Shown here: piece after piece, positions 1 to 64,000 of the stretch
How positions within the stretch are numbered: position 1 is the stretch's first letter
Layout of the letters: each line of letters opens with the position of its first letter
Source of the DNA: an uncultured Clostridia bacterium
Lineage (GTDB): Bacteria > Bacillota > Clostridia > TANB77 > CAG-508
Assembly: GCA_944387525.1 (NCBI GenBank)
Contig: CALXFF010000002.1
Span: 8,954-72,953, forward strand
Length of the DNA stretch: 64,000 nucleotides
Direction: 5' to 3'
Position numbers and translations under genes: made by a program
The notes under the pieces: generated by a model
What the model was told of the DNA's origin: nothing
Database searches by the model: none
What the model saw: only the letters and a program-made list of their open reading frames with translations

Positions 1-28
1 CTAAGTCTCCTAATGCTACATATCTCAT
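1..28 (-). CDS. 5' end of an unidentified CDS that runs off the window start (reads M-R-Y-V-A-L-G-D-L on the minus strand)
   Basis: Reverse complement reads GAAGGAGGAAACAAA-ATG-AGA-TAT-GTA... with a strong GGAGG RBS 7 nt upstream of the ATG. Only 9 codons are visible. Confidence 0.35.
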
Positions 29-169
29 TTTGTTTCCTCCTTCTGTCTAAATGCTATTGTTTCTACTACTTTTATACTGGAATTGTACCATCAAATATGC
101 ATATTTTTTAATTTTTTTTATGAAATATTAATTTTTATTTATAAAATTAATATAAATATGTAAATTACA

Positions 170-198
170 TTGACTTTTACAGAAATGTAGTATATTAT
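170..198 (+). promoter_or_regulatory. Putative sigma-A promoter for the MBL gene pair (-35 TTGACT, -10 TATTAT, ~17-nt spacer)
   Basis: TTGACT at ~170-175 and TATTAT at ~193-198, about 65 nt upstream of the 266 ATG. Confidence 0.4.
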
Positions 199-265
199 TA
201 ACATAATCAAAAAACTGTATATAAAAATCAAAAGTGTATTTTGATTAATAAAAAGGAGGAATAAT

Positions 266-1711
266 ATGAAACTTTTACACAGTAACATCTATCTCCATTT
301 ATATGGACGGCATAGAGGTGTAACAGGTTCTTGTTTTTTAGGTTCTACACATTTTCCAAACAAAAAGAATGTACGATTTTTAGTAGATTGTGGTAGTTTC
401 CAAGGAGTTGATAATTTAGGTTATTTAGACTTAAATGATGTAATTCCTTTTGATACACAAAAAATTGATTTTGTGCTTATTACACACAATCACATTGACC
501 ACATAGGTTTATTACCACTACTTGTAAATCAAGGATATACAGGACCAATATATATGACAAAACCTGGTTATGGATTAATTGACATTCCAATTAATGAAGC
601 TTGGAAAGTTCATTGCAAAGGGAAATTAAATCCCAGCTATGAAAGAAGTGATGTTGAATCACTTTTTAACCAAATAAGCGGTGTTTCTTTTAATCAGAAG
701 GTTCATCCTAAGAAAAATGTTGAAATTACATTTTTCAAAAATGGTCATCTAGTTGGTGCATCAGTAATTGAAGTAAAATTCACTTATGATGGCACGGATG
801 ATATTCGGTTATTATTTACTGGTGATTATCATTACAAAAATTTATTTTTTGATGTTGAAAAAATCCCAATTCAAAACCGCAAAAATCCATATTCATTGGT
901 AGTTTGTGAATCGACATATGGAAATATGGATTCAACAGATGAAAGATGTAAACCTATATTGGCCACAAAAATTTCCGAAGCTATAAAAAATGGAATGAAA
1001 GTCATAATTCCAACTTTTGCTATGGGAAGAACTCAAGAAATAGCATATTTAATAAAATGTATGCAAAATACAGAGTTAATTCCAGAAAGTATTGGAATTT
1101 GGCAAGGAGGTACTTCTGCACGTGAAATAACAAATAGATTCAAATATAGTGATTTAGGTTTTAAACCTGATATGAGAGATTTTCTACCTAAAAACTTTCA
1201 CTTCGTATTAAGTAAAGAAAGACATCAAGTCTGTGAAAAATTGTTAGACTCTCCAAATCCATCTATAATTATTTCACCATCAGGAATGGCATCTTATGGT
1301 GCTGTAAAAACCTTCATTACAAAGGCAATTAGTCAAAATGATGTCTTAATAATCTTTCCTGGATATTGTTCAAAAGATTCAAAAGGACATGAACTTATCA
1401 ACACACCTAAAGGGACAGAAATTGAATATGGAGGATATTCACAAATTCGTAATTGTGATGTAGCTATAAGTGGCGAAATTTCAGCACATGCAAAAAGAGA
1501 TGAATTATTAGCATTTTTAAAAGACATGGCTGAACCAAAATCCATATTAATCAATCACGGAGAAGAAAATGATAAATTAGAATTTTCTAACTATCTAAAA
1601 CAACATTTTTCACCTGAAACTAAAGTTGAAATTTTTGATCCTGATTATGGGTATGCAGTCAATTCAAATGGGATATATGAAGTTTTTCCATCAAGTTTTC
1701 AATTATTTTAA
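266..1711 (+). CDS. MBL-fold metallo-hydrolase, RNA-metabolising beta-CASP family (paralog 1)
   Basis: HNHIDHIGLLP (HxHxDH) motif and a C-terminal SAHAK beta-CASP motif C. AGGAGG RBS. 481 aa. Confidence 0.8.
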   Translation: MKLLHSNIYLHLYGRHRGVTGSCFLGSTHFPNKKNVRFLVDCGSFQGVDNLGYLDLNDVIPFDTQKIDFVLITHNHIDHIGLLPLLVNQGYTGPIYMTKPGYGLIDIPINEAWKVHCKGKLNPSYERSDVESLFNQISGVSFNQKVHPKKNVEITFFKNGHLVGASVIEVKFTYDGTDDIRLLFTGDYHYKNLFFDVEKIPIQNRKNPYSLVVCESTYGNMDSTDERCKPILATKISEAIKNGMKVIIPTFAMGRTQEIAYLIKCMQNTELIPESIGIWQGGTSAREITNRFKYSDLGFKPDMRDFLPKNFHFVLSKERHQVCEKLLDSPNPSIIISPSGMASYGAVKTFITKAISQNDVLIIFPGYCSKDSKGHELINTPKGTEIEYGGYSQIRNCDVAISGEISAHAKRDELLAFLKDMAEPKSILINHGEENDKLEFSNYLKQHFSPETKVEIFDPDYGYAVNSNGIYEVFPSSFQLF

Positions 1712-1785
1712 CTTTTTTAAAAGCAATTAACTTTTAAATTAGTATGTAACTAAATTAACAATTGTTAGTCTAGAAAGGAGCAATT

Positions 1786-3207
1786 ATGACTGAATCACGG
1801 CGTTTCAAAAATCAAATAGTTATCAAAGGGTACAATGAAGGTGTAACCGGTTCTGCAATTAGATGTACTGTTGAAAGAAGCTTTTATGATGATTTTCAAT
1901 TTTTAGTAGATTTCGGGTTTTATCAAGGAACTGAATATGAAAAGCTTAGTTACAATAATATCAAGCCTTTAAAGTTAAATGCTGTTTTTTTGACACATAA
2001 TCATTTAGATCATGCAGGAGCATTACCTTTATTAGTTAAAAGAGGTTATAGTAACAAAATTTATACTTCAATTCCTACATCAGAATTATTAGGTATTGCA
2101 TATGAAGATACTCTTTCCATTTTTTCAGAGAGAGTATCGGAGAAAAATAAAAAGCAAAAAATGCTTTATAATTCAGATAATGTTAAAAAAACATTAAGCT
2201 TGGTGAAACCTACACGGTATCAAAAAACAATAAATTTGGGTGAAAACCTAACTGCAATGTTATTTGAAAATCAACATCTTGTTGGTGCTTCAATGGTTTT
2301 AATTAGGAGTAAAGTCTATGATACTCAAGAAGTGAATATTCTTTTCACAGGTGATTACAATAATAAAAATTCTTTTTTAGAAAATGTTGACCTGCCTGAA
2401 TGGGTATATAAATTAAAGAATTTAACTATTGTAACAGAAGCAACATATGGTAATACTGATTCTTGTGAGGTAAAATATGTTTGGGCAGATAATATGGTTG
2501 AGGCATGCATGAATGGGAAATCTATTTTGTTATTAGGATTTGCACAAGGCAGAATCCAAGAACTACTTTATCAGATTAAATGCCTGCAAGAACAAGGTTT
2601 AATTCCTGCTGACTATTGCATATTCTCGGATGGAAAATCCAGTATTAAATATAGTTTTAGCTATGCACAAAATAAAAAACTTGGAATAAAACCTGAAATG
2701 AGAAACTTTTTTCCAAGTAATTTAAATTTTGTTGATAATAAAATTCGTCAAACATTGTTGCATAGTCATGGTAAAAGAATAATAGTTTCCACATCCGGAA
2801 TGGGTAATTTTGGACCAGCAAGAATATATATTCCTGAAATGTTACCTAATGAGAATTGCGTAATTCATTTTAGTGGCTATACCGCAAAAGGTACCCTAGG
2901 AAAGAAATTACAAGAACAATCATATGGTGAACCTATTTGTATTAGTGGTATCACAATTCCTAGACGAGCTGAAGTTCTTAACACTACAGAATTTTCAGCA
3001 CATGCAAAAGCAGATGAATTAATATCATTTATTAAAAAGTTTTCTGATGTTCGTTCAGTATTAGTAACACATGGCGAACCAGAAGTAAAAGAAAAATTTG
3101 CGAAACGTGTTGCTAAAGAAACTTCTGTTAATAAAGTAGGCGTTTTAGGAAATGGCTATTCATACAGGATAGGACCATATGGAATTATAAAATCGATTCA
3201 AGATTAA
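1786..3207 (+). CDS. MBL-fold metallo-hydrolase, RNA-metabolising beta-CASP family (paralog 2, tandem duplicate)
   Basis: THNHLDHAGALP motif and SAHAKADEL motif C. Roughly 35-40% identical to the upstream paralog. AAGGAG RBS. Confidence 0.8.
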   Translation: MTESRRFKNQIVIKGYNEGVTGSAIRCTVERSFYDDFQFLVDFGFYQGTEYEKLSYNNIKPLKLNAVFLTHNHLDHAGALPLLVKRGYSNKIYTSIPTSELLGIAYEDTLSIFSERVSEKNKKQKMLYNSDNVKKTLSLVKPTRYQKTINLGENLTAMLFENQHLVGASMVLIRSKVYDTQEVNILFTGDYNNKNSFLENVDLPEWVYKLKNLTIVTEATYGNTDSCEVKYVWADNMVEACMNGKSILLLGFAQGRIQELLYQIKCLQEQGLIPADYCIFSDGKSSIKYSFSYAQNKKLGIKPEMRNFFPSNLNFVDNKIRQTLLHSHGKRIIVSTSGMGNFGPARIYIPEMLPNENCVIHFSGYTAKGTLGKKLQEQSYGEPICISGITIPRRAEVLNTTEFSAHAKADELISFIKKFSDVRSVLVTHGEPEVKEKFAKRVAKETSVNKVGVLGNGYSYRIGPYGIIKSIQD

Positions 3208-3237
3208 TGTTCAAAAAATTTAGGCTGTTGATTCTTA

Positions 3238-4236
3238 TCAACAGCCATTATTTAACTCATCTTCTAATAATTTACTCTGTATCTCTTCCAAAATCTCATC
3301 ATCAACCACATTTTTAAAAGTAACAGAAATCTTTGATTCTGAAACATCAAATTCAAGCATATTAAGTTTATTTTTATCAACAATATCTAAAACACTTTTC
3401 ATCGCATCAATATTTCGAATAATACCATTTCCGACTATTGAAACCCTTGATAAATCTTTCTTTATGATACTTTTTATCGTATTTTCTTCTATAATATCTG
3501 ATATAACTGTACCTGGTTTATTATTGAAAGTAGATTTAGTTATAATAGGAATTTTAAATTTCTCCCCTATCTCAATACATCTATTATGCAACACCTTAGC
3601 GCCTTCGCTTGATATTTCCAACATCTCTTCATATGATAAAGCTGAAAGTTTTTTAGAATTTTTAATTTTATTTGGATCGGCAGTATACACTCCATCTACA
3701 TCTGAAAAAATATAACAATTTTTAGCATTTAAAGCTGCTGCAACAGCTACTGCTGATGTATCTGAACCACCTCTACCAAATGTAGTTATATCCATATTTT
3801 CATTTATTCCTTGAAAACCTGTAATAATAACTATATGTTTTTTCTCTAACTCTTTTAAAATCCTTTCTGTGTTAATATTTTGTATGATTGCATTTTCATT
3901 TGTATTGTTTGTATAAATACCTGCTTGCCATCCAGTTAATGATATAGCTTTATAACCTAAGCTATTCAATAAAATACTTAATTTTGCTGCTGACATTTGT
4001 TCACCACAGCTTACTAATGCATCCATCTCCCTTTTTTCTACATCTTTTGCTAATTCTTTAGCTTCACTAATTAATTTGTCTGTCATTTTTCCTTGTGCTG
4101 ATAGTATAACAACAATATTATTATTTTTGTTATACATGTTGATAATTTTGTCTGCTACAACTTTTAGTTTTTCATTGTCTGCAACTGAACTTCCTCCAAA
4201 TTTTAATACAATTGTGTCATTCATTTTAAGCGTCAC
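3238..4236 (-). CDS. lysC: Aspartate kinase (short, single ACT domain)
   Basis: VLKFGGSSV N-terminal kinase motif and GRGGSDTSAVAVAAAL aspartokinase signature. C-terminal ACT-like region. Confidence 0.8.
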   Translation of the reverse strand: MTLKMNDTIVLKFGGSSVADNEKLKVVADKIINMYNKNNNIVVILSAQGKMTDKLISEAKELAKDVEKREMDALVSCGEQMSAAKLSILLNSLGYKAISLTGWQAGIYTNNTNENAIIQNINTERILKELEKKHIVIITGFQGINENMDITTFGRGGSDTSAVAVAAALNAKNCYIFSDVDGVYTADPNKIKNSKKLSALSYEEMLEISSEGAKVLHNRCIEIGEKFKIPIITKSTFNNKPGTVISDIIEENTIKSIIKKDLSRVSIVGNGIIRNIDAMKSVLDIVDKNKLNMLEFDVSESKISVTFKNVVDDEILEEIQSKLLEDELNNGC

Positions 4237-4370
4237 CTCTTCAAAGCAACAATGTGCTTTTCAAAATAATATAGAGAGTTTAACTTAATTAAATTAATCT
4301 CTCTATTATTATATTCAACTAAACTTTTAATGTCAACATCAGGGACATGCGAAAATGCACAAAAAATCCT

Positions 4371-4423
4371 AAAAAGGGACAGACCTTTTATTCTTATTAA
4401 ATAAAAGGTCTGTCCCTTTTTAA
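4371..4423. terminator. Bidirectional Rho-independent terminator (17-bp perfect stem GGGACAGACCTTTTATT / AATAAAAGGTCTGTCCC) flanked by T/A runs
   Basis: A perfect inverted repeat read directly, with TTTTT on both strands. It sits between prfB and lysC and is part of the GGGAC repeat family. Confidence 0.8.
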
Positions 4424-4449
4424 CAAAAATTGTTTAATCTAGCATGTCC

Positions 4450-5545
4450 CTAAAGCTTCAAATATGCTTCCATAAAATCTGTAATATTCCCATCCATAAC
4501 AGATTCCACATTTCCTACTTCATAATTTGTTCTATGATCTTTTACCATAGTATATGGGCAAAATACATATGACCTAATTTGACTTCCCCATGCAATTTCT
4601 TTTTGTTCTCCTTTTAAATCTTCAATTTTTTCTTTTTGTTCTTGCTCTTTCAAATCTAATAATTTTGATTTTAACATTTTCATTGCAGTTTCTCTATTTT
4701 GAATTTGTGAACGCTCTGATTGACAAGCCACAACAGTATTAGTTGGTATATGTGTTATTCTTACAGCTGATGATGTCTTATTTATATGTTGCCCTCCTGC
4801 TCCAGATGCTCTATATGTATCTATTCTCAAATCATCTGGATTTATTTCGATTTCTATATCATCAGTAATTTCAGGCAAAACTTCAACTGATGCAAAAGAT
4901 GTGTGTCTCCTTCCCCCACTGTCAAATGGTGAAATTCTAACTAGTCTATGCACTCCTTTTTCACATTTCATATATCCATATGCATTTTCACCTATTACCT
5001 CGAATGTGACACTTTTTAGTCCTGCTTCTTCACCTTCTAAATAGTCTAATTCTTTTACTTCATAGTCATTTTTTGTTGCCCATCTTGTATACATTCTATA
5101 TAGCATTTCTGCCCAATCTTGTGATTCTGTTCCTCCTGCTCCTGGATGGATTGTCACTATTGCATTATTATTATCATATTTTCCTGAAAATAAAGTTTCT
5201 ATTTCAAATTTTTCAACTTCTTTTTTTACTTTATTTGTTCCTTTTATAATTTCTTTTGCTACTTCTTCATCTGGTTCTATATTTACTAATTCTGTTAATT
5301 CTTTTAAATTCTTTATTTCGTTTTCTATCTCTTGATATTTATTGCTTTTTCTTTTTATACTTTTTATTTTTCCTAAAACTTTTTGTGAATTTTTTTGGTC
5401 ATCCCAAAATTTTGCATCTAGTGTTTGTTTTTCTAATTCTTTTAATTCTTCTTGTAATTTGGCAATGTCAAAGTGACTCACCTAATTCCTTTAGTTTGTT
5501 TTCTAGTTCTTCTAGTATCTTAGCGTTTTCTTCTAATTCAAACAT
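4450..5545 (-). CDS. prfB: Peptide chain release factor 2 with programmed +1 ribosomal frameshift
   Basis: GGQ motif (SGAGGQHINKTSS). The frame-0 ORF starts at ATG ~5545 (RBS AGGAGAG) and reads MFELEENAKILEELENKLKELGESL then CTT-TGA-C at ~5468-5470. The +1 frame continues DIAKLQEEL.... The shift site is preceded by the SD-like AGGAATTAGGTGAG. The ORF track only shows the post-shift frame (4450..5481). Confidence 0.9.
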
Positions 5546-5607
5546 TTTATCACTCTCCTAACTTGCTTTATTTTAACATAGATTTATATTGATTTCAATT
5601 TTAATTG

Positions 5608-6144
5608 TTACAAATTATCACCCATGTTATATAATTTGCTTAAATTCCGTTTATTTATAATAATTTCCTGTTTAATTTCTTTTATAAATTCAGGAAGATT
5701 TGTGTATGTAGCAACAATTCCTCTATTTGACAAAGCAATAACATTTTTAGCTTTTTCAAGTATCTCACGTTGTATTATTTTAGAAACCTTTATTTCTTGT
5801 CCTTTTCGTAGATATTCCTCTTGAACATATAGCTCAGTTGTAGGGAATATGTTTTGAATTAAGAAAACTCCTTTAATTCCTGCAATATTATTAAAGAATA
5901 CAAAATTGTTAGGCTCTTTATTTATTTTTTGCTTTTTATTATTATATATCTTAAAATATTTGTCGTACTGTTTTGACATTGGAACAAACCACAATAAATC
6001 CTTATTTTTATTGTCTTTAAAACAAAAATATGTAGGTCGTTTCGTTCCTTTTTCTATTTTATTCTCCATTAAATGATATTTTTGTCCATATTTCTCTAAA
6101 AATTCATCCTTTATAAAATATAATCTTCCTTCTTTTATTTTCAT
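5608..6144 (-). CDS. Candidate type III toxin, ToxN/AbiQ-like endoribonuclease (178 aa)
   Basis: Size and motif layout resemble ToxN/AbiQ: N-terminal LYFIKDEFLEKY, RPTYFCF, and LLWFVPMSKQ in the register of YFAPLSSPK. AGGAG RBS with a 6-nt spacer. It lies immediately downstream of the tandem repeat array and a weak terminator. It is an insert between secA and prfB. Confidence 0.5.
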   Translation of the reverse strand: MKIKEGRLYFIKDEFLEKYGQKYHLMENKIEKGTKRPTYFCFKDNKNKDLLWFVPMSKQYDKYFKIYNNKKQKINKEPNNFVFFNNIAGIKGVFLIQNIFPTTELYVQEEYLRKGQEIKVSKIIQREILEKAKNVIALSNRGIVATYTNLPEFIKEIKQEIIINKRNLSKLYNMGDNL

Positions 6145-6154
6145 TGCATACTCC

Positions 6155-6183
6155 TAAAAAAGAGGAGACTTCAAGCCTCCCCT
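6155..6183 (-). terminator. Weak terminator-like hairpin (GGAGGCT-TGAAGT-CTCC + T6) between the repeat array and the toxin ORF
   Basis: Minus-strand reading is GGGGAGGCTTGAAGTCTCCTCTTTTTT. This is analogous to the ToxI-ToxN intergenic attenuating terminator. Confidence 0.45.
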
Positions 6184-6189
6184 ACTATT

Positions 6190-6298
6190 ATATTTTTTCA
6201 CCGGTGCATTTATCTCATCGCCAACCGGGTGGCAGCTTATATCGTTTCACCAGTATATTTATCTCATCGCCGACTGGGCGGCAGCTTATATTTTTACA
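6190..6298 (-). ncRNA. Candidate type III antitoxin RNA: 2 (to ~2.2) tandem 49-nt direct repeats
   Basis: R1 (6196-6244) is tttcaccggtgcatttatctcatcgccaaccgggtggcagcttatatcg. R2 (6245-6293) is tttcaccagtatatttatctcatcgccgactgggcggcagcttatattt. About 88% identical. The internal stem GCCA..TGGC in R1 becomes GCCG..CGGC in R2, a compensatory change. Confidence 0.5.
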
Positions 6299-6326
6299 GA
6301 TTTTACTCTGTTCATTTAGTATATTC

Positions 6327-6355
6327 ATTGTAACATATTTTTATGTGGTTTTCAA
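6327..6355 (-). promoter_or_regulatory. Near-consensus sigma-A promoter driving the repeat array (-35 TTGAAA, 17-nt spacer, -10 TACAAT)
   Basis: Minus strand reads aatacTTGAAAaccacataaaaatatgtTACAATgaata. It sits ~14 nt after the secA stop. Confidence 0.6.
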
Positions 6356-6368
6356 GTATTTTTTTAAA

Positions 6369-9125
6369 TTATGCGTTCTTTCCATGGCAATTCTTATACT
6401 TTTTACCCGAACCACATGGGCAAGGATCATTTCTACCAATCTTAGGACCTTCATTACGAATAGTTCTATCAACATCAGTACCAATCTTAGCCCCACCATC
6501 GACACTATGGATAGCCTCTAATGCTGCACCTGTAATCTTAACAGTCTCTTGTCTCTTTGTCTCGCCTTGTTGTCTAATATGCATCAAAATCTTAGTTACA
6601 TCATATTTGATATCATTAATCATCTCATCAAACATATCAAAACCTTCAAGTCTGTATTGAACAACAGGATCTTTTTGACCATAAGCACGTAAACCAATAC
6701 CATTTTTTAATTCATCCATGCTGTCAATATGATTCATCCATTTTTCATCAACAACTTTAAGCATAACAACTCTTTCAAGCTCTCTCATTTCGTCTGAACC
6801 AATATCTTGTTCCTTTTGGTCATATATTTCCAAAGCTCTTTTTCTTAATTCATCTGAAATTACCTGTGGATTAGTTTTGTTTTCTTTTACGAAGTCTGAC
6901 ATATCAATTCCAAATACATTTAAAATTTCTGTATTTAAAGACTCTACATTTACTTCTGATGTTTCACCTTCTATAAACATATTTGATATGTTTTCTGCAA
7001 CAAAATCAATCATTGCAATTATATTATCATGGATATTTTCTCCATCAAGAACTTCTCTTCTTTGTTTATAAATAATTTCTCTTTGAGCATTCATTACATC
7101 ATCATATTTTAATACATTTTTACGAATACTGAAGTTTCTACCTTCTACTTTTTTCTGTGCATTTTCTACTGCGTTTGAGATAATTCTTGAATCTATTGGC
7201 ATATTTTCGTCTGCACCTAGTGTATTATATACTTTAGTTATCGCATCTCCACCAAAGATTTTCATTAAGTCATCATCTAATCCAATATAGAATTTAGATT
7301 CTCCTATATCTCCTTGACGTCCAGCACGTCCACGTAACTGGTTATCAATTCTTCTAGATTCATGTCTTTCTGTTCCTATGATCTTTAGTCCACCAGCTTC
7401 AATTACTTTTTCTTTTTCTTCTTTTATTTGCTCATCAAATTTATTTACTAACTCTTTAAATTGCTCTCTTGCTTTTAAAATGTCTTGGTCATCTGTTTCA
7501 TAATATGTGTCTGCTGCTTCAATTAATTCAGCTGGAACTTTATTTTTTCTCATAGCTTCTTTTGCTAAATATTCACTATTTCCACCAAGCATAATGTCAG
7601 TACCACGTCCTGCCATGTTTGTTGCAATTGTTACTGCACCATATTTTCCTGCTTGTGCAATTATTTCAGCTTCTTTTTCATGATATTTAGCATTTAATAC
7701 TTCATGCTTAATTCCTTCTTGTTTTAATAATCCACTTAATTTTTCAGATTTTTCGATTGATACTGTACCAACCAAAACTGGTTGACCTTTTTTATGACTT
7801 TCTTTTATGCTTTCTACAATTGCCCTATATTTTGCATTTTCATTTTTGTATATAACATCATTTTCATCTTTACGAATCATTGGTTTATTTGTTGGTATTT
7901 CAACAACATCTAAATTGTAAATCTCTTCGAATTCTGCAGCTTCTGTCATAGCAGTACCTGTCATACCTGATAATTTATCATACATTCTAAAGAAGTTTTG
8001 GAATGTGATTGTTGCTAAAGTTTTTGACTCATCAGCTATCTTCACATGTTCTTTTGCTTCGATTGCTTGATGTAATCCATTATTATATCTTCTTCCATAC
8101 ATAATACGTCCTGTAAATTCATCAACAATTAAAACTTCGCCATCTTTTACGATATAATCAATATCTTTTTTCATAACACCATGCGCACGTAATGCTTGGT
8201 TTACATGGTGAACTAATGTAGAGTTTTCTAAGTCATTGAAGTTTTCTAATCCAAATGCTTCTTCTGCTTTTTTAATACCTTTTTGTGTTAATGATGCAGA
8301 TTTTGCTTTTAAGTCTACAATGTAATCATATTTTTCATTATCTTCTTGTTGATCAAAATCTTTTACATCTTCTTCAACAATAACTTTAGGTGTTAATCTA
8401 CGTACAAAGTTATCTGCTTTTTTGTATAAATCTGATGACTCATTTGCTCTACCTGAAATTATAAGTGGAGTACGAGCTTCATCAATTAAAATACTATCAA
8501 TCTCATCGACGATTGCATAATGTAATCCCCTTTGAACTAATTGATTTTTATATATAACCATATTATCTCTTAGATAATCAAATCCAAATTCATTATTTGT
8601 ACCATATGTTACATCTGCATTATATGCTTCTTGTTTTGCCTTAGGCTCCATTCCTGCAATTACTAAGCCAACTGATAGCCCTAAGAATTTATATAATTTT
8701 CCCATCCATTCACTATCTCTTTTTGCTAAGTAATCATTTACTGTAATTACATGAACTCCTTTTCCTTCTAGTGCATTTAAATATACTGGAAGTGTTGCAA
8801 CTAAAGTTTTTCCCTCACCAGTTTTCATTTCTGCAATTCTTCCTTGGTGTAAAATGATACCGCCTATTAATTGTACATCAAAATGTCTCATTCCTAAAAC
8901 TCTTTTTGATGCTTCTCTAACAACTGCAAATGCTTCTGGTAATATGTCATCTAATGTTTTTCCATTTTTTAATTGCTCTTTGAAGTATTCTGTTTTTCCT
9001 CTTAATTCCTTATCACTTAATTTTGACATTTCGTCTTCTAAGCCATTAATTTTTTGTACTATTGGCATTACTCTTTTAACTTCTTTTTGACTGTAAGTTT
9101 TGAAAATTTTTCTTATTATGCTCAT
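6369..9125 (-). CDS. secA: Preprotein translocase ATPase SecA
   Basis: 918 aa. DEAD-like motor motifs and a C-terminal zinc finger [14 protein letters not shown]. Confidence 0.95.
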
Positions 9126-9307
9126 TTCGAATTGATTCCTCCTAAGTTTATATTTTTACTTTGTTACTATATCACTAAAATATTAATTTAGCAAGTAGTT
9201 TGAACAAAAACTTTTATTATAATGTTCTTATTTTTTACTTTACCTCATATTATTTACTATAATTCACAAAACTTAGAAAATTTAATTGCATAACTGGAGG
9301 TTACTTT

Positions 9308-9856
9308 ATGTTTGTATATAATTTTAAAATTAATGGAAAAAACTTATTTAAATTCTTTTTTATTATAATTTTAATAATCATCACCATTATTGTTGGAATT
9401 GTAACTTTTAAAATATTCCATGGTGCTAGCACTAATAAAAATAAATCATCATGTTTGCCTCAAAACAATATTTCTACAATTTCAGCATCTAATTATACAA
9501 ATATTTTAAAGGCTGTACATGATGATATTGATAGTTATGTTGGATTAAAAATTAATTTTATTGGATATGTTTATAGAGTTTCAGATTTAAATGAAAATCA
9601 ATTTGTTTTGGCTAGAGATATGATCATTTCTTCTAATCGTCAATATGTGGTTGTTGGTTTTTTATCTGAATATGCAAATGCAAAAGATTACAAAGACAAT
9701 ACTTGGGTTGAAGTTACTGGTGAGATTACTAAAGGGGATTATCATGGTGATATGCCTATATTAAAAGTTACTGATATGAAAGAGACTTCTTCTCCTAATG
9801 AAGAGTATGTTTATCCTCCTGATGAAAGCTATATTCCGACTGATGGAGTGTTGTAA
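9308..9856 (+). CDS. Membrane-anchored hypothetical protein (single N-terminal TM; DUF1980/TIGR03943-like C-terminal domain?)
   Basis: GGAGG RBS. Hydrophobic segment FFFIIILIIITIIVGIV. Confidence 0.5.
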   Translation: MFVYNFKINGKNLFKFFFIIILIIITIIVGIVTFKIFHGASTNKNKSSCLPQNNISTISASNYTNILKAVHDDIDSYVGLKINFIGYVYRVSDLNENQFVLARDMIISSNRQYVVVGFLSEYANAKDYKDNTWVEVTGEITKGDYHGDMPILKVTDMKETSSPNEEYVYPPDESYIPTDGVL

Positions 9857-9878
9857 AAGTTGTAAAAAGAGATATTAT

Positions 9879-11150
9879 TTATATCTCTTCTAAAACTCCT
9901 ATATCTTTTTCTGCATCTTTTAAAATTAATTCCTCTACTTGTTTAATTATTTTATCTGTTACACTTTGTGATGAAACATTAATTCTAGCAACAACATTTT
10001 GATATTCTGGTAACATTACTTCATCATGTTCAGAAATACTTTCTGAAGCTTTACATAGATTTAATCCAGTTCTTTTTGCACAAATTATTCCTCTTAAAAT
10101 CGCACCTTCAATATCACAACAATTTTCTAATCTATATGATTTAGAGTTTAAATAACTTTCATATTCTTCACCTGATGAATGTAATAAATCTATTGCATGG
10201 GAATATAATTTGTGTCCAGCATAATTTATTGGATTTACAAAATCAAATTTACTGGTGTCAAATCTGTTAATTCCTTCTTTCTTTCCAACACTCACTTTAT
10301 AATAATTTCTCCAATTATATTGCACTGCTCCAGATGCAACTACATTTATTCCGCTTTTTGATAACGTTTCTTTTAGTTCTTGCATTGTATCTCCTGTCCC
10401 CACATTATCATCCAATAATATCACCTTTGAATTATTATTAAAAATTCTTTGATTAGACACTAATTGCTTTGGAGACTCTGCATCTACAATCCTAGAAGAT
10501 TCACTTATATATTTACTCTTAAAAATATTTGTATATTCAACACCATACATTTCTTTTAGAAATGGTCCAATATAAATAGAGCCATATCCCGGTGTTAATA
10601 CTTCTATATTACTTAATTCTTTATTATCTAAATCTAATGCTTTACTAAAAATGTATAAAACTGCCTTGTTATCCATTTCAATTGCACGTTTCTGACAATT
10701 TTCATCACTTTGTGGCAATACTAATTTAGGATTTACACTTATTAAGCCATTATTTGCTAACAATACTAAAATATTTTTTGTATCTTCTTCCATACATTTT
10801 CTTGCCATATCCATTTGTATTCTAGAGTTTTCATTCTGCCCACTTAAAATATATTCCTCAAACTTTTTAAAATATGACCTCGCGGAACAATTTAGCATGT
10901 TTTCTAATATTACAAAATTTCTTTTTCCATATTCTCTAGTTAATAGCCTTTTTAATTCTTCTCTTTCATTTGATAACTCTGATAATGATTTTACATTATA
11001 ATATTCTTTTGACCTTGAAAAATATTCGGTTTGTTCTGTTTCAGCATTTGTTTTTTGAATTTTTGTTACATATTTTTCAATTCCTTTTACATCTCTTAAT
11101 TTTATAATCCCTAATATATCGAAATCTGTTAGTTTTAGTGGTTCACTCAT
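9879..11150 (-). CDS. Phosphoribosyltransferase-domain protein of unknown substrate (423 aa, with N- and C-terminal extensions)
   Basis: PRPP-binding motif KVILLDDNVGTGDTM. Last gene of a three-gene minus-strand operon. Confidence 0.55.
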   Translation of the reverse strand: MSEPLKLTDFDILGIIKLRDVKGIEKYVTKIQKTNAETEQTEYFSRSKEYYNVKSLSELSNEREELKRLLTREYGKRNFVILENMLNCSARSYFKKFEEYILSGQNENSRIQMDMARKCMEEDTKNILVLLANNGLISVNPKLVLPQSDENCQKRAIEMDNKAVLYIFSKALDLDNKELSNIEVLTPGYGSIYIGPFLKEMYGVEYTNIFKSKYISESSRIVDAESPKQLVSNQRIFNNNSKVILLDDNVGTGDTMQELKETLSKSGINVVASGAVQYNWRNYYKVSVGKKEGINRFDTSKFDFVNPINYAGHKLYSHAIDLLHSSGEEYESYLNSKSYRLENCCDIEGAILRGIICAKRTGLNLCKASESISEHDEVMLPEYQNVVARINVSSQSVTDKIIKQVEELILKDAEKDIGVLEEI

Positions 11151-11156
11151 AAGAAA

Positions 11157-11768
11157 CTATCCTTCCTTTAAAAAATCTTTTAAACAATTTAATTCTTTTT
11201 CAAATTCATACCTTGTAAATGTAGTTTGACTTTTTTCTGTTTCTCCCATTACATGAATAATGTCTCTATCACATATTTTTAATGCATTTCTATACAACGG
11301 ATTTTGTATAGCTGATATATATAGTTCGTCTACCATATCATCATATTCTTGACTATATCTATCTATTTCTTTTCCTTGCCAGTAAACTATTCCTGTCTGT
11401 TTCCAGTCATAATCAGTCGCAGCTTTAATATGATTTGAATCTAAACCACTATATAAAAAAACAAAATCTTGCAATTCTTTATCTTTGAATTTAATTCCTT
11501 GAAAGAAATTCTCTATACAATGAAGGTGTTTTCCTTTAAAATCAAATTCGTATGGAAATAAATTTGAAAAAATTTTCGCATAAGGACCTTTTAATTTATA
11601 TCCAACATTAATCCATTTCTCACAATCTCCTAATTCTTTGCCTTCCTCATCTATCAACGCAATTCCATCACAATATTGAATTCCATCAATAATTTCAATT
11701 TCTTTTTGATTGAACTCATAATTTTCTTTGAATTTTTTAAATTTTTTTAATTCCTCTTCAATGCTCAT
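11157..11768 (-). CDS. NADAR (YbiA/DUF1768) domain protein
   Basis: Motif FSNLFPYEFDFKGKHLHCIENFFQGIKF matches the NADAR signature LSNFYP..F..DG..Y.S.E..FQ..KF. Confidence 0.55.
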   Translation of the reverse strand: MSIEEELKKFKKFKENYEFNQKEIEIIDGIQYCDGIALIDEEGKELGDCEKWINVGYKLKGPYAKIFSNLFPYEFDFKGKHLHCIENFFQGIKFKDKELQDFVFLYSGLDSNHIKAATDYDWKQTGIVYWQGKEIDRYSQEYDDMVDELYISAIQNPLYRNALKICDRDIIHVMGETEKSQTTFTRYEFEKELNCLKDFLKEG

Positions 11769-11811
11769 ATTAATTAATCCTTTCTTTTTAAAATTTTTCC
11801 AAGTGGTATTT

Positions 11812-12339
11812 TTACCACTTGGAATCGTCTTCTTCCCAGCATTTGTTGATAATCTGGGTTAAAGCCATTGTTGTTGCCTGAAAAATCAAAGCTTGTCTAG
11901 AAAGTACATTATTTGTTAATTTTCCAACTCCACCTTTTCCATCAAATACATGGTCTGATACTTCAGCAAAACTTGTTTGCATCATAAGTTCTACATATTT
12001 GTCTGGAATAGGTACACCTGCACTTGTCCCTATACCTTTTTTCCCCGTTTTTAACTCTTCTAATAAAACTAATTGTAAATTAAAATAAGTTCCAAATTGT
12101 TTTATTATTCCTCCTTCGCAAGAGACAATAAAATCATATTTTGAAATATCTGTAGACTTTTTTAAATTTTCAATCCGATTTTTAGCTCCGTTAAAAACAT
12201 CATCATAAAAGGGTTGTCTAGAAACATTTGATTCGCATTTTGATTCAATAGCAACAACATTAGGATAATAGTTTGTAAATGCCTGTCTAACTGCTTCGGT
12301 TTTTATCCGATTTTCACTTGTAACAATGACATTTGTCAT
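11812..12339 (-). CDS. Inosine/xanthosine triphosphatase (YjjX / DUF84, non-canonical purine NTP phosphatase)
   Basis: Motifs NVIVTSENRIKTEAVRQAF, SNVSRQPF and GAKNR match the YjjX family. 175 aa. Confidence 0.65.
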   Translation of the reverse strand: MTNVIVTSENRIKTEAVRQAFTNYYPNVVAIESKCESNVSRQPFYDDVFNGAKNRIENLKKSTDISKYDFIVSCEGGIIKQFGTYFNLQLVLLEELKTGKKGIGTSAGVPIPDKYVELMMQTSFAEVSDHVFDGKGGVGKLTNNVLSRQALIFQATTMALTQIINKCWEEDDSKW

Positions 12340-12490
12340 ACAGTTATCTCCTTTCCTATTATCATATAAATTATGTATATTTTATCATCATTTATCCATA
12401 AAGTCAAATTCACATAATTCATATTTGTTATTTACTTATTTAATAATATGTGATACAATACAAAAAATAAATTGAAGGGATGGTTTATAT

Positions 12491-14029
12491 ATGAAAAAGA
12501 ATGAACTAATTTTAATTCTAGACTTCGGTGGACAATACAACCAACTAATAGCAAGACGTGTAAGAGAATGCAATGTATATTCAGAAGTAGTACCTTATGA
12601 CATATCAATCGAAAAAATCAAAGAAAAAAATCCAAAAGGAATCATTTTTACAGGAGGACCAGCAAGTGTATATGGAGAAGAATCTCCTAGATGTGCAGAT
12701 GGATTATTTGAATTAGGAATACCCGTACTTGGAATTTGCTATGGTATGCAACTTATGACATATACTCTTGGAGGAAAAGTAGCTAAGGCAAGCAAAAGAG
12801 AATATGGAACAACAGATGTAAAAATAGACAACAACTCTTTATTATTCAAAGGTTTTGGAAATAACAATGGATTTTTAATGAGTCACACAGATTATGTAGA
12901 AACTGTACCAGAAGGCTTCAAAAATATTGCCTCTACCCCATCTTGTCCAAATGCTGCAATGGAAAATCCTGATAAAAAGCTATATGGAATTCAATTTCAT
13001 CCAGAAGTTAATAATTCTGTTAATGGAACACAAGTAATTAAAAACTTCTTATTTGAAATTTGTAATTGTAGTGGTGATTGGCAAATTTCTTCATTTGTAG
13101 ATGAAAGTATTAAAAATTTAAAAGAAAAAATTGGAGATAAAAAAGCATTATGTGCTTTATCAGGAGGAGTTGATTCTTCTGTTGCCGCAGTTTTATTAAA
13201 TAAAGCTATCGGAAAAAATCTAACTTGTATCTTCGTTGACCATGGCCTACTTCGTAAAAATGAAGGTGATGAAGTTGAAGAAGTATTTAGAAATCAATTT
13301 GACATTAACTTAATTAGAGTAAATGCAAAAGATAGATTTTTATCAAAACTTGCCGGAGTTACTGACCCAGAGAAAAAAAGAAAAATTATTGGAGAAGAAT
13401 TTATACGAGTTTTTGAAGAAGAAGCTAAAAAAATTGGAACTGTTGATTTTTTAGTGCAAGGAACTATTTATCCTGATGTAATTGAAAGTGGATTAGGTAA
13501 AAGTTCTGTAATTAAAAGCCATCATAATGTAGGTGGATTACCTGATTATGTTGATTTTAAAGAAATTGTAGAACCTTTAAGAGATTTATTTAAAGATGAA
13601 GTTAGAAAAACTGGTTTAGAATTAGGTATTCCAGAAAATTTAGTATATAGACAACCATTCCCTGGCCCAGGTTTAGCTATAAGGATTATTGGAGATATAA
13701 CAGATGACAAATTAGATATTTTAAAAGAAGCGGACAGTATTTTCAGAGAAGAAATTGGAAATGCCGGATTACACAAAAGTATTAATCAATATTTCGCAGT
13801 TTTGACTAATTTAAAATCTGTTGGTGTTATGGGAGATGAAAGAACTTATGATTATACAATAGCTCTTCGTGCTGTTGAGACTACTGATTTTATGACAGGT
13901 GTTTGGAGCAAAATTCCTTATGATGTTTTAGAAAAGGTTTCAAGCAGAATTGTCAATGAAGTTAATCATGTAAATAGAGTTGTTTATGATATTACTTCTA
14001 AACCACCTGCAACAATTGAATGGGAATAG
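12491..14029 (+). CDS. guaA: GMP synthase (glutamine-hydrolysing)
   Basis: N-terminal class I GATase (GICYGMQL), ATP-PPase motif SGGVDSSV, C-terminal ...TIEWE. Confidence 0.95.
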
Positions 14030-14035
14030 AGCATT

Positions 14036-14069
14036 AAAAAAAGACATGTGAATTACACATGCCTTTTTT
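14036..14069 (+). terminator. Rho-independent terminator after guaA (GACATGTG-AATT-CACATGcC + T6)
   Basis: Hairpin followed by TTTTTT, read directly. Confidence 0.6.
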
Positions 14070-14474
14070 CTACGGAATAAAATAGATTTGTTTGACTCTT
14101 TGTAACTCTTTGTCAATTTCTTCTTGCTTTGAAGAATCTTTAACTAGTTCAACGAATTTTATTGCTGCAAATTTTTTCTGATCACTTAAACCTGCCAAAG
14201 CATATGCTCCTGGTAACTCAATATACTCAAAATGCCCTGAAAAACTCAAAAATTGTTTCTCATCATCAAAATCTAATAATTCTAAATACAACTCATGGTT
14301 TTCCCCTATATCACCAAATAAAACATCATTCGTTAAATAGCCCTCAAAAGAATCATCTGTGAAAATCATATATCCATCACTAAAATAATATAATTCTCCA
14401 TATTCTTCATTTTCTTCTTCATATAAAACCCATTCACCTATCCGTAATTCAATTTTGTAATATAATTTCTTCAT
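14070..14474 (-). CDS. Hypothetical acidic protein (134 aa)
   Basis: ORF with an upstream A/T-rich region. No recognisable motif. Confidence 0.4.
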   Translation of the reverse strand: MKKLYYKIELRIGEWVLYEEENEEYGELYYFSDGYMIFTDDSFEGYLTNDVLFGDIGENHELYLELLDFDDEKQFLSFSGHFEYIELPGAYALAGLSDQKKFAAIKFVELVKDSSKQEEIDKELQRVKQIYFIP

Positions 14475-14567
14475 GTCTACTCCCCACTTTCTTTAATTGA
14501 AAAAAGTTTGTTGTTACAAAATATATTAATAATATTATATTAACATAAATTAAACTGTTTTTCAATA

Positions 14568-15674
14568 CTATTTCTTGTCAAAAATAGTTTTAAATACACC
14601 TTGATCAATCAAATTAGAAAAAATATTTTTAACTATAATTAAAACTATTGGTCCAACTAAAAGGCCTATGATACCAATCACTTTAAACCCTGTGTACATA
14701 GCAATCAAAGTAAAGATTGGATGAACTCCAATATTTTTACTAACCCATTTAGGCTCTAAAACTTGCCTAACTACTGACATAATTATTAATAAAACAATAA
14801 TAGCTATACCTAAGTTAATATCTCCATTCAAAGCACAAATAATCGCCCAAGGAATCATAACTGTTCCAGAACCAAGTATTGGAAGAGCATCCACAAAGCC
14901 AATAAATAAAGCCATAAGTAATGGATATTGAATATTAAATCCAACTATTTGCAAAATGTATAATCCAATTAGGGAAATCACAAAAGATACTAAGATAAGT
15001 GTTGCTTCCGCCTTTAGATATCCTCCTAATGTTTGAATTAATTCTTTTAAATGTATTGAAATCTTTTTTACCCATAATCTAGGTAAATGATGCTCAATTT
15101 GGTCCAAAATATATATTTTATCCACACAAATAAAATATAGTGCAATTACTGTTATACCTATACATATAGCTATTGATGGTATGCTTGTTACAAAGTTTAT
15201 TAAATTATTTAATATATTTCTTAACCAATCAGAAGCAGTAGTTAGAAAATCTCCAGTAGAATTTTGTATTACTTCTAAAATTTCATCTGATAAATGTATA
15301 TTGTCAAATTTGAAATAATTTATTAAATTTTGAAATTGTGTATATAACTTATCAAAATAATCATTTAAACTCTGCAATAAACTTGAAGATTCTGAAAATA
15401 ATGTTATCAATAGCCAAGCTAAACCACCTATTATAATAACTGAAACTAAAACAAATATAATAATTGAGCTTGTTCTTCTTGTTAAATGTGTTTTTTTCAT
15501 TATTTTCTTAATTGCTGGTTCAATCATTAATGATATTATAAACGCAATTAAAAATGGCATATAAAAAATAGACAGCTCTAAAGCAATATATAAACCTAAT
15601 AATATTAATACCACATATAAAATATTTTTTAATACTCTTGTCCAATATGACATATTAATAATCATGTTGTTCAC
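14568..15674 (-). CDS. AI-2E family transporter (PerM/YtvI-like integral membrane protein)
   Basis: 368 aa with ~8 TM segments and typical AI-2E topology and motifs. Confidence 0.65.
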   Translation of the reverse strand: MNNMIINMSYWTRVLKNILYVVLILLGLYIALELSIFYMPFLIAFIISLMIEPAIKKIMKKTHLTRRTSSIIIFVLVSVIIIGGLAWLLITLFSESSSLLQSLNDYFDKLYTQFQNLINYFKFDNIHLSDEILEVIQNSTGDFLTTASDWLRNILNNLINFVTSIPSIAICIGITVIALYFICVDKIYILDQIEHHLPRLWVKKISIHLKELIQTLGGYLKAEATLILVSFVISLIGLYILQIVGFNIQYPLLMALFIGFVDALPILGSGTVMIPWAIICALNGDINLGIAIIVLLIIMSVVRQVLEPKWVSKNIGVHPIFTLIAMYTGFKVIGIIGLLVGPIVLIIVKNIFSNLIDQGVFKTIFDKK

Positions 15675-15737
15675 CTAATTTTAATATATGTAAAAAATTT
15701 TTTATTATGCAAAAAGGATTGGGGATATCCCCAAATC

Positions 15738-16205
15738 CTAATTTCCGTTTTTTATTTGTCCTTCACAATTACATATATTTTCAAATGTTGTACATACTTG
15801 TTGTTTTCCTAGTTGAGTATCAAAGTGTGCTAAGTCTCCTAATGTTAAGATTCCAACTACTTGATTGTTACTGTCACATACTGGTAGTCTTCTTATTTGT
15901 TTTTGTTCCATTTTTGTTTGTGCATTTGTCATTTCATCATCTTGTTTACATGTTGTAACATTACATGTCATTATATCACTTGTTGCTGTTTGGTTTGTGT
16001 CTTTATTGCATGCTACACATCTTAATATTATATCTCTATCTGTTACTATTCCACATATGCAATTATTGTCATCACATACTGGAATACATCCTATATGATG
16101 CTCGTTCATTAATTTTGCTACTTCTTGTATTTTTGTTTCAGGTCTAACACAACATACATCTTCACACATACAATCTTTAACTTTCATTTTATTACCACCT
16201 TTCAA
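15738..16205 (-). CDS. CBS-domain pair protein with Cys-rich N-terminus
   Basis: HIGCIPV ... GIVTDRDI and VVGILTLGDL CBS motifs. CMCEDVCC cluster. Confidence 0.65.
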   Translation of the reverse strand: MKGGNKMKVKDCMCEDVCCVRPETKIQEVAKLMNEHHIGCIPVCDDNNCICGIVTDRDIILRCVACNKDTNQTATSDIMTCNVTTCKQDDEMTNAQTKMEQKQIRRLPVCDSNNQVVGILTLGDLAHFDTQLGKQQVCTTFENICNCEGQIKNGN

Positions 16206-16304
16206 AATTTCTCAATATTATTATTTGTATTTTTTTGATTTATATTCTTAAAAATTTTTATTATTATGGAATTTTTTTCAAAAATAAAATATAATTTTTC
16301 ATAC

Positions 16305-16338
16305 CAAAAAATCCAACTCTAATCAAGCTGGATTTTTG
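16305..16338 (-). terminator. Terminator hairpin downstream of the kinase-ParB gene
   Basis: AAAAAATCCAaCTctaatcaAGcTGGATTTTTG stem-loop with a T-run. Confidence 0.5.
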
Positions 16339-16386
16339 TATTTATTATTTTTTATTTTATAACTTATTTTATAACTTATTTTATTC

Positions 16387-17631
16387 TTATCTTTCTTCTT
16401 GTTCTTTTTGCTTTAACTTTTCATATATATCAGGATATACTTCTTCATAACTAAAATCTTTTCCTATCAATTCTTCATGACCATATAATTTATTAGCTGT
16501 TAATCCTTGCATATATTGTCTTGCCGTAATACTTTTTCCCGGAAGTTTTTCATCATCTTTCGCTAACACAGTATATGGTACCAGTGTTAAACCATTATAT
16601 GCTGCTCCAAAATTTCTATGATGTCCTTCAACTATTCCTTTTAATTCATCTGCTTCTACTATTTCTACTGGTGAAGAAGGATAATATCCATTTTCTCTTA
16701 TACTTTGTATTATTTCTTCTAAATCATATAAAGCTTTTCCATAAGTCAATCTTTCTTCTTGTAATGGTAAAAGTAGTTTTGGGCTAGTCCATTTTTTTTC
16801 AAATGGTTTGCCTTGATAAAATAATTCTGAACATTTCAATATTGTGTCAGAAATATCATTTATACTTGAATAAGATGTATCGATAATTAAATCATAATTA
16901 TTTTCATCTTCTAAATTCACTCCGTATCTTTGCAAATATCTTGAAGTTTCTCCAATTCTTCTTCTTTCTCTTGCTTCCTTTGCTTCAGCTATATCTTTGT
17001 ACTTACTATCTTCTTTTCCTCTAGTTTTGTCTTGCAATAATCTTTGAGCAGCAACATCAGGAGATGCAGTTAATCTTACTGAAAAAGCATCGGGTATGTT
17101 ATAAAAAGCCAATCTCGAATCAATTATCCAAATATCATCTGGTCGCCTTTTACTATTAATCTCAATACCTTTTTCTTTAATTCCCTCATCAATTAAAGTG
17201 TCAACAATTTTTCTAATCTTTTTAAATTCTTCTAAATTATTTGCTTGTTCAATATTGAAATTTGATAAATCTAAGCCTGATTTTTTTAATATAGCTAAAG
17301 TCTCTGTAAATGCTTGTCTATATTCACTATTACTAAAAATCTTCTTTAATTCTTTACTCTCTGTTAATTTTTTTACACTCTCTTCATCATCTAAACTTTG
17401 TATCAATTCAACAATCGCATTAAAATATTTTCTAAAATCATTTCCTATTGATTCTAAATGTATATTTTCCTCTGCATATCCCATTTGTTTAAGTTTTTCT
17501 ATTATAGCTTTTATATTTGTTCCTTTACCAGTTACTGGTTGACCTGATATGGCTAAAATTTTATTTCTTATTTTATTCTCTTCCATATTATTCCTCCAAT
17601 TAACACATTTACTACACATTAATTTTACCAT
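16387..17631 (-). CDS. Fusion protein: cytidylate-kinase-like P-loop NMP kinase (N-terminal) + ParB/Srx-like nuclease domain (C-terminal)
   Basis: Walker A ISGQPVTGKGT. C-terminal VEGHHRNFGAAYNGLTLVPYTV resembles the ParB/sulfiredoxin GHHR motif. Confidence 0.5.
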   Translation of the reverse strand: MVKLMCSKCVNWRNNMEENKIRNKILAISGQPVTGKGTNIKAIIEKLKQMGYAEENIHLESIGNDFRKYFNAIVELIQSLDDEESVKKLTESKELKKIFSNSEYRQAFTETLAILKKSGLDLSNFNIEQANNLEEFKKIRKIVDTLIDEGIKEKGIEINSKRRPDDIWIIDSRLAFYNIPDAFSVRLTASPDVAAQRLLQDKTRGKEDSKYKDIAEAKEARERRRIGETSRYLQRYGVNLEDENNYDLIIDTSYSSINDISDTILKCSELFYQGKPFEKKWTSPKLLLPLQEERLTYGKALYDLEEIIQSIRENGYYPSSPVEIVEADELKGIVEGHHRNFGAAYNGLTLVPYTVLAKDDEKLPGKSITARQYMQGLTANKLYGHEELIGKDFSYEEVYPDIYEKLKQKEQEER

Positions 17632-17775
17632 TTTATGTTAATAATGTCAACTATCGATATACACTTAAAAAATCAAGAGACAATAATACCTCTTGATTTA
17701 ATTTTCTAATGCTCATAAATGTCATAATATCCTCTTGGCATCATTGGAGGTCTTCCTCCACCTTGAGGTGGTCTA

Positions 17776-18381
17776 TTAGGTCCTTGTGGTGGTCTTCCGT
17801 GGCCCTCCAGGGAATGGTGGTCTCATAGGTGGTCTAGGTCTTGGTGGACGATTTCCAGGTCTTCTAAGTAATTCTCGAATAATTAAAATTCTTATTAAAT
17901 CTCGTAAAGTTCTATTTCTTATCTGCCTATCCTCTCTAATTTCATTTCTATTTTCTACTTGTGTAACATCTTTTTTTATTGGCTGACTAGATGTTTTTAC
18001 TTCTTTTTCCTTTGTAGGCTGAGTTCTATTCTCACCAGTTCTTATATCATTTTGCAAATTTATTGATAAATTAATTTCATTGTCTGATGTTCCCTCAATT
18101 GCAGAATAAATTTCATCTGTCATTTCATCAATTACTTCTCTTGTTATTTCTCTTGTATTATTACTGCATATTTGTGATACCATTGGATATACAATTCTAT
18201 ATATTTCGGGATAATATTGCTCTAAATCATTATTATTTACAGTATTACTATAATTATTATTGAAATTATTGTCTTGATTATATCCCTGACTTTGCATATA
18301 TGACATAGAGTCATTGTTGTAAGAATAGTTTGGATACCCAAGTATGTTTCTTATGTACTCTTCATAGCTCTGATTGTACAT
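17776..18381 (-). CDS. Hypothetical Asn/Tyr-rich protein with Pro-rich RPP-repeat C-terminus; possible frameshift near the 3' end
   Basis: The C-terminus ...RPGNRPPRPRPPMRPPFPGGPRKTTTRT* stops at 17776. A +1 frame continues GHGRPPQGPNRPPQGGGRPPMMPRGYYDIYEH* to ~17710. Confidence 0.45.
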   Translation of the reverse strand: MYNQSYEEYIRNILGYPNYSYNNDSMSYMQSQGYNQDNNFNNNYSNTVNNNDLEQYYPEIYRIVYPMVSQICSNNTREITREVIDEMTDEIYSAIEGTSDNEINLSINLQNDIRTGENRTQPTKEKEVKTSSQPIKKDVTQVENRNEIREDRQIRNRTLRDLIRILIIRELLRRPGNRPPRPRPPMRPPFPGGPRKTTTRT

Positions 18382-18464
18382 TATAAAACCTCCTTTTTCT
18401 TTTGTATATGTTATGCATTTTTCGAAAAATTTGTGTCTAAGAGGTTTTACTATTAAAATAATGT

Positions 18465-18620
18465 AGCTAGAATATTATATAAAATGATTTTGCAGTACCG
18501 CGTAGCGATCAAACGAGCCTTGTAAAAGGCGAGTGCGATTGAAGCAACCTACAACATTTTTCTTTAATAGGTTGCGACAACAAGGTACAAAAAATAATTT
18601 TATATAATATTCTAGCTAAT
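18465..18620. repeat. IR-flanked GC-rich element: 20-25-bp perfect inverted repeats (GCTAGAATATTATATAAAAT / ATTTTATATAATATTCTAGC) enclosing ~110 nt of unusually GC-rich sequence
   Basis: Read directly. The interior contains two degenerate direct repeats (gcgatcaaacgagcc / gcgattgaagcaacc) and a hairpin (gcaacct..aggttgc). It lies between the murD 3' end and the downstream gene start. Confidence 0.5.
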
Positions 18621-18626
18621 ATTTTA

Positions 18627-20027
18627 TTACAAATTATTCACTAATTTTTTAAACTGTTCTCCCCTATCTGCAAAGTTTTTGAACATATCAAAACTTGCAC
18701 TAGCAGGTGAAAATAATACAATCTGTCCTTTAGTTGCGTGCTTCTTTGCTAATTGTACAGTTTCCTCTAAAGAATTACACATATATATATCAAGTTCTTT
18801 ATTTTGATTTTCCAATTCACTTTTTACTGCATCAAAAATTTTTCCAGAAGTTTGACCTAATAATATCAAAGTCTTTACTTTTTCAACTATTGGCTTTGCA
18901 ATCGGAGTATAATCTAAATTTTTGTCATAACCTCCTGCAATTAATACAATATCTTCTGTAAATGATTTTAAACCTGCAATTGTTCTTGTTGGTGAAGAAC
19001 TTACAGAATCATTATACCATTTAACTCCATCAATTTCCCTTACAAGCTCTAACCTATGTTCTACTGGTTTAAACTCTTTGACAGCTTCACCTGCATCTTC
19101 TATATCTACTAATGTACTTGTCGCAGCTATTGCAGTTGCTATATTCTCATAATTATGCTCTCCTCTTAAAATAACATCATGTGTATCCAAAATATGTTTT
19201 CTTACTCTATCTTCACATTCTTTTATAATTCCATTGTCAACAATAAATCCATTGTCTAATTTTTCTTTCCCACTGAAAAAGATTACTTTTCCCGGCACTT
19301 CTTTTTCGCAACTTCTTGTAATTTCATTATCATAGTTTAATACTGTTATTCCATTTTCAGATTGATATTTAAATATGTTTTTCTTTGCTTCTATATATTC
19401 TTCATAATCTTTATGAATATTTAAATGATTTGGTGTTATATTAGTTATAACTGCAATGTCTGGACTAACTTCCATTCCCATTAATTGAAAACTACTTAAC
19501 TCTAACACTAAAACATCTTCTGGTTTCATTTCTGGTAATTTAGTAAATAATGGTGTTCCAATATTTCCTCCTAAAAATGTTTTGTAACCAGCTTTTTGCA
19601 AAATGTTATTTATTAAACTCGTTGTTGTTGTTTTTCCATCACTACCAGTAACTCCAATCATTTTACATGGACACATTTTCATTAGCATTTCAATTTCTGA
19701 TGTTACAATTGCTCCTCTATTTTCTTCTTGGACTAATTCTGGTTTAGTAGGCAAACAACTTGGTGAACGGAAAATTATATCAAAATTTTTTAAATATTTT
19801 AAACAATCTTTTCCAATTATAAGTTCAAATCCATAATTGCTTATTTTTTCTAGTGCTTCTTTGCTTAATTTTTCCCTTTCTCTTTCATCAAATACTGTTA
19901 CTCTTGCTTTTTTTTCAAACATGTAATCTAGTAATGGTAAATTACTTACTCCTAATCCTATTATGGCTACTTTTCTAAATCTTATGTATTCATTGAATTC
20001 TTTTAATTTTTCATTTTCAAAATCCAT
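18627..20027 (-). CDS. murD: UDP-N-acetylmuramoylalanine--D-glutamate ligase
   Basis: Mur ligase motif GVTGSDGKTTTTSLI. 466 aa. Confidence 0.9.
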   Translation of the reverse strand: MDFENEKLKEFNEYIRFRKVAIIGLGVSNLPLLDYMFEKKARVTVFDEREREKLSKEALEKISNYGFELIIGKDCLKYLKNFDIIFRSPSCLPTKPELVQEENRGAIVTSEIEMLMKMCPCKMIGVTGSDGKTTTTSLINNILQKAGYKTFLGGNIGTPLFTKLPEMKPEDVLVLELSSFQLMGMEVSPDIAVITNITPNHLNIHKDYEEYIEAKKNIFKYQSENGITVLNYDNEITRSCEKEVPGKVIFFSGKEKLDNGFIVDNGIIKECEDRVRKHILDTHDVILRGEHNYENIATAIAATSTLVDIEDAGEAVKEFKPVEHRLELVREIDGVKWYNDSVSSSPTRTIAGLKSFTEDIVLIAGGYDKNLDYTPIAKPIVEKVKTLILLGQTSGKIFDAVKSELENQNKELDIYMCNSLEETVQLAKKHATKGQIVLFSPASASFDMFKNFADRGEQFKKLVNNL

Positions 20028-20191
20028 TTTTGCCTCCTAATATATATTATGTTTTATATAATATTTAATACATATTTTCTAATTTTTACCCATTATATAT
20101 CAAATGCTTTAAAAATACAAATTAATTTTTATGTATATTTTTTTGCTTTTTAGAAAATAATATTATTGAAACTTGAATGGAGGTGCTTTTC

Positions 20192-20296
20192 ATGTCAAAG
20201 AAAAATAAAGAAAATAAGTCAAATAACAATAACAAAAACAATCAAAACAATAACAACAACGAAAGACAAAACAACAATAATAATAACAATAGATAG
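20192..20296 (+). CDS. Asn-rich micro-ORF (34 aa: MSKKNKENKSNNNNKNNQNNNNNERQNNNNNNR)
   Basis: Strong RBS (GGAGGTG, 8-nt spacer), its own downstream terminator. Not in the ORF track (too short). Confidence 0.35.
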   Translation: MSKKNKENKSNNNNKNNQNNNNNERQNNNNNNNR

Positions 20297-20318
20297 TTTA
20301 AACTTGTTATAATTTGTT

Positions 20319-20353
20319 CAAAAGACTAGAAATATTAATATCTCTAGTCTTTT
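20319..20353. terminator. Bidirectional terminator (AAAAGACTAGA ... TCTAGTCTTTT)
   Basis: 11-bp stem with flanking A/T runs. Serves the micro-ORF (+) and hydA (-). Confidence 0.7.
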
Positions 20354-20374
20354 GAATTTTTGAAAAATATACTT

Positions 20375-22132
20375 CTAATCTTCTAAATGATATTTTTCTC
20401 TTTTCCTATAATTTGTATGTAACAACTTCTCTGCTCTATAGCTTCCAGGTTCTTCTAAATATTCTTCATAAATCTTTTTCAATACTGGGTTTTCGTGAGA
20501 TTTTCTAATTGTACTCTTTTCATCAATAGAGTAAATACTATCTGCCCTTAATTTTCTAACATCTACCTCTGAACGTGTTTTAGAGCTTTTAATTGGTTGA
20601 CCTCCACCCATGATACATCCTCCTGGGCATGCCATAATTTCTACAAATTGATAATCTGCTTTTCCAGATTTTATTTCATCTAATATTTTTCTTGCATTTG
20701 ATAATCCACTCGCAGCAACTACTTTTATAGGTTTTCCCGCAATTTCTATTGTAGCTTTTTTAATACCTTTTCCACCACGTACTTGTTCAAATTCTATCTT
20801 ATCTAAACTTTTTCCAGTTAGAGTATCTTGTGCAGTTCTTAAAGCTGCTTCCATTACTCCTCCTGTTGTTCCAAATATTGCTCCTGCTCCTGTTGCTTCT
20901 CCCATTGGTGCATCAAATTCACTATCTTCTAGTTTTGCAAATTCGATATTTGCCTGTTTAATCATACGAGAAAGTTCTCTTGTAGTAATTACATTATCTA
21001 CGTCCCAAAGTCCGTCATTTTGCATTTCTGGACGTTGTCGTTCAAATTTTTTAGCAATACATGGCATTACTGACACTGTATATATTTTTTCTGGATTTAT
21101 TCCCATTTTATTGGCATAATATGATTTTATTAATGCTCCAAACATTTGATGTGGTGATTTACAACTTGACAAATGTGGCAATAAGTCTGGTTCATATGAT
21201 TCAATATATTTAACCCAAGCAGGACAACAAGAAGTCATCATAGGAAGATTATCATTTTTCTTAAATCTTTTTACAAATTCATTAGCTTCTTCCATAATTG
21301 TAAAGTCTGCACCTGTATTTGTATCAAATACTTTGTCAAATCCAAGTCTTTTTAATGCAGTTACCATTTTTCCTGCTACATTTGTTCCAATAGGCATCTG
21401 GAATTCTTCACCTAATGCCACACGAACAGCAGGTGCTGTTTGAACAACTACATATGTATCTGGGTCTTTTAATTTTGCCCATACGTCATTTATCGATTCT
21501 TTTTCATGTAATGCTCCTGTTGGACAGGCTTCTATACATTGACCACAAAATGTACAATTTACATTATTTAGACTACAATCTCCAACTGTTGATATACATG
21601 ATTCAAATCCTCTATTTATTACATCAATTGCTCCTATATGTTGAACATTTTTACAAGCAGCAACACATCTTCTGCATAATATACATTTATTAAAATCTCT
21701 AACAATTGATGGTGATAAGTCATCTACTTTATGCTTTGTCATTTCTCCTGGAAATTCTACACTTAAAACATTGAATTTTGTTGCTAACATTTGAAGTTCG
21801 CAGTTTCCTGAACGTGTACATGTTAAGCAGTCTTTTGCATGGTTTGATATTATTAGGTCTAGTATAACATGTCTTGCTTCTAGTACATTTTGTGTATGTG
21901 TATGTACTACCATTCCTTCTTCTACTGTTTGTATACATGATGTTGCAAATCCTCTTCTTCCTTCAACTTCTACTATACACATTCTACAGTCTCCAACTTC
22001 GTTTATTTCTTTTAAAAAACATAGTGTTGGGATGTCTATTCCTGCTTGCTTTGCAGCTTCTAGTATTGTTGTGCCTTCTGGCACTTTTATTTTTTGGTTA
22101 TCTATTGTTAAATTAATCATTTTCTTTTCCAT
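20375..22132 (-). CDS. hydA: [FeFe]-hydrogenase catalytic subunit HydA (N-terminal 2Fe-2S + 4Fe-4S domains, H-cluster)
   Basis: H-cluster motifs TSCCPAW, MPCIAKK, EIMACPGGCIMGGGQP. N-terminal ferredoxin-like cysteines. Confidence 0.9.
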   Translation of the reverse strand: MEKKMINLTIDNQKIKVPEGTTILEAAKQAGIDIPTLCFLKEINEVGDCRMCIVEVEGRRGFATSCIQTVEEGMVVHTHTQNVLEARHVILDLIISNHAKDCLTCTRSGNCELQMLATKFNVLSVEFPGEMTKHKVDDLSPSIVRDFNKCILCRRCVAACKNVQHIGAIDVINRGFESCISTVGDCSLNNVNCTFCGQCIEACPTGALHEKESINDVWAKLKDPDTYVVVQTAPAVRVALGEEFQMPIGTNVAGKMVTALKRLGFDKVFDTNTGADFTIMEEANEFVKRFKKNDNLPMMTSCCPAWVKYIESYEPDLLPHLSSCKSPHQMFGALIKSYYANKMGINPEKIYTVSVMPCIAKKFERQRPEMQNDGLWDVDNVITTRELSRMIKQANIEFAKLEDSEFDAPMGEATGAGAIFGTTGGVMEAALRTAQDTLTGKSLDKIEFEQVRGGKGIKKATIEIAGKPIKVVAASGLSNARKILDEIKSGKADYQFVEIMACPGGCIMGGGQPIKSSKTRSEVDVRKLRADSIYSIDEKSTIRKSHENPVLKKIYEEYLEEPGSYRAEKLLHTNYRKREKYHLED

Positions 22133-22154
22133 ATTTACTCACATATTCCTTTCT

Positions 22155-22306
22155 GTGGTCACTTTGGGGACAGGTTCGGACTGACCATTTTTGGTTAGTT
22201 TAGGGACGCCACTTTATTAAAACGACTTTTATCCATTATTTAATTTTTGAGGTCCGTCCCTAAATCCCTGATTTTAGGGATTTTTAGGACCGTCCCCTAG
22301 TTCCCT
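22155..22306. repeat. GGGAC-family intergenic repeat, modules 1+2 (between hydB and hydA)
   Basis: Module 1 is tggtcactttggggacaggttcggactgaccatttttggttagtttagggacgccac. Module 2 is aggtccgtccctaaatccctgattttagggatttttaggaccgtcccctagttccct, a nested palindrome. The hydB stop codon lies inside module 2. Confidence 0.8.
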
Positions 22307-24177
22307 ATTGCATGGAATGGGCAACTTGCTATACATGTACCACACTTGATACATTTTTCTTGATTTATTATTCTTTTATCTCTTCCTGCTCCATCAATAG
22401 CATTTACTGGGCAATGTTTTTGACATAAGCCACAACCTTTACATTTTTCTTGGTCAATTGTTATTTTTGCCATTGCTTTACATTCTAATGTTTTACATTC
22501 TTTTTGAATAGCATGTTGTCTAAATTCTTCTCTAAAGTATTTTAATGTACTTACTACTGGGTTTGGTGCACTTTGACCAAGACCACATAAACTTGCTTTT
22601 TGGATATTTGCTGCCAATTTCTCTAATCTATATATGTCAAATTCTTCTCCTTCACCATTACATAATCTTTCAAGAATTTCTAACATTCTTTTTGTTCCTA
22701 TTCTACATGGTGTACACTTACCACAACTTTCACTTACTGTAAATTCTAAATAGAACTTAGCTAAACATACCATACATTTAGTGTCATCCATAACAATTAG
22801 TCCACCTGAACCCATCATAGAACCAATTGCTTTTAAGGATTCATAATCTATTGGTGTATCTAAATGTTCTTTTGGTATACACCCTCCTGATGGTCCTCCT
22901 GTTTGTGCAGCTTTAAAGTCTCTTCCATTTGGTATTCCTCCACCTATGTCATATACAATTTCTCTTAATGTTGTTCCCATTGGTACTTCTACAAGTCCTA
23001 TATTATTTACATTTCCACCTAATGCAAATACTTTTGTACCTTTTGAATTTGCAGTTCCTATTGATGAATACCAATCAGCACCTTTTAATATTATTTGTGC
23101 TATATTTGCATATGTTTCAACATTGTTTATTAATGTTGGTTTTCCCCATAAACCTGCTACTGCTGGATATGGTGGTTTAACTCTTGGTTGACCTCTTCTT
23201 CCTTCAATAGATTCAAGTAGTGCTGTTTCTTCTCCACATACAAACGCTCCTGCACCTAATCTTATTTCTATATCAAAATTAAAGTTTTTGCCAAAAATAT
23301 TTTTACCTAAAATCCCATAATCTCTTGCTTGGTCTATTGCTATTTGTAATCTTTGAACTGCAATTGGATATTCTGCTCTTACATAAATATATCCTTTATC
23401 TGCACCTATTGCATATGCTGCAATTGCCATAGCTTCTAAAACACTATGTGGATCACCTTCAAGAATACTTCTATCCATAAAAGCTCCCGGGTCACCTTCA
23501 TCAGCATTAGAAACAACATATTTTTGCTTTCCTTCTGAGGCCCTTGTTAGCTCCCACTTCTTACCTGTTGGGAAACCTGCTCCACCTCTACCTCTAAGTC
23601 CAGAATTTTTTATTGTTTCTATTACTTCTTCTGGTGTCATATCACTTAATACTTTCTCTAATGCTAAATATCCATCAAAAGCTATGTATTCATCTATATT
23701 TTCAGGATTTATTACACCACAATTCTTCAATGCAATTCTTTTTTGCTTTTTATAAAAATTCAAATCATCTAATCTATCAACCATCGTGCCATCTATATCT
23801 CTACACAAAAGCCTTTCAACTTTTCCACCCTTTACAATATGTGTATCAATAATCTCTTCGCAATCTTCTGGTGTAACCATTGCATAAAATGTATCTTCTG
23901 GACGTATTATTACAATTGGACCTTTTGCACATAAACCAAAACATCCTGTTTGTATAACACGTACATTATCTATACCTTTTTCTTCTAAAATTTCTCTAAA
24001 TCTTCTTAATATTTCAGGTGATTTAGATGATGTACAACCAGTTCCATGGCAGACTAATATATGTTTTTCTCTAGTATCTGCTTTAGTATTTACTCTTAAA
24101 TCTAATTCTTTTCTTTTTTCTTCTCTTATTTTGTGTATTTCCTTTAAAGATTTCATACTTTCCTCCTTTTGTCGCAT
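22297..24177 (-). CDS. hydB: NADH-binding flavoprotein subunit of bifurcating hydrogenase (NuoF-like, HydB)
   Basis: NuoF-type FMN/NADH and 4Fe-4S motifs, N-terminal thioredoxin-like 2Fe-2S, C-terminal 2x[4Fe-4S] ferredoxin. The true start is probably the second ATG (MKSLKEI, ~24156), which has RBS AAAGGAGGAAAGT. The first ATG lies inside the repeat element. Confidence 0.9.
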   Translation of the reverse strand: MRQKEESMKSLKEIHKIREEKRKELDLRVNTKADTREKHILVCHGTGCTSSKSPEILRRFREILEEKGIDNVRVIQTGCFGLCAKGPIVIIRPEDTFYAMVTPEDCEEIIDTHIVKGGKVERLLCRDIDGTMVDRLDDLNFYKKQKRIALKNCGVINPENIDEYIAFDGYLALEKVLSDMTPEEVIETIKNSGLRGRGGAGFPTGKKWELTRASEGKQKYVVSNADEGDPGAFMDRSILEGDPHSVLEAMAIAAYAIGADKGYIYVRAEYPIAVQRLQIAIDQARDYGILGKNIFGKNFNFDIEIRLGAGAFVCGEETALLESIEGRRGQPRVKPPYPAVAGLWGKPTLINNVETYANIAQIILKGADWYSSIGTANSKGTKVFALGGNVNNIGLVEVPMGTTLREIVYDIGGGIPNGRDFKAAQTGGPSGGCIPKEHLDTPIDYESLKAIGSMMGSGGLIVMDDTKCMVCLAKFYLEFTVSESCGKCTPCRIGTKRMLEILERLCNGEGEEFDIYRLEKLAANIQKASLCGLGQSAPNPVVSTLKYFREEFRQHAIQKECKTLECKAMAKITIDQEKCKGCGLCQKHCPVNAIDGAGRDKRIINQEKCIKCGTCIASCPFHAIGN

Positions 24178-24258
24178 TGGGGACGTTTCTCATGCGACAT
24201 TTTGTCCTTTTGGGGACGTTTCCGTTTGGACATTTTTGTCCATTCTGGGACACATCTA
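24171..24258. repeat. GGGAC-family repeat, module 4-like (gtcgcattggggacgtttctcatgcgac plus GTCC/GGAC mini-hairpins), between hydC and hydB
   Basis: Shares the gtcgcaNtggggacgtttctcatgcgacat arm with the 60898-60968 palindrome. Confidence 0.7.
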
Positions 24259-24300
24259 TTAACTTTTTATTTTTATGCTCTTCTCCTAGTTGGAAAAGAA

Positions 24301-24780
24301 TTATTCTTTCATTAATTTATCAAGAACCTCATCCAACTTCTTAACAGTAGCTTTTCCATACACTTCGCCATTAACAGTAAAAACCGGAGCTAAACCACAT
24401 GCACCAACACATCTAGTTTGATCAATTGAAAATTTACCGTCTTTTGTTGTTTCTCCTGGTTGAATGCATAATCTTTCAGTTAATCTATCCATAATTTTTT
24501 GAGAACCTTTAACAAAGCATGCTGTTCCTAAACATACTGATATACTATATTTTCCTTTTGGTTTTAGTGTAAATCTAGAATAAAAAGTAACTACTCCATA
24601 AATTTCTGCCATTGGAATTGATAAAAATTCTGATAAAACTTTTTGGGCTTCTTGTGGGATATATCCATAATGTTCTTGCACTTCATTTAACATTTGAATT
24701 AAATTATCTTTTTCTGGTTTGTATATATCACATAATTCTTTTAAAAATTTATCTTCTTCTTGCATATTTATTCCTCCCAT
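24301..24780 (-). CDS. hydC: NuoE-like 2Fe-2S thioredoxin-fold subunit of bifurcating hydrogenase (HydC)
   Basis: 159 aa, NuoE family cysteine pattern (CLGTAC...CVGAC). Confidence 0.85.
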   Translation of the reverse strand: MGGINMQEEDKFLKELCDIYKPEKDNLIQMLNEVQEHYGYIPQEAQKVLSEFLSIPMAEIYGVVTFYSRFTLKPKGKYSISVCLGTACFVKGSQKIMDRLTERLCIQPGETTKDGKFSIDQTRCVGACGLAPVFTVNGEVYGKATVKKLDEVLDKLMKE

Positions 24781-24902
24781 GATTAATATATATTAAATTG
24801 TTGTTTCAATTATATCAAATAGAATTTTTTTATACAACCGATTTTTTACAATTTTTGATTTTTTTCGTTAAATATTGTTACCGAATTAAGTTCTATAACT
24901 GC

Positions 24903-24946
24903 AAGAATAAATAAAACAGCTCCCTCAATATACTAAGTGCTGTTTT
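24903..24946 (-). terminator. Rho-independent terminator after pyrD (AAAACAGC...GCTGTTTT + T-run)
   Basis: Read directly on the minus strand. Confidence 0.6.
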
Positions 24947-24962
24947 ATATTCACTATTTTTT

Positions 24963-25871
24963 CTAATTCATCTGAACTTTACCAATAATATCATTAATAT
25001 CATCAATATTATGCTTTTTCATATACTCTTCAATACCAATAACAGTATTAACACTTGTATATGGGCTAATAAAATTCCCTGCACCAATTGAAATTGCAGT
25101 TGCACCTGCAAGCATAAACTCAATTGCATCATCACCATTTACGATACCACCCATTCCTAAAACCGGAATATTTACAGCTTGTGCAACTTGATATACCATT
25201 CTAACCGCTACTGGTTTTATTGCAGGACCTGAAAGTCCACCTGTATTATTTGCAAGAACTGGTTTTCTTGTATTAATATCAATTTTCATTCCTAACAAAG
25301 TATTAATAAGTGATACTCCATCTGCGCCACCATCTTCTACGCCTTTTGCAATTGATGCTATATCAGTAACATTTGGTGTTAATTTTACAATTAATGGTTT
25401 ATCTAAAACTTTTCTAACTTCACTCGTTACATGTTTTACACCTTCATATGTATTTCCAAAAGCCATACATCCTGCTTTTACATTAGGACAAGATAAATTA
25501 AGTTCTACTCCATCAATATCTAATGTATTTAATATTTTACACAATTCAACATATTCCTCTACTGTACTTCCACACGCATTAACTATAATTGCAGTATCAA
25601 ATTTTCTTAAAAATGGTAAATCATTTTCAGCAAAATATTCAACTCCTGGATTTTGAAGTCCTATACTATTTAACATTCCACTTGCTGTTTCACATACTCT
25701 TGTTGGTTTATTTCCGCTTCTAGGCTTTAATGAAGTACCTTTCGTAATAATTCCACCTAATTTACTCAAATCAAAAAACTCGCTAAATTCTCTTCCATAT
25801 CCAAAAGTCCCTGATGCAACAGTTACCGGATTCTTCATCTCAATTCCAGCTAAATTTATTTTTGTATTCAT
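24963..25871 (-). CDS. pyrD: Dihydroorotate dehydrogenase 1B catalytic subunit
   Basis: Class 1B DHODH motifs, 302 aa, paired with pyrK. Confidence 0.9.
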   Translation of the reverse strand: MNTKINLAGIEMKNPVTVASGTFGYGREFSEFFDLSKLGGIITKGTSLKPRSGNKPTRVCETASGMLNSIGLQNPGVEYFAENDLPFLRKFDTAIIVNACGSTVEEYVELCKILNTLDIDGVELNLSCPNVKAGCMAFGNTYEGVKHVTSEVRKVLDKPLIVKLTPNVTDIASIAKGVEDGGADGVSLINTLLGMKIDINTRKPVLANNTGGLSGPAIKPVAVRMVYQVAQAVNIPVLGMGGIVNGDDAIEFMLAGATAISIGAGNFISPYTSVNTVIGIEEYMKKHNIDDINDIIGKVQMN

Positions 25872-26423
25872 CTATTTTATTCCCTCCATTCCTTTTTGTT
25901 TTATTAATTTGACTTTATCATCTATATTAATATCAGAAATTTCCTCGATAAAATCTAATAATTTTTCTAATTTTATATATCTTGGCTCTCCTTCTTTGAC
26001 ATTCACATATTTATCAGTATATTTACTTAAAGTAACATTATATCTCTCAAGTATCTCTTTAAATAAATAATCATAATCCTCTCTAAGATTTCCTTTTGTC
26101 CTCTTCATTTCTTCAAATTCTTCATTAAAATGATTATTATAAAATTGATAATCTGTATATAAATGCAAAAAATACCCTTTCCAATAATCTTGATTTATAT
26201 CTACATTTTCGTCTTCTAGAAATTTATCAATATTAGTTTCAACATTACCATTTGACCATCTTCCGTAGTGTGAAGAATCTTTAAATTTTCTCTTATTTGT
26301 CATTTCTTCGTCCAAATCAGGTGCTACAGAGCCTTTTACAAATTCTTTAACATCCTTTATCTCGTCCGGATGCTTTTGGATATATCTATCCGCAATTATT
26401 TCATGTATTGCAACATGTGCCAT
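25872..26423 (-). CDS. Hypothetical protein inserted between pyrK and pyrD (possible zinc-dependent phospholipase C / P1-nuclease-like fold)
   Basis: 183 aa. The stop abuts the pyrD ATG (translational coupling). His-containing motifs AHVAIHE and HLYTDYQ. This gene is not normally part of pyr operons. Confidence 0.4.
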   Translation of the reverse strand: MAHVAIHEIIADRYIQKHPDEIKDVKEFVKGSVAPDLDEEMTNKRKFKDSSHYGRWSNGNVETNIDKFLEDENVDINQDYWKGYFLHLYTDYQFYNNHFNEEFEEMKRTKGNLREDYDYLFKEILERYNVTLSKYTDKYVNVKEGEPRYIKLEKLLDFIEEISDINIDDKVKLIKQKGMEGIK

Positions 26424-26449
26424 CTCTTTCTACTCCTATCTTTAATTAA

Positions 26450-27241
26450 TTAAATCTCTACATCTTTTGCGTTAAATACTGGTCCACCTTTACAAACATG
26501 CCAATATTCAGGTGCATCTTTTGGACTTTTAGCAGTTTTAACCGCACAACCTAAGCAAACACCCAAACCACATGCCATTTTTTCTTCTAATGATAATTGA
26601 CAATCAATATTATTTTCAACAGCATATTTTTGAACAGCTTTTAACATTGGTAATGGACCACAAGCATAAATACAATCATACTTTTCATTTGCCATGTCGT
26701 CCTTTAAATAATCAATAGCAAATCCTTTATTTTTATATGTTCCATCATCAGTTGTAATTATTAGCTTATCTGCAACTTCTTCAAACTCTTTTTCAAGCAT
26801 TACAAAATCCTTATTTCTAAATCCTAAATAACAATTTACTTTAACATTATTTTGCTTTGCTTGTTTAGATAATTCATACAAAGGGAAGATTCCTATTCCA
26901 CCACCTATAACTGCTATATTTTTATATTTATCAAACTTAAATGTTCCATGTCCTAACGGTCCTATTATATCAATATCATTTCCTTCTTGTTTTTTTGATA
27001 GTATCTCCGTTCCTTTTCCTTTAACTTGGAATATGAATTCTAATATTCCATTTTCTTTATCTAAGTTATATATACTTATTGGTCTTCTTAAAAATGGGTC
27101 AATTCCTTCTGTTACTCTTATTTCAATAAAATTTCCCGGTTTTGCACTCTCTACTATCTCTGGTGCTTTTACACTAAACTTGTAAATATTCTTAATAATT
27201 TCTTCTTTTTTAATTAATTTTGCATATACTTGTTTTGGCAT
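26450..27241 (-). CDS. pyrK: Dihydroorotate dehydrogenase electron-transfer subunit
   Basis: FAD-binding and C-terminal 2Fe-2S cysteines (CGLGVCLGCAV). Confidence 0.9.
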   Translation of the reverse strand: MPKQVYAKLIKKEEIIKNIYKFSVKAPEIVESAKPGNFIEIRVTEGIDPFLRRPISIYNLDKENGILEFIFQVKGKGTEILSKKQEGNDIDIIGPLGHGTFKFDKYKNIAVIGGGIGIFPLYELSKQAKQNNVKVNCYLGFRNKDFVMLEKEFEEVADKLIITTDDGTYKNKGFAIDYLKDDMANEKYDCIYACGPLPMLKAVQKYAVENNIDCQLSLEEKMACGLGVCLGCAVKTAKSPKDAPEYWHVCKGGPVFNAKDVEI

Positions 27242-27249
27242 TTTTATTA

Positions 27250-27395
27250 TCCTCCTTTTCTATGGTCAGTTTGGGGACAGGTTCGGACTGACCATTTTTG
27301 GTCACTTTAGGGACGCCACTTCTATTTTACTCAAAGGTCCGTCCCCTAATCCCTAAAAGCAGGGATTTTTAGGACCGTCCCCTAAATCCCTCCTA
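27250..27395. repeat. GGGAC-family repeat, modules 1+2 (between pyrF and pyrK)
   Basis: ctatggtcagtttggggacaggttcggactgaccatttttggtcactttagggacgccac ... aggtccgtcccctaatccctaaaagcagggatttttaggaccgtcccctaaatccct. The last 4 codons and stop of pyrF (GGI*) are encoded by the element end. Confidence 0.8.
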
Positions 27396-28299
27396 ACTCC
27401 TCTTTCATTCTTAATGCTTCTGCTCTTGTTGCTTTTGCATAATCCTTTTCTGCAAACTTATCTTTCCAAAGTTCTGATTTATATGCACACATCAAACTTC
27501 TTGATGCATTCACTATTCCTCCTAAGCCATTTTTGTCAAACCCTAATGCTATATCTTCAGCTTTACCACCTTGTGCTCCATATCCTGGTATTAAGAAATA
27601 TGTATGAGGTGCAATTTCTCTTATTTCTTTTAATTGTTTTGGGTATGTTGCTCCTACTACAGCTGCTATGCTACTATATCCATTTTCACCTCTTAAGTCT
27701 TTTCCCCATTCTTCAACTAATTTTGCGACTTTTACATATACTTCTTCTCCATTTTCTAATTTTACATCTTGTAATTCACCTGATGATGGATTTGATGTTT
27801 TTACTAATATAAATATTCCTTTGCCATATTTTTTACAATCCTCAATAAATGGTTTGACACAATCTGTTCCCATATATGGATTTACTGTTACAAAATCCAC
27901 ATCAAAAATACTTTCTTCCTTTTCTCCTATTTTAGTCTTACCTAAATATGCATTCGAATATCCTTGAGCAGTTGAACCAATATCTCCTCTTTTTATATCA
28001 GCTATTACAATCATTCCTTTTTGTTTTGCATATTTACATGTTTCTTCAAATGCTTTCATTCCTGGTATACCAAACATTTCATAAAAAGCTATCTGTGGCT
28101 TTACAGCTGGAATTACATCATATGTTTCATCTATCAAAGCCTTGTTATATTCTACAATTGCTTGTGATACACCTTCCAAAGTGTTTGGATATTTTTCTAA
28201 TAAACATTTTGGCAATAATTCGTATCTCGGGTCTAAACCTATTACTGTTGGATTATTTGTTTCTTTTATTTTATTTATTAATCTATCAATTGCATTCAC
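27382..28299 (-). CDS. pyrF: Orotidine 5'-phosphate decarboxylase (type 2, long form); GTG start
   Basis: 305 aa type-2 OMPdecase. RBS GAAGGAGGAAAT upstream of GTG. Confidence 0.85.
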   Translation of the reverse strand: MNAIDRLINKIKETNNPTVIGLDPRYELLPKCLLEKYPNTLEGVSQAIVEYNKALIDETYDVIPAVKPQIAFYEMFGIPGMKAFEETCKYAKQKGMIVIADIKRGDIGSTAQGYSNAYLGKTKIGEKEESIFDVDFVTVNPYMGTDCVKPFIEDCKKYGKGIFILVKTSNPSSGELQDVKLENGEEVYVKVAKLVEEWGKDLRGENGYSSIAAVVGATYPKQLKEIREIAPHTYFLIPGYGAQGGKAEDIALGFDKNGLGGIVNASRSLMCAYKSELWKDKFAEKDYAKATRAEALRMKEELGGI

Positions 28300-28321
28300 T
28301 TTTATTTCCTCCTTCTGAGTT

Positions 28322-28378
28322 CATGGGGGACAGGTCAAATCGTTTCATTTTGAAACGTTTTGGCACGTCCCTAATAGA
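28322..28378. repeat. GGGAC-family repeat, module 3 (catgggggacaggtcaaatcgtttcattttgaaacgttttggcacgtccctaatag)
   Basis: Overlaps the 3' end of the ArsC-family ORF. The same module occurs at 57998-58048. Confidence 0.75.
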
Positions 28379-28737
28379 CTCACCCATTCTTTTTCTTTAA
28401 AACCTACTAATATTACTTTATCAGTTATAACAAGTGGTCTTTTTACTAACATTCCATCTGTGGACAATATCTCTATTTTTTCTTCATCCGTCATATTTGG
28501 CAATTTTTCTTTTAAATTTAATTCTTTATATTTCATTCCGCTTGTATTAAAGAATTTTTTGATATCATATCCGCTTTGCTTTATCCATTTTCTTAATTCA
28601 TCCTTTTGGGGATTATTTTCTACTATATGTCTGTCGTCAAATTCAATATTATTTTGTTCTAACCATTTTTTTGCTTTTTGACAAGTAGAACATTTTGGAT
28701 ATTCAATAAATAATACTTTCATAATTTCTCCTCTCAA
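28345..28737 (-). CDS. ArsC/Spx-family protein (CxxC thioredoxin-like fold)
   Basis: KCSTCQKA motif near the N-terminus. It sits between pyrC and pyrF. The C-terminal ...LLGTCQNVSK is partly encoded by the repeat. Confidence 0.65.
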   Translation of the reverse strand: MRGEIMKVLFIEYPKCSTCQKAKKWLEQNNIEFDDRHIVENNPQKDELRKWIKQSGYDIKKFFNTSGMKYKELNLKEKLPNMTDEEKIEILSTDGMLVKRPLVITDKVILVGFKEKEWVSLLGTCQNVSK

Positions 28738-28768
28738 CCTTTATTATATTTGTTTATATATCACTTCT

Positions 28769-28824
28769 CTAAATAGGTCTGTCCCTTTTGCGTAATTTTT
28801 AAGCATTTTAGCATGTCCCTAAAT
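28769..28824. repeat. GGGAC-family repeat, module 5 (aggtctgtcccttttg ... tagcatgtccctaaat)
   Basis: Same arrangement as the 4341-4452 element. The pyrC C-terminus (LGTC*) is encoded by gcatgtccctaa. Confidence 0.7.
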
Positions 28825-30091
28825 AAGCAACTTTTCCATTTACAATTGTATATTTTACTTTACCTTTTAATTTTTTTCCTATAAATGGGCTGTTTTTAGA
28901 TTTTGATACTATCATTTCTTTTGTGTAAACATATTCTTCATTTGAATCAAATATAGTGATATCCGCCTTTTTTCCTATCTCTATACTACCTCTTTCGTTG
29001 TCTATATGTAATAATTTTGATGGAGTATATGAAGTTAATCTTACTAAGTTTAAGTAGTCAATATGTCCTGGGTCTACTAAGTTCATTATTTCTGCTGGGA
29101 GTGCTGTTTCAAACCCTATTATCCCATTTGGCGCTTTTGATAATTCTACATCTTTTTCTTCTTCTGCATGTGGTGCATGGTCTGTTATTATACAATCTAT
29201 TGTTCCTTCTTTTAGTCCTTCTATTATTGCTTGTCTATCTTTTTCTTCTCTTAATGGTGGATTCATTTTTGCATTTGTTCCAGATTTTAATACTTCGTCT
29301 ACTGTAAATGTAAAATAGTGTGGACATGTTTCGCATGTTATTTTTACACCTCTTTTTTTAGCATCTCTTATCATGTTTTTACTTGTTTTTGTACTTATAT
29401 GACATATGTGTCCTCTAACATTATTTGTTTCTGATATAACTATTTCTCTTGCAGCCATTATTTCTTCTGCTTCTGGTAATACTCCTTGAACTCCTAATTC
29501 TTCTGCTACTTTTCCTGCATTTATTGCACCAGCAGAAACAGATTTTTCTTCACAATGTGATGCTACAAATGTTCCGAGTTTATCTGCTTCAATCATTGCT
29601 TGTCTCATCATTCTGCTATTTACAACTGGCATACCATCATCTGAAAATGCAATTGCTCCTGCATTTCTTAATTCTTCAAAATTTACTAATTCTTCTCCTT
29701 TTTCTCCTTTAGATACAGAAGCATATGGAAGTATATTGCATAAATTTACTCTTCTTGCTTCTTCTATTATTTTTTGCAAATTAATAGCGCTATCTGGTGT
29801 TGGTTTTGTATTTGGCATTGGACAAATAGTTGTAAAACCTCCTGCAACAGCGCTTTTGCTGCCTGTTTCAATTGTTTCTTTATATTCAAAACCGGGTTCT
29901 CTTAAATGGCAATGAATATCAATCATTCCAGGCATAATATATAGTTTTGAACAGTCAATTATTTTATCTGCTTTTTCTTCTATATTTTTTCCTATTTCTT
30001 TGATTTTGTCATCTTCAATTAGTATGTCTTTTTCTTCAAATGTGTTTGTCTTATAATCAATTAGTGTTCCGCCTTTTAATAATGTTTTCAT
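28808..30091 (-). CDS. pyrC: Dihydroorotase
   Basis: DIHCHLREPG metal-binding motif. 427 aa. Confidence 0.9.
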   Translation of the reverse strand: MKTLLKGGTLIDYKTNTFEEKDILIEDDKIKEIGKNIEEKADKIIDCSKLYIMPGMIDIHCHLREPGFEYKETIETGSKSAVAGGFTTICPMPNTKPTPDSAINLQKIIEEARRVNLCNILPYASVSKGEKGEELVNFEELRNAGAIAFSDDGMPVVNSRMMRQAMIEADKLGTFVASHCEEKSVSAGAINAGKVAEELGVQGVLPEAEEIMAAREIVISETNNVRGHICHISTKTSKNMIRDAKKRGVKITCETCPHYFTFTVDEVLKSGTNAKMNPPLREEKDRQAIIEGLKEGTIDCIITDHAPHAEEEKDVELSKAPNGIIGFETALPAEIMNLVDPGHIDYLNLVRLTSYTPSKLLHIDNERGSIEIGKKADITIFDSNEEYVYTKEMIVSKSKNSPFIGKKLKGKVKYTIVNGKVAYLGTC

Positions 30092-30247
30092 GGCTAAATC
30101 CTCCTATCATTTTTTCTTATATTATCATTACATTTGATTATTTTCAATAGTTTTAATAAATAAAAAAATAGAAATGTTATATTGCAGATATATTCTTTTA
30201 TATGATATACTTTATATAGTTTTTAATTGAATAGCGAGGAACAAGAT

Positions 30248-31564
30248 ATGAAAAATTTTTTTATTGTATTAATAATGAAACTTTTAAATATTGCATTAAA
30301 GATAGCAGGTAAACAAGGTGGTAACTTTCTTGGTAAGATAGCATTTGATTGGAATCCTGAAATATTCAAATATTTTAAAATAGATTGTCCAATTATTGCT
30401 GTTACTGCAACAAATGGGAAAACTATGACAAATAATGCTATCGGATATGTTTTTGAAACAGCAGGAAAAAAAGTTATCAGCAACAAAGAAGGAAACAATA
30501 TGGAGACTGGAATTTTATCTACTCTTCTAAAGCATTGTTCTTTAACTGGTAAAATTAAAGCTGATTACTTAGTTTTTGAAGTTGATGAAGGTTATGTACC
30601 TGTTGTATTTAAAGATTTAAAATTAGATACATTAGTTGTTTTAGATTTTTTCCGTGATCAATTAGATAGAAACGGTGAAGTTGAAACATTAATTTTAAAG
30701 ATAAATGAATTTCTTAAAACTTATACTTGTAATTTAGTATTAAATAGTGATGACCCTAATGTTTCAAGACTTGGAAGAGCAAACCCTGATAATGAAAATG
30801 TATATTATTTTAGTGTTGAACCATATAAATATGCAACAAAAGAGATGAAAGAAGCTGGAGAAGGAAAATTTTGCCCATTCTGCAATACTCGTCTCGAATA
30901 TGAATATTATCAGTATTCTCACATAGGAAAATTCGAATGTCCTAATTGTCATTATGGCGATAATGAAATTTACAAACTTGCTCAAAATGTTGACTTAAAA
31001 AATAGAAGTTTTGAAGTTGATGGAATTACATATAAAACTAAATTTAATAGTATTTATAACATATACAATTTTATTGCTGTAATTTCATGTGTTAGCTTAT
31101 ATAACATTGATACAAAAATTGTACAAAAAGCTTTATCGGAATTTGTTTTGAATAATGGTCGTTTAGAAGAAATTGATATAAATGGTATTCCAACTATTAT
31201 TAATTTAGCAAAAAATCCTACTGGAAGTAACGTTAGTTTAAGAATTTTAAATGAAGATGATGATGAAAAAGAATTGCTTTTTGTTTTGAATGATAACTTA
31301 GCTGACGGTCATGATGTTTCTTGGATTTGGGATATTGACTTTTCAAATTTAAATAATGTATCTAGAGTTATAACTTCTGGAACTAGAGCTTATGACATGG
31401 CAATTAGAATTAAAACTTCTGGATTTGATGCAGATAAAATAGAGCCTTACCTAGATTTACATGAAGCAGTTAAAAATTTATATAAAACAAATGTTAAAAA
31501 ATATGTTATTGCAAATTATACTTCTTTGCAACCAACAAGAACTGAAATTTTGAAGTTGAAATGA
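30248..31564 (+). CDS. murT: Lipid II isoglutaminyl synthase subunit MurT (Mur-ligase domain + DUF1727 with Cys4 zinc ribbon)
   Basis: Mur ligase P-loop TATNGKTMT and CPFCNTRL...CPNCHYG. The probable start is ATG 30248 (RBS GAGGAA). The track ORF begins at an upstream TTG. Confidence 0.8.
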   Translation: MKNFFIVLIMKLLNIALKIAGKQGGNFLGKIAFDWNPEIFKYFKIDCPIIAVTATNGKTMTNNAIGYVFETAGKKVISNKEGNNMETGILSTLLKHCSLTGKIKADYLVFEVDEGYVPVVFKDLKLDTLVVLDFFRDQLDRNGEVETLILKINEFLKTYTCNLVLNSDDPNVSRLGRANPDNENVYYFSVEPYKYATKEMKEAGEGKFCPFCNTRLEYEYYQYSHIGKFECPNCHYGDNEIYKLAQNVDLKNRSFEVDGITYKTKFNSIYNIYNFIAVISCVSLYNIDTKIVQKALSEFVLNNGRLEEIDINGIPTIINLAKNPTGSNVSLRILNEDDDEKELLFVLNDNLADGHDVSWIWDIDFSNLNNVSRVITSGTRAYDMAIRIKTSGFDADKIEPYLDLHEAVKNLYKTNVKKYVIANYTSLQPTRTEILKLK

Positions 31565-31592
31565 TGATTTTGGGACGGAGAAAAAATCATCC
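31561..31592 (+). terminator. Hairpin GATGATTTT-gggacggagaa-AAAATCATC after murT (GGGACGG motif in the loop)
   Basis: 9-bp stem read directly. The T-run is weak. Confidence 0.35.
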
Positions 31593-31647
31593 AAATATTT
31601 TATATACAAATATATATAAATAAAAAACAGAAAAGAGGTATTCTCTA

Positions 31648-32394
31648 ATGAAAGAATTAAAAATATTATATTTATATCCTGACATTTTAGAATTATATGG
31701 AGATTATGGAAATATTCAAGTTTTAAAATATCGATTAGAAAAACGTGGAATAACTGCTATTATAGATAGATATTCTATTGGAGATAATCCTCCAGATTTT
31801 AATAGTTATGACTTGGTTTTTGCAGGTGGTGGAGCTGATCAGGAACAAGGAATTTTAGCTGATGATTTGATTAAATATAAAGATAATATTAAAGAAGCTA
31901 TTAATAATGGTGTGTTCTTTTTATTAATTTGTGGTGCTTATCAGTTGTTTGGAAAATATTATAAATCTGCTGATGGTGATGTTGTTCCAGGTTTAGAAGT
32001 TTTTGATTATTATACAGAAGCTATAAATGATCGAAAGAAAAGATGTATCGGAAATATTGTAATAGAAGCTAATCTTAATGGAAAAAGTACAGAAGTTATT
32101 GGCTTTGAAAATCATGGCGGTCAGACTTTTGATATTTCTAATCCTTTTGGGAAAGTTCTATTTGGTAATGGCAACAAGTTTGGAGATACTGAAGAAGGTT
32201 ATTTTCAAAATAATGTTATTGCAACTTATTTACATGGTCCTCTTCTTTCTAAAAATCCTGAACTTGCTGATTATATTATTAAGCATTGTTTAGATAGAAA
32301 GTATAACGAAGCTGTTGTTTTAGAACCTCTTGATGATAGTTTTGAAGAGCTTTGTAGAAATCAATTGTTGGATAGATTTTTGGATGATAACTAA
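31648..32394 (+). CDS. gatD: Glutamine amidotransferase GatD (MurT partner, CobB/CobQ-like GATase)
   Basis: ICGAYQLFG catalytic Cys motif. Adjacent to murT. Confidence 0.8.
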   Translation: MKELKILYLYPDILELYGDYGNIQVLKYRLEKRGITAIIDRYSIGDNPPDFNSYDLVFAGGGADQEQGILADDLIKYKDNIKEAINNGVFFLLICGAYQLFGKYYKSADGDVVPGLEVFDYYTEAINDRKKRCIGNIVIEANLNGKSTEVIGFENHGGQTFDISNPFGKVLFGNGNKFGDTEEGYFQNNVIATYLHGPLLSKNPELADYIIKHCLDRKYNEAVVLEPLDDSFEELCRNQLLDRFLDDN

Positions 32395-32426
32395 ATTGCT
32401 TTACATATTGATATTTTAATATTAAA

Positions 32427-32478
32427 AGAAATCCGAGTATTATATATGTTCTCAGATTTCTTTTTCTTTTTATTTTTT
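32427..32478 (+). terminator. Rho-independent terminator after gatD (AGAAATCCGAG...CTCAGATTTCT + long T-run)
   Basis: 11-bp stem with one mismatch, followed by TTTTCTTTTTATTTTTTT. Confidence 0.7.
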
Positions 32479-32498
32479 TGTTTTATTCCCGTTACTAA

Positions 32499-32556
32499 GT
32501 GCCGTCCCTAAACTGACCAAAAATGGTCACTCCGAACCTGTCCCCAAACTGACCAT
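32499..32556. repeat. GGGAC-family repeat, module 1 (reverse orientation), abutting the nrdD stop
   Basis: gtgccgtccctaaactgaccaaaaatggtcactccgaacctgtccccaaactgaccat. The nrdD TGA overlaps the element end. Confidence 0.8.
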
Positions 32557-34682
32557 CACAAGTGCATTACACGTTGTTTAATTTCTTTTGTCTTTCCTAC
32601 GTTCCAGAAGTTTTCTCCTAAATATCCACATGTTCTTCTAACTACAGTCATTTTACTATGGTCTTTGTTTCCACAGTTTGGACATTCCCATTCGTTATCT
32701 TTATTAATTATTATTTCTCCATCAAAACCACATTCATGGCAATAATCTGATTTTGTATTAAATTCTGCATATTGGATGTTATCATATATGAATTTAACAA
32801 CTGTTTCTAATGCTTCTAAGTTTTTGTTCATATTTGGTATTTCTATATATGATATTGAACCACCAGATGATATCTTTTGGAATTCACTTTCAAATGATAA
32901 CTTTGAAAATGCGTCAATTTTTTCTCTTACATCTACATGATATGAATTTGTATAATATCCTTTATCTGTAACATCTTTAATTGTTCCAAATTTTTCTTTG
33001 TCTATTCTTGCAAATTTGTAACATAAACTTTCTGCTGGTGTACCATATAAAGCAAATCCAATATTTGTTTCTTTTTTCCATCTATCTGTTGTTTCTCTTA
33101 AATGTTTCATAACTCTTAATGCAAATTCATGTCCTTTTTCTGTTGTATGTGATTCACCAGTCATTAGTTTTGTTACTTCATATAGTCCTATATATCCTAA
33201 AGATATTGTTGAATATCCACCATATAATAATTTGTCTATCTTTTCACCTTTTTCAAGTCTTGCTATTGCTCCATATTGCCAGTGGATTGGGCTTATATCT
33301 GAATGTGTTCCAAGTAATGCATAATGTCTACACATTAATGCTTCTTTACAAAGTTCAAGTCTTTCATCAAATATCTTCCAGAATTTTTCTTCATCACCTT
33401 TTGCTATAATTCCTATTTGTGGTAAATTGATACTTACTACACCTTGATTAAATCTTCCTTCAAATTTGTAGTTTCCGTTTTCATCTTTCCAAGGTGATAA
33501 GAAACTTCTACATCCCATTGGACTGAATACGTTTCCTTCATAATTTTCACGCATTTTTTTAGCTGATATGTAATCTGGATACATTCTTTTTGCTGAACAT
33601 TTAACTGCAAGTCTTGTTAAATAATCATATTCTCCACCTTGTAAATTGTTAAATTCGTCTAAAACATAAACTAATTTTGGAAATGCTGGTGTTACATACA
33701 CTCCTGCTTCATTTTTTATTCCTTCATATCTTTGTCTTAATACTTCTTCAATAATCATTGCATTTTCTTTGATATATGGATCATCTTTTTCTAGGTGTAG
33801 GAATAATGTCACAAATGGGGCTTGTCCATTAGTTGTCATTAATGTGTTTATTTGATATTGGATAGTTTGTACTCCTGATTTTAGTTCTGCTTTTAATCTG
33901 TCTTGAACCATATCTTCTATTATTTTGTCTTTTATCTTTCCTTTATATTTGCTCTCAAGTTCTTTTTTATACTTGTTATAACTTTTTCTTAAATATTTTC
34001 CTAAGTGAATTAAATCTACTGATTGTCCTCCGTATTGATTACTTGCAACTGTTGCTATTATTTGTGTTGTAACAATACATGCAACTTGAAAACTTTTTGG
34101 GCTTTCAATCATTTTTCCATTCATTACTGTTCCATTATCAAGCATATCTGCTATATTAATTAAACAACAATTAAATATTGGCTGTACAAAATAATCAGCA
34201 TCATGGAAATGTAAAATTCCGTCTGCATCTGCTTTTACTATTTTTTCTGGTAATAATAGTCTTTTTGTTAAGTCTCTTGATACTTCACCTGCTATGTAAT
34301 CTCTTTGTGTTGATGCAAGTAATGTATTTTTGTTGGAATTTTCTTCTGCTAATTCTTTATTATCATTTCTTATCAATCCTAATATTGATTCATCTGTAGT
34401 GTTAGCTTTTCTGACTAATGCTCTTGTATATCTATATACAATATATTTTTTAGCTAGTTCGTATTTATCTAATTCCATTAATTTTTCTTCGATAATGTCT
34501 TGAATATCTTCAACTAGCATTCTTTTTTTACCTAAGTCTTCTATATATAAAATAATTCCTTTTATATCTTCTTTAGTTGCTCTTTCTTTAGGTTTTACCT
34601 CTTGATTTGCTTTTTCAATTGCTACTTTAATTTTTGCTCTGTCATAGTCTACAGCTCTTCCATCTCTCTTGATAATTTTCAT
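32556..34682 (-). CDS. nrdD: Anaerobic ribonucleoside-triphosphate reductase (class III)
   Basis: C-terminal glycyl-radical motif RTCGYLG and zinc ribbon CHECG...CPNCG. 708 aa. Confidence 0.9.
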   Translation of the reverse strand: MKIIKRDGRAVDYDRAKIKVAIEKANQEVKPKERATKEDIKGIILYIEDLGKKRMLVEDIQDIIEEKLMELDKYELAKKYIVYRYTRALVRKANTTDESILGLIRNDNKELAEENSNKNTLLASTQRDYIAGEVSRDLTKRLLLPEKIVKADADGILHFHDADYFVQPIFNCCLINIADMLDNGTVMNGKMIESPKSFQVACIVTTQIIATVASNQYGGQSVDLIHLGKYLRKSYNKYKKELESKYKGKIKDKIIEDMVQDRLKAELKSGVQTIQYQINTLMTTNGQAPFVTLFLHLEKDDPYIKENAMIIEEVLRQRYEGIKNEAGVYVTPAFPKLVYVLDEFNNLQGGEYDYLTRLAVKCSAKRMYPDYISAKKMRENYEGNVFSPMGCRSFLSPWKDENGNYKFEGRFNQGVVSINLPQIGIIAKGDEEKFWKIFDERLELCKEALMCRHYALLGTHSDISPIHWQYGAIARLEKGEKIDKLLYGGYSTISLGYIGLYEVTKLMTGESHTTEKGHEFALRVMKHLRETTDRWKKETNIGFALYGTPAESLCYKFARIDKEKFGTIKDVTDKGYYTNSYHVDVREKIDAFSKLSFESEFQKISSGGSISYIEIPNMNKNLEALETVVKFIYDNIQYAEFNTKSDYCHECGFDGEIIINKDNEWECPNCGNKDHSKMTVVRRTCGYLGENFWNVGKTKEIKQRVMHL

Positions 34683-34743
34683 TTTACATTTCCTCCTTGT
34701 ATTTTTTGCATGCCTAAATTATATATTAAGTTATTCTTTTTTC

Positions 34744-34860
34744 TGTTGCAAAAGCAACAAATTATTTTCTATCTTTTATTAAGTTGCTTTTTTCAATATT
34801 TCGTCATAATATTACATTTATATTACAAAAATATTACGTGGTTTTTGTTGCAATTGCAAC
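34744..34860. promoter_or_regulatory. Two palindromic operator-like sites, TGTTGCAAAAGCAACA (34744-34759) and TGTTGCAATTGCAAC (34846-34860), in the nrdD / Crp-Fnr divergent region
   Basis: 16-bp inverted repeats with half-site TGTTGCAA, read directly. A third half-site AAGTTGC lies at ~34782. Confidence 0.45.
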
Positions 34861-34895
34861 TAATTTCTTATATAATATGTAATGAGGTATGAAAA

Positions 34896-35528
34896 ATGAA
34901 TATTAGTTTTGATATTAAACAATTTGTTGAAGCCCTTGAAAATAGCTGTCATAAAGTCAAAAAGAAATCTTTTTCAAAAAACGAAGTTATAACAAATTAC
35001 ATCGAAAAACGTAATCAATTATGTATTCTTCTTGATGGAAGTGCTGATTTAGTTAGATACGATTTAAATGGTAACCGTACTATCATAGATCATTTTTCAA
35101 AATATGATGTCTTTGGTGAAGTTTTTTATATAGTTTCAACTAATAATGAATTATTTGTTGAGGCTAAAGGAAAGTGTGAAGTTTTGTTCTACATTTATGA
35201 TGATATTAAGAAAAAATGTAAAACAAATTGCAAATTTCATGAAACACTTACTGAGTTGCTTCCAGAGCTTATTTTAAATAAAGTTACTAATCTAAATATG
35301 CGTATTGAACTTTTGACAAAAAGGTCTATTAGAGATAAATTGGTTGGATATTTTAATTTGATTTCTTCAATGTATTTGACTAAAAGTTTTTCTCTTCCTT
35401 TTTCTTTAACTGATTTAGCTGATTATTTAAGTGTTGATAGAAGTGCAATGATGCGTGAATTAAAACTTTTAAAAGATGATGGATTTATTGAAAAAACAGG
35501 AAATAAGATTACACTTTTGTATAAATAA
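34896..35528 (+). CDS. Crp/Fnr-family transcriptional regulator (cNMP-binding + C-terminal HTH)
   Basis: 210 aa. C-terminal HTH SLTDLADYLSVDRSAMMRELKLLKDDGFI. Confidence 0.75.
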   Translation: MNISFDIKQFVEALENSCHKVKKKSFSKNEVITNYIEKRNQLCILLDGSADLVRYDLNGNRTIIDHFSKYDVFGEVFYIVSTNNELFVEAKGKCEVLFYIYDDIKKKCKTNCKFHETLTELLPELILNKVTNLNMRIELLTKRSIRDKLVGYFNLISSMYLTKSFSLPFSLTDLADYLSVDRSAMMRELKLLKDDGFIEKTGNKITLLYK

Positions 35529-35564
35529 GTGTAATCTTATTTGATGTCTTTTATATAATATTTT

Positions 35565-36182
35565 TTATCCATACATTCTTCCTTGCTCTTCTTGTAATTT
35601 TGCTATTTGATAGGCAAGTTCTTTGTGTTCTCTATTATTTTGTAATATTACTCTATCAAATTTTTCATTCATTTCTTTTCTCATCATTGTTTGCTCATTT
35701 AATATTTTTGCTATATTTATGTTTATGGTGTCATCTAATCTTTTGTCAATTCTTTGTGTTGTTTCTTCTAAATTTCCTACTCTTGTATCTAGAACTTTTA
35801 CATCTCTTGTTAAGATATTTACTTTTTTGTTTAAGTTTTTAAATTGTTTTTTTAATCCACTTACTTCTGTGTTTAGCGTATTTACTTGTGTCTTTAGTCC
35901 ACTTACTTCTGTATTTAATGTCTTTACTTGTGTCTTTAGTCCACTCACTTCTGTATTTAACGTATTTACTTGTGTCTTTAGTCCACTTACTTCTGTATTT
36001 AACGTATTTACTTGTGTCTTTAGTCCACTTACTTCTGTATTTAACGTATTTACTTGTGTTTTTAGCCCTCCTACTTCTTTAGTTAGAGTACCAACTTGTG
36101 TTTCTAAGCCATCAAGCCTTTCATTTTGCTTACTAAATTCTCCTTGTATATTTTGCCATAATTCACTAATGTCCATATTCAA
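35565..36182 (-). CDS. Coiled-coil hypothetical protein built from 14-aa tandem repeats (LKTQVNTLNTEVSG x5)
   Basis: The underlying 42-nt DNA tandem repeats lie at ~35855-36110. Confidence 0.6.
   Translation of the reverse strand: MNMDISELWQNIQGEFSKQNERLDGLETQVGTLTKEVGGLKTQVNTLNTEVSGLKTQVNTLNTEVSGLKTQVNTLNTEVSGLKTQVKTLNTEVSGLKTQVNTLNTEVSGLKKQFKNLNKKVNILTRDVKVLDTRVGNLEETTQRIDKRLDDTININIAKILNEQTMMRKEMNEKFDRVILQNNREHKELAYQIAKLQEEQGRMYG
35855..36110. repeat. 42-nt in-frame tandem repeat x ~5-6 (gtctttagtccacttacttctgtatttaacgtatttacttgt)
   Basis: Near-identical units, read directly. Entirely inside the CDS. Confidence 0.85.
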
Positions 36183-36382
36183 TCTTCCTCCTTTCTAAAT
36201 TTATTTGCATAAGATTGACTATGGACATATAATATCATTATAAAATAGAACTTTCAAATTAATTTTTTCTTGTTAGTGTCATATCAGCTATCAAAACCTA
36301 TCATTATCTTTTAAAAGCTCATTTAATCAAACTTTTTCATAAAATTTTACTTTTTAGTTTTTTGTTGTTTAATTTGTAATAA

Positions 36383-36442
36383 GTGGCGTCCCTAAAGTGA
36401 CCAAAAATGGTCAGTCCAAACCTGTCCCCAAACTAACCAAAC
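36383..36442. repeat. GGGAC-family repeat, module 1 (reverse orientation) just downstream of the argS stop
   Basis: gtggcgtccctaaagtgaccaaaaatggtcagtccaaacctgtccccaaactaaccaa. Confidence 0.8.
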
Positions 36443-36450
36443 TAATCTCT

Positions 36451-38157
36451 TTACATTTTGTTTGGCATTTCCATTCCTAATAAGTAACCACCTATTTTTA
36501 ATACTTTTCCAACTGCATTTGTTAAATAGATACGGGCATCTTGTAATTCTTTTTCTTCCCCTATAATTTTATTTTCATTATAGAAATTACTATATGCTTT
36601 TGCTAAATCTATTAAATATCTTGCAAGAATTGATGGCTCTTCTTTGTTTGTTACTTGAGTTAATATATCTTCAAAATTGTATATTGTTTTTAAAACATTA
36701 ATAGAATATTCATCTTGTAATTTTTCGATATTTATATCTTCAAATTTTGGCATTTCTTCTACTTTTGATAATACACTTTGTGTACGTACATATGTATATT
36801 GTATATATGGTCCTGTTTCTCCTTGGAAGTTTAATGCTGTATTCCAATCAAATATTTGGTCTTTTATGTTTGCTGTTGATAGTGTGTTATATACAATTGC
36901 ACCAATTCCAACTTTTTTTGCAACTTCTTCTTTTTCTTTTAAGTCTGGATTTTTTTCTGCTATTATTTCTTCTGCTTTTTCTATTGTTCCATTTATTAAG
37001 TCTTCTATTTTTACAACATTTCCAAGTCTTGTTGACATTTTACCAGTTGGCAAGGCTACCATACCATATGATACATGTTCTAATCCTTTTACATATTTTT
37101 CATCTACTAGATATCTTGCCACTGCAAATATTTGTTTAAAGTGTAGATTTTGTTCATATGCTACTACATACAAGCATTTATCAAAATCATATGTTTTTGC
37201 TCTATACATTATTGCTGCTAAATCTCTTGTTGCATATATTGATGAACCATTTGCTTTTTGTATTAAACATGGTGTTTTTATTCCTACATCTGTTAAATCT
37301 ACAATTTTTGCTCCTTCTGAATCAGTTAATACTCCTTTTTCTTCAAGTTTTTGTATTACTTCATCAGTTTTATCTGCATAAAATGCTTCTCCATTGTATG
37401 AGTCAAATTTGACGTTTAATACATCATAAATCTTGTTAAATTCAACCATACTTACATCTTTAAATTTATTCCACAAGTCTGTACAGTATTTATCTCCTGC
37501 TTCTAATAGTCTAAAATTTTCTCTGCATCTTTCAAGTACGTTTTCATCTTCTTTACAAAGTTCATTAATTCTTACATACATATCCATTAATTTATTAATT
37601 GGATCAACAGTTAAATCATATTCTTGTCCCCACATTTTATATGCTTCTATCATTTTTCCGAATTGTGTTCCATAATCTCCTAAATGATTTACTCCTGTTG
37701 TATTATATCCTAAATATTTATATATTCTGTATAAAGAATTTCCTATTAAAGTTGTTCTTAAATGCCCAATATGAAATGGCTTTGCAATATTAGGTGAAGA
37801 ATAGTCTATTACTATATTTTTTCCTTTTCCTATTTCTGACTTTCCATATTCTTCTTTGTTTGAAATTTCTTCTAATACTTCTTTTGCAAGTAATTTTTTA
37901 TTAATATAGAAATTTATATATCCACCTAAAACTTCAATTCTTTCAATTACATTATTATCAATTTCAATTTTTTCTTTTATTTCTTCTGCAATTGCTTGTG
38001 GGGCTTTTTTTAAAGTTTTTGCAAGCCTAAAACATGGAAATGCATAATCTCCATTGTTTTGGTCTTTTGGAATTTCAATATATCCTTCTATTTCATTTTG
38101 TTCGATTTCTGTTGCTTTTGAAATTTCTTTAGCAATTTCTTTTTTAAATTGTATCAT
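36451..38157 (-). CDS. argS: Arginine--tRNA ligase
   Basis: HIGH motif (PFHIGHLRT). 568 aa. Confidence 0.9.
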   Translation of the reverse strand: MIQFKKEIAKEISKATEIEQNEIEGYIEIPKDQNNGDYAFPCFRLAKTLKKAPQAIAEEIKEKIEIDNNVIERIEVLGGYINFYINKKLLAKEVLEEISNKEEYGKSEIGKGKNIVIDYSSPNIAKPFHIGHLRTTLIGNSLYRIYKYLGYNTTGVNHLGDYGTQFGKMIEAYKMWGQEYDLTVDPINKLMDMYVRINELCKEDENVLERCRENFRLLEAGDKYCTDLWNKFKDVSMVEFNKIYDVLNVKFDSYNGEAFYADKTDEVIQKLEEKGVLTDSEGAKIVDLTDVGIKTPCLIQKANGSSIYATRDLAAIMYRAKTYDFDKCLYVVAYEQNLHFKQIFAVARYLVDEKYVKGLEHVSYGMVALPTGKMSTRLGNVVKIEDLINGTIEKAEEIIAEKNPDLKEKEEVAKKVGIGAIVYNTLSTANIKDQIFDWNTALNFQGETGPYIQYTYVRTQSVLSKVEEMPKFEDINIEKLQDEYSINVLKTIYNFEDILTQVTNKEEPSILARYLIDLAKAYSNFYNENKIIGEEKELQDARIYLTNAVGKVLKIGGYLLGMEMPNKM

Positions 38158-38178
38158 TTAATCTATTCCTTCCATTAC

Positions 38179-39192
38179 TTATTTTCTATTGACTATATAA
38201 TTCCAAGAATCTTTGCACATATCTTCTAAGTTCTTTTCTGCAACCCATCCTAGTTCTTCTTTAGCCTTTTTAGGGTCTGCGTAGCATGTTGCAATATCTC
38301 CAGCTCTTCTTGGTGCTATTTTATATGGTACTTGTTTTCCTGTCGCTTGTTCAAATGCTTTTACCATATCTAAAACACTATATCCTGTTCCAGTTCCTAA
38401 ATTATATATATATAATCCTTGTCCTTCTTTATCTATTTTTTCTAGTGCTTTAATATGTCCTTTAGCTAAGTCTACTACATGGATATAATCTCTAACACCT
38501 GTTCCATCTGGTGTGTCATAGTCATTACCAAAAACTGATAGTTCTTTTAATTCTCCATTTGCAACCCTTGCAACATATGGCATTAAGTTATTTGGTATTC
38601 CTTGTGGTTCTTCTCCAATTAGTCCACTCTCATGTGCTCCTACTGGATTGAAATATCTTAATATACATATATCCCATGTGTTATCTGATTTATATATATC
38701 TTTTAAAATTTGTTCAATAAATAATTTAGAAGTACCATATGGGTTTGTTGTTCCTCCAGTTCTACAGTCTTCTGTTAATGGTATTTTTTCTGGCTCTCCA
38801 TATACTGTTGCAGAAGAACTAAATATGAATTTTTTGCATCCATATTTCCTCATTGTATCTAATACTACTAATGCTCCTGAAATGTTATTTGTATAGTATT
38901 CAATTGGTTTTTCTACTGATTCTCCTACTGATTTATATCCTGCAAAATTTATTACTGCATCTATTTTATTTTCTTCAAATACTTTTTCTAGTTTTTCTCT
39001 GTCCATGTAATCCATTTCATAAAATTTAAAATCTTTTCCTGTTATTTTTTTGATTGCATCTAGTACTTTTGGATTGCTATTTGAAAAATTGTCTATTATT
39101 ACTATTTCATATCCTTTTTTTAATAATTCTATTGCAGTGTGACTTCCTATATATCCTGCTCCTCCTGGTAATAAAATTGCCATAATTATCAT
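38179..39192 (-). CDS. galE: UDP-glucose 4-epimerase
   Basis: GGAGYIGSH NAD-binding and YFNPVGAH motifs. Confidence 0.9.
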   Translation of the reverse strand: MIIMAILLPGGAGYIGSHTAIELLKKGYEIVIIDNFSNSNPKVLDAIKKITGKDFKFYEMDYMDREKLEKVFEENKIDAVINFAGYKSVGESVEKPIEYYTNNISGALVVLDTMRKYGCKKFIFSSSATVYGEPEKIPLTEDCRTGGTTNPYGTSKLFIEQILKDIYKSDNTWDICILRYFNPVGAHESGLIGEEPQGIPNNLMPYVARVANGELKELSVFGNDYDTPDGTGVRDYIHVVDLAKGHIKALEKIDKEGQGLYIYNLGTGTGYSVLDMVKAFEQATGKQVPYKIAPRRAGDIATCYADPKKAKEELGWVAEKNLEDMCKDSWNYIVNRK

Positions 39193-39391
39193 CTACCTTT
39201 CTTTCTTTTTCTTAAATATTATATTATATTAATTAGTATTTTACAAGTATCAATTAGGAATTTTTAAATCTGTCAACATAATTTGACTTTTGATTGAAAT
39301 TCTGCTACAATTACTTCATGTTAGACTAAATGGTCTACATAGTATCTCTTCTTCAGGAGATAATACATAATATTAAAGGAGGTACTGCATA

Positions 39392-39760
39392 ATGAAAGTA
39401 CGGTATAATTTAAAAAAGTGGGAAAGTCTCACAGGTTTAGCTCGAAATTTGAGCTATAATCAGGTTTATTCTGTAAAGAAATTAGAAATTCATAATTCTC
39501 TTGCAGAATATACTCTTGAAGGTGTCGAAGGAAGTTATCCATCTTCGTGGTTTGAAGATGAAAAGGAGGTTTTCTTAGCAAATACTTCTGAATCCGATGT
39601 TCCAAGTATTGGAGAGTTTTTATTACATTTTAGGGTTCTTAAAGACAGAAACTGGGTTACTGAAATAAAAAGTGGAGAAATCTTAGATGTAATCCCAATT
39701 TCAAAGAAAATTTTCAGAGTAGAAACGGCTGAAGCAGTTTATATTTTGGAAATTTCTTAA
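39392..39760 (+). CDS. Hypothetical protein (122 aa)
   Basis: AAGGAGG RBS and a downstream terminator. Confidence 0.5.
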   Translation: MKVRYNLKKWESLTGLARNLSYNQVYSVKKLEIHNSLAEYTLEGVEGSYPSSWFEDEKEVFLANTSESDVPSIGEFLLHFRVLKDRNWVTEIKSGEILDVIPISKKIFRVETAEAVYILEIS

Positions 39761-39770
39761 GTACTTTCAT

Positions 39771-39797
39771 AAAAAAAGCTCCTCTCTGGAGCTTTTT
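39771..39797. terminator. Bidirectional terminator AAAAAAAGCTCCtctctGGAGCTTTTTT
   Basis: Perfect 7-bp GC-rich stem flanked by A and T runs. Confidence 0.75.
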
Positions 39798-39875
39798 TCA
39801 TTTTAACATCCATTATATCTAAGTGTTCAACTCTACTTGTTAATAATTGAATTTCACCTACTAGCTATTATTTAC

Positions 39876-41273
39876 TTAACATTTACTTATACTCATTCCA
39901 TCCTTTGTGTCTTTTACTTCATAACCTTTTTCTTTTATCAAATCCCTTAATCTATCAGATTCAGCCCAATTTTTTTCTTGTCTTGCAATTTTTCTTTGTT
40001 CCATTAAATCTAATATCTCTTGAGGAATTTCAACTTCTTCTTGTTCAGGTGCTTTATCAATTTTTAGTCCCAAAACTGTATCAAATTGTAATAGTAAATC
40101 TGCAACTTCTTGAGATTTCTTATTATATCTTACTGCTTCCCATACATAACTCATGGCAAGTGGCATATTCATGTCATCATTTATTGCCTCATGGAAATTA
40201 TGCTCTATTTCTTCTAATTTTTTTCTATCTTTTTTGTCTAATTTGTCTTTTCCTTCTTTATGTATTTTATATCCATTTCTAAGTCTTTCTAATGATTTAG
40301 ATGTTGCTTCCATACCTTCCCATGTAAAGTTTAATTTTATTCTATAACTACATGAATAGCATAAAAGTTTATATACTATTGGGTCATATCCTCTGTCTTT
40401 TATATCTTTTATTAAATAAACATTTCCTAAGCTTTTTGACATTTTTCCGCCATTAATTAGTAAATATTCTCCATGCAACCAATAATTTGCAGGTATTTTT
40501 CCACATGCTCCTTTACTCTGTGCAATTTCATTTTCGTGGTGTGTTGGTATTAAATCAATTCCGCCTGTATGAATATCAAATTGTTCCCCTAAATATTTTT
40601 GTCCCATTGCACTACATTCAATATGCCAACCTGGATAACTTGGCCCCCATGGGCTATCCCATTTCATCAAATGATTTTCTGGTGCTTTTATCCATAAAGC
40701 AAAATCATATGGATTTCTCTTTTCTGGGTCTACATTTACTCTTGCACCTGCTTTTTGCTCTTCTATATCTAAATTTGACAATATTGGATATTTGTCTAAT
40801 TTTGATATATCAAAATATATTGCTGTTGATGTTTCATATGCATATCCATTTTCCATTAATTTTTTTACATATTTTAACATCTCTGGTATATGGTCTGTTG
40901 CTTTACAAATTATTTCAGGAGTTTCTATATTTAAGTCTTTTAAGTCTTGGAAGAATAGTTTTGTGTAATGTTCAGCGATTTCTAAAGGTGTTTTGTGTTC
41001 TTCTTTAGCAGATTTTATCATTTTGTCTTCACCTTCGTCACCGTCTGAAACTAGGTGTCCTACATCTGTTATGTTCATTACATGTTTGATTTTGTATCCA
41101 TTGTATTTTAAAACTCTTCTTAGTACATCTTGAAATATGTTTGTTCTCATATTTCCTATTGTTGCATCTTTGTATACCGTTGGTCCACAAGAATAAATTC
41201 TTACCTCATTTTTGTCAATTGGTATAAATTTGTCTTTTTGTCTAGTTAGAGTATTATAAAAATATATATCCAA
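39876..41273 (-). CDS. cysS: Cysteine--tRNA ligase
   Basis: CGPTVY...HIGN and KMSKSLGN class I motifs. Confidence 0.9.
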   Translation of the reverse strand: MDIYFYNTLTRQKDKFIPIDKNEVRIYSCGPTVYKDATIGNMRTNIFQDVLRRVLKYNGYKIKHVMNITDVGHLVSDGDEGEDKMIKSAKEEHKTPLEIAEHYTKLFFQDLKDLNIETPEIICKATDHIPEMLKYVKKLMENGYAYETSTAIYFDISKLDKYPILSNLDIEEQKAGARVNVDPEKRNPYDFALWIKAPENHLMKWDSPWGPSYPGWHIECSAMGQKYLGEQFDIHTGGIDLIPTHHENEIAQSKGACGKIPANYWLHGEYLLINGGKMSKSLGNVYLIKDIKDRGYDPIVYKLLCYSCSYRIKLNFTWEGMEATSKSLERLRNGYKIHKEGKDKLDKKDRKKLEEIEHNFHEAINDDMNMPLAMSYVWEAVRYNKKSQEVADLLLQFDTVLGLKIDKAPEQEEVEIPQEILDLMEQRKIARQEKNWAESDRLRDLIKEKGYEVKDTKDGMSISKC

Positions 41274-41361
41274 TAATTTCTCACCTCTTTAATATTTTAA
41301 ATTAAGATGTTCTATAATTCTTATATTACTAAAATTTTATTATAGAACATCTTTCTCTTTT

Positions 41362-44028
41362 TTAATTTGTATTAGTTGTATTATCCGATGTGTTTGTTGT
41401 ATCACTTGGTGGTGTGACATTTGTTGTATTATCTGTATTATTTGTGTTTGAAGTATTTGATGTATTACTTGTATTATTTGTATTTGATGTTATCGCATTT
41501 CCTATATTGCTTGTGTTTGTATTTGTGTTTTGTACTGGTTCTTCAGCTGGTTTTGGTTCTGTATGCAATGTACAAACTTCATTTATTTTTGTTCCACTAC
41601 TAGATTTTTTTCCACCTACTGGCGTCCATAAATTTAATTGTTCTTTTGGTACAACTGCTCCAAAATAATTTGTTGTAACTGCACAGTATTGTGAACAATA
41701 TGCTGTTGCAACTTTACCAGATTCTGAACAAATTTGTTGACTTCCATGTCCTTGACATTTTTCTGGTAGATTGTTTGATGCAAATATTTCTTTATATGTT
41801 TCTGTACATCCTGTTGTTGCTAAACAGCCTGTTCTTTTACATACTGTTTGTTCTACTATACCACTTGGTTTTGTAAATGATGCACTTGCTAAACCTTTAT
41901 GAATGTCTGTCATAACTGCATCCCAAATTTGTCCTGCTGGGTTTTGAGTAAATCCTCTTACCTCTTCATTTCTATCATATCCAAACCATGTTGCTGCTGC
42001 ATAATATGGTGTAAATCCACATAGCCATCTATCATAACTTTCGTCTGTTGTTCCAGTTTTTGCTGCAACATCAATTCCTGAAATTGCACAATATTTAGCT
42101 GTACCATTACTTGCTGTTACAGGCTCTTGTGTAATTGATTTTACTAAATATGCTGTTTGTTCTGAGAATACTCTTGTTTCTTCTTGTTTTGGTGTTAAAA
42201 CTGTATTTCCACTTGAGTCTACAACTTTAGTGTAGAAAGTTGGTGTGATATATACTCCATCATTTGCAATTGTTCCATATGCTGCTGCCATTTCTAATGG
42301 GCTTGATCCATTGCTAGTACCTCCAATTGCTAATGATAACACATTATCAGCTTCTTTAGTTAAAGATGTCATTCCCATTTTATTTAAATATTCTAATGAT
42401 TTTGCTGGTGTTAGCTCTTTCATTATTTTCAAGGCTGGAATATTATGTGATACTGCAATAAATTGTCTAATATTTATAAGTCCATCATAATCATCACCTT
42501 CATTTTTAGGTTCATAGTCTCCACCAAAGTTTGTTTTTACATCATCATATACTGTTGCTGGTGTAATTATTCCTTCTTCTAGTGCTGGTGCAACATCTGC
42601 GATTGGTTTTATAGCTGACCCTTGTTGTCTTCTCATTTGTGTTGCTCTATTCCATCCAGATGCTTCTTTTTCTCCTAATCCTCCTGCTATTCCCACTACA
42701 TATCCTGTTTTATAGTCTATTATTGCCATTCCTGATTGTGTATGATCATTTATTAAGTTTCCATCTTTGTCTTTATCTCTTCCTGATTTTATATATTTGT
42801 CTTTTAAATATTCTTCTTCTAGTCTAGTTTGAATACTTGTATCTACTGTTGAATAAATTGTTAATCCACTACTATATACATAGTTTTCTGCGATTTGTCT
42901 TGATACTCCTCTTTCTTCCATTACTTGATTTATTACTTGGTCTAGGACTGCATCTGTGTGATATGAATAATCACTACCATTTGAAATTTGACCTTTTTGG
43001 AAGTTTAGCCCATTATCTACTTCTGCAATTGCTGCATTATATTCTTCATCACTATTTATATATCCTAATTCTTTCATCTTATTCAAAACTGTCTTAGTTT
43101 TATCTTTTATTTTCTGTGTATTGTCTGTTGATGTGTCAAATGGATTATATGACATAGGTGAACTGTTTATTCCTGCCATATATGCACATTCCGCTAATGT
43201 TAAATCCTTCGCAGATTTATTAAAATAGTATTCTGCTCCAAGTTCAACACCATGCAAGTTTCCTTCTCCACCAACAAATAAAATATTTAGGTATAACTCT
43301 AAGATTTGGTCTTTTGATATCATTCTTTCAACCTGATATGCTTTTGCCCATTCTCTTACTTTTCTGAAAATTCCAGCTAATCCTTCTGACTCGTCATCAT
43401 CAGTTATATTCTTTACTAATTGCTGTGTTATTGTACTTCCGCCATAGCTTGAACTTCCTCTAAATATTGTATTTAATATTGCTCCTGCTGTTCTTTTTAT
43501 ATCTACTCCACTATGTTCATAAAATCTCTCGTCTTCTATCGCTACATATGCTTTTGGTAGGTATTCTGCCATATCTTCAAGAGATATTATTTTTCTTTTT
43601 TCATCTCCACTCAAATTTGCAAGTACCGCACCATTTGAGTCTACTACAACTGAGTTTGAAATTCCTATTTGAAGTTCTTCTTTTGTTATCTCAAAATCGT
43701 CTCCAAATAGTCCAAAGAATATTCCAGCAACTACTCCTGCTCCAATAACACATAGTAATAAGAATAGAATAATCATTATTTTAATAAACATCATTAATTT
43801 AGGATGTCTTGCTGAAAATTTATCCTTTTTACCTTTTTTACTATTTCCTTTTTTGCCATTTGTTCCATTGCCTTTTTTAGGTACTGGTTTCTTACCTGTT
43901 GGTACTCTTTTGGTTTGCTCATTATTAGTACTTCTTTTTGCAGTTTTTCTTTTTCTATTTTGTGGTCTATATTTTCTTGTCTGTTCACTATCATGTTCTC
44001 TATTTCTTCTATTATTATCACTTGGCAT
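41362..44028 (-). CDS. Class A penicillin-binding protein (bifunctional glycosyltransferase/transpeptidase, PBP1A-like) with a basic N-terminal tail and a Thr/Asn-rich C-terminal low-complexity tail
   Basis: GT51 motifs (EDERFYEHSGVD, RQ..TITQQ) and transpeptidase motifs SAIKP and KTGTT. 888 aa. Confidence 0.9.
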   Translation of the reverse strand: MPSDNNRRNREHDSEQTRKYRPQNRKRKTAKRSTNNEQTKRVPTGKKPVPKKGNGTNGKKGNSKKGKKDKFSARHPKLMMFIKIMIILFLLLCVIGAGVVAGIFFGLFGDDFEITKEELQIGISNSVVVDSNGAVLANLSGDEKRKIISLEDMAEYLPKAYVAIEDERFYEHSGVDIKRTAGAILNTIFRGSSSYGGSTITQQLVKNITDDDESEGLAGIFRKVREWAKAYQVERMISKDQILELYLNILFVGGEGNLHGVELGAEYYFNKSAKDLTLAECAYMAGINSSPMSYNPFDTSTDNTQKIKDKTKTVLNKMKELGYINSDEEYNAAIAEVDNGLNFQKGQISNGSDYSYHTDAVLDQVINQVMEERGVSRQIAENYVYSSGLTIYSTVDTSIQTRLEEEYLKDKYIKSGRDKDKDGNLINDHTQSGMAIIDYKTGYVVGIAGGLGEKEASGWNRATQMRRQQGSAIKPIADVAPALEEGIITPATVYDDVKTNFGGDYEPKNEGDDYDGLINIRQFIAVSHNIPALKIMKELTPAKSLEYLNKMGMTSLTKEADNVLSLAIGGTSNGSSPLEMAAAYGTIANDGVYITPTFYTKVVDSSGNTVLTPKQEETRVFSEQTAYLVKSITQEPVTASNGTAKYCAISGIDVAAKTGTTDESYDRWLCGFTPYYAAATWFGYDRNEEVRGFTQNPAGQIWDAVMTDIHKGLASASFTKPSGIVEQTVCKRTGCLATTGCTETYKEIFASNNLPEKCQGHGSQQICSESGKVATAYCSQYCAVTTNYFGAVVPKEQLNLWTPVGGKKSSSGTKINEVCTLHTEPKPAEEPVQNTNTNTSNIGNAITSNTNNTSNTSNTSNTNNTDNTTNVTPPSDTTNTSDNTTNTN

Positions 44029-44135
44029 TTTAGTACCTCCTTGCCAATTTAAAATTTAACATTTACATTATATTATAAAATTCATAAAAAGAAAAGGTTT
44101 TGAGGTGAAATTTATGAAATATTAATATTTCAATA

Positions 44136-45032
44136 TTACAGCAATTTAGTAATTTTCACTTTATCTTTTCTAATTTTATTCATAATGTTCTCAATCGGTT
44201 GTTGTTTATAGATATAAGCCTCATAAATATTTTTCTTATAATATATGTTTTCTTTATCAAAGTCAAATTCTTCTAAATTTTCATATTTTATTTCATAGTC
44301 ATTATAAATTTTCCCTTCAAATCTTTTTTGATTAATTTTTATATTTCCTCTTATATTAATTATGCTTGCTTTTTCAGCAATTCTATATTTGTTAATTAAT
44401 TCATTTGGAAAATCTAAATTTAATATAATATCTGATTTTGTTAAGCTTTTTTTCTTATTGTTATTTACGGTAATCATTATTCCATACTCTTCTAAAATTT
44501 GTTCTTCTAATTTCTTAAATTTTTCCATATGATTAGTAACTATGTTTATGTTTTTATATTTTTTGATTATTTGATTTATAGTTTCTAAAGTAATATCATC
44601 TATCTCATTTGTTAATACAGATATTTTTATCTTTTCTGATGTCATATTATTCTTCTTCACAATATAGTTTATTGCATCAAATGCTAGTACTTTAAAAAGC
44701 CATCTTCCATCACTTATTTCAAATCTATATGTATATAATTGATTACAGAATATCTCTTTTTCTTGCATTTGCTTGCTCAAAATTACTTTTTTGCAATGCG
44801 TTTTATCTAAAATTTTCTTAGTTTTTTTAGCAATTAGAATTTCTTGTTTTGCAATCTTATTTTCTAATTTTAAGTCTTTTTCTTTGTTTTTTATTTCTTT
44901 TTGCTTGTTTTTTTCCTTTGCCTCGAGAAACATTGGTAATATTATTTTATCTTTTTCTAATTTTGGAATTAATAATAATTGAGATAACATTTTAGGCTTG
45001 TCAGTTTCTTGGATAAAATACACTAAAATCAC
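44136..45032 (-). CDS. Hypothetical Lys-rich protein (298 aa)
   Basis: ORF only. Occupies the position usually held by ribF after truB. Confidence 0.4.
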   Translation of the reverse strand: MILVYFIQETDKPKMLSQLLLIPKLEKDKIILPMFLEAKEKNKQKEIKNKEKDLKLENKIAKQEILIAKKTKKILDKTHCKKVILSKQMQEKEIFCNQLYTYRFEISDGRWLFKVLAFDAINYIVKKNNMTSEKIKISVLTNEIDDITLETINQIIKKYKNINIVTNHMEKFKKLEEQILEEYGIMITVNNNKKKSLTKSDIILNLDFPNELINKYRIAEKASIINIRGNIKINQKRFEGKIYNDYEIKYENLEEFDFDKENIYYKKNIYEAYIYKQQPIENIMNKIRKDKVKITKLL

Positions 45033-45093
45033 TCCTCATATACTTTTATTCAAATATATGTGAGTGATTTTCATTATATTACTATTTAGTGTT

Positions 45094-45973
45094 TTAGATT
45101 ATAATATCTCTTTTTAATAGATTGTCTTTTATAATTCCTATTCCGATAAAATTTTTATTGTTGTATATTTTGTATGTTCCATCAGGTTTGTTTTGTGTTA
45201 ATTTTACACCATTTAAAAATAATTCTAGTTTTCTGTTATTTAATTCAATATTCTCCTTTTCTTTGAATAATTGTTCTACTGTAATTAAGTTTTTGCTAAT
45301 AATATTTTTTAATTTCTTTTCTTCTTGATTTTTTGGCTCTTCAATTGAAATAGAATTTGATATATTAAATTGTCCTACTTGTGTTCTATTTAAGTTTAAC
45401 ATATATCCGTACTGTTCCTAATTTTTTTGCTATGTCTTCACATAGACTCCTTATATATGTACCTTTAGAACAACTAACTTCAAAACTTATAACTTTATTT
45501 GTTTTATCAACATTTTTTAATTCTATTTTATATATTTCAATATTTCTTGGCTCTATTTCTATTTTTTCACCTTTTCTAGCATATTCATATAGTTTTTTTC
45601 CTTTTACTTTTATTGCTGAATATATTGGCGGCATTTGAGTTTGCTTTCCTAAAAATGAATTCAAAATTTCTTTTATTGTTTCTTCTTTTAATGCTTCTTC
45701 TGGTACTTCTTTTTCTTCTATTATTTTTCCTTCACTATCTGCTGTCTTAGTTTTTATTCCTAATTTTAGTTCTACCTGATATGTTTTGTCATGGTTTATT
45801 AGGTATTTTGAGCACAGTGTTCCTTTTCCTATTAGTATTGGCAATACTCCTGTTGCTAGTGGATCTAATGTTCCTGTGTGTCCGACTTTTTCACCTGTTG
45901 CTTTTTTTATTTTATATACTATATCATGTGAGGTATAGTTTTTTGGTTTATTTATTATTATTATTCCATCCAT
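45094..45973 (-). pseudogene. truB: tRNA pseudouridine(55) synthase TruB, interrupted by a frameshift near 45408 (catalytic part 45386..45973 + PUA-like C-terminal part 45094..45402)
   Basis: N-terminal GHTGTLDPLATGVLP catalytic motif. The 5' frame ends ...KKLGTVRIYVKLK*. The overlapping +1 frame continues GYMLNLNRTQVGQF (TruB-typical L.RT.VG.F), then the PUA-like YKIYNNKNFIGIG. A single extra or missing base near ggaacagtaCggatatatg restores one ORF of ~297 aa. Confidence 0.6.
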
Positions 45974-45995
45974 CTTGAATCTCTTTCTTTTTATA

Positions 45996-46124
45996 TTATA
46001 GTTCATCAAATTTGTTATCTAAGTCTTTTAATAATTTTATATATTTTTCTTTGATTTTTACATATATTTCTCTTGGACTTCCTGTTTTTTCTACAACTCC
46101 TGTATATTCTAAATAGTCTTTCAT
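45996..46124 (-). CDS. Small ORF (42 aa, MKDYLEYTGVVEKTGSPREIYVKIKEKYIKLLKDLDNKFDEL) immediately upstream of truB
   Basis: Hand-translated. Ends 22 nt before the truB ATG. No convincing RBS seen. Confidence 0.25.
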   Translation of the reverse strand: MKDYLEYTGVVEKTGSPREIYVKIKEKYIKLLKDLDNKFDEL

Positions 46125-46329
46125 GGATTTCCATGCTAATTCAAATGTAAATTCAAATTAATTCTCCTACTTTCTATTCCTGCTAGAATTATATATTAGA
46201 AAAAATAAGAAGTCAATAAATTTTTCTTGTATTATATTACGATATATGCTATAATTTTTCATGTTGTTTAGCTATTATATATAGCAATTAGCACATATTC
46301 TCATATAACAAATGTAAGGAAGAAAACTT

Positions 46330-46752
46330 ATGAAGAATAATAGGCTAAAACTTTTTATTAAAAACAAATTCTATCGGTACTTTATCTTAGACTCATTAAA
46401 GCTTGATTTTTTGAGATTACCCGGTATACGAACACTACATGCCTATTATATGGTATGTAAAGAAAGAAATTTAGATAATTGGGAAAAGCATGTAAAATAT
46501 AGAAATGCTATAAATAGATCAAATAAATTCCAATTTTATCTAGATTTAGTGTGTTTAAATGCATCAATAGAATCTAAAAATGCAAGCATGGAATGGTTTT
46601 GTGAATCAAAAGAAAAGGTTTTATCTAATAATTATATTAAAGAATCCTCTTTAAGAGATTTTAAAATCTGGGTTGAAAACCTTAAATTTGATGAAACAGA
46701 CCTTTCACCACTAAAAAAAGTTTTAGACAATTTAAAATCAGAACTTTTATAG
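46330..46752 (+). CDS. Hypothetical protein (140 aa) on the opposite strand inside the infB-truB operon
   Basis: AAGGAAG RBS. No recognisable motif. Confidence 0.4.
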   Translation: MKNNRLKLFIKNKFYRYFILDSLKLDFLRLPGIRTLHAYYMVCKERNLDNWEKHVKYRNAINRSNKFQFYLDLVCLNASIESKNASMEWFCESKEKVLSNNYIKESSLRDFKIWVENLKFDETDLSPLKKVLDNLKSELL

Positions 46753-46798
46753 TTTTTAAAAGACATATGAAAATACAATTATCTTCATATGTCTTTTA

Positions 46799-47752
46799 CT
46801 ATTTTAAAGCTTTCCTTACTTCTTTCATTACTTTTTCTTTTACTTGTTCTACATTTCCTTGTATTAAAGCACCTGCAGCTCTTGGGTGGCCTCCACCACC
46901 AAATAAGAAACAAATATCAGAAACATTAACTTTATTTCCTGAACGCATAGAAATTTTATATGCTTCCTCATTTTCCTTTTGCCTAATAAAGATTGAAACT
47001 TCTACACCTTCTATGTCTCTACCAATTTCAACTAATCCTTCATGGTCTCCAGGCTCTGCACCTACTTCTTCTTCATCTTTTTTATTCATATATGTGAAAG
47101 TAACTTTGCCATCTTCTAAAATTTCCATCCTATCCATAACTCTTTTAGATAGTTCAAAATTAGCTCTGGTCTTAGTGTTTAATGTTCTTTTATATATATC
47201 TGGCACATCTACACCTAATCTAATCAAATCTGCTGTGAATTCAAAAGTTTCTGGTGTTATTCCCACATGTCTAAATCCTCCTGTATCAGTTATAATTCCT
47301 GTCATTAAGCATGTTCCAATATCTTTTGTTATATCAATTTCATAATATTTTAACATTCCAGCTATAACTTCACAGCAAGCTGGTGATGCTGGATTAACAT
47401 AGTTTAAATCTCCATACATTGTGTTGCTTCCATGGTGGTCTATAACTATTGTTGTTTTTGCATTTTCAAAATATTCTTTTTTTGCCATTCTTTTTAAAGT
47501 TGCACAATCTACTGATATGGCTAAATCATAATTTTTTATTTCAGAGTCTGTCATTATAGCTTCTGCTGATGGCAAAAAATTAAATAATCTTGAATATTCT
47601 GGTATTATTACATCTGCAGTTTTTTCTAATTTTTCTACGATTAATTTCATTGCTAAACTACTTCCTACTGCATCTCCATCTGGTGATTCATGTGTTAATA
47701 TTACTATTTTTTCTGCTTTTTGTATTTGTTTTAAAATTTCATCTAGAGTCAT
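46799..47752 (-). CDS. nrnA: DHH/DHHA1 phosphoesterase (NrnA-like oligoribonuclease / pAp phosphatase)
   Basis: DHH motifs (HESPDGDAVGSS, DHHGSN), C-terminal GGGH DHHA1 motif. Confidence 0.8.
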   Translation of the reverse strand: MTLDEILKQIQKAEKIVILTHESPDGDAVGSSLAMKLIVEKLEKTADVIIPEYSRLFNFLPSAEAIMTDSEIKNYDLAISVDCATLKRMAKKEYFENAKTTIVIDHHGSNTMYGDLNYVNPASPACCEVIAGMLKYYEIDITKDIGTCLMTGIITDTGGFRHVGITPETFEFTADLIRLGVDVPDIYKRTLNTKTRANFELSKRVMDRMEILEDGKVTFTYMNKKDEEEVGAEPGDHEGLVEIGRDIEGVEVSIFIRQKENEEAYKISMRSGNKVNVSDICFLFGGGGHPRAAGALIQGNVEQVKEKVMKEVRKALK

Positions 47753-47767
47753 ATTTTCAACCTCTCC

Positions 47768-48127
47768 TTAATCTTCCTTTTTAGGTAATATTTCCTTCAA
47801 AATACTATCAATTCTTGCACCATATTCAATTGAATCATCTAACTCAAATATTAATTCTGGTGTATTTCTCAAATTTACACTTCTTGCTAATTCGCTTCTA
47901 ATAAAACCTGAAGATTTCTTTAATCCAGCTAAAGTATCTTTAATATTTTTTGAATTTAGTATACTTACATATACTTTTGCATATTTTAAGTCATTAGTTA
48001 CTTTAACTTTTGTTACACTAATTAAACCTGTAACATTTGGATTTTTTAGTTTATAACTAATTATATTACTTATTTCTTTTCTATATTCTTCATCTATACG
48101 TCCTAGACGTGTTTGATTTTCTGGCAT
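47768..48127 (-). CDS. rbfA: Ribosome-binding factor A
   Basis: 119 aa, typical RbfA KH-like sequence, in the infB operon. Confidence 0.85.
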   Translation of the reverse strand: MPENQTRLGRIDEEYRKEISNIISYKLKNPNVTGLISVTKVKVTNDLKYAKVYVSILNSKNIKDTLAGLKKSSGFIRSELARSVNLRNTPELIFELDDSIEYGARIDSILKEILPKKED

Positions 48128-48142
48128 TTTAAAACCTCCTAA

Positions 48143-48340
48143 TTAATCATCTTCTCTGTCCCATCCCAATTTCATTTCTTGCTTATAGCCTTTATTTTTA
48201 CTCAATATTTGCTCTTTAACTCTTCTTTTATTTTCTTTTTCGCTTTTTTCTTTATCAACTTCACTATTTAGTCTCTTATAAAATTCTGCTCTTCTTACAT
48301 GTTTTGGTGGAACTGTTGGTTCTTCATTATTCTTCTTCAT
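48143..48340 (-). CDS. Hypothetical small basic protein (65 aa)
   Basis: ORF between infB and rbfA. Confidence 0.35.
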   Translation of the reverse strand: MKKNNEEPTVPPKHVRRAEFYKRLNSEVDKEKSEKENKRRVKEQILSKNKGYKQEMKLGWDREDD

Positions 48341-48361
48341 TTCAACACATCCTTTTTTATA

Positions 48362-48703
48362 CTAAAAATCTCTTTCATTTTCCTGTTGTTGTAATTTTAA
48401 GCCTATCTCATAACTAAGCATAGATTGTCTAGCACTTTCTATTAGTTTTATATCTCCAACATTAAGACTTTCTAAATATCTTTTTCGTAATTCTCGTCTA
48501 TTTTGAATTACTTCATTTTCATTTTCTGCTACTTCTCTTTCTGTTTGATTAATCTTTTTAATATTTCTTTTCAGCATTTTCCTTTCATGTCTTGTTTTAA
48601 AATAGATTCCATTTTTCTTCTCTTTTAATTTATTTTTTCTATTTCTTTTCTTCCTTTTTTCTATAATTTTTTTATTTTTTTGCAAATAATTTCCCAATTT
48701 CAA
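48362..48703 (-). CDS. Hypothetical Lys/Arg-rich protein (113 aa)
   Basis: ORF between infB and rbfA, the position of ylxP in Bacillus, but no DUF503-like sequence. Confidence 0.4.
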   Translation of the reverse strand: MKLGNYLQKNKKIIEKRKKRNRKNKLKEKKNGIYFKTRHERKMLKRNIKKINQTEREVAENENEVIQNRRELRKRYLESLNVGDIKLIESARQSMLSYEIGLKLQQQENERDF

Positions 48704-48728
48704 CTTCCTCTTTTTTTATAATACTCTA

Positions 48729-48790
48729 TCAAGGTCCGTCCCTAAGTCCCTGTTTTCAGGGATTTAGAGGACCGTCCCCTTAATCCCTCT
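48729..48790. repeat. GGGAC-family repeat, module 2 (aggtccgtccctaagtccctgttttcagggatttagaggaccgtccccttaatccctc) abutting the infB stop
   Basis: Nested palindrome, read directly. Confidence 0.8.
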
Positions 48791-51755
48791 ATCTTTTTAT
48801 TTCTTCCATGATATAAACTTCTATAATGTCTCCTTCTTTAATGTCATTGTAGTTTTCTATTTGAATACCACATTCGAATCCTTTTGTTACTTCTTTTACA
48901 TCATCTTTGAATCTTCTTAATGTTGCTAAGTGTCCATCATGTATTACTACATTATCACGTATTACTCTTACTCCAGCATTTCTTTCTACTTTACCATTTA
49001 ATACATATGCTCCTGCAATAGTTCCTACATTTGATATTTTGAATGTTTGTCTTACTTCTGCATTTCCTATTACTTTTTCTTCGTATTTTGGATCTAACAT
49101 TCCTTTCATTGCTGATTCTACATCTTCTATTGCTTGGTAAATAATTGAATATTGTTTTATTTCTACTTCTTCTTTTTCTGCCATTTCTTTTGCCATATTA
49201 TCTGGTCTTACATTAAATGCTATTATTATTGCATTTGATACTTTTGCAAGTGTAACGTCTGATTGGTTTACTCCTCCAACTGCTGCGTGTATTACTTTTA
49301 CTTTTACTTCTTCATTTTCTAATTTTTCTAGTGATTGTTTTACTGCTTCAACAGATCCTTGTACATCTGCTTTTACAATTAGGTTTAATACTTTTAGTTC
49401 TCCTTCTTCCATTTTGCTGAACAAGTTATCTAATGTTACTTTTGAAGCGCTATTTATTGCTTTTTCTCTTGCTTGACGTTTTCTTCTTTCAATTAGATGT
49501 TTTGCCATTTTTTCGTTTTTAACTTCATAGAATGTATCTCCTGCTTCTGGTACTTCTGTTAATCCCATTATTTCTACTGGTGTTGATGGTCCAGCAGATT
49601 TTACACTTCTACCTTTGTCATCTTTCATTGCTCTTATTCTTCCTATTGAAGAACCTACAACTATTGTATCTCCTACATCTAATGTTCCTCTTTGTACCAA
49701 CATAGTTGCAATTGCACCTTTTGATTTGTCAAGTCTTGCTTCTATGACTGCTCCTTTTGCTTGTTTATTTGGGTTAGCTTTTAATTCTAATACATCTGCT
49801 TCTAATAATACCATTTCTAATAATTGGTCTATATTTGTATGTTGTTTTGCAGAAATCGGTACAAATATTGTATCTCCGCCCCATTCTTCTGGAACTAAGT
49901 CATATGCCATTAATTCTTGTTTTACTTTTTCTACGTTGGCATCTGGTAAGTCTATTTTGTTTATTGCAACAATTATTGGAATTCCAGCTGATTTTGCATG
50001 GTTTATAGCTTCAATTGTTTGTGGTTTTACTCCATCATTTGCAGCAACAACTAATATTGCAATATCAGTTATTTGAGCACCTCTTGCTCTCATTGCAGTA
50101 AATGCTTCATGTCCTGGTGTGTCTAAGAATGTTATTAATCTATCATTTACTTTTACTTGATATGCACCTATTGCTTGTGTAATTCCTCCAGCTTCACCTT
50201 CAATTACATTTGTTTTTCTAACAGCATCTAAAAGTGAAGTTTTTCCATGGTCTACGTGTCCCATAACAACTATTACTGGTGGTCTTGATTTTAAATCTTC
50301 TTCTTTATCTTCTGAGTCGTCAAATAAGATGTCTTCTTCTGTTACAACTTCTTTTTTCTTTGCAGTAATTCCAAATTCTCCTGCTACTAAGAATGCTGTA
50401 TCAAAGTCAACTTCTTGATTTATTGTTGCCATTATTCCATAACCTAATAGCTTTTTAATTACTTCTGCTGTTGTTTTTTTCATTTCAGCAGCTAAATCTT
50501 TAACTGTAATTGTTTCTGGGATTTCAATTTCTGTTAATTGGAAGATTTTTTGTTTGTTACGTGGTTCTTGATTTTTATTATTTTTCTTCTTTCCACGTCT
50601 TCCTCGTTCTGTTGTTAGGTCATAATAGTCTAGCATACCACCGTCTTGGTCATCAAACATATTAGATAGTCTATTTGTTTGTTTAAGGCTTTTTAATTTA
50701 CCTTCATCAAAGTCATTGTGTGAGTTGTTTCTTCTATTTTTATTTTTCTTTGTATTTTTGTTTTCTTCAAATCTATTATTATTTTTTTGTTTGTCAATTG
50801 ATTTGTTATATTCTCTAGTTGGCTCTTTTTCTATAGTTTCAGTTGCCATTATATTTTTAATATTTTTCTCAATCCCTTTTTCATCTAATGGTCTTCTTCC
50901 AAATCTCTCTCCATTATTATTTCTATTTTTATTAAATTTATTATTATTTCTATTGAAGTTATTATTATTTTGATTGTTATTTTGGCCTCTATTTCTATTG
51001 TTGTTATTTCTAAAATTATTTCTACCATTGCGGTCATCTTGATTTCTAGTGTCATTGTTTCTTGCTTTTGCAATATTTACATTATTATGGTCTTTAGCTA
51101 CTTTTTCACCTGAAGAAACATTTGTTGATGTCTCTGTTTTTTCAATTTTTACTTCTTGAGATGCTTTTTGGTCTACTTCTTCTTTAATTTTTGTTTCTTG
51201 TTTTACATCTTCTTTTATTTCTTCTTTTTCTTCTTTTTTAGGTTCTTCTTTTTTTAGACCAAACAATTCACTTACAGTCATAGGTTTACTTGGCTTATTA
51301 CGATAAACTATATTATAATCCTTGTTTTGTTTTCTCTCAACAAATCCTATATTATTTCTATTATTCTGTTTTTTATTTTCTTCTTTTTTTGTTTCTGGCT
51401 CTTCATTAATTATAACTTCTCTTCTTATTATAACTGGAGCTTTTTCTTCTTTCTTTGACTCTTTTTTTGTTTTTTCTGATTTTTCAGATTTCTTTTTTTC
51501 TTGTTTTTCTGAGTCTTTTTTAGTAGTTTCCTTTTTCTCATCAGACTTTTTGTCTTCTTGCTTTTTATCTTCTTTTTTAGTTGCTCCATTTTTAGATATT
51601 TCTTTTTCTATTTTATCTGCTTCGTCTTGTTCTACTCCACTTAAATGACTTTTTGCTTCAATATTTAATTTTTTAGCTACTTCTAATACTTCTTTACTTG
51701 TTAATCCTAATTTTTTTGCTATTTCGTGTATTTTTATCTTACCCAATAGCTTCAC
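48789..51755 (-). CDS. infB: Translation initiation factor IF-2 (GTG start; Asn/Lys-rich low-complexity N-terminal region)
   Basis: GTPase motifs [14 protein letters not shown] and DTPGHEAF. 988 aa. Confidence 0.95.
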
Positions 51756-52059
51756 CCCCGTTATTTATTTTTTGTATCTCGCTTGCTAAATTGATATCTT
51801 CAATTCCTAAAATAGCTTTATTGCTTTTTCCTATTGCTTTACTTAAATCTTCAATTGTTTGTGTTATAATTATTGGTACATTATATTTTTCACTAATTTT
51901 TTGGAATTTTTCTTTTGTCCTTGATGAGGAGTCTTGTGCTAGAATAATTAAATACACTTTATTTTTTTGTGCTTCTAATTCTACACTATCTGCTCCAAAT
52001 GATACTTTTCTAGCTCTTGCAGCTAAACCTATTAAACCTAATATTTTACTATTTTTCAA
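51739..52059 (-). CDS. ylxQ: L7Ae-family RNA-binding protein YlxQ
   Basis: Position and sequence typical of ylxQ in the nusA-infB operon. Confidence 0.75.
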
Positions 52060-52309
52060 GCATTACACCTCTTAATCTTTCATAGATTTCATCTGGTATT
52101 TTCTGTTCAAATACTTTTTCAATTCTCTTTGTTTTAATTGCTTTTTCAAGACAAGTTATACTATCACAAATATATGCGCCTCGTCCTTCTAATTTACCAG
52201 TTTTGTCTATATTTATTTCATTTTGTTTATTTTTTACAATTCTTATTAAATTCTTTTTGTCCTTTTTTTCATTACATCCCATACATGTTCTTTGAGGTTG
52301 TTTTTTCAT
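52049..52309 (-). CDS. ylxR: YlxR-family RNA-binding protein (DUF448)
   Basis: CMGCNEKKDKKNLIRIV motif. 86 aa. Confidence 0.75.
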   Translation of the reverse strand: MKKQPQRTCMGCNEKKDKKNLIRIVKNKQNEINIDKTGKLEGRGAYICDSITCLEKAIKTKRIEKVFEQKIPDEIYERLRGVMLEK

Positions 52310-52344
52310 TTTGTACCCTCCTTTATTTTTATGTATAGACTTTA

Positions 52345-53499
52345 CTATTCTGCGTTTTCTTTTTTGTTAACTTCTTCTTCATTTTCACTATTTACATTTG
52401 CTTCTTCAGCTTTTTCTGTTTCATTTTGTGCGTTCATTAGCATTTCTCTAAATTGTGTTTCTGATTTAATATCAATTTTCCAGTTAGTCAATTTTGCTGC
52501 TAATCTTGCATTTTGTCCAGATTTTCCGATAGCTAATGATAATTGGTCATCTGGAACTATTACTTGTGCAAATTTTTCTTCTGGTTTTATATCAACTGCT
52601 AATATTTTTGCAGGTAATAAACTTGATGCAATGTATATTGATGGATCTTCATTCCATTCAATAACATCTATTTTTTCTCCATTTAATTCATTAATTACAT
52701 TTTGAATTCTTACACCTTTTTGTCCAACACATGAACCTACTGGATCTATATTTGGATCTGGTGAATATACAGCTACTTTACTTCTATATCCTGGATCTCT
52801 TGATACACTTTTTATTTCTATTACCCCTTCATAAATTTCAGGTATTTCAAATTCTAGTAGTTTACGTACAAAGTCTGGATGGCTTCTTGATACTATTACT
52901 TGTGGTGCACCTTTTGAACCCTTTTCTACATCTAATACATATCCTTTTATTTTATCATTTACTTTATAATGTTCTGTTGGTATTTGTTCTTTTGATGGCA
53001 TAACTCCTTCTAATTTTCCTAAGTCCATTACTACTATATTTCTATCTGCTTTTTGAATCAACCCTGTAACAATTTCACCTTTTCTATCATTATATTCATT
53101 AAATATAATTTCTCTTTCTAATTCTCTTAGTTTTTGAATTATTACTTGTTTTGCTGTTTGAGCAGCAATTCTACCAAAATTTCTTGGTACTATTTCAATT
53201 TCTACTGTTTCTCCTTCTGATATATCAGGATTTATTTTTTTTGCTTCTTCCATAGAAATTTGTGTTTCACTATTTTCTACTTTTTCTACTGCTTCTTTTA
53301 TTGAATATACATGTGTTGCTCCTGTTTTTCTGTCCATTTCTACTCTTACGTTTTCTAATGAATCAAAATTTCTTTTATATGCTGTAACTAATGCTGTTTC
53401 TATTGATTCTAATAAGTATTCCTTTTTTATTCCTTTCTCTTTTTCTAAATCTTCTAGTGCAATAATTAGTTCTTTATTATCTATTGCTGGCTCTTTCAT
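52345..53499 (-). CDS. nusA: Transcription termination/antitermination factor NusA
   Basis: S1 and KH domains (...GSCVGQKGVRIQ...LAIGKSGQNARLAAKL). Confidence 0.95.
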   Translation of the reverse strand: MKEPAIDNKELIIALEDLEKEKGIKKEYLLESIETALVTAYKRNFDSLENVRVEMDRKTGATHVYSIKEAVEKVENSETQISMEEAKKINPDISEGETVEIEIVPRNFGRIAAQTAKQVIIQKLRELEREIIFNEYNDRKGEIVTGLIQKADRNIVVMDLGKLEGVMPSKEQIPTEHYKVNDKIKGYVLDVEKGSKGAPQVIVSRSHPDFVRKLLEFEIPEIYEGVIEIKSVSRDPGYRSKVAVYSPDPNIDPVGSCVGQKGVRIQNVINELNGEKIDVIEWNEDPSIYIASSLLPAKILAVDIKPEEKFAQVIVPDDQLSLAIGKSGQNARLAAKLTNWKIDIKSETQFREMLMNAQNETEKAEEANVNSENEEEVNKKENAE

Positions 53500-53596
53500 T
53501 TTCCTACCATTCCTTTCTTCTTTACTAAATTTATTTTAGTTACAATTATATTTTCTTAATTTATTAGGATATTATATTAAATAATTGTAACAATAT

Positions 53597-54046
53597 TTAC
53601 CAATTATATACGGTCTTTATTTGAGCTATATTTTTACGTTCAATTGGCTCTTCATTTTCCAATACAATTTCATTTTCGTTAAAATCTTTCAATATTCCTT
53701 GATATTCCTTTTTTCCTTGAATATCTTTTCTAAAAAGTTTTACATGTACTTCTTTTCCTATATTTTGTTTTAGGTGTTTATCTTTTCTTAATATCCTTTC
53801 AATCCCAGGTGAAGACACTTCTAAAAAGTACTGATCTTTTATATAATCTGCTTTATCTAATAAATCATTTATTACATCATTTACCTTTTCACAATCTTTT
53901 AAATCTATTCCATCTGGTTTATCTATAAAGATTCGTAAGAAAAAGTTTTTTCCTTCTTTTGCATATTCCACATCATATAAGTCATATCCATTTTTTTCAA
54001 TTTCATCTTTCAAAAGATTTTCTACTTTTTCTTCAATATTTGCCAA
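53597..54046 (-). CDS. rimP: Ribosome maturation factor RimP
   Basis: 149 aa. Conserved position upstream of nusA. Confidence 0.8.
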   Translation of the reverse strand: MANIEEKVENLLKDEIEKNGYDLYDVEYAKEGKNFFLRIFIDKPDGIDLKDCEKVNDVINDLLDKADYIKDQYFLEVSSPGIERILRKDKHLKQNIGKEVHVKLFRKDIQGKKEYQGILKDFNENEIVLENEEPIERKNIAQIKTVYNW

Positions 54047-54206
54047 TGTGTTCTCCTTTCTTTGTTTTGGTTTTAAACTGACTGAAGAGTGGGATTTGTT
54101 CCCACTCTTCTAGTCTCTTCATGTTCTTTAATATTATACCCAATTTTTGGCATAAATGCAAGTATTTTTGAAAATTTGTTTAATATTTTCGTAAATATTT
54201 ATCTTT

Positions 54207-55475
54207 TTAAACTTTTTCAGCCATTTCAGTTGCCTCTGCACTTCTGCCTGAGTTTCCAATTTTAATATTTCTAACATGGTCGATTTTCTCCCATGATGTT
54301 TCTCTTTTAAATAAACATTTAAAGTTTATTAGTAACCATGATCCCATGAATAATGGATAACAAATTAATCCTTTAATCATTGGTTTTATAGGTCTTCTAT
54401 CTAATAGCATTGCTATAACTGCTGTACCGATTGGTAATAAGAATGTTGGTACTAAGAATTTTACTATGTTTATAACTAATTCTTCATCTGTCATTCCATT
54501 TCCTGCATACATTAAAAAGTTTGTTGCTAATATTATTAAAGTAATTATAAACATTGGTATACTTCCTATTATATATAAGAAACCATCAAAATTCATCATT
54601 GTTTTATTTTCTTTTGCAGCTTGTGCAAGTTGTTTTGTATATTCCTTTATACATTGCATATGTCCAACAGTCCATCTGCTTCTTTGTGACCAACTTTGTG
54701 CAAATCCAGTTGGTTGTTCGTCATAACAAATTGCTTCTGTTGACCATCCTAGTTTTTTACCTTTTATTATTCTTTTTAAAGAGAATTCAATGTCTTCAGT
54801 TAATGTTACTGTTTTTAAACCTTTTTCTGGTTTTATAACATCAAATCTTACCATAAATCCTGTACCATTTAATAATGGTGATAATCCTAAATTATATCTT
54901 GCTAAATGATAAAATCTATGCATTGTCCAGTAAAATAACGCATATCCTGCTGATATCCAGTTGTCTGTTGGATTTTTAATATCTCTATAACCTTGAACTA
55001 CATCTTCTCCTTGACATAGTTTTTTATTCATTGCTTTGATAAAGTTTGGATCTACTATGTTGTCTGCGTCAAATACAAAGAATGCATCATAGTCAGCATT
55101 TTCATCAATTTTTTGTTGTAAAAACCAATCTAATGCATATCCTTTTGTTTTCTTTGTTTCATCAAATCTTTCATATACTATTGCACCTGCTTCTTTAGCG
55201 ATTTTTGCTGTGTTGTCTGTACAGTTATCTGCAATAACATATATATCATATAAATCTTTATCATAGTTTTGATTTTTTAAGCTTTCAATTAAGTTTCCAA
55301 CTACGGCTTCTTCGTTATGCGCTGGTATTATAGCCATAAATTTGTGATTTTTGTTTACTTTTAATGGTTTTTCTTTTATTTTTACAAGTGAGCATAAACT
55401 TACCATTATTTGATATAACCAGAATATTGTAATTATCCATAACAATGCTTCTCTTAGTATATATAAATAATCCAT
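54207..55475 (-). CDS. Family 2 glycosyltransferase, integral membrane (processive, PgaC/IcaA / cellulose-synthase-like)
   Basis: GT2 DxD region (YVIADNCTD) and QxxRW-like QRSRW motif. Multiple TM segments. Confidence 0.75.
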   Translation of the reverse strand: MDYLYILREALLWIITIFWLYQIMVSLCSLVKIKEKPLKVNKNHKFMAIIPAHNEEAVVGNLIESLKNQNYDKDLYDIYVIADNCTDNTAKIAKEAGAIVYERFDETKKTKGYALDWFLQQKIDENADYDAFFVFDADNIVDPNFIKAMNKKLCQGEDVVQGYRDIKNPTDNWISAGYALFYWTMHRFYHLARYNLGLSPLLNGTGFMVRFDVIKPEKGLKTVTLTEDIEFSLKRIIKGKKLGWSTEAICYDEQPTGFAQSWSQRSRWTVGHMQCIKEYTKQLAQAAKENKTMMNFDGFLYIIGSIPMFIITLIILATNFLMYAGNGMTDEELVINIVKFLVPTFLLPIGTAVIAMLLDRRPIKPMIKGLICYPLFMGSWLLINFKCLFKRETSWEKIDHVRNIKIGNSGRSAEATEMAEKV

Positions 55476-55637
55476 TTTCTACCTCTCTTTTATTTTTTCG
55501 TTTATTTAATATTATTATGCTACCTTTTCTATTATACTATTATTGTTAAAATTTTGCAATAATTTTGCGTGATTTTTCTTAATTTTTGCGTGATTTTTTT
55601 AAGTTTTTCTTTTTGTTATGTATTAAATTTTTTAAAA

Positions 55638-56381
55638 TTACCCTTTTTTGGCCTTTATACCATATAAAATTCTCTTTAAATGTATTCCTCTATCACTTTT
55701 ATATTTTTCTACATATATATTAAATTTTTCATAGTCTTTTTCCATCTTTCCAAAGTCAGGAATAATTGGCGTATTGTTTAGTAAAAACAATAAATCTTCT
55801 TCTGTTTCATAATATTCATCTTGCACAATATCATAAAATTTGATATCTTTAGCTTTACTTTTAATTAAGTCCGATTTATCTTGCTCTCTTTGTTTTATTG
55901 TTTTTTCAAATCCTTGTCCTCTACCAAATATTTTTTTCAATTCTATGCAATCATCTTCATCTACTTGTTCTGAAATAAGTATTCCACCACTTTTTAATAC
56001 TCTAAAAACTTCATTTGAGTTAAATGGTGTATGTCTAGCGCATACCATATCAAAAAAGTTATTTGGAAATTTAATTTCATTGGAATCCATTTCAAAAAAC
56101 ATAGCATCTTTTCTTTCTTTTGAATTTTCTTTTGCTCTATTAATCATTTCTCTTGAAAAATCCGTTCCAATTATTAATTTAGCATTCTTTATATTATTTA
56201 AAATTTTTTCTCCTCCACCGGTTCCTATGTCTAATATTATTTTTCCTTCGCTTTCTTTATTTATCTCATCAAAATATTGAAAAGCACTATTATCGACCAT
56301 TTTACATTTTATATTAGAAAAATCCCAACCTATTGTTTTTCCTATTTTGTTATAAAATTCTTTTTCTTCATTTTTTCCCAT
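55638..56381 (-). CDS. Class I SAM-dependent methyltransferase
   Basis: ILDIGTGGGE motif I. Confidence 0.7.
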   Translation of the reverse strand: MGKNEEKEFYNKIGKTIGWDFSNIKCKMVDNSAFQYFDEINKESEGKIILDIGTGGGEKILNNIKNAKLIIGTDFSREMINRAKENSKERKDAMFFEMDSNEIKFPNNFFDMVCARHTPFNSNEVFRVLKSGGILISEQVDEDDCIELKKIFGRGQGFEKTIKQREQDKSDLIKSKAKDIKFYDIVQDEYYETEEDLLFLLNNTPIIPDFGKMEKDYEKFNIYVEKYKSDRGIHLKRILYGIKAKKG

Positions 56382-56384
56382 ATT

Positions 56385-57278
56385 TTAAAACTCCCACTTT
56401 GGCACATATTCTTCTTCATGTTCGCCTAATTCTTGTATAAATCCATTTTCTATTCCTAGTTTTTCAACATAATCTTCAATCTCTTTCCATTCTTCTTTTG
56501 TTAATTTTCTATTTAATTCTTCTACTTCTTTTGCTTTATATGTTGGAAAATATTGAGCCATTATGCTAACATATGTATAATCTTCCATATTTTCTTTTAT
56601 CCATTGTAAAACCTTTTTACTATTTTCAATATTATTAGGTAATACTAAATGCCTTATAATCATGCCTTTTTTCATTATTCCATTTTCATCAAATACTGGT
56701 TTGCCAACTTGTCTTTGCATTTCTTTTAGAGCTTTTGTTATTATTTCAAAATAATTATCTATTTTAGAATATTTTTTTGCTATATCATCAAAATAATATT
56801 TAAAATCTGGCAAATAAATATCTACATATCCTTCTAACATTTTTAAAGTTTCTACTTTTTCATATCCATTTGTATTATAAACAATTGGAATATTAAGTCC
56901 ATTTTGCTTTGCAATCTTAATTGCTTCAATAATTTGTGGTACATAACTTGTAGGTGTTACTAAGTTTATATTTTCTACATCTTTTTCCTGTTGTTTTATA
57001 AAAATTTCTGCTAAATCTCCAATAGATATTTCTTTTCCTTTTCCTAATTGACTAATTTCATAGTTTTGGCAAAAAATACAGTTTAAATTACAATTAGAAA
57101 AAAAGACCGTTCCAGAGCCTTTTTCTCCACTAATACATGGTTCTTCAAAATTATGGGTTGAATATAATGCTATTTTTATTGTGTCTTTTGATTTGCATCT
57201 ACCTATTTGATTTTCATTTCTATTTATATTACATTCGTGTGGACATATTTTACACTTCGTTAGATACTTTTTGTACAT
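56385..57278 (-). CDS. Radical SAM protein (PflX-like; CxxxCxxC = CNLNCIFC, plus an N-terminal CPHEC...C cluster)
   Basis: Motifs read directly. 297 aa. Confidence 0.65.
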   Translation of the reverse strand: MYKKYLTKCKICPHECNINRNENQIGRCKSKDTIKIALYSTHNFEEPCISGEKGSGTVFFSNCNLNCIFCQNYEISQLGKGKEISIGDLAEIFIKQQEKDVENINLVTPTSYVPQIIEAIKIAKQNGLNIPIVYNTNGYEKVETLKMLEGYVDIYLPDFKYYFDDIAKKYSKIDNYFEIITKALKEMQRQVGKPVFDENGIMKKGMIIRHLVLPNNIENSKKVLQWIKENMEDYTYVSIMAQYFPTYKAKEVEELNRKLTKEEWKEIEDYVEKLGIENGFIQELGEHEEEYVPKWEF

Positions 57279-57951
57279 ATATATTATCGCCCTCTTTTTT
57301 TAGTGTTACTATTTTTTTAGTGAATTTATCTAAATTATTTTTTACTATATCTTGACTACTGCTTTCTTGGTTTTCTTCTACTTTTCCTATTTCTTCATCA
57401 TTTAAATTTCTGATAATTATTTGAAAATTTTGCATTCTTGTATTTTCAGTATTTTCAATATTTTCCTGAGAGTAATCTTCTAGATATTCTACTATTTCAA
57501 CTTCATATCCAGTATCTGTTTTGTTTATCTGATTTAATAAAAAACAATCTTCCTCTTGGTCTAGTCCCATTCCTGTTGCATAATATTTATCTGTTTCTGC
57601 ATCATATGTAAAATTTTCTGTGCCTTCTCTTGGGAATTCTTTTGTGAAATCTGGACCGAATAGTTCTTTTGCTTTTTCTTGAATTTGTTCATAGCTTAAT
57701 TCATAATCTTCAAGATTCTTTTTTACCACTTCCCATGTCCACATATCGCTTGCTTCATTTATATTTTCGAATGTAGGTAATGCTTCATTAGTCACTTCTC
57801 TCCACATATATATTTTTGTTATGTATGTTTGTATTTGCTCTATTTCTTGTACACTTATTTGATTGTTTGTACTTATTGCCATATTTCTATATATTATCAT
57901 TCCAACAAATATTATTAATAAAATTACTATTGCGACAATCATTTTTCTCAT
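57250..57951 (-). CDS. Membrane-anchored hypothetical protein (N-terminal TM, acidic C-terminus)
   Basis: ORF. Overlaps the radical SAM gene start by 29 nt. Confidence 0.45.
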   Translation of the reverse strand: MRKMIVAIVILLIIFVGMIIYRNMAISTNNQISVQEIEQIQTYITKIYMWREVTNEALPTFENINEASDMWTWEVVKKNLEDYELSYEQIQEKAKELFGPDFTKEFPREGTENFTYDAETDKYYATGMGLDQEEDCFLLNQINKTDTGYEVEIVEYLEDYSQENIENTENTRMQNFQIIIRNLNDEEIGKVEENQESSSQDIVKNNLDKFTKKIVTLKKEGDNIYVQKVSNEV

Positions 57952-57997
57952 TTTCTTACATTCCTCTCATGTTTTTATCTTTCGATTGTCATTTTAT

Positions 57998-58048
57998 CAT
58001 TTCAATGGGAACGTGTCAAATGAAAGATTTGGCACGTCCCTAACAGCT
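57998..58048. repeat. GGGAC-family repeat, module 3 (aatgggaacgtgtcaaatgaaagatttggcacgtccctaacag) overlapping the HK stop codon
   Basis: Same module as 28322-28378. The HK TAG lies in cctaa. Confidence 0.75.
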
Positions 58049-60061
58049 CCATTCCATCACAACTTTAAATAAATCACCATCTATAACAATATCAAATGTT
58101 CCTTTTTGTAGTTCAGTTAGACTTTTTGCAATAGATAAACCTAATCCGCTTCCTTCAGTATATCTTGATTTATCGCCTCTAACAAATCTTTGCATTAATT
58201 CGTCACTACTAATATTTAGTCTGTCTTTAGAAATATTTTTTATACTAATATTAACTTTTTTATTTGTCTTTTTCACATCAATATATACTCTTGAATTTTC
58301 TTGTGCATATTTACTAATATTACTAAATAGGTTTTCCATAATCCTAAACATATATCTATTATCAGCATCTATTCTTACATCTTCCTTTGGCATATCTGTT
58401 TCTATTTGAAGATTTCTACTTTCAAGTCTATCTTTAAATTCTCCAATTGTTTGATTTATTAATTCTTTGATATTTATGCTTTCAATGTTCAATTTAACAT
58501 TTCCAGAAGATGCTTTTGACGCTTCAACTAAATCTTCTGTTAATTTTTTAAGTCTTTGTGATTTAACATCTAAAATATCTATATATTCTTTAATTTTTTC
58601 ATCTTTTATATCTTCTTTTTTCAATAAATCTACATAGTTTATTATAGATGTTAATGGTGTTTTTATATCATGTGATACATTTGTGATTAATTCTGTTTTT
58701 AGTCTTTCTGCCTTCAAATTTTCTTCAATTGCGTTTTTAAATCCTCCTGCTATATCATTGATATATATTGCCATTTCTTTTAAAGCTCCTTCAAGTTCTT
58801 GTTCGTTTATGTGAACATTGGTATCCCCGTCGTAGATTTTTTTTAAAGTTTCTTTAAGCATTTCTTCTTGCCTTACATATTTTCTTAATTGATAATATGC
58901 CCATATCCAGAAAGCTATTAAGATTAGTATTGCTATTCCTGTTACAAACATACTTAGAAGTATTGTTGTTATTAACACAAATCCCCAATAAAGCCAGAAT
59001 ATCTTTTTAGTGTTATCTGTTTTGTTTTTAAATTCGTCTATATATTTTTTTATCTTATTTTTAAACCATCTTAATATTTTATATGTTAAAAAGCTTCTCC
59101 AAAATTGTTTTGCTTTTATTCTTTTTATTGTTGTGATTGTTAATCCTGCTGTCATTACATAACAAATTATATATGAAATTATTAGTATTGTTACAAATAT
59201 ATAGTTAAAACTATCTGTTACACTATTTACTGCTATTGCCCAGAACATTGGTATTATGCAGCAAAATAGTAAAAATACTAATTCATATGGAAGTTCGTCT
59301 ATAAAGTCTAATGTAATTCCTTCTTTTCCTTTTTTGTGTCCAATTGCCCATAATAGATATATTCCTATTATTGTTAATAATATTAAACTGATTGATAATG
59401 CAAATACCGGTAATTTTTGATTTGAAGTAACAAATTGATATATGTCTTGTGTGGTTACAAAATCAAATGATTGCTCTGTTCTTGCTTGATTATATGATGT
59501 GTATATATTATAATCTTTTAAAGTTTTTGATGTTTCATCTATTAAGTCTGGAGTATCATTCATTTCATGATAATATGTGTAATCATATTTCATATTATCT
59601 TGGTTCATATAATTTATGTCTGTTTGTATCTGTCCTTCTACCATGTTCCAATAATATGGATTTGAACTGTTTTCATTCATAGTTTGTTGATAGTCATTAC
59701 TTTTTATGTTTGTATACATGTTTCCTGTTTCTTTATCTATTATTATATAATTTATACAAATTTCAGAGTCGGAATAGTAGTCCTCTGAATAATAATATTT
59801 TTGTCCTTTTGAATCTTCTAATTGTATGTATTGCCCTGTTTCTTCACTTCTTTCGGCTTTTCCAACTTTATCTAACACAGCGTAAAAATATTTATCTGCA
59901 AACCATTGGCTTTGCTTATATTCTGTTTGTGTATTTCCATCTCTTTGATATTCATTTAAATATGATATATGAACAATGCTAAGAAATAATATTGCAGCTA
60001 ATATCGGAATTAATATATAGCATAATATTTTTAAAATAGATGATTGTCTTAATTTCTCCAT
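58040..60061 (-). CDS. Sensor histidine kinase (multi-TM, large N-terminal sensory region, HisKA + HATPase_c)
   Basis: H-box LITNVSHDIKTPLTSI. G2 box GSGLGLSIAKSL. Confidence 0.85.
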   Translation of the reverse strand: MEKLRQSSILKILCYILIPILAAILFLSIVHISYLNEYQRDGNTQTEYKQSQWFADKYFYAVLDKVGKAERSEETGQYIQLEDSKGQKYYYSEDYYSDSEICINYIIIDKETGNMYTNIKSNDYQQTMNENSSNPYYWNMVEGQIQTDINYMNQDNMKYDYTYYHEMNDTPDLIDETSKTLKDYNIYTSYNQARTEQSFDFVTTQDIYQFVTSNQKLPVFALSISLILLTIIGIYLLWAIGHKKGKEGITLDFIDELPYELVFLLFCCIIPMFWAIAVNSVTDSFNYIFVTILIISYIICYVMTAGLTITTIKRIKAKQFWRSFLTYKILRWFKNKIKKYIDEFKNKTDNTKKIFWLYWGFVLITTILLSMFVTGIAILILIAFWIWAYYQLRKYVRQEEMLKETLKKIYDGDTNVHINEQELEGALKEMAIYINDIAGGFKNAIEENLKAERLKTELITNVSHDIKTPLTSIINYVDLLKKEDIKDEKIKEYIDILDVKSQRLKKLTEDLVEASKASSGNVKLNIESINIKELINQTIGEFKDRLESRNLQIETDMPKEDVRIDADNRYMFRIMENLFSNISKYAQENSRVYIDVKKTNKKVNISIKNISKDRLNISSDELMQRFVRGDKSRYTEGSGLGLSIAKSLTELQKGTFDIVIDGDLFKVVMEWSC

Positions 60062-60097
60062 TTTTGCTTCATTCCTTTCTTTCTAATTTTATTGTAA

Positions 60098-60799
60098 TTA
60101 TTCCCCAACGTTTTCTATCTTGTAGCCAATCCCCCAAATAACCTTCAAATATCTAGGTTCTTTTGGATTTATCTCAATCTTTTCTCTGATGTGTCTTATA
60201 TGTACTGCTATAATATTTTCTGCTCCATAGCTTTCTTCATTCCAAACATTTTCATATATTTGTGGAATAGAATACACCTTTCCTTTGTTTTTTAATAAGA
60301 ATTTCAATATATTAAACTCTGTTGCTGTTAATTTTACTTCTTTTCCATCTACTGTAACTTTTTTAGTTTCATCATCAAGTATTAATTCTCCTGTTCTATA
60401 TATATGTTTATTATCCTTTTTCTCCATCGCTCCTAGTGATACATAACGTCTTATTTGTGAATTTACTCTTGCAATTAGTTCTAATGGATTAAATGGTTTT
60501 GTTATATAATCATCTGCTCCTTGATTTAATCCTCCTATTTTGTCATAATCTTCAGATTTTGCTGATAAGAGAATTACTGGAATAGATTTATCTTTTCTTA
60601 ATTCTTCTAATGTCGCTAATCCATCTTTTTCTGGCATCATGATGTCTAGAATTATTAGATGTATTTCATTTTCCTTTACTTTTTCTAATGCTTCATTTCC
60701 ATTGTAGGCTTTTATTATGTTATATCCTTCCTTTTTTAAATAGATTTCAATTGCTCCTACTATTTCTCTATCATCATCAACAACTAAAATATTGTACAT
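60098..60799 (-). CDS. OmpR-family response regulator
   Basis: Receiver Asp (LIILDIMMP) and a winged-helix C-terminal domain. Confidence 0.85.
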   Translation of the reverse strand: MYNILVVDDDREIVGAIEIYLKKEGYNIIKAYNGNEALEKVKENEIHLIILDIMMPEKDGLATLEELRKDKSIPVILLSAKSEDYDKIGGLNQGADDYITKPFNPLELIARVNSQIRRYVSLGAMEKKDNKHIYRTGELILDDETKKVTVDGKEVKLTATEFNILKFLLKNKGKVYSIPQIYENVWNEESYGAENIIAVHIRHIREKIEINPKEPRYLKVIWGIGYKIENVGE

Positions 60800-60897
60800 T
60801 TTAATTTTCCCCTTTCAATCTATCTTCATGTTCTAGCAATAGTATACCACAAATATTATGAAGAAAAAATAGAGGAAAAATTAATTTTTCCTTAATG

Positions 60898-60968
60898 TCG
60901 CAATGGGGACGTTTCTCATGCGACATTATATAAAAAAATGTCGCATGAGAAACGTCCCCATTGCGACA
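60898..60968. terminator. 30-bp perfect palindrome (gtcgcaatggggacgtttctcatgcgacat / atgtcgcatgagaaacgtccccattgcgac) with an 11-nt AT loop, directly after the clpX stop; GGGAC-family module 4
   Basis: Read directly, followed by TTTTTT on the plus strand. One arm recurs at 24171. Confidence 0.8.
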
Positions 60969-60973
60969 CTTTT

Positions 60974-62290
60974 TTATGCTGCAGGTGTTTGTCTTTTCTT
61001 TTTACCTGTAGGCTTATCACTATTTTCTTCTTTGTTTTTATTTTCATTTATAACTAATTCTGGTCCTTTGTTGTCCAAAATTGTTTCTTTTGTTATAATA
61101 CATTTTTCTATATCAGGATTAGATGGTATTTCAAACATGATGTCTCTCATTCTTTCTTCAATTATTGAACGAAGGCCTCTTGCTCCTGTTTTTCTTTCAA
61201 TTGCTTTATCAACAATTGCTTCTAAGGCTTCTTGTTCAAATACTAATTCTACTCCATCTATTTCAAATAGTTTTTGATATTGTTTTACCAATGAATTTTT
61301 AGGTTCTACCAATATTTGTATTAAAGCATTTCTGTCTAAATCTTTTAGTGTTGCTACTATTGGCAATCTTCCTATAAATTCTGGTATTAATCCGAATTTT
61401 AATAAGTCTTGTGGTAATAACTCTTGGAATATTTCATATTTATTGATTTCTTTTTGGCTTTTTATTTGTGTTCCAAATCCTATTGCTTTTTCACCAGTTC
61501 TGTCTTTTATGATGTTTTCAAGTCCTTCAAAAGCTCCACCACATATTATTAAAATGTTTTCTGTATTTATTTGTATTAGTTCTTGGTTTGGATGTTTTCT
61601 TCCTCCTTGTGGTGGTACTGATGCTATTGTTCCTTCTATTATTTTTAGTAATGCTTGTTGTACTCCTTCACCACTTACATCTCTAGTTATTGATGGATTT
61701 TCTGATTTTCTTGTTATTTTGTCTATTTCATCAATATATATAATTCCTTTTTCTGCTTTTTGAATATCTCCATCTGCTGCTTGTATTAATTTTAATAAAA
61801 TGTTTTCAACATCTTCTCCAACATATCCTGCTTCTGTTAATGTTGTTGCATCTGCTATTGCAAATGGTACATTTAATATTTTTGCTAATGTTCTTGCTAA
61901 AAGTGTTTTTCCACAACCAGTTGGTCCTAATAATAGAATATTACTTTTTTGTATTTCTACATCATCTTTATTTTGCACTTCTTCATGTGCTATTCTTTTA
62001 TAATGATTGTATACTGCTACTGATAATGTTTTTTTAGCTTCTTCTTGACCAATTACATAGTCATCTAATACTGCTTTTATTTCTTTAGGACTTGGTATAT
62101 CATTTAATTCGTTTAAACTGTATCCCGCTTTTTCATCTTCATATAATTCTGCTTCTATTATACTATTGCAAAGCTCTACACATTCATCACAGATATATAC
62201 TCCTGGTCCTGCTACTATTTTCCTTACATTTTCTTGTGATTTACCACAAAATGAACATCTTACACTTTTAGGTGCGTTATTTTTTGCCAT
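60974..62290 (-). CDS. clpX: ATP-dependent Clp protease ATP-binding subunit ClpX
   Basis: N-terminal zinc finger CSFCGK...CDEC. Walker A GPTGCGKT. Confidence 0.95.
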
Positions 62291-62306
62291 ACATCATTCT
62301 CCTTAT

Positions 62307-62912
62307 CTACTTTCTTTTGTCCATAATTCCGTCTATTAATCCATATTTTAATGCTTCTTCAGCTGTCATGTAATTATCTCTTTCAGTGTCTTTTTGGATT
62401 GTTTCAACAGTTTGGCCTGTTCTTTCACTTAAGAATTTATTTAATTTTTCTCTTGTCTTAACTAAGTGGTCTGCATGTATTTTGATTTCTGTTGCTTGAC
62501 CTGAAAGTCCGCCACCACCGATTAATGGTTGGTGAATTAAGATTTCTGCATTTGGTGTTGCAAATCTTTTTCCTTTTTCTCCAGCTGCAAGTAATGCTGC
62601 GCCCATACTTGCTGCCATTCCAATACAGATTGTTGATACTGGGCATTTGATATAATTCATTGTATCTATTATACCCATTCCATCTGTTATTGATCCACCT
62701 GGTGAATTTATATATAAATTGATATCTTTATCTGGGTCTTCTGATTCTAAGAATAATAATTGTGCAATTACTAAACTTGCTGTTGTTGCATTTACATCTT
62801 CTCCTAAAAATATTATTCTATCTTTTAATAATCTTGAGAAAATATCGTATGATCTTTCTCCTTTGCTTGTTTGTTCGATTACATATGGTACTAAACTATT
62901 TTTTTCTAACAT
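62307..62912 (-). CDS. clpP: ATP-dependent Clp protease proteolytic subunit ClpP
   Basis: Catalytic Ser motif GMAASMGA and His. 201 aa. Confidence 0.95.
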
Positions 62913-63108
62913 AATTCTATTCCTCCTTGTTTTCCTTTATTAATTATATACCATTATTTTGAAATATAAACAATAGTTTTTGATTTTTTTATTAAATTTT
63001 ATAAACATTCGCCTTGCTATTGTATTTTATATATAAGTTTAATATAAATAATAAGTAACAAAAAATGCTAAAAGCTAGGATAATTATTCACCCCAGCTTT
63101 TACTTATA

Positions 63109-64000
63109 TTATTTCATTTTTGCGTTTTTTACTAAAAATTCTATTGCTTTTTGTGATGTTAATCCATCTTTGATGTAATTTCTTACATTTTCATTTTTCA
63201 TGAATTCTTCATCATTTTCTTTTCCATAATTTTTAGCCATTTCTTTCATTTTTTCGTCAACTTCTTCTTCTGTTGCTTCTATTTTTTCAGCTTTTATTAC
63301 TGCCTCTAAAGCTAAACGTGATTTAATACTATCTATTGCTTGAGGTTCATATTCTTTTCTCATTTCTTCAGTAGTTTTACCCATCATTTGAAGATATTGT
63401 TCTAATTTTAATCCTTGATATGATAATCTTTGTTCAATATCTTTTATCATGTTATCTACTTCAGTTTCAATCATTCCTGATGGAATATCTACTTTTACAT
63501 TTTCACAAACAGCTTTTATTACTGCATCTTCAGTTTCATATTTTGCTTTGTCATCATTTTGTTTTTGTTGTTTTTTCTTTATATCTTCTTTTAATTCTTT
63601 TAATGTGTCAAATTCGCTTACATCTTTTGCAAATTCGTCATCTAATTTTGGTAATTCTTTTTTCTTTATTTCATGTAATTTAACTTTAAATGTTGCATCT
63701 TTTCCAGCTAATTCTTTTGAAAAGTATTCTTCTGGGAATTTAACATTTATATCTTTTTCTTCGTCAATTTTCATTCCAATTATTTGGTCTTCAAATCCTG
63801 GTATAAATGTGTTACTTCCTATTTCTAATTCATGTCCTTCTGCTTTTCCACCATCAAATGCTTTTCCATCAACAAATCCTTCAAAGTCAATTGTTACGAT
63901 GTCTCCACTTTCTACTGGTCTATCTTCTACTGTAATCATTCTTGCATTGTGTTCTTGCATATGTCCCAATTCATGTTCTATATCTTCATCTGTTACTTTG
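63109..64000 (-). CDS. tig: Trigger factor (C-terminal ~290 aa; N-terminus lies beyond the window end)
   Basis: FKBP-type PPIase and C-terminal domain sequence. Conserved tig-clpP-clpX synteny. Confidence 0.85.
   Translation of the reverse strand, partial: KVTDEDIEHELGHMQEHNARMITVEDRPVESGDIVTIDFEGFVDGKAFDGGKAEGHELEIGSNTFIPGFEDQIIGMKIDEEKDINVKFPEEYFSKELAGKDATFKVKLHEIKKKELPKLDDEFAKDVSEFDTLKELKEDIKKKQQKQNDDKAKYETEDAVIKAVCENVKVDIPSGMIETEVDNMIKDIEQRLSYQGLKLEQYLQMMGKTTEEMRKEYEPQAIDSIKSRLALEAVIKAEKIEATEEEVDEKMKEMAKNYGKENDEEFMKNENVRNYIKDGLTSQKAIEFLVKNAKMK

Follow-up and report, generated by a model that had tools for sequence, protein, structure and literature searches.

The described systems closest to the repeats reported here are the REP/BIME/REPIN sequences of Proteobacteria such as E. 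coli and Pseudomonas, the BOX elements of Streptococcus pneumoniae, the STAR repeats of Staphylococcus aureus and, in their shape, Rho-independent terminators. Among BIMEs, some act as transcriptional attenuators or confer stability on the mRNA upstream of them (PMC3116915, PMC3337134; background of PMC3049150). Here we describe the GGGAC-box repeats, a new family that is specific to its lineage and belongs to a known class, that of small composite interspersed repeats, in a stretch of 64,000 nucleotides from an uncultured Clostridia bacterium (the window) and in related genomes. Searches of Rfam, phage and plasmid sequences and the literature returned no match, in agreement with the initial annotation of the window, which had assigned the repeats to no named family.

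Abundance, distribution and anatomy

The hexamers GGGGAC/GTCCCC occur 15 times in the window, compared with 3.6 expected from dinucleotide shuffles, none of 100 of which reached 15; the enrichment noted initially is thus real, although about one per 64 kb had been an underestimate of the expected number. The shorter GGGAC is found 42 times (22.3 expected by shuffling). Intergenic DNA, as defined by an ORF-based gene map, makes up 9.9% of the window and contains 29 of the 42 GGGAC/GTCCC sites (20-fold higher density; Fisher p 5e-20) and 13 of the 15 GGGGAC sites (59-fold higher; Fisher p 8e-12). All 29 intergenic GGGAC sites fall within 12 structured loci, and in the window clusters of at least two boxes are intergenic without exception. 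Profile HMMs built from other genomes only (nhmmer) returned exactly these 12 loci, so that the at least 12 intergenic loci annotated at the outset were recovered in place; modules M1-M5 and a loop hairpin, named at the same time, were each found.

Nine related uncultured Clostridia/Bacillota MAGs carry the core of M1, seven of them in 9-20 copies each and two in a single copy each, and 93 M1-bearing stretches were found across these nine species-level MAGs. This clearly disposes of the possibility that the motifs have no paralogous copies elsewhere. The other types (B-F, see below) also recur in these MAGs, and the same modules are found in seven further metagenome contigs.

In the basic unit, which is ~33-36 nt long, a left arm and its complementary right arm enclose a conserved box, and a T-rich linker follows; the box, which forms the loop, reads TT(G/A)GGGAC(A/G)G. 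In an element, one or more head hairpins precede a tail unit cut down to left arm and box, so that the GGGAC boxes, two or three in number, recur in direct order at intervals of 33-36 nt. Elements are also found paired in inverted order or joined tail-to-tail, and boxes then pair with boxes. Types are distinguished by their arms (A, M1; B, M2; C, M4; D, M5; E, M3; F, the loop hairpin), with head arms that are variable and partly co-vary. For type C stems, 82% of cells are paired compared with 11-51% in slid controls, three pairs are altered on both sides, and the covariation score exceeds that of all 500 shuffles. In M1, head pairing is kept better than the alternative arm2:arm3 pairing (7.4 vs 6.9 of 8). 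At several window loci the predicted RNA fold is far more stable than shuffled sequences.

The window loci

The gene identities of the initial annotation (hydC/B/A, pyrC, an ArsC/Spx-family gene, pyrF, pyrK, pyrD, murT, gatD, nrdD, argS and infB) were upheld, and the loci fall among these genes as follows. M1 and M4 (type C) heads score as intrinsic-terminator-like. One M1 (32497..32555, minus strand; nhmmer E 2e-20) is sense, overlaps the nrdD stop codon and folds into a head hairpin of 8 + 6 bp with UUUUU after it; it faces gatD, which is convergent with nrdD and not, as first annotated, in an operon with it. A second sense M1 (36381..36439, minus; E 1.5e-20) lies 11 nt past the argS stop, with a terminator-like site at 36439-36408(-) and then a spacer of ~200 nt with promoter-like sites. 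An inverted type C pair (60895..60968, unstranded; E ~2e-10 per arm) separates a 438-aa gene from a response-regulator gene. The perfect complementarity seen there initially was correct, but what had been taken for a 30-bp palindrome at 60898 consists of two head units of 32 nt with a loop of 9 nt between them, each unit having a T-run after it on its own strand (RNA fold -60.5 kcal/mol, z -16.1).

Inside the hyd operon, an antisense M1 (22156..22214, plus; E 5e-21) has the head TGGTCACT/ACTGACCA, the loop TTGGGGACAGGTTCGG, a TTTT linker, the arm repeat and the tail box TTTAGGGACGCCAC. Its head is 23 nt 5' of the hydA start codon, and it is placed tail-to-tail with a sense M2 (22250..22306, minus; E 6e-19) whose head overlaps the hydB stop; the composite folds box-to-box (z -3.5). 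The same arrangement is seen in the pyr operon, where an antisense M1 (27263..27321, plus; E 6e-22), annotated ~12 nt too early at 27250, has its head just 5' of the pyrK ribosome-binding site and is tail-to-tail with a sense M2 (27334..27391, minus; E 2e-19) with its head at the pyrF stop. A terminator-like site at 27262-27295(+), with 14 pairs, a loop of 6 and then TTTTT, faces antisense transcription. The M4 locus of the hyd operon (24170-24256) holds three boxes on the plus strand: (i) a head unit at 24170..24202 (arms GTCGCAT/ATGCGAC; E 3.5e-11), antisense to the operon and adjoining the hydB ribosome-binding site on its 5' side, (ii) a second head unit at 24203..24234 (arms TGTCC/GGACA) and (iii) a tail at 24237..24256 made of the arm repeat TGTCCAT and the box TCTGGGACACATC.

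The three sense hairpin-plus-U heads of the window (32497, 36381 and 60936-60968) thus each lie where a transcription unit ends, and its three antisense loci (22156, 24170 and 27263) each lie inside the hyd or pyr operon, so that in the window M1 and type C heads are in terminating orientation only at such ends and in the opposite orientation only in these operons. The repeats had been described as sitting immediately after stop codons, which is true of some copies; the intra-operon M1 and M4 elements are instead antisense and 5' of the next gene's ribosome-binding site.

The other types are found at or near gene ends. Between a prfB-like release factor (RF) gene and an amino-acid-kinase gene is a 114-nt palindrome (4341-4454) of type D half-elements, the left one (4341..4386, plus; E 8e-12) with boxes at 4342 and 4376, 34 nt apart, and the other (4406..4454, minus; E 8e-8) sense to the upstream RF gene, whose TAG stop lies within its TTTAGGGAC box. 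Between A- and T-runs, its inner boxes GGGACAGACC/GGTCTGTCCC make up a stem like that of a terminator, RNA of 4338-4455 is predicted to fold at -61.7 kcal/mol (z -12.6), and a perfect TTGACA-17-TATAAT promoter consensus follows the pair at 4336-4308(-). A single type D (28775..28823, minus; E 6e-15), with two direct boxes 34 nt apart, encodes the final residues and stop codon of PyrC (...VAYLGTC*); no stable RNA structure is predicted for it (z -0.2). The sense M2 directly past the infB stop (48731..48788, minus; E 2e-17) has a flipped, A-rich internal linker, GAAAAC (fold z -3.5).

Type E is represented by an imperfect inverted pair (28322..28376, unstranded; -19.6 kcal/mol, z -5.0), with the box GGGACGTGCC on the minus strand, GGGGACAGGTC on the plus strand and a central hairpin between them; the ArsC/Spx-family ORF reads through the first box (...LGTCQNVSK*). 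A second copy (57998..58043, minus; z -3.1) has a degenerate second box, GGGAAC. The TAG stop of a histidine-kinase gene lies within its TTAGGGAC box, and it is overlapped by a promoter-like TTGACA-17-TGATAAAAT at 58019-57991(-) (11/12 with TG). The type F hairpin (31561..31592, plus; arms GATGATTTT/AAAATCATC, loop GGGACGGAGAA) is sense, overlaps the murT stop upstream of gatD and is conserved in four copies.

Conservation, turnover and possible functions

Orthologous copies are 93-97% identical, like their coding flanks, whereas adjacent intergenic DNA is 77-84% identical; these estimates are biased upward, since both copies must match a short pattern. Outside the searched core, orthologous M1 copies are 93-96% identical (142 pairs), compared with 93% for the coding-side flank and 82% and 77% for the tail-side intergenic DNA. 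The same pattern holds for types B and C and for both orientations. Non-orthologous copies are merely 81-85% alike, which points to vertical inheritance and not homogenisation, and many insertion sites are common to up to seven MAGs, indicating that most insertions are old.

Presence or absence of copies differs among genomes that are 91-99% identical. The 33-nt C unit at 24170..24202, which matches the units at 60895-60968 in all but one base, is in alignment a precise indel flanked by TTTTGTC, present in the window and absent in two related genomes, L071 and L073, both of which keep the next unit; a 59-nt M1 indel has TTTT at both sides. Elsewhere a C pair is nested inside a B element, which it enters immediately behind GGGGACG, arms are chimeric in L063, L054, L079 and L097, linkers flip between GTTTTT and AAAAAC, and flipped loops are also seen. 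Empty sites are seen at argS (the M1 at 36381 is absent in L094) and at pyrC, where L073 has no type D, its PyrC terminates in ...VVFEN* and the spacer measures 11 nt. These changes suggest that units are gained and lost precisely beside T-runs and insert into each other, that arms may be exchanged at the conserved loop, and that small internal palindromes can flip; together they point to hairpin-dependent copying and recombination.

On balance, and from sequence comparisons, we lean towards the view that these are lineage-specific repeats of a ~28% GC Clostridia clade, recombined through their hairpins and kept by selection for what those hairpins do in transcripts. They probably act as RNA hairpins at gene ends. 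With a stem and a U-tract on their own strand, type A and C heads would be one-way intrinsic terminators, placed in terminating orientation right past the last gene of a transcription unit and found within operons only in the other orientation, directly 5' of the next ribosome-binding site. In counts across loci, which include orthologous redundancy, sense M1 heads are 0-11 nt past a stop in 19/26 and at least 42 nt from the next gene in 23/26, while antisense heads are 8-27 nt from a start codon in 28/39; type B is mostly sense (24:5) and type C mostly antisense (20:5). The residual spacer differs modestly (156 nt for sense and 94 nt for antisense M1), and G.U-tolerant arm variants gave no significant sign of strand-specific RNA selection between sense and antisense copies (p 0.69; 30 independent sites). 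Type B linkers are U-rich or A-rich in the same orientation, so no simple terminator rule applies to B. Types B, D, E and F at stop codons may be non-terminating or weakly terminating hairpins that protect the 3' or 5' ends of processed cistrons or, alternatively, block antisense transcription. Of the terminator, attenuator or mRNA-stabilising roles proposed initially, the terminator-like M1 and M4 heads and the stable folds are borne out, and the roles themselves are still inferred.

A less likely explanation, though the strongest of the alternatives, is that the repeats are selfish, non-autonomous MITE- or REPIN-type DNA mobilised by a transposase in trans, with no host function and a placement left by the purging of harmful insertions. 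The near-identical, multi-copy paralogues, the presence/absence differences, the nested C pair, the REPIN-like inverted doublets and the gene 3' ends rewritten by insertions (PyrC and ExoIII) all fit this explanation, and the pneumococcal BOX, RUP and SPRITE repeats have been read in this way (PMC3049150). It is harder to reconcile with orthologous copies, in either orientation, that match coding flanks and far exceed adjacent intergenic DNA, and with the age of most insertions. In addition, comparisons within each MAG yielded no protein paralogues, a search of ~750 kb covering every M1 neighbourhood turned up no Y1-transposase-like ORF, the sole IS encountered has ends unrelated to the repeats, and element sites have no clean or consistent target-site duplication. 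The MITE/REP-like mosaic of the initial annotation thus stands as a multi-copy, multi-genome mosaic, for which neither MITE-type target-site duplications nor a partner transposase could be demonstrated.

It is improbable, more so than selfish spread, that the boxes chiefly bind a sequence-specific DNA or RNA protein, with paired boxes at 33-36 nt as the functional feature and the hairpins secondary; a GGGAC-binding protein was also among the initial proposals. Box and spacing are nevertheless common to all types, including the single type D, which is unstructured yet conserved, so that a hairpin function cannot cover the whole family or the conserved tail boxes that lack a right arm. Arms also recombine at the box, and hairpins with differing stems present it in their loop; types A, B, C and F share this loop sequence although stem stability would not require it, which hints at a trans-acting factor. 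Such a protein might process RNA or, like gyrase and IHF at BIMEs, act on the nucleoid or on DNA topology; no candidate emerged from the analysis. Boxes in both orientations relative to transcription argue against a reader acting purely on RNA, and the predicted partial pairing of the G-run in the upper stem of A, B and C heads means that conservation of the box may be structural, or reflect common descent.

GGGAC is a type IIS recognition site, and neisserial uptake sequences are often inverted pairs after genes. A restriction-related pattern or a genome-wide oriented signal (DNA-uptake, Chi-like or FtsK/SpoIIIE-orienting) would account for a short, strongly over-represented G-rich motif that is frequently in inverted pairs past genes, but is very improbable. 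The motif is mildly depleted within genes (133 observed, 180 expected), which largely rules this out; it is invariably within conserved 30-60-nt modules, intergenic boxes show no strand preference (12 plus, 17 minus, with window genes nearly all on the minus strand), and the orientation biases of B and C are opposite. Chance, compositional bias or an assembly artefact, for which nothing speaks except the metagenomic source, is refuted by the shuffles, the Fisher tests and the same modules in nine independently assembled MAGs and seven further contigs.

Relation to described repeat systems

Like REP/BIME/REPIN sequences, the GGGAC-box repeats are short, imperfectly palindromic and extragenic, with many copies and a GC content that is high for their genome; they form mosaics of direct and inverted units with short linkers, inverted doublets making long hairpins, and are vertically inherited and long persistent. 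There is no sequence similarity, and the host is a low-GC Firmicute. REP sequences have a conserved stem with a GTAG foot beside it, whereas here the conserved feature is a GGGAC box in the loop or upper stem. Units most often comprise a head hairpin and a truncated direct repeat instead of an inverted doublet, and no RAYT/Y1 transposase was found near any M1 copy.

Rho-independent terminators resemble M1 and C heads in their 13-14-bp stem (with G.U pairs), 5-6-nt loop, run of 4-7 U and position 0-11 nt past stop codons. An ordinary terminator, by contrast, is no multi-copy module of 57 nt and carries no second conserved box; roughly half of the M1 sites lie inside operons in non-terminating orientation, and B and single D elements do not have the canonical shape.

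STAR repeats are likewise short, GC-rich, regularly spaced (at least 40 bp) intergenic direct repeats of a low-GC Firmicute, with loci that grow and shrink yet are conserved by locus and lineage (PMC3532100). Their consensus, T(G/A/T)TGTTG(G/T)GGCCC(C/A), is unrelated, and GGGAC boxes, 33-36 nt apart, differ from them in lying in hairpin loops with complementary arms, often in inverted layouts. BOX (boxA-boxBn-boxC) is also a modular composite of a low-GC Firmicute with variable internal units, intergenic, strongly structured, co-transcribed with its neighbours, able to alter gene ends and slow to turn over, with a mobilising enzyme that is unproven (PMC3049150). Sequence and host clade are unrelated, and BOX modules are 45-59 nt long with no motif common to the module types. 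BOX has been judged parasitic, whereas GGGAC-box copies are conserved like coding DNA.

Distribution and architecture of the GGGAC boxes

The window is bacterial DNA of ~28% GC, with nearly all of its genes on the minus strand. It contains 15 GGGGAC/GTCCCC sites against 3.6 expected from dinucleotide shuffles and 42 GGGAC sites against 22.3, and no shuffle came up to either count. The main and real signal is where the GGGAC sites lie rather than their number. By a simple longest-ORF gene map, which leaves 9.9% of the window intergenic, 29 of the 42 GGGAC sites (density ratio 20; Fisher p = 5e-20) and 13 of the 15 GGGGAC sites (density ratio 59; Fisher p = 8e-12) fall between genes, and clusters of at least two boxes are intergenic without exception. 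GGGAC is mildly depleted within genes (133 observed vs 180 expected in ~0.6 Mb of coding interior). Throughout the ~750 kb of DNA that we retrieved for comparison, the hexamers most enriched in intergenic relative to coding sequence derive from the box (CGTCCC, 28-fold; GGGGAC, 14-fold).

All modules listed in the initial annotation were found, no more than 12 bases or so from where it had placed them. The identities of the surrounding genes were confirmed: HydC/HydB/HydA-type [FeFe] hydrogenase subunits, PyrC, an ArsC/Spx-family protein, PyrF, PyrK and PyrD, MurT with its GatD partner, NrdD, ArgS, IF-2, a release factor and a two-component pair. The gatD and nrdD genes, which had been taken for an operon, are convergent. 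No tRNA or tmRNA genes were found in the window.

Alignment of all boxes in motif orientation gave the plan of the elements. A head consists of a left arm, a loop reading TT(G/A)GGGAC(A/G)G... and a complementary right arm, followed by a T-rich linker; a tail repeats the left arm and carries a second box (TTAGGGAC...) and lacks a right arm. The spacing between boxes is 33-36 nt, and a locus has two or three of them. The types are told apart by their arms, which are TGGTCAGT in type A (M1), AGGGATT in type B, TGTCGCA, TGTCTCA or TGTCC in type C and GATGATT in type F, while types D and E consist mainly of two boxes, direct in D and inverted in E. Elements occur singly, tail to tail (B sense followed by A antisense, at hydB|hydA and pyrF|pyrK) or as near-perfect inverted pairs, and the commonest unit joins a head hairpin to a direct tail box. 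Inverted doublets comprise a C pair at 60895-60968, a D pair at 4341-4454 and the E pairs; these pairs have terminal inverted repeats, which single A, B and D elements, with their differing ends, do not. Type C has one to two head units plus a tail, and head-only copies are present in three comparison stretches (L025, L031 and L060).

The stems vary among types, and the conserved part, TT(G/A)GGGAC(A/G)G, occupies the loop or upper stem. In type C, 82% of stem cells are paired, compared with 11-51% when the partners are slid, and three pairs are altered on both sides, giving a covariation score above all 500 shuffles. In M1 heads the pairing of arm 1 with arm 2 is kept better than the alternative hairpin of arm 2 with arm 3; covariation between arm position 7 and arm 2 position 2 is weak. 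Predicted RNA folds are very stable for the D pair (-61.7 kcal/mol, z -12.6) and the C pair (-60.5 kcal/mol, z -16.1). The B+A composites are predicted to pair box with box (z -3.5 and -2.6), and no fold is predicted for the single type D element (z -0.2).

Two comparison stretches (L023 ~990-1123 and L064 ~395-520) hold M1 heads chained in both orientations through TTTT/AAAA linkers, with the look of a BIME cluster. Separately, a conserved non-coding stretch of ~70 nt (...CCATGCAAATGCAGGGACGAAATAATTTCCGCGGTACCACC...; five copies, our group GAAAT) occurs at several loci and contains GGGAC by chance; it is probably a structured RNA gene unrelated to the repeats. A similar sequence (...TTTCCGCGGTACCACC...) adjoins a type C head in L098.

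Conservation and turnover across genomes

The expectation that such repeats would be multi-copy beyond the window was borne out: when one genome per species was scanned for exact matches to the 22-nt M1 core, 93 stretches were obtained, all within nine MAGs labeled uncultured Clostridia, Bacillota or Clostridium sp. Seven of these MAGs carry 9-20 cores and the remaining two carry one each; two of the nine are 94-97% identical to the window across shared genes. One retrieved stretch, L001, is 99.99% identical to the window (the same genome) and was useless for comparison. Each repeat type of the window is also present elsewhere in the retrieved DNA with its architecture unchanged, and profile HMMs built from other genomes' copies alone recovered exactly the 12 window loci with no extras (E 6e-22 to 2e-3). 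Type C heads were also found on seven short low-GC metagenome contigs. A blastn search of plasmids and phages with the B+A composite gave no match, and IMG/VR, scanned for exact patterns of types A, B and C, had 0 matches; thus, a phage or plasmid origin is not supported. That the family has no known name also held: Rfam gave no match to the window repeats at the gathering threshold and only spurious miRNA-hairpin matches, to long palindromes, in E-value mode, and a full-text literature search on GGGGAC intergenic hairpin repeats returned nothing relevant.

Conservation of M1 was measured on 142 orthologous pairs with members from different MAGs. Outside the searched core, identity was 95.9% in the left arm and 93.1% in the linker, third arm and tail box, compared with 93.3% in the mostly coding 100 nt on the head side and 81.9% and 77.3% in the first and next 60 nt of the tail flank; in these pairs both members needed a short-pattern match, indels were scored as mismatches and the samples include redundant orthologues. 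The pattern was alike when sense and antisense M1 copies were analysed apart, and types B and C were 96.6% and 97.2% identical against 84.2% and 80.8% in their tail flanks. Because non-orthologous copies are just 81-85% alike and orthologues share site-specific variants, we conclude that the copies are old, vertically inherited, constrained and not homogenised.

Orthologous spacers nevertheless differ between genomes whose flanks are 91-99% identical. A 33-nt GTCGCA head at 24170-24202, one base different from the units at 60895-60968 and with TTTTGTC on both sides, was seen only in the window; two other species conserve the rest of the site. Two species have a 59-nt M1 between TTTT runs that a third cleanly lacks, and the M1 3' of argS is missing from the closest MAG. 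Gain and loss reach into coding sequence: at the 3' end of pyrC, a type D element supplies the stop codon in the window (VAYLGTC*), and in one other species that lacks the element PyrC ends in VVFEN* before an 11-nt spacer. The end of an ExoIII protein (...VVSLGTGSD*) likewise falls within an M1. Elements are also rearranged internally: (i) the interior of a B element was replaced by a C inverted pair, with the junction right after GGGGACG; (ii) chimeric heads combine the arms of two different subtypes, joined at the loop; (iii) the small internal palindrome of B exists in two reverse-complement states (GTTTTT/AAAAAC and so on); and (iv) the left arm plus the first loop bases are tandemly duplicated two to four times before some heads, as (TGGTYAGTT)n before M1 and (TGTCYCATTGG)n before C (L051 ~2430-2480, L063, L079 and L089; L101 ~1470-1520; L100 ~600-620). 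The tandem duplications suggest slippage at the hairpin, and these indels, chimeras, flips and duplications together indicate that single units may undergo hairpin-dependent copying, slippage and recombination.

The two precise indels are flanked by T-runs (TTTTGTC and TTTT) that double as linkers of the elements, and no fixed-length target-site duplication is established there; other pairs of filled and empty sites are replacements or show microhomology, with no target duplication. Using an approximate IS200 TnpA query, tblastn and phmmer found no Y1 transposase in the window, in the 8-kb neighbourhoods of all M1 copies in the nine MAGs or in the seven metagenome contigs. No protein paralogues within a MAG were found among 681 ORFs, and no DNA-binding or transposase domains in the ten window ORFs that have no known function. 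The gene between two inverted M1 copies in L043, L067 and L083 encodes a 105-aa zinc-ribbon (RNHCP-like) protein. The sole insertion sequence seen in the ~750 kb, at L085 5017-6748, is IS66-family-like and has a single transposase ORF of 425 aa; its terminal inverted repeats are perfect over 23 nt (GTTACTACTCAGCCCTAAAAACA), and 8 bp of target sequence are duplicated (GAAAAGTT). Neither its ends nor its duplication is related to the repeats, and it was rejected as their partner. A small ORF cluster at L055 2497-4075, with a YxDD-like motif (RYQDDF) and a possible four-helix-bundle accessory protein, may from its sequence be part of a reverse-transcriptase system of the DGR or retron type.

Larger indels at element-bearing spacers contain accessory genes, not transposases; the products named here were read by eye from translations. 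The hydC/pyrD junction of the closest MAG (L071 1507-3047) has a 1.5-kb insertion encoding a 435-aa radical-SAM-like protein, which the window (24863-24964) lacks. The gap between argS and a galE-like gene holds, in two MAGs (L018 2878-3960 and L005 2522-3348), a two-gene cassette of 143 aa and 135 aa resembling a nucleotidyltransferase/HEPN-type toxin-antitoxin pair, absent from the window (~38170). Other element-bearing spacers (L038 2946-4587, L088 798-1652 and L030/L050 ~5900-7340) carry different accessory genes in different species (two unknown ORFs, a Fic-like and an AAA-ATPase-like gene), with only a type C element there in other species. Such spacers may be integration hot spots. Within the pyr operon, a 183-aa ORF between pyrK and pyrD (25872-26423, minus strand) has no NCBIfam match and only a weak, sub-threshold match to Zn-dependent phospholipase C; it is present in L071 and missing at the L073 junction, where the blastn alignment skips from 4193 to 4165, and looks like an inserted accessory gene. 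Elsewhere in the window, at 9879-11768 (minus strand), a 203-aa Phage_30_3 (gp30.3) domain protein adjoins a 423-aa protein with weak phosphoribosyltransferase-like matches, an unusual pair among housekeeping genes.

Orientation and a possible role in transcript architecture

The head side of an element adjoins the gene: the median gap of M1 is 14 nt on the head side versus 80 nt on the tail side, and the B head overlaps the stop codon. Relative to transcription, type B is 24 sense to 5 antisense and type C 20 antisense to 5 sense; types D and E are mostly sense, and type A occurs both ways. Because the B and C biases are opposite, one replication-strand-specific insertion mechanism does not explain the pattern, and ssDNA insertion of the IS200/IS605 type is disfavoured for the same reason. 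Transcription-related selection would explain it.

On its own strand, the M1 head has a 13-14-bp stem (G.U pairs included), a 6-nt loop and UUUUU, and was scored as terminator-like by the tool; A heads at 27262-27295 (plus strand) and 36439-36408 (minus strand) have this shape, C heads share it by inspection, and B, single D and F elements are without the stem, short loop and U-tract of an intrinsic terminator. The window's three sense hairpin-plus-U heads all lie at transcription-unit ends: after nrdD, with a convergent gene ahead; after argS, followed by a 200-nt promoter-bearing spacer; and, for the C pair, upstream of the response-regulator gene. Its three antisense A/C loci are internal to the hyd and pyr operons, each just 5' of the ribosome-binding site that follows. 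Over all loci, a start codon lies 8-27 nt from the antisense M1 head in 28 of 39 cases; of 26 sense M1 heads, 19 are 0-11 nt past a stop and 23 have at least 42 nt before the next gene. A test for strand-specific selection at the RNA level, comparing wobble-tolerant arm variants with orientation, gave no significance. The E element at 57998 shares sequence with a strong promoter-like site, and a perfect sigma-70-type TTGACA-17-TATAAT (12/12) lies at 4336-4308 (minus strand), immediately downstream of the D palindrome and upstream of an amino-acid-kinase gene.

Several readings of the motif (CsrA-type sites with GGA in loops, PyrR, sigma-54, ECF promoters and K-turns) were set aside, since the motif occurs in both orientations relative to transcription or misfits the consensus. 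Of the terminator, attenuator or mRNA-stabilising role suggested in the initial annotation, the terminator-like shape stood for A and C heads, and the function is something we infer from sequence. We propose that GGGAC units would be copied and reshuffled by a hairpin-dependent process and that copies would be retained because their hairpins shape transcripts. At unit ends they would act as one-way terminators; inside operons they would be non-terminating hairpins, which may stabilise or process transcripts or block antisense transcription.

This transcript-shaping reading does not explain why the unstructured type D element, the tail boxes and, across types, the loop sequence are conserved. 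These features fit a hypothetical trans-acting reader of the GGGAC box. It seems to us unlikely that a putative trans-acting protein recognises the GGGAC box in the loop while the host keeps the elements as orientation-dependent insulators, a Firmicute counterpart of REPIN-RAYT. The candidate would be, as a comparably long shot, a domesticated nuclease or recombinase, or an RNA- or DNA-binding factor; just as doubtfully, the nuclease or recombinase would copy and reshuffle the 33-36-nt hairpin units at T-runs with no Y1 transposase. Were the insulator reading true, the elements would end transcription units, stop antisense transcription through co-oriented operons and set processed cistron ends, and the REPIN-RAYT counterpart would work by a different chemistry.

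A few model bacteria have well-described small interspersed repeats; for uncultured gut Clostridia there is, to our knowledge, almost no work on them. The GGGAC repeats are dense, with about one locus in every 5 kb of the window, and they rewrite gene ends and fill operon junctions. We regard the family as moderately notable for its density, its coding-like conservation across species and its clean orientation rule. If that rule (terminating orientation only at unit ends) is true, it could predict transcription-unit boundaries in this clade's MAGs and the family would be a clear example of repeats taken over for transcript architecture. As a probe, the loop motif common to the types could help to find the protein that reads or moves the elements. 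Such repeats also break short-read assemblies and can mislead ORF calls at the 3' ends of genes.

Comparison with known repeat classes

A CRISPR array has identical repeats and unique spacers of similar length, usually in more than three units; the GGGAC loci have two or three boxes, and their "spacers" are complementary arms repeated among loci, so this reading was rejected. A MITE has terminal inverted repeats, target-site duplications of a set length and, in its own genome, a partner IS with matching ends; no such partner was found for the GGGAC repeats in the ~750-kb sample. The A and C heads resemble intrinsic terminators in their predicted GC-containing stem, short loop and immediate U-tract.

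REP sequences carry a conserved GTAG tetranucleotide at the foot of a conserved stem. Like them, the GGGAC repeats are short imperfect palindromes, extragenic and many per genome (12 loci in 64 kb); unlike them, they have no GTAG foot, and the box is conserved instead while the stems vary. REPINs replicate as pairs of inverted REPs that fold into a hairpin (PMC3116915). A REPIN system also has a cognate, single-copy RAYT (Y1/HUH transposase) gene with repeats on its flanks; no such gene was found for the GGGAC repeats in the M1 neighbourhoods of the nine MAGs, the window or the seven contigs. With BOX elements they share, by analogy only, a composite A-Bn-C design with a variable number of internal units. 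STAR repeats have a 14-bp consensus, T(G/A/T)TGTTG(G/T)GGCCC(C/A), repeated at distances of at least 40 bp (PMC3532100), whereas the GGGAC box has the consensus TT(G/A)GGGAC(A/G)G at a spacing of 33-36 nt, and only the general design is alike.

With REP, BOX and STAR, the GGGAC repeats share extragenic confinement, modularity, hairpins, slow turnover and effects at gene ends (PMC3116915, PMC3049150, PMC3532100). In contrast to the pneumococcal repeats, they are roughly as well conserved between species as the genes beside them. On the best-supported reading, the GGGAC repeats form a new family of small, composite interspersed repeats that is specific to this lineage and has analogues in REP/BIME/REPIN, BOX and STAR.

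Follow-up and report, generated by a model that had tools for sequence, protein, structure and literature searches.

The gap between secA and prfB in this genome carries a 0.76-kb insert in which a promoter, two tandem repeats, a hairpin with a T-run, a ribosome-binding site and an ORF follow one another, all on the minus strand. We are confident that this insert is a self-contained type III toxin-antitoxin cassette of the CptIN family, about 0.75 kb long, with its own promoter at one end and the stop codon of the toxin gene at the other, and with a predicted mechanism like that of the E. rectale system. The evidence from this analysis is the anatomy of the cassette, the family and predicted fold of its toxin, an architecture conserved among relatives, and covariation of the stems in both repeats. 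The first-pass annotation had read the locus as a toxin-antitoxin system of type III. That reading is borne out by the match to the NCBIfam CptIN model, by the likeness to the crystallised E. rectale CptN (PDB 4RMO), by the recurrent architecture and by the pseudoknot covariation, and the four sequence features on which it was built are all present on the minus strand, at or within a few bases of where they had been placed. The operational features used for type III loci in PMC3401426 are likewise found here (promoter, terminator, and an array of 49 nt x 2.1). Positions below are those of the window, that is, the whole stretch of 64,000 nucleotides that was analysed.

6369..9125, minus strand: secA, upstream flank outside the cassette (918-aa ORF; stop codon 6371-6369)
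6327..6355, minus strand: promoter TTGAAA-17-TACAAT with TG extended -10 (consensus scan, 10/12 positions)
6296..6311, minus strand: 5' leader hairpin ACAGA-GUAAAA-UCUGU (MFE and centroid folds)
6188..6295, minus strand: cptI antitoxin array, two full 49-nt repeats and a partial third copy (Tandem Repeats Finder)
6242..6290, minus strand: predicted processed CptI unit 1, 49 nt (pseudoknot search, covariation, junction A-U, E. rectale topology)
6283-6279 with 6272-6268, minus strand: unit 1 stem S1 (pseudoknot search)
6278, minus strand: unit 1 loop L1, a C (pseudoknot search)
6277-6273 with 6254-6250, minus strand: unit 1 stem S2 (pseudoknot search)
6267-6255, minus strand: unit 1 loop L2, with AUAAAU at 6262-6257 (pseudoknot search)
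UAUAAGC (5') and 6249-6242 (3'), minus strand: unit 1 tails (unit ends inferred)
6193..6241, minus strand: predicted processed CptI unit 2, 49 nt (pseudoknot search, covariation)
6234-6230 with 6223-6219, minus strand: unit 2 stem S1 (pseudoknot search)
6229, minus strand: unit 2 loop L1, a C (pseudoknot search)
6228-6224 with 6205-6201, minus strand: unit 2 stem S2 (pseudoknot search)
6218-6206, minus strand: unit 2 loop L2, with AUAAAU at 6213-6208 (pseudoknot search)
6156..6183, minus strand: intrinsic-terminator-like hairpin (10 bp, 5 G-C pairs, 3-nt loop) and T5, between array and toxin gene (hairpin 6183..6161)
6151..6155, minus strand: ribosome-binding site AGGAG, 6 nt upstream of the ATG (sequence reading)
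5608..6144, minus strand: cptN toxin gene, 178 aa, CptIN-family endoribonuclease by homology (NCBIfam, phmmer, AlphaFold2, Foldseek)
4450..5545, minus strand: prfB, downstream flank outside the cassette (sequence reading, ORF table, tblastn to L001 and L078)

Reading of the sequence shows prfB to be programmed for a +1 frameshift, at CUU UGA C (5473-5467). The host is one of the uncultured gut Clostridia and its genome is of low GC (28.6% in the window). The insert, at 27.6% GC against 28.6% for the window, was rejected as a compositional island. There is no second cptN copy within the window.

Expression signals

The near-consensus promoter claimed just after the secA stop codon holds up: it begins 13 nt past that codon, and its sequence is kept in the cassette copies at loci L002 and L003. 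A leader hairpin follows the predicted transcript start and precedes the first repeat. In L003 it reads GCAGA...UCUGC, an A-U to G-C change made on both sides, and other subgroups have a different hairpin (GAUAC...GUAUC) at the same position. It may act as a 5' stabiliser.

The GC hairpin and T-run described between the repeats and the toxin gene were found at 6183-6156. This is the sole terminator-like site in 5400-6600, with 0.4 expected by chance, and the hairpin also appears in the MFE fold. A comparable hairpin with a T-run occurs in 54/77 homologous loci when a strict pattern is applied, and the array-to-toxin spacer of homologous loci has a median folding energy of -17.9 kcal/mol. The AGGAG site and the 178-aa ORF behind it are also as first described, the ATG being at 6144 and the stop codon ending at 5608. 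In the stretch from the secA stop to the toxin ATG the ORF table lists no minus-strand ORF of at least 50 aa that fits entirely inside; its one minus-strand entry there, 6341-6505 (54 aa, GTG), extends into secA.

The CptN toxin

The ORF matches the NCBIfam CptIN equivalog NF047359 at E 1e-36, with 126.1 bits against a cut-off of 90, over residues 7-152 of the protein and positions 2-145 of the 150 in the model. CptIN was the sole NCBIfam family matched, in a library that may lack a TenpN model. With phmmer, E. rectale CptN (4RMO_A) was matched at E 6e-18. The AlphaFold2 model of the cptN product (pLDDT 90.5, pTM 0.86) has the same chain as its top Foldseek match (TMt 0.82, rmsd 2.7 A, E 8e-10, 26% identity in the structural alignment), and the next best are MazF/Kid/CcdB structures, the MazF chains scoring TMt 0.58-0.68. 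CptN has itself been reported as closest to the MazF/Kid/CcdB folds, and the model has the CptN hallmark of helices around a core of twisted antiparallel beta-sheet, in a fold that is nearer to Kid/MazF than the ToxN fold is.

Is this then a ToxN/AbiQ-like protein, as the first-pass annotation proposed? At the family level it is not: the Pfam ToxN family PF13958 gave no match even at E <= 10, whereas the CptIN model was passed and the best solved relative is E. rectale CptN. The suggested structural comparison with ToxN/AbiQ did turn up a distant fold match (AbiQ, Foldseek rank 32, TM ~0.6), but the closest fold is that of CptN. Among the homologues the PF13958 label is carried only by P0117 and P0118, both very distant. 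Weak Pfam matches to COBRA and PscD were discarded as noise.

All 18 of the 18 invariant family columns are kept, including R36-P37-x-Y39, S57, K62-Y63 and Q97-N98. Two E. rectale residues, Ser51 and Tyr104, have clear and conserved counterparts in Ser57 and Tyr111. Others that form the active site or specify the base are unmatched: Ser52 and Arg53 correspond to Lys58 and Gln59, and Asp81/Ser85 fall on Ala/Gly in a loop where the alignment is uncertain. Relative to most homologues the protein has a C-terminal helical extension of ~15 aa. Among the 120 homologues listed, which do not include E. rectale CptN itself, the one nearest to that toxin is ~40% identical to it.

The cptI array

Tandem Repeats Finder gave a period of 49, with 2.1 copies at 6188-6291 and, as a second run, 2.2 copies at 6188-6295 (83-85% matches); the partial third copy recreates the junction motif. 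The two tandem 49-nt repeats of the first-pass annotation are therefore real, at a lower identity (41/49, 84%) than the ~88% it gave. The compensatory change between GCCG..CGGC and GCCA..TGGC is real too, in the reverse order: on the transcribed strand it is the upstream repeat that carries GCCG. A further compensatory pair, absent from that annotation, reads CCAGU/ACUGG in repeat 1 and CCGGU/ACCGG in repeat 2. Four of the 8 differences between the repeats thus form two compensatory pairs, one in S1 and one in S2 of the predicted units.

Each unit folds into an H-type pseudoknot made up of a 5-bp S1, a 1-nt L1, a 5-bp S2 and an A-rich loop containing AUAAAU. The nested MFE fold (z = -1.4) instead has an alternative helix joining the two repeats; the program cannot model pseudoknots and, because CptI is one, this fold is uninformative here. 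The repeats matched no Rfam family.

Conservation across homologous loci

The comparison set comprised 80 loci, from at least 544 relatives found among species-representative genomes, nearly all of them uncultured gut Clostridia. Two in-register pseudoknot units lie upstream of the toxin gene in 77/79 usable homologous loci, where the order of promoter, two units, hairpin, ribosome-binding site and ORF is the same. The arrangement is accordingly not due to chance; among shuffled sequences, 2.9% had two pseudoknot units anywhere. It had been said at the outset that ORF homologues without an upstream array would count against a type III reading, and this is not the pattern observed.

Covariation, which had also been proposed as a check on the homologous arrays, was computed on alignments A2 and A3. 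In an alignment of fixed segments (-190 to -35) from the 80 loci, made with no selection on pairing, 92.5% of cells over both stems of both repeats are paired, versus 29-43% for slid partners; 17 of the 20 stem pairs change on both sides, and a covariation score of 0.498 compares with 0.111 at most. In the unit alignment MAFFT shifted the GACAC/GUGUC subgroup out of register by two columns, and the paired fraction is therefore lower there; we left this uncorrected, which is conservative. An A-U dinucleotide is invariant at each of the three junctions in all 80 loci, and the central adenines of AUAAAU in repeat 2 (A6211, A6210) are invariant or nearly so.

Unit spacings in the relatives range from 45 to 49 nt and their Tandem Repeats Finder periods from 46 to 49. 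Of the 79 loci with sufficient sequence upstream, 31 have two repeats so diverged from each other that the program missed the array; these arrays were recovered by sequence reading and a pseudoknot pattern search. The set extends covariation support for the CptI pseudoknot beyond the single crystallised example, it supplies an alignment from which an RNA family model could be built, and its conserved junction dinucleotide is a testable candidate cleavage site.

The sequence of the S2 helix differs between repeat 1 and repeat 2 in 74/77 loci (a count slightly inflated by ~7 mis-picked units), each helix being perfectly paired, and the repeat-1 and repeat-2 types are each kept across many species. 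Are the two repeats of this CptIN clade maintained as different pseudoknots rather than as copies? We offer this tentatively and think it, on balance, unlikely. If true, it would mean selection against identical neighbouring units, possibly because dissimilar units avoid mis-pairing in the precursor or recombinational loss of a copy, or because one RNA of each of the two units joins two CptN in a heterotypic ring. The type III papers that we compared work from consensus repeats, and dissimilar neighbouring units are not described in them.

Mobility

The cassette is 95.4% identical to the copy in L002, whereas the adjoining secA genes are only 81% identical (89% amino-acid identity between the secA product and the ORF upstream of the L002 cassette). 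It is 85% identical to the copy in L003, where the neighbours are unrelated. Judged from the excess of cassette over secA identity, the cassette moves horizontally as a promoter-to-stop unit, and the secA-prfB gap is a recurrent site. A further insert, of 3.9 kb, lies in the L002 gap; its AAA ATPase is a weak match to DolB, a Dodola protein (E 1e-11).

Proposed mechanism and biological role

Homology with CptIN of E. rectale is the ground for what is predicted here on RNA cleavage and its exact site, on how leaky the terminator is, and on stoichiometry, toxicity and biological role. Transcription from the promoter would give an RNA that opens with the leader hairpin and the two 49-nt CptI repeats. 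The hairpin and T-run would stop most transcripts, leaving antitoxin RNA in excess, and those that read through would carry cptN as well. CptN, as an endoribonuclease of the MazF/Kid fold, would cleave the precursor at the three repeat junctions into two 49-nt units, most likely at the invariant A-U so as to leave a 3'-terminal A. Each unit is expected to fold into its H-type pseudoknot with the 5-bp S2 stacked on the 5-bp S1 across the 1-nt L1, and with the 13-nt A-rich L2 and its AUAAAU lying in the S1 minor groove. Through its single-stranded tails a unit would bind a pair of CptN monomers and obstruct their active sites, probably in a closed ring of 2 protein : 2 RNA, which a two-unit array would fit. 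Were transcription of the cassette to stop, or the RNA to decay faster than the protein, free CptN would cut cellular (or phage) RNA and growth would be arrested.

Abortive infection could be the role for which the cassette was selected, CptN being freed when a phage shuts off host transcription and the RNA decays. We regard this as a real possibility that falls somewhat short of being probable. ToxIN, AbiQ and TenpIN are abortive-infection systems (PMC3401426, PMC5086642), the cassette spreads horizontally, the DolB-like ATPase insert in the L002 gap is what a defence hotspot might hold, the toxin matches PHROG family phrog_33519 (function unassigned) at E 6e-11, and IMG/VR viral contigs carry 15 distant relatives. 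Against this, no PADLOC model matches the toxin, no match was found in 50,697 phage genomes, the CptIN systems of E. rectale and R. torques gave no protection against 6 coliphages, and that of E. rectale gave none against >200 coliphages either; stabilisation of a plasmid by E. rectale CptIN fits selfish addiction instead. A defence role is thus unproven for the CptIN family, since E. rectale CptIN gave no phage resistance in E. coli. In another reading the cassette would be a remnant, decaying or domesticated, whose toxin is inactive or whose RNA does not function. Databases contain many truncated cptN genes (PMC3401426), fragments occur among the homologues listed, and pairwise alignment shows other residues at several active-site positions of E. 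rectale CptN. That said, the ORF is full-length with all family-invariant residues, the promoter, ribosome-binding site and terminator are intact, compensatory changes have kept the stems perfect in both repeats, and the cassette is better conserved (95%) than the flanking essential gene (81%), all of which makes a remnant very improbable.

There are two further alternatives. Since the repeats sit in the 5' untranslated region with a terminator right behind them, a layout found in many attenuators, they might be a cis-acting leader (an attenuator or riboswitch-like element) for the ORF rather than an antitoxin acting in trans. We find this the hardest of the alternatives to credit: no Rfam family matches, the terminator stem is free of overlap and of competition with either pseudoknot, two independent pseudoknot copies that covary and are bounded by three conserved junction motifs are the signature of processed type III antitoxins, and a single E. 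rectale CptI repeat acts in trans. The first-pass annotation took the two 49-nt repeats to be unlike CptI and suggested a new type III subfamily. A family apart from ToxIN, CptIN and TenpIN could indeed be argued from the repeat length, the 26% structural-alignment identity to the crystallised CptN, the long L2 and the C-terminal extension of the toxin. However, published CptI repeats are 40-48 nt in 1.9-3.4 copies (PMC3401426, Table 2), so that the copy number here (2.1-2.2) is inside the range and the length of 49 nt is one over it; relatives form a 45-49 nt continuum; and the RNA shares the CptI pseudoknot topology, 1-nt L1 and AUAAAU motif. On the range and the shared RNA features the argument fails. 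The toxin exceeds the CptIN equivalog cut-off by 36 bits and matches 4RMO in both sequence and fold, and because validated CptN toxins are mutually only 35-44% identical, its divergence is not far outside the family spread. A separate family is correspondingly very improbable. The cassette is a well-formed yet ordinary example of CptIN, a family already described, and leaves the understanding of type III systems unchanged. What is gained is that a core-chromosome gap of 0.76 kb without annotation is assigned to a complete CptIN cassette, including an RNA gene, cptI, that escapes protein-only pipelines and Rfam.

Comparison with known systems

The type II toxins MazF, Kid and CcdB would have in common with the cassette toxin, as modelled, a core fold; they differ in having protein antitoxins, no RNA-binding helices and no upstream repeats.

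Type III families are defined by toxin sequence (PMC5086642). With ToxIN of Pectobacterium atrosepticum and Bacillus thuringiensis and AbiQ/antiQ of Lactococcus the cassette would share, by analogy, the type III logic: the toxin processes the repeat RNA of its own locus, the antitoxin units are pseudoknots, a terminator attenuates, and cleavage falls after A in an A-rich sequence. The toxin folds are distantly related, but the cassette toxin has no Pfam ToxN match. ToxIN/AbiQ repeats are 34-36 nt in 2.8-5.5 copies, their pseudoknots are triplex-stabilised, their complexes are 3:3 triangles, and abortive infection has been demonstrated for them. The characters of that class (repeats of ~31-46 nt, a 3-4 nt loop 1a-2a, triplex type) are not those of the cassette unit, which has 49 nt, an S1a-S2a loop of 1 nt and a 1b-2b loop of 13 nt. 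TenpIN of Photorhabdus luminescens resembles the cassette in its type III architecture and in its long repeats (39-57 nt) in ~2 copies; its toxin is probably of a different family, and it protects E. coli against phage whereas the CptIN systems tested did not (PMC3401426).

The CptIN family was described by Blower et al. 2012 (PMC3401426), and the E. rectale complex (PDB 4RMO) by Rao et al. 2015 (PMC4627078). Characters of CptIN are a toxin that cleaves the precursor of its own repeats to units ending in a 2',3'-cyclic phosphate, and neutralisation by none but the cognate RNA, within a 2:2 heterotetramer. We derived the 45-nt E. rectale CptI sequence from a primer in Table 2 of PMC4627078; it agrees with the G13, U23, G24, A29, U30, A33, G35, G44 and A45 of the text and disagrees at 'C6', which falls on a U. 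The cassette differs from this system in repeat length (49 versus 45 nt), in L2 length (13 versus 9 nt), in the L1 base (C versus G), in the junction motif (AAAU/CGAU versus UUGA-AAG) and, if cut at the invariant A-U, in its tails (7 + 8 versus 6 + 5 nt). Since L2 is longer, the tertiary A-minor geometry may differ; of L2's extended A-minor twist and the kink U, only the AUAAAU motif is conserved. The toxin, at 178 aa with an extra C-terminal helix, is longer than CptN (155-162 aa), and the alignment shows Ser52, Arg53, Asp81 and Ser85 not to be conserved. The two systems nevertheless agree in the order of promoter, about two tandem repeats, terminator and toxin; in toxin family (NF047359) and fold (TM 0.82); in an H-type pseudoknot with a 5-bp S1, a 1-nt L1, an S2 that abuts S1 and an A-rich L2 with AUAAAU; and in their chromosomal location in gut Firmicutes.

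The insert between secA and prfB

secA and prfB are separated in the window by a minus-strand cassette in which the elements claimed in the first-pass annotation (promoter, tandem repeats, hairpin with T-run, AGGAG and a 178-aa ORF) could all be found.

Features of the cassette and its flanks
9125-6369, minus: secA ORF (TAA stop at 6371-6369)
6355-6327, minus: promoter TTGAAA-17-TACAAT with TG extended -10, 10/12 consensus positions matched
6311-6296, minus: leader hairpin ACAGA-GUAAAA-UCUGU, downstream of the -10 box and ahead of the first repeat (fold prediction)
6295/6291-6188, minus: tandem repeats, period 49 nt, 2.1-2.2 copies (Tandem Repeats Finder, TRF)
6183-6156, minus: G+C-rich terminator-like hairpin of 10 bp, then T5 (terminator scan)
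6155-6151, minus: RBS AGGAG, 6 nt ahead of the ATG
6144 (ATG) to 5608 (end of stop codon), minus: toxin ORF, 178 codons
5545-4450, minus: prfB, start 62 nt past the toxin ORF

The hairpin at 6183-6156 is the sole terminator-like site within 5400-6600 (shuffles give 0.4). There are two full 49-nt copies of the repeat, as had been claimed, but they are identical at 41/49 positions (84%) and not at ~88%. The prfB gene has a programmed +1 frameshift site (CUU UGA C, 5473-5467, minus); its short upstream frame begins at ATG 5545, and the mechanical ORF list has the downstream frame only (4450-5481, 'GTG' start).

Scanning one genome per species gave at least 544 loci encoding relatives of the toxin, of which the best 80 (L001-L080) were analysed. 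All 80 are metagenome-derived and are labelled Clostridia or Clostridium, except for single bins labelled Bacillota and Saccharibacteria. In one of these loci (L003) an A-U pair of the window's leader hairpin is replaced by G-C, a compensatory change; more distant loci (L061-L080) carry unrelated hairpins (GAUAC...GUAUC) in its place, and some subgroups lack one.

The toxin is a CptN

The first-pass annotation took the ORF product to be ToxN/AbiQ-like. Pfam gives no ToxN domain match to it even at E <= 10, and PADLOC gives no match. It does match, over nearly the complete model, the NCBIfam equivalog NF047359, 'type III toxin-antitoxin system CptIN family toxin' (E 1e-36; 126 bits, where the curated cut-off is 90), and its only sequence match among solved structures is 4RMO chain A, CptN of Eubacterium rectale (E 6e-18). 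An AlphaFold2 model built with 41 homologues (mean pLDDT 90.5) also has 4RMO_A as its top Foldseek match in the PDB (E 8e-10, target-normalised TM 0.82, rmsd 2.7 A); MazF-type toxins come next, with AbiQ no higher than rank 32. This is the order reported for CptN by Rao et al., who found CptN to be closer to Kid than ToxN is (PMC4627078). The toxin thus belongs to the CptIN family.

The window toxin keeps all 18 columns that are invariant in an alignment of 41 relatives, including R36-P37-x-Y39, W52-F53, P55, S57, K62-Y63, Q97-N98 and F100-P101. S57 aligns to the E. rectale active-site Ser51 and Y111 to Tyr104. Equivalence of the two active sites is nevertheless only partly supported by the pairwise alignment, because Ser52, Arg53, Asp81 and Ser85 of the E. 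rectale protein have no conserved counterpart. The C-terminus is ~15 aa longer than in most relatives and is predicted from the model to continue the last helix.

The repeats encode covarying pseudoknots

Each repeat can form a pseudoknot of two stems, S1 and S2. To avoid circularity, the stretch from -190 to -35 relative to each ATG was aligned for all 80 sequences and the window pairs were projected on. In this alignment standard pairs occupy 92.5% of 1420 cells, a share that drops to 29-43% if the 3' partners are displaced by 1-3 columns, and 17 of the 20 pairs have changed on both sides. The covariation score is 0.498; displaced partners give at most 0.111 and shuffles at most 0.224 (0/500 as high as the score observed). 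Each of the four helices (S1 and S2 in both repeats) has support of its own, and an alignment of single units agrees. The eight differences between the window repeats include two compensatory pairs. That in S1 (G6279-C6272 in repeat 1, the upstream unit; A6230-U6223 in repeat 2) had been seen in the first pass; that in S2 (A6275-U6252 against G6226-C6203), which defines the pseudoknot, had been overlooked.

Absence of a repeat array from homologues of the ORF had been named as evidence against a type III locus. Searching for the pattern S1a(4) - 1-3 nt - S2a(5) - 0-1 nt - S1b - 8-20 nt - S2b found two in-register units in 77/79 usable loci; two units anywhere occurred in 2.9% of mononucleotide shuffles. 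Three exceptions to the pattern are looser, yet recognisable, variants. The arrays lie about 45-180 nt upstream of the toxin ATG (L007-L023, L026-L080). TRF reports a 46-49-nt, ~2-copy array in 48 of the 79 loci with enough upstream sequence; reading the others revealed two units likewise, but more diverged from one another. TRF misses many arrays because the repeat pair of one locus usually has different stem sequences.

This divergence is widespread. The S2 helix differs between repeats 1 and 2 in 74/77 loci (the true count is a little lower, as the script picked ~7 units wrongly); in 29 loci, for instance, CCUAU/AUAGG is followed by CCUGC/GCAGG. Each repeat's stems keep their own compensatory pairing, and conservation across many species holds for the repeat-1 and the repeat-2 type alike. 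The published type III repeat analyses compared here deal with consensus repeats only. If selected, the differences might insulate the folding of neighbouring units, keep recombination from deleting a copy, or serve a heterotypic 2:2 ring.

Predicted processing sites

Each of the array's three junctions has an A-U dinucleotide that is invariant in the alignment of 80 loci (A6291-U6290, A6242-U6241 and A6193-U6192, spaced exactly 49 nt); the partial third copy serves to recreate the last. All characterised type III toxins cleave after A in A-rich sequence (PMC5086642, PMC4627078), and the last base of E. rectale CptI, A45, carries a cyclic phosphate (PMC4627078). Given these precedents and the invariance of the dinucleotide, we predict a cut between A and U, giving units 6290-6242 and 6241-6193. 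Modelling on the E. rectale junction would instead place the cut at UGA^AA, after A6247 and A6198.

Genomic context and mobility

The window belongs to the core chromosome (secA, prfB, guaA, Mur ligase, [FeFe] hydrogenase, nrdD, argS, cysS, class A PBP, infB, nusA, clpX), and the insert has no distinct composition (27.6% GC; window 28.6%). Several other features of the window are of note. It has no tRNA genes and no Rfam families at gathering threshold; T-box leaders often precede argS and cysS in Firmicutes, and both genes (36451-38157 and 39876-41273) are present here, yet without an Rfam match. Adjacent plus-strand paralogs at 266-1711 (481 aa) and 1786-3207 (473 aa) have the metallo-beta-lactamase/beta-CASP/RMMBL domain set typical of RNase J-type ribonucleases. 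In otherwise housekeeping surroundings, a 203-aa protein (11157-11768, minus) matching Pfam 'Bacteriophage protein GP30.3' (E 7e-26) adjoins an NTPase_I-T (DUF84) protein (11812-12339, minus).

Locus L001 is arranged as in the window (97.7% identity). In L002 the cassette is 95.4% identical (window 6363-5624, L002 3782-4521) whereas the adjoining secA, an essential gene, reaches only 81% DNA identity (window 7400-6363, L002 2678-3715), a contrast suggesting that the cassette was recently acquired by horizontal transfer or that gene conversion took place. In L003 the cassette is 85% identical (window 6370-5655) and the neighboring genes are unrelated. On these comparisons, the mobile unit starts at the -35 box and ends near the toxin stop.

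The gap between secA and prfB appears to receive insertions repeatedly. In L002 it holds, besides the cassette, an extra 3.9 kb (4535-8393) between cptN and the prfB start, with ORFs of 181, 387 and 376 aa; the last encodes an AAA ATPase weakly matching the Dodola protein DolB (E 1e-11), and the other two have no matches. This suggests an insertion or defence hotspot. A distant cptIN in L078 (4001-4471; toxin identity 47%) lies ~1 kb upstream of prfB (5506-6609), with no secA detected within 4 kb upstream of it; this may be coincidence, or it may be a second sign that cptIN cassettes are drawn to the region ahead of prfB. Seven plasmids (H1-H7) and 15 IMG/VR viral contigs (L081-L095) carry distant CptN relatives (27-44% identity), and none was found in the phage genome collection. 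In the 2012 survey cptIN was chromosomal in 33/33 loci (PMC3401426).

Comparison with known CptIN systems

A period of 49 nt in two copies had been thought to set this locus apart from CptI. That premise is wrong: set against the published ranges (40-48 nt, mean 44.8; 1.9-3.4 copies; toxins of 45-213 aa; Blower et al., PMC3401426), the window locus (49 nt, 2.1-2.2 copies, 178 aa) exceeds them by 1 nt in repeat length only, and its relatives have a unit spacing of 45-49 nt (TRF periods 46-49). It is a further member of a family already known, and a model naming its toxin already exists in the NCBI annotation pipeline.

By homology, the cassette would share the molecular mechanism of CptIN. E. 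rectale CptIN stabilizes plasmids (PMC4627078); the E. rectale and R. torques systems gave no protection against six coliphages, nor did that of E. rectale against >200 (PMC3401426, PMC4627078). The L002 neighborhood hints at a defence hotspot. Between selfish maintenance and abortive infection, we consider the former somewhat more likely.

The 45-nt E. rectale unit was derived from reverse primer CptI-WT (PMC4627078 Table 2): AAGUUUACCACUGACCGAUAUGUGGUAUAUAAAUGGUCGGGUUGA. It agrees with the numbered bases that were checked (G13, U23, G24, A29, U30, A33, G35, G44, A45), with one mismatch, the 'C6' of the text being U. Its derived layout is a 5' tail of 6 nt, S1 ACCAC/GUGGU, loop L1 = G13, S2 around CCGA(U)/(G)UCGG, loop L2 = AUAUAAAUG, and a 3' tail of 5 nt ending in A45. 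The window units share this layout, with some parts longer: if cut at the invariant A-U they would have a 5' tail of 7 nt and a 3' tail of 8 nt, around an S1 of 5 bp (outermost pair U-G, U-A in some relatives), an L1 of 1 nt (C), an S2 of 5 bp abutting S1, and an L2 of 13 nt. In both the window and E. rectale, AUAAAU stands in L2 immediately ahead of S2b. The antitoxicity of E. rectale CptI is lost with A29U or deletion of U30 (PMC4627078), and the central adenines of the repeat-2 AUAAAU vary hardly or not at all among the 80 loci.

Follow-up and report, generated by a model that had tools for sequence, protein, structure and literature searches.

Probable REP-type hairpin repeats at gene stop codons in an uncultured gut Clostridia lineage

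The 64-kb window, by which we mean the whole stretch of DNA analyzed, carries short hairpin repeats at the ends of genes that all lie on the minus strand and were identified with NCBIfam and Pfam. The first, at the end of prfB, is an unstranded M5 inverted doublet (4341..4453) with two GGGAC units per arm, a folding energy of -61.7 kcal/mol and a T-tract behind it. An M1 REP unit pair occupies the hydB/hydA spacer (22156..22214, plus strand), with its GGGAC antisense to the operon and thus in the non-terminator orientation (-7.6 kcal/mol, z 0.07). It is followed by an M2 REP that reads in the sense direction of hydB (22250..22306, minus strand) and, in the hydC/hydB spacer (24170..24262, plus strand), by three D8-type hairpins in an array (TGTCGCAT, tgGGGACgtttctc, ATGCGACA and variants); the related genome L001 has no array there. 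An M1 copy antisense to the operon also lies in the pyrF/pyrK spacer (27262..27321, plus strand), next to an M2 copy at the end of pyrF (27335..27391, minus strand). The spx gene ends in an unstranded palindromic M3 doublet (28325..28385; GGGAC ... GTCCC with a central CGTTTCA/TGAAACG hairpin) and pyrC in a single M5 unit pair (28772..28822, minus strand). A GATGATTTT-GGGACggagaa-AAAATCATC hairpin (31563..31591, plus strand), whose family also holds metagenomic REPs that flank RAYT genes, shares 2 nt with the TGA stop of murT (31562-31564). Two terminator-like M1 copies are in the sense orientation: one (32497..32556, minus strand; about 14 bp of hairpin, then U5) overlaps the TGA stop of nrdD (32556-32558) by 1 nt, and the other (36381..36439, minus strand; 13 pairs and then TTTTT) lies 11 nt past the argS stop. 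An M2 copy (48732..48788, minus strand), present also in L081, abuts the TAG stop of infB (48789-48791) with zero gap. A shortened, unstranded M3-like REP (58010..58050) encodes the end of a histidine kinase, and a perfect D8 inverted doublet, unstranded and REPIN-like (60893..60970, -63.3 kcal/mol), lies 3-5 nt past the clpX stop.

Each repeat unit is a hairpin with a stem of 6-11 bp that varies by family (TGTCGCAT, AGGGATT, TGGTCAG, GATGATTTT and others) and a loop of 11-17 nt that contains the conserved motif TTRGGGACRGNYC, defined by a position weight matrix (at position +5, A 0.42 and G 0.43). Some units are solitary; those of M1, M2 and M5 pair on the same strand at a spacing of 33-36 nt, and M3, D8 and the prfB element are inverted doublets in head-to-head arrangement. 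Their outer ends carry constant stop triplets, located in the outer arm and spacer: the TAG of TTAGGGAC, which belongs to the common end TTAGGGAC(A/G)TGC of M3 and M5, and the TGA or TAG that opens many stems. In 119 of 238 intergenic units GGGAC is enclosed by a perfectly paired stem of 6 bp or more, compared to 34 in shuffled controls; the window itself contains seven hairpins under a strict descriptor (0.43 +/- 0.60 in shuffles) and ten occurrences of GTCCCTAA (0.77 expected), and its repeat families were also found by independent recovery. The motif matrix and a survey of unit stems gave no GT[AG]G tetranucleotide at the 5' foot, and the hairpins matched no Rfam family. On folding, only the sense orientation of M1 gives a hairpin of 13-14 bp with U5 behind it (-15 to -18 versus -7.6 kcal/mol); this orientation is the one at transcription-unit ends (nrdD, argS), and operon-internal copies have the opposite one. 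Among the folded copies, the terminator layout of a G+C-rich hairpin and U-tract was observed for these sense M1 copies, for some D8 copies and for the M5 doublet, but not for M2 and M3, which lack U-tracts, or for the operon-internal elements.

The motif is concentrated between genes (0.93 per kb intergenic versus 0.19 per kb coding), with densities of 1.93 per kb in convergent, 1.37 in tandem and 0.62 in divergent spacers. Inverted pairs are almost all of one polarity, GGGAC...GTCCC occurring 29 times and the reverse once, and those of a metagenome family are plus-then-minus in 26 cases and reversed in none. The GGGAC that follows genes is on the sense strand in 68 cases and antisense in 15 (a bias stated as 3:1), and in 5 cases versus 0 after genes on the apparent lagging strand; passive tolerance alone does not predict the bias of 68 to 15. 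Presence and absence vary between genomes that are 94-98% identical at the pyrC/spx, pyrF/pyrK, hydC/hydB and clpX/RR sites, the clpX doublet site being empty in L082 (95-97% identical). Some junctions have been occupied more than once, by different families (8 of 17 hydC and 10 of 81 pyrC orthologs); of 80 related loci, 25 are free of repeats. Seven filled/empty pairs revealed no consistent target duplication, the pyrF/pyrK site showing a single 7-8 nt repeat of GGAGG(G)AT. These seven pairs do not support classification as MITEs, which have terminal inverted repeats matching an insertion sequence and a target-site duplication of fixed length.

Inspection of the sequence located every one of the overlaps between repeats and gene 3' ends that the original prediction had listed. 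The last 10 nt of M2 encode the final G and N codons and TAG stop (22297-22299) of hydB (22297-24177; GGG AAC TAG), and another M2 copy likewise contributes 10 nt, G-I-stop, to pyrF (27382-28299; GGA GGG ATT TAG, stop 27382-27384). The final 15 nt of pyrC (28808-30091; TTA GGG ACA TGC TAA, stop 28808-28810) lie within M5, and at least 30 nt of the spx/ArsC gene (28345-28737) lie within the 28325-28374 part of M3, which encodes the tail VSLLGTCQNVSK and the stop (28345-28347) in TTA TTA GGG ACG TGC CAA AAC GTT TCA AAA TGA (LLGTCQNVSK-stop). The observation that two unrelated proteins, those of pyrC and spx, carry the same LGTC ending was also corroborated; TTA GGG AC(A/G) TGC is one frame of the M3/M5 common end. 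The stops of the histidine kinase (58040-58042) and prfB (4450-4452) are the TAG of TTAGGGAC, and the infB, murT and argS junctions described above extend the earlier list. Of 117 first sense-strand GGGAC motifs in 81 loci (1.43 Mb), 56 lie within 14 nt of the stop codon, compared to 15.2 +/- 3.3 under uniform placement, a generous null given that operon spacers without an element measure only 10-30 nt. The stop-adjacent pattern thus exceeds chance. Stop usage of the abutting genes is TAG 22, TAA 21 and TGA 13, against 282, 860 and 155 overall. Gene calling used simple ORF heuristics, and the related species do not count as independent samples.

Comparison with orthologs divided the proposal that repeats rewrite short C-terminal tails: it held for pyrC, spx and the histidine kinase, whose tails differ in the absence of the repeat, barely for pyrF, and failed for hydB, nrdD and prfB, with argS likewise unchanged. 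In L001 (98% identical), pyrC ends in NGKVVFEN-stop with the spx ribosome-binding site directly next, whereas the window has NGKVAYLGTC-stop and an insert of about 75 nt; the M5 site is empty in L001, L002 and L003. Repeat-free spx orthologs end in KEKEW plus 4-6 residues; the rewritten tail is KEKEWVSLLGTC-stop in L001, and in the window a TAA>CAA change permits readthrough to QNVSK-stop. The conserved core of the histidine kinase ends in MEW and continues as MEWTY-stop in the element-free L082 and as MEWSC-stop in the window, where SC and the stop are read from the element arm; in L081 the stop is a TGA at the element edge (MEW-stop). The pyrF tail changes only from GGII-stop to GGI-stop: L001 lacks the whole M2 and M1 block (about 130 nt), and there the pyrF GGII-stop overlaps the pyrK start. 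In contrast, the AIGN-stop of hydB is identical in eight repeat-free orthologs, the HL-stop of nrdD matches its ortholog, and the C-termini of prfB and argS coincide with the ends of their family profiles; in these cases the repeat shares or abuts the stop triplet alone. The hydB overlap results from a 10-nt deletion relative to L001, in which a complete M2 arm follows the stop. Similar small compaction deletions were observed at hydB between L025 and L027 (4 nt) and between L133 and L097 (8 nt, protein unchanged). The alternative offered in the original prediction, a preferred integration signal, may apply: the outer ends of the elements bear constant stop triplets, but the filled/empty comparisons gave no consistent target duplication.

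Stop donation is most apparent in the ATGATTTT...AAAATCAT family, in which the constant TGA of the element is the gene stop in 36 of 109 copies, representing 13 distinct genes, and in 47 of the 72 copies with an upstream ORF the stop falls inside the edge of the element or no more than 4 nt from it. Among distinct genes the TGA frame outnumbers the read-through frames by 13 to 5, where 1:2 is expected; this excess points to targeting or RNA-level selection.

In related genomes, ORFs between inverted hairpins matched the Pfam Y1_Tnp model (50 bits, cut-off 23) and narrowly missed the cut-off of 80 for the NCBIfam REP-associated tyrosine transposase (REP_Tyr_transpos; 78.7 bits, E 4e-22), whereas the NCBIfam IS200 model was weak (20 versus 79 bits). 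Nine related lineages possess such a hairpin-flanked RAYT, with hairpins on both sides in the L149 group, L161, L077 and L168-L172 and on the upstream side only in L012; L168-L172 are further sampled RAYT homologs and were hairpin-flanked in five of five cases. More than 1,000 RAYT relatives occur in gut metagenomes. By tblastn, no RAYT gene was detected in the 64-kb window or at the loci of L001-L003, L081 and L082, so that the transposase link is one of family resemblance only, and it is from this resemblance that we infer that a RAYT may mobilize the copies of the window.

Taken together, these data make it likely that the repeats are REP-type elements, short and mostly non-coding hairpin units that would have spread as single-stranded DNA, most probably through a HUH/Y1 transposase of the RAYT class with its gene elsewhere in the genome, and whose stop-donating insertions were tolerated. 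The genome is tightly packed, with the stop codon of an operon gene, the next ribosome-binding site and the start codon often overlapping, and a surviving insertion would therefore have to land on, or a few bases from, a stop codon. Because the outer arm and spacer contain stop triplets, loss of the native stop by the insertion or by a later small deletion would be tolerated. Either the gene would then end at the stop of the element (prfB, histidine kinase, murT and, with its protein unchanged, hydB), or a few element-encoded codons would be read first (LGTC-stop in pyrC, VSLLGTC... in spx). The relative weights of selection, deletion and targeting in this scheme are ones that we infer.

A possible, though not the favored, explanation is stop-codon-directed integration, in which the transposase or microhomology joining sets an ATGA/TAG end onto T(A/G)A or TAG stops, and the overlap reflects insertion chemistry rather than selection and later deletions. 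IS200/IS605 relatives insert 3' of a fixed tetra- or pentanucleotide, many stems open with TGA or TAG, and the proportion of ATGATTTT-family copies with a stop at or near the element edge agrees with such targeting, as does the AGGGA end of the element, which equals a pre-existing AGGGA of the empty site at pyrF/pyrK and pyrC/spx. However, the seven filled/empty pairs share no consistent target sequence or duplication, operon spacers offer almost no other viable site, and sister genomes hold the same element 4-10 nt farther from the stop, indicating that abutment can arise after insertion. It is more doubtful that the repeats are host-selected RNA elements (terminators, 3'-end stabilizers or modulators of termination and translational coupling) for which the position at the stop codon is functional. 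A probable role as RNA elements has been ascribed to published REPs (PMC3733652), and the sense-strand bias, including that of apparent lagging-strand genes, the orientation-specific M1 hairpin with U5 at transcription-unit ends and the refilling of junctions by different families are consistent with this role; against it stand the variable presence between 95-98% identical genomes, the related loci free of any repeat, the absence of U-tracts from M2 and M3, a G.U versus A.C mismatch test of 5 to 2 with few events, and the lack of Rfam matches. We consider it unlikely that the repeats form a distinct REP class, with a RAYT that reads the conserved loop instead of a GTAG foot and with copies placed on or selected at stop codons as a clade-wide stop supply in gut Clostridia; if this were true, genes would routinely take their stop codon from a mobile element (in a third of the copies of one family), which would also shape termination, the formation of 3' ends and the short tails at protein C-termini. 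An artefact of chance or ORF calling, arising from short AT-rich spacers and mechanical ORF ends, would fit the ancestral or canonical C-termini kept in hydB, nrdD, prfB and argS but is highly improbable given the observed excess near stops, the shifted stop usage among abutting genes, the 13 independent genes ended by the same element TGA and the tails changed in direct filled/empty comparisons.

If REP-type elements tolerated at stop codons are the correct reading, part of the gene-end sequence in these uncultured gut Clostridia comes from mobile hairpins, and near-identical strains may differ in stop position and in the last 2-17 residues with no functional significance, as at pyrC, spx, the histidine kinase gene and, in L030, pyrF. 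The putative REP-RAYT system of low-GC Clostridia would differ from the classical GTAG-foot design in joining variable stems to a conserved loop, and the large and diverse RAYT sample could be used to address substrate recognition by RAYTs and whether REPs are targeted to stops or come to lie there through selection and deletion.

The closest known systems are the REP/REPIN elements and RAYTs (TnpA_REP) of Proteobacteria such as E. coli and Pseudomonas, with which the present repeats share short, many-copy extragenic hairpins, head-to-head inverted doublets, positions after genes and between tandem or convergent ORFs, presence/absence among close relatives and a Y1 HUH transposase gene with flanking repeats (REPtron), seen here in relatives. 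The origin of stop codons from REP ends is already published for other bacteria, GTAG REP termini supplying a TAG stop to flanking ORFs (PMC3733652). In contrast to the proteobacterial elements, those described here have no GT[AG]G foot, carry TTRGGGACRGNYC in the loop, differ in stem by family within one genome and belong to a low-GC (29%) uncultured Clostridia lineage, and the putative RAYT, about 225-250 aa long, has an additional region at its C-terminus; REPtron classes that lack GT[AG]G do exist (PMC6006769). CGTC-tagged REPs, including Rickettsia RPE-4/6 and Neisseria dRS3, are alike in that the complement of our motif reads [CT]GTCCC, CGTC being often altered to TGTC in that group (Di Nocera et al. 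2013, PMC3733652), and in the dominance of head-to-head dimers, the location downstream of genes and the occurrence of intragenic and C-terminal copies. However, their CGTC (or TGTC) tag is at the foot of an 8-9 bp stem with a 4-5 nt loop and a CCA tail (PMC3733652), whereas here [CT]GTC lies in an 11-17 nt loop above stems of 6-11 bp, outside the CGTC definition; they are also reported without a dedicated transposase, which here is flanked by repeats, and Firmicutes are not among the phyla given for them (PMC3733652). IS200/IS605 elements and their miniature PATE-like derivatives share the Y1_Tnp superfamily, hairpin recognition and the lack of target duplication, but the present transposase appears fixed and REP-flanked and does not seem to move with its ends. 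Finally, ERIC/RU-1 and other small mobile repeats at gene 3' ends also remove the normal stop and add repeat-encoded residues, and the TAA>CAA change in spx parallels the point mutations that make or remove stops within such repeats (Delihas 2007, PMC2759123); those elements are MITE-like, 100-170 bp long and give extensions of about 35 aa, compared to units of 30-60 nt and tails of 2-17 aa in the Clostridia lineage.

The gene ends of the window were examined against a set of REP-like hairpin repeats, all of whose families carried GTCCC or its complement GGGAC. Among the several families recovered, M1 (about 60 nt) was located at 22156, 27262, 32497, and 36381, M2 (57 nt) at 22250, 27335, and 48732, M3 at 28325 and 58010, M5 at 28772 and as an inverted doublet at 4341-4453, and the D8 hairpin at 24170-24262 and 60893-60970; the sequence GTCCCTAA occurred 10 times compared with an expectation of 0.77. 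The window has a G+C content of 29%, with nearly all genes on the minus strand. NCBIfam and Pfam upheld the previously assigned gene names prfB, hydA/B/C, pyrD/E/K/F, and the Spx/ArsC-family gene, as well as pyrC, murT/gatD, nrdD, argS, infB, the histidine kinase and response regulator, and clpX. All overlaps between repeats and gene ends claimed in the original prediction were found in the window sequence, and three further cases were added: M2 adjoins the stop of infB, the stop of murT has 2 nt in common with a hairpin stem, and argS lies 11 nt from M1.

The original prediction had also proposed that the repeats rewrite gene tails, and comparison with repeat-free orthologs and family profiles bore this out for pyrC, spx, and the histidine kinase, reduced it to a trivial change for pyrF, and contradicted it for hydB, nrdD, and prfB. 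At empty sites, that is, orthologous junctions without the repeat, PyrC ends in VVFEN (L001, a 98% identical relative), VYQDNN (L002), or VYQDK (L003), compared to VAYLGTC in the window. The spx orthologs without a repeat terminate in KEKEW plus 4-6 residues and that of L001 in KEKEWVSLLGTC; in the window TAA is replaced by CAA and reading continues to a terminal QNVSK. The shared LGTC is the frame TTA GGG AC(A/G) TGC of the end common to M3 and M5, and the TAG frame of this same end gives an immediate stop at prfB and the histidine kinase. The conserved core of the histidine kinase ends with MEW, and near-identical proteins terminate as MEW, MEWTY, MEWIY, or MEWSC: the final SC is translated from the element arm in the window, the stop in L081 is a TGA at the element edge, and L082, where the element is absent, has MEWTY. 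PyrF ends in GGII at the empty site of L001, where the end of its gene overlaps the ribosome-binding site and start of pyrK, and in GGI in the window, where about 130 nt of M2+M1 is present with GGAGG(G)AT on either side. The AIGN end of HydB also occurs in 8 repeat-free orthologs and is therefore ancestral; in L001 the full M2 arm follows the stop (TAG cAGGGATTAGGGGAC), so the window state represents a 10-nt deletion that left the protein unchanged. NrdD ends like its ortholog, and the ends of PrfB and ArgS coincide with the last columns of their family profiles, reached in PrfB at residue 342/343. In other species, longer REP-encoded tails were observed for PyrF (ASLSGALSGTGPKVD; L030 3493-4236), for a histidine kinase beside a REP-associated Y1 (HUH) transposase (RAYT) gene (ATGTVLDGKF; L012 11868-12788), and for the kinase ortholog P0052 (CPIGDVSLGTFLSH).

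Alignment of all units on GGGAC yielded the consensus motif TTRGGGACRGNYC, which in half of the units is enclosed by a hairpin stem; the loop is conserved and the stem sequences are wholly different between families. Same-strand pairs form a second hairpin between both motifs. Strict hairpins numbered 7 in the window versus 0.43 in shuffles, and stable folds were obtained for M2, M3, D8, and the doublets. M1 folds in the sense orientation only, into a hairpin of 13-14 bp with U5 after it, and is found in this form 3' of nrdD and argS; its other, unstructured orientation is the one seen within the hyd and pyr operons. As a test of RNA- versus DNA-level structure, G.T and A.C stem mismatches were counted at 5 versus 2, from few events. 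Rfam returned no match across the whole window at gathering thresholds.

The M1 consensus had 0 matches in metagenome contigs. One family, ATGATTTT-R-GGGACGGAG-NNN-AAAATCAT, also lies 3' of murT in the window; a metagenome scan with it yielded 80 loci with 109 copies, always arranged head to head in two-copy loci (26 pairs). At L149, L152, and L161, the two hairpin copies have between them an ORF of 246-252 aa that contains HUH and YIHxNPV motifs and matches Pfam Y1_Tnp (50 bits) and the NCBIfam REP-associated tyrosine transposase model (78.7 bits, E 4e-22). The RAYT protein family has >1,000 members in gut metagenomes. In all five further homologs inspected (L168-L172), a GGGAC hairpin precedes the gene by 100-150 nt and its inverted copy comes after the stop; at the pyrC-clade loci L012 and L077, GGGAC hairpins belonging to the respective genome flank the homolog, in L012 on the upstream side only. 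Two of the sampled transposase genes have their own stops supplied or abutted by the hairpin, with TGA directly before CCAAAAAGATACGTCCCC in L172 (2185-2215) and TAA directly before TTGCCAAAAAGCTCCGTCCC in L168 (2173-2205). A RAYT gene with hairpins on its flanks constitutes a REPtron, the defining feature of REP-RAYT systems (PMC6006769, PMC3733652). No RAYT gene was found within the window, and we infer that its copies were mobilised by a RAYT.

The ATGATTTT-family element invariably contains ATGA and TCAT, and its TGA ends the upstream ORF in 36 of 109 copies, representing 13 distinct genes. The other distinct contexts comprise 5 that abut the element, 5 that read through, and 9 with a stop 6-41 nt upstream. 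The TGA frame thus accounts for 13 cases and the read-through frames for 5, against an expected ratio of 1:2, an excess indicating that passive tolerance is not the sole cause; targeting, or selection against long tails or in favour of having a hairpin at the stop, may lie behind it. The same gene was seen in two states with an identical protein end, as TAA plus 4 nt plus element in L097 and as the fused gaATGA in L133. Three compaction deletions were identified (L133 versus L097, hydB in the window versus L001, and hydB in L025 versus L027).

Generality was assessed in 81 loci (1.43 Mb, 1,297 heuristic genes); the PyrC scan had yielded 80 loci, all from MAGs of uncultured gut Clostridia (animal and human hosts) with 70-98% PyrC identity. 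Across these related species, which are non-independent samples, spacers carry the motif at five times the density of coding DNA, the density is highest in convergent and lowest in divergent spacers, and the first motif in tandem spacers is sense-strand GGGAC in 68 cases versus GTCCC in 15. First sense motifs lie <=14 nt from the stop in 56 of 117 cases in the 81 loci, compared to 15 expected under uniform placement, a null that we judged too generous: empty operon spacers measure 10-30 nt, which makes abutment within operons partly inevitable, since in short spacers only an insertion adjoining the stop leaves the ribosome-binding site of the next gene intact. Liang, Rudd and Deutscher reportedly found in 2015 that REPs of E. 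coli affect termination when they lie no more than 15 nt from a stop. TAG and TGA usage in abutting genes is about 2-fold that of genes overall. The orientation test of replication-linked versus transcription-linked placement is suggestive only, as lagging-strand genes adjoin only 6 spacers, most with near-zero skew. No consistent target-site duplication was found at the compared filled and empty sites.

Individual junctions were filled to different extents. The hydC/hydB junction (hydC stop at window 24301) is filled in 8 of 17 orthologs by hairpin families that differ by species, and the junction after pyrC (stop at 28808) in 10 of 81 by varied families; those after pyrK (2 of 64) and pyrD (3 of 66) are rarely filled among the L001-L080 orthologs. 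Repeatedly filled junctions may be insertion hot spots or places where hairpins are selected. L001 lacks pyrE, the counterpart of window 25872-26449; at L001 13427-13454 a D8 REP hairpin lies between the stop of pyrK and the final ~20 nt of pyrE (encoding GMEGIK), and the REP therefore occupies a gene-deletion junction.

Several other identities were considered for the elements and dropped. The GGGAC loops presumably resemble CsrA-type GGA loop sites, a reading set aside for elements that are polymorphic and transposase-linked. SECIS- or PYLIS-type recoding hairpins were rejected because the elements come after all three stop codons. A DNA uptake sequence would have a longer and more constant core and would not be depleted in coding DNA, as this motif is. 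ToxI-like 36-nt arrays do not fit two units at many separate loci, and the integration-site reading was abandoned when a tRNA/tmRNA scan of the window found none.

The window contains additional features. In the spacer between secA and the ORF at 5608-6144, two tandem 49-nt repeats (6145-6300, minus strand; 84% identical) each form a GCCGCCCAGUCGGCG hairpin whose CCAGU loop is able to base-pair with an ACUGG located downstream; next come a terminator-like hairpin and U-tract, and then a 178-aa ORF. Pfam gave no match for this ORF, nor did Rfam for the repeats even at E<=1, and the repeats are a possible tandem cis-regulatory RNA. The prfB gene has the RF2 programmed +1 frameshift site in its canonical form, CUU UGA C (~5473, minus strand), with MFELEENAKILEELENKLKELGESL encoded in the upstream frame ahead of the in-frame UGA. 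A 21-nt tandem repeat with seven-residue periodicity, present in about 18 copies (35737-36111), lies within a 205-aa ORF (35565-36182) for a coiled-coil protein similar to the outer-membrane lipoprotein Lpp.

No description of the GGGAC-loop family was found in the literature. The termini of GTAG REPs give a TAG stop to flanking ORFs, and copies at gene C-termini have been discussed (PMC3733652); ERIC/RU-1 units fused at 3' ends, where they lengthen proteins, were described in 2007 (PMC2759123). Clostridia are among the bacteria with RAYT genes (PMC5581495), and REPtrons without the GT[AG]G foot are known (PMC6006769). Stop donation in these gut Clostridia is thus a well-supported, real instance of a known phenomenon, and its carrier is apparently an undescribed REP variant.
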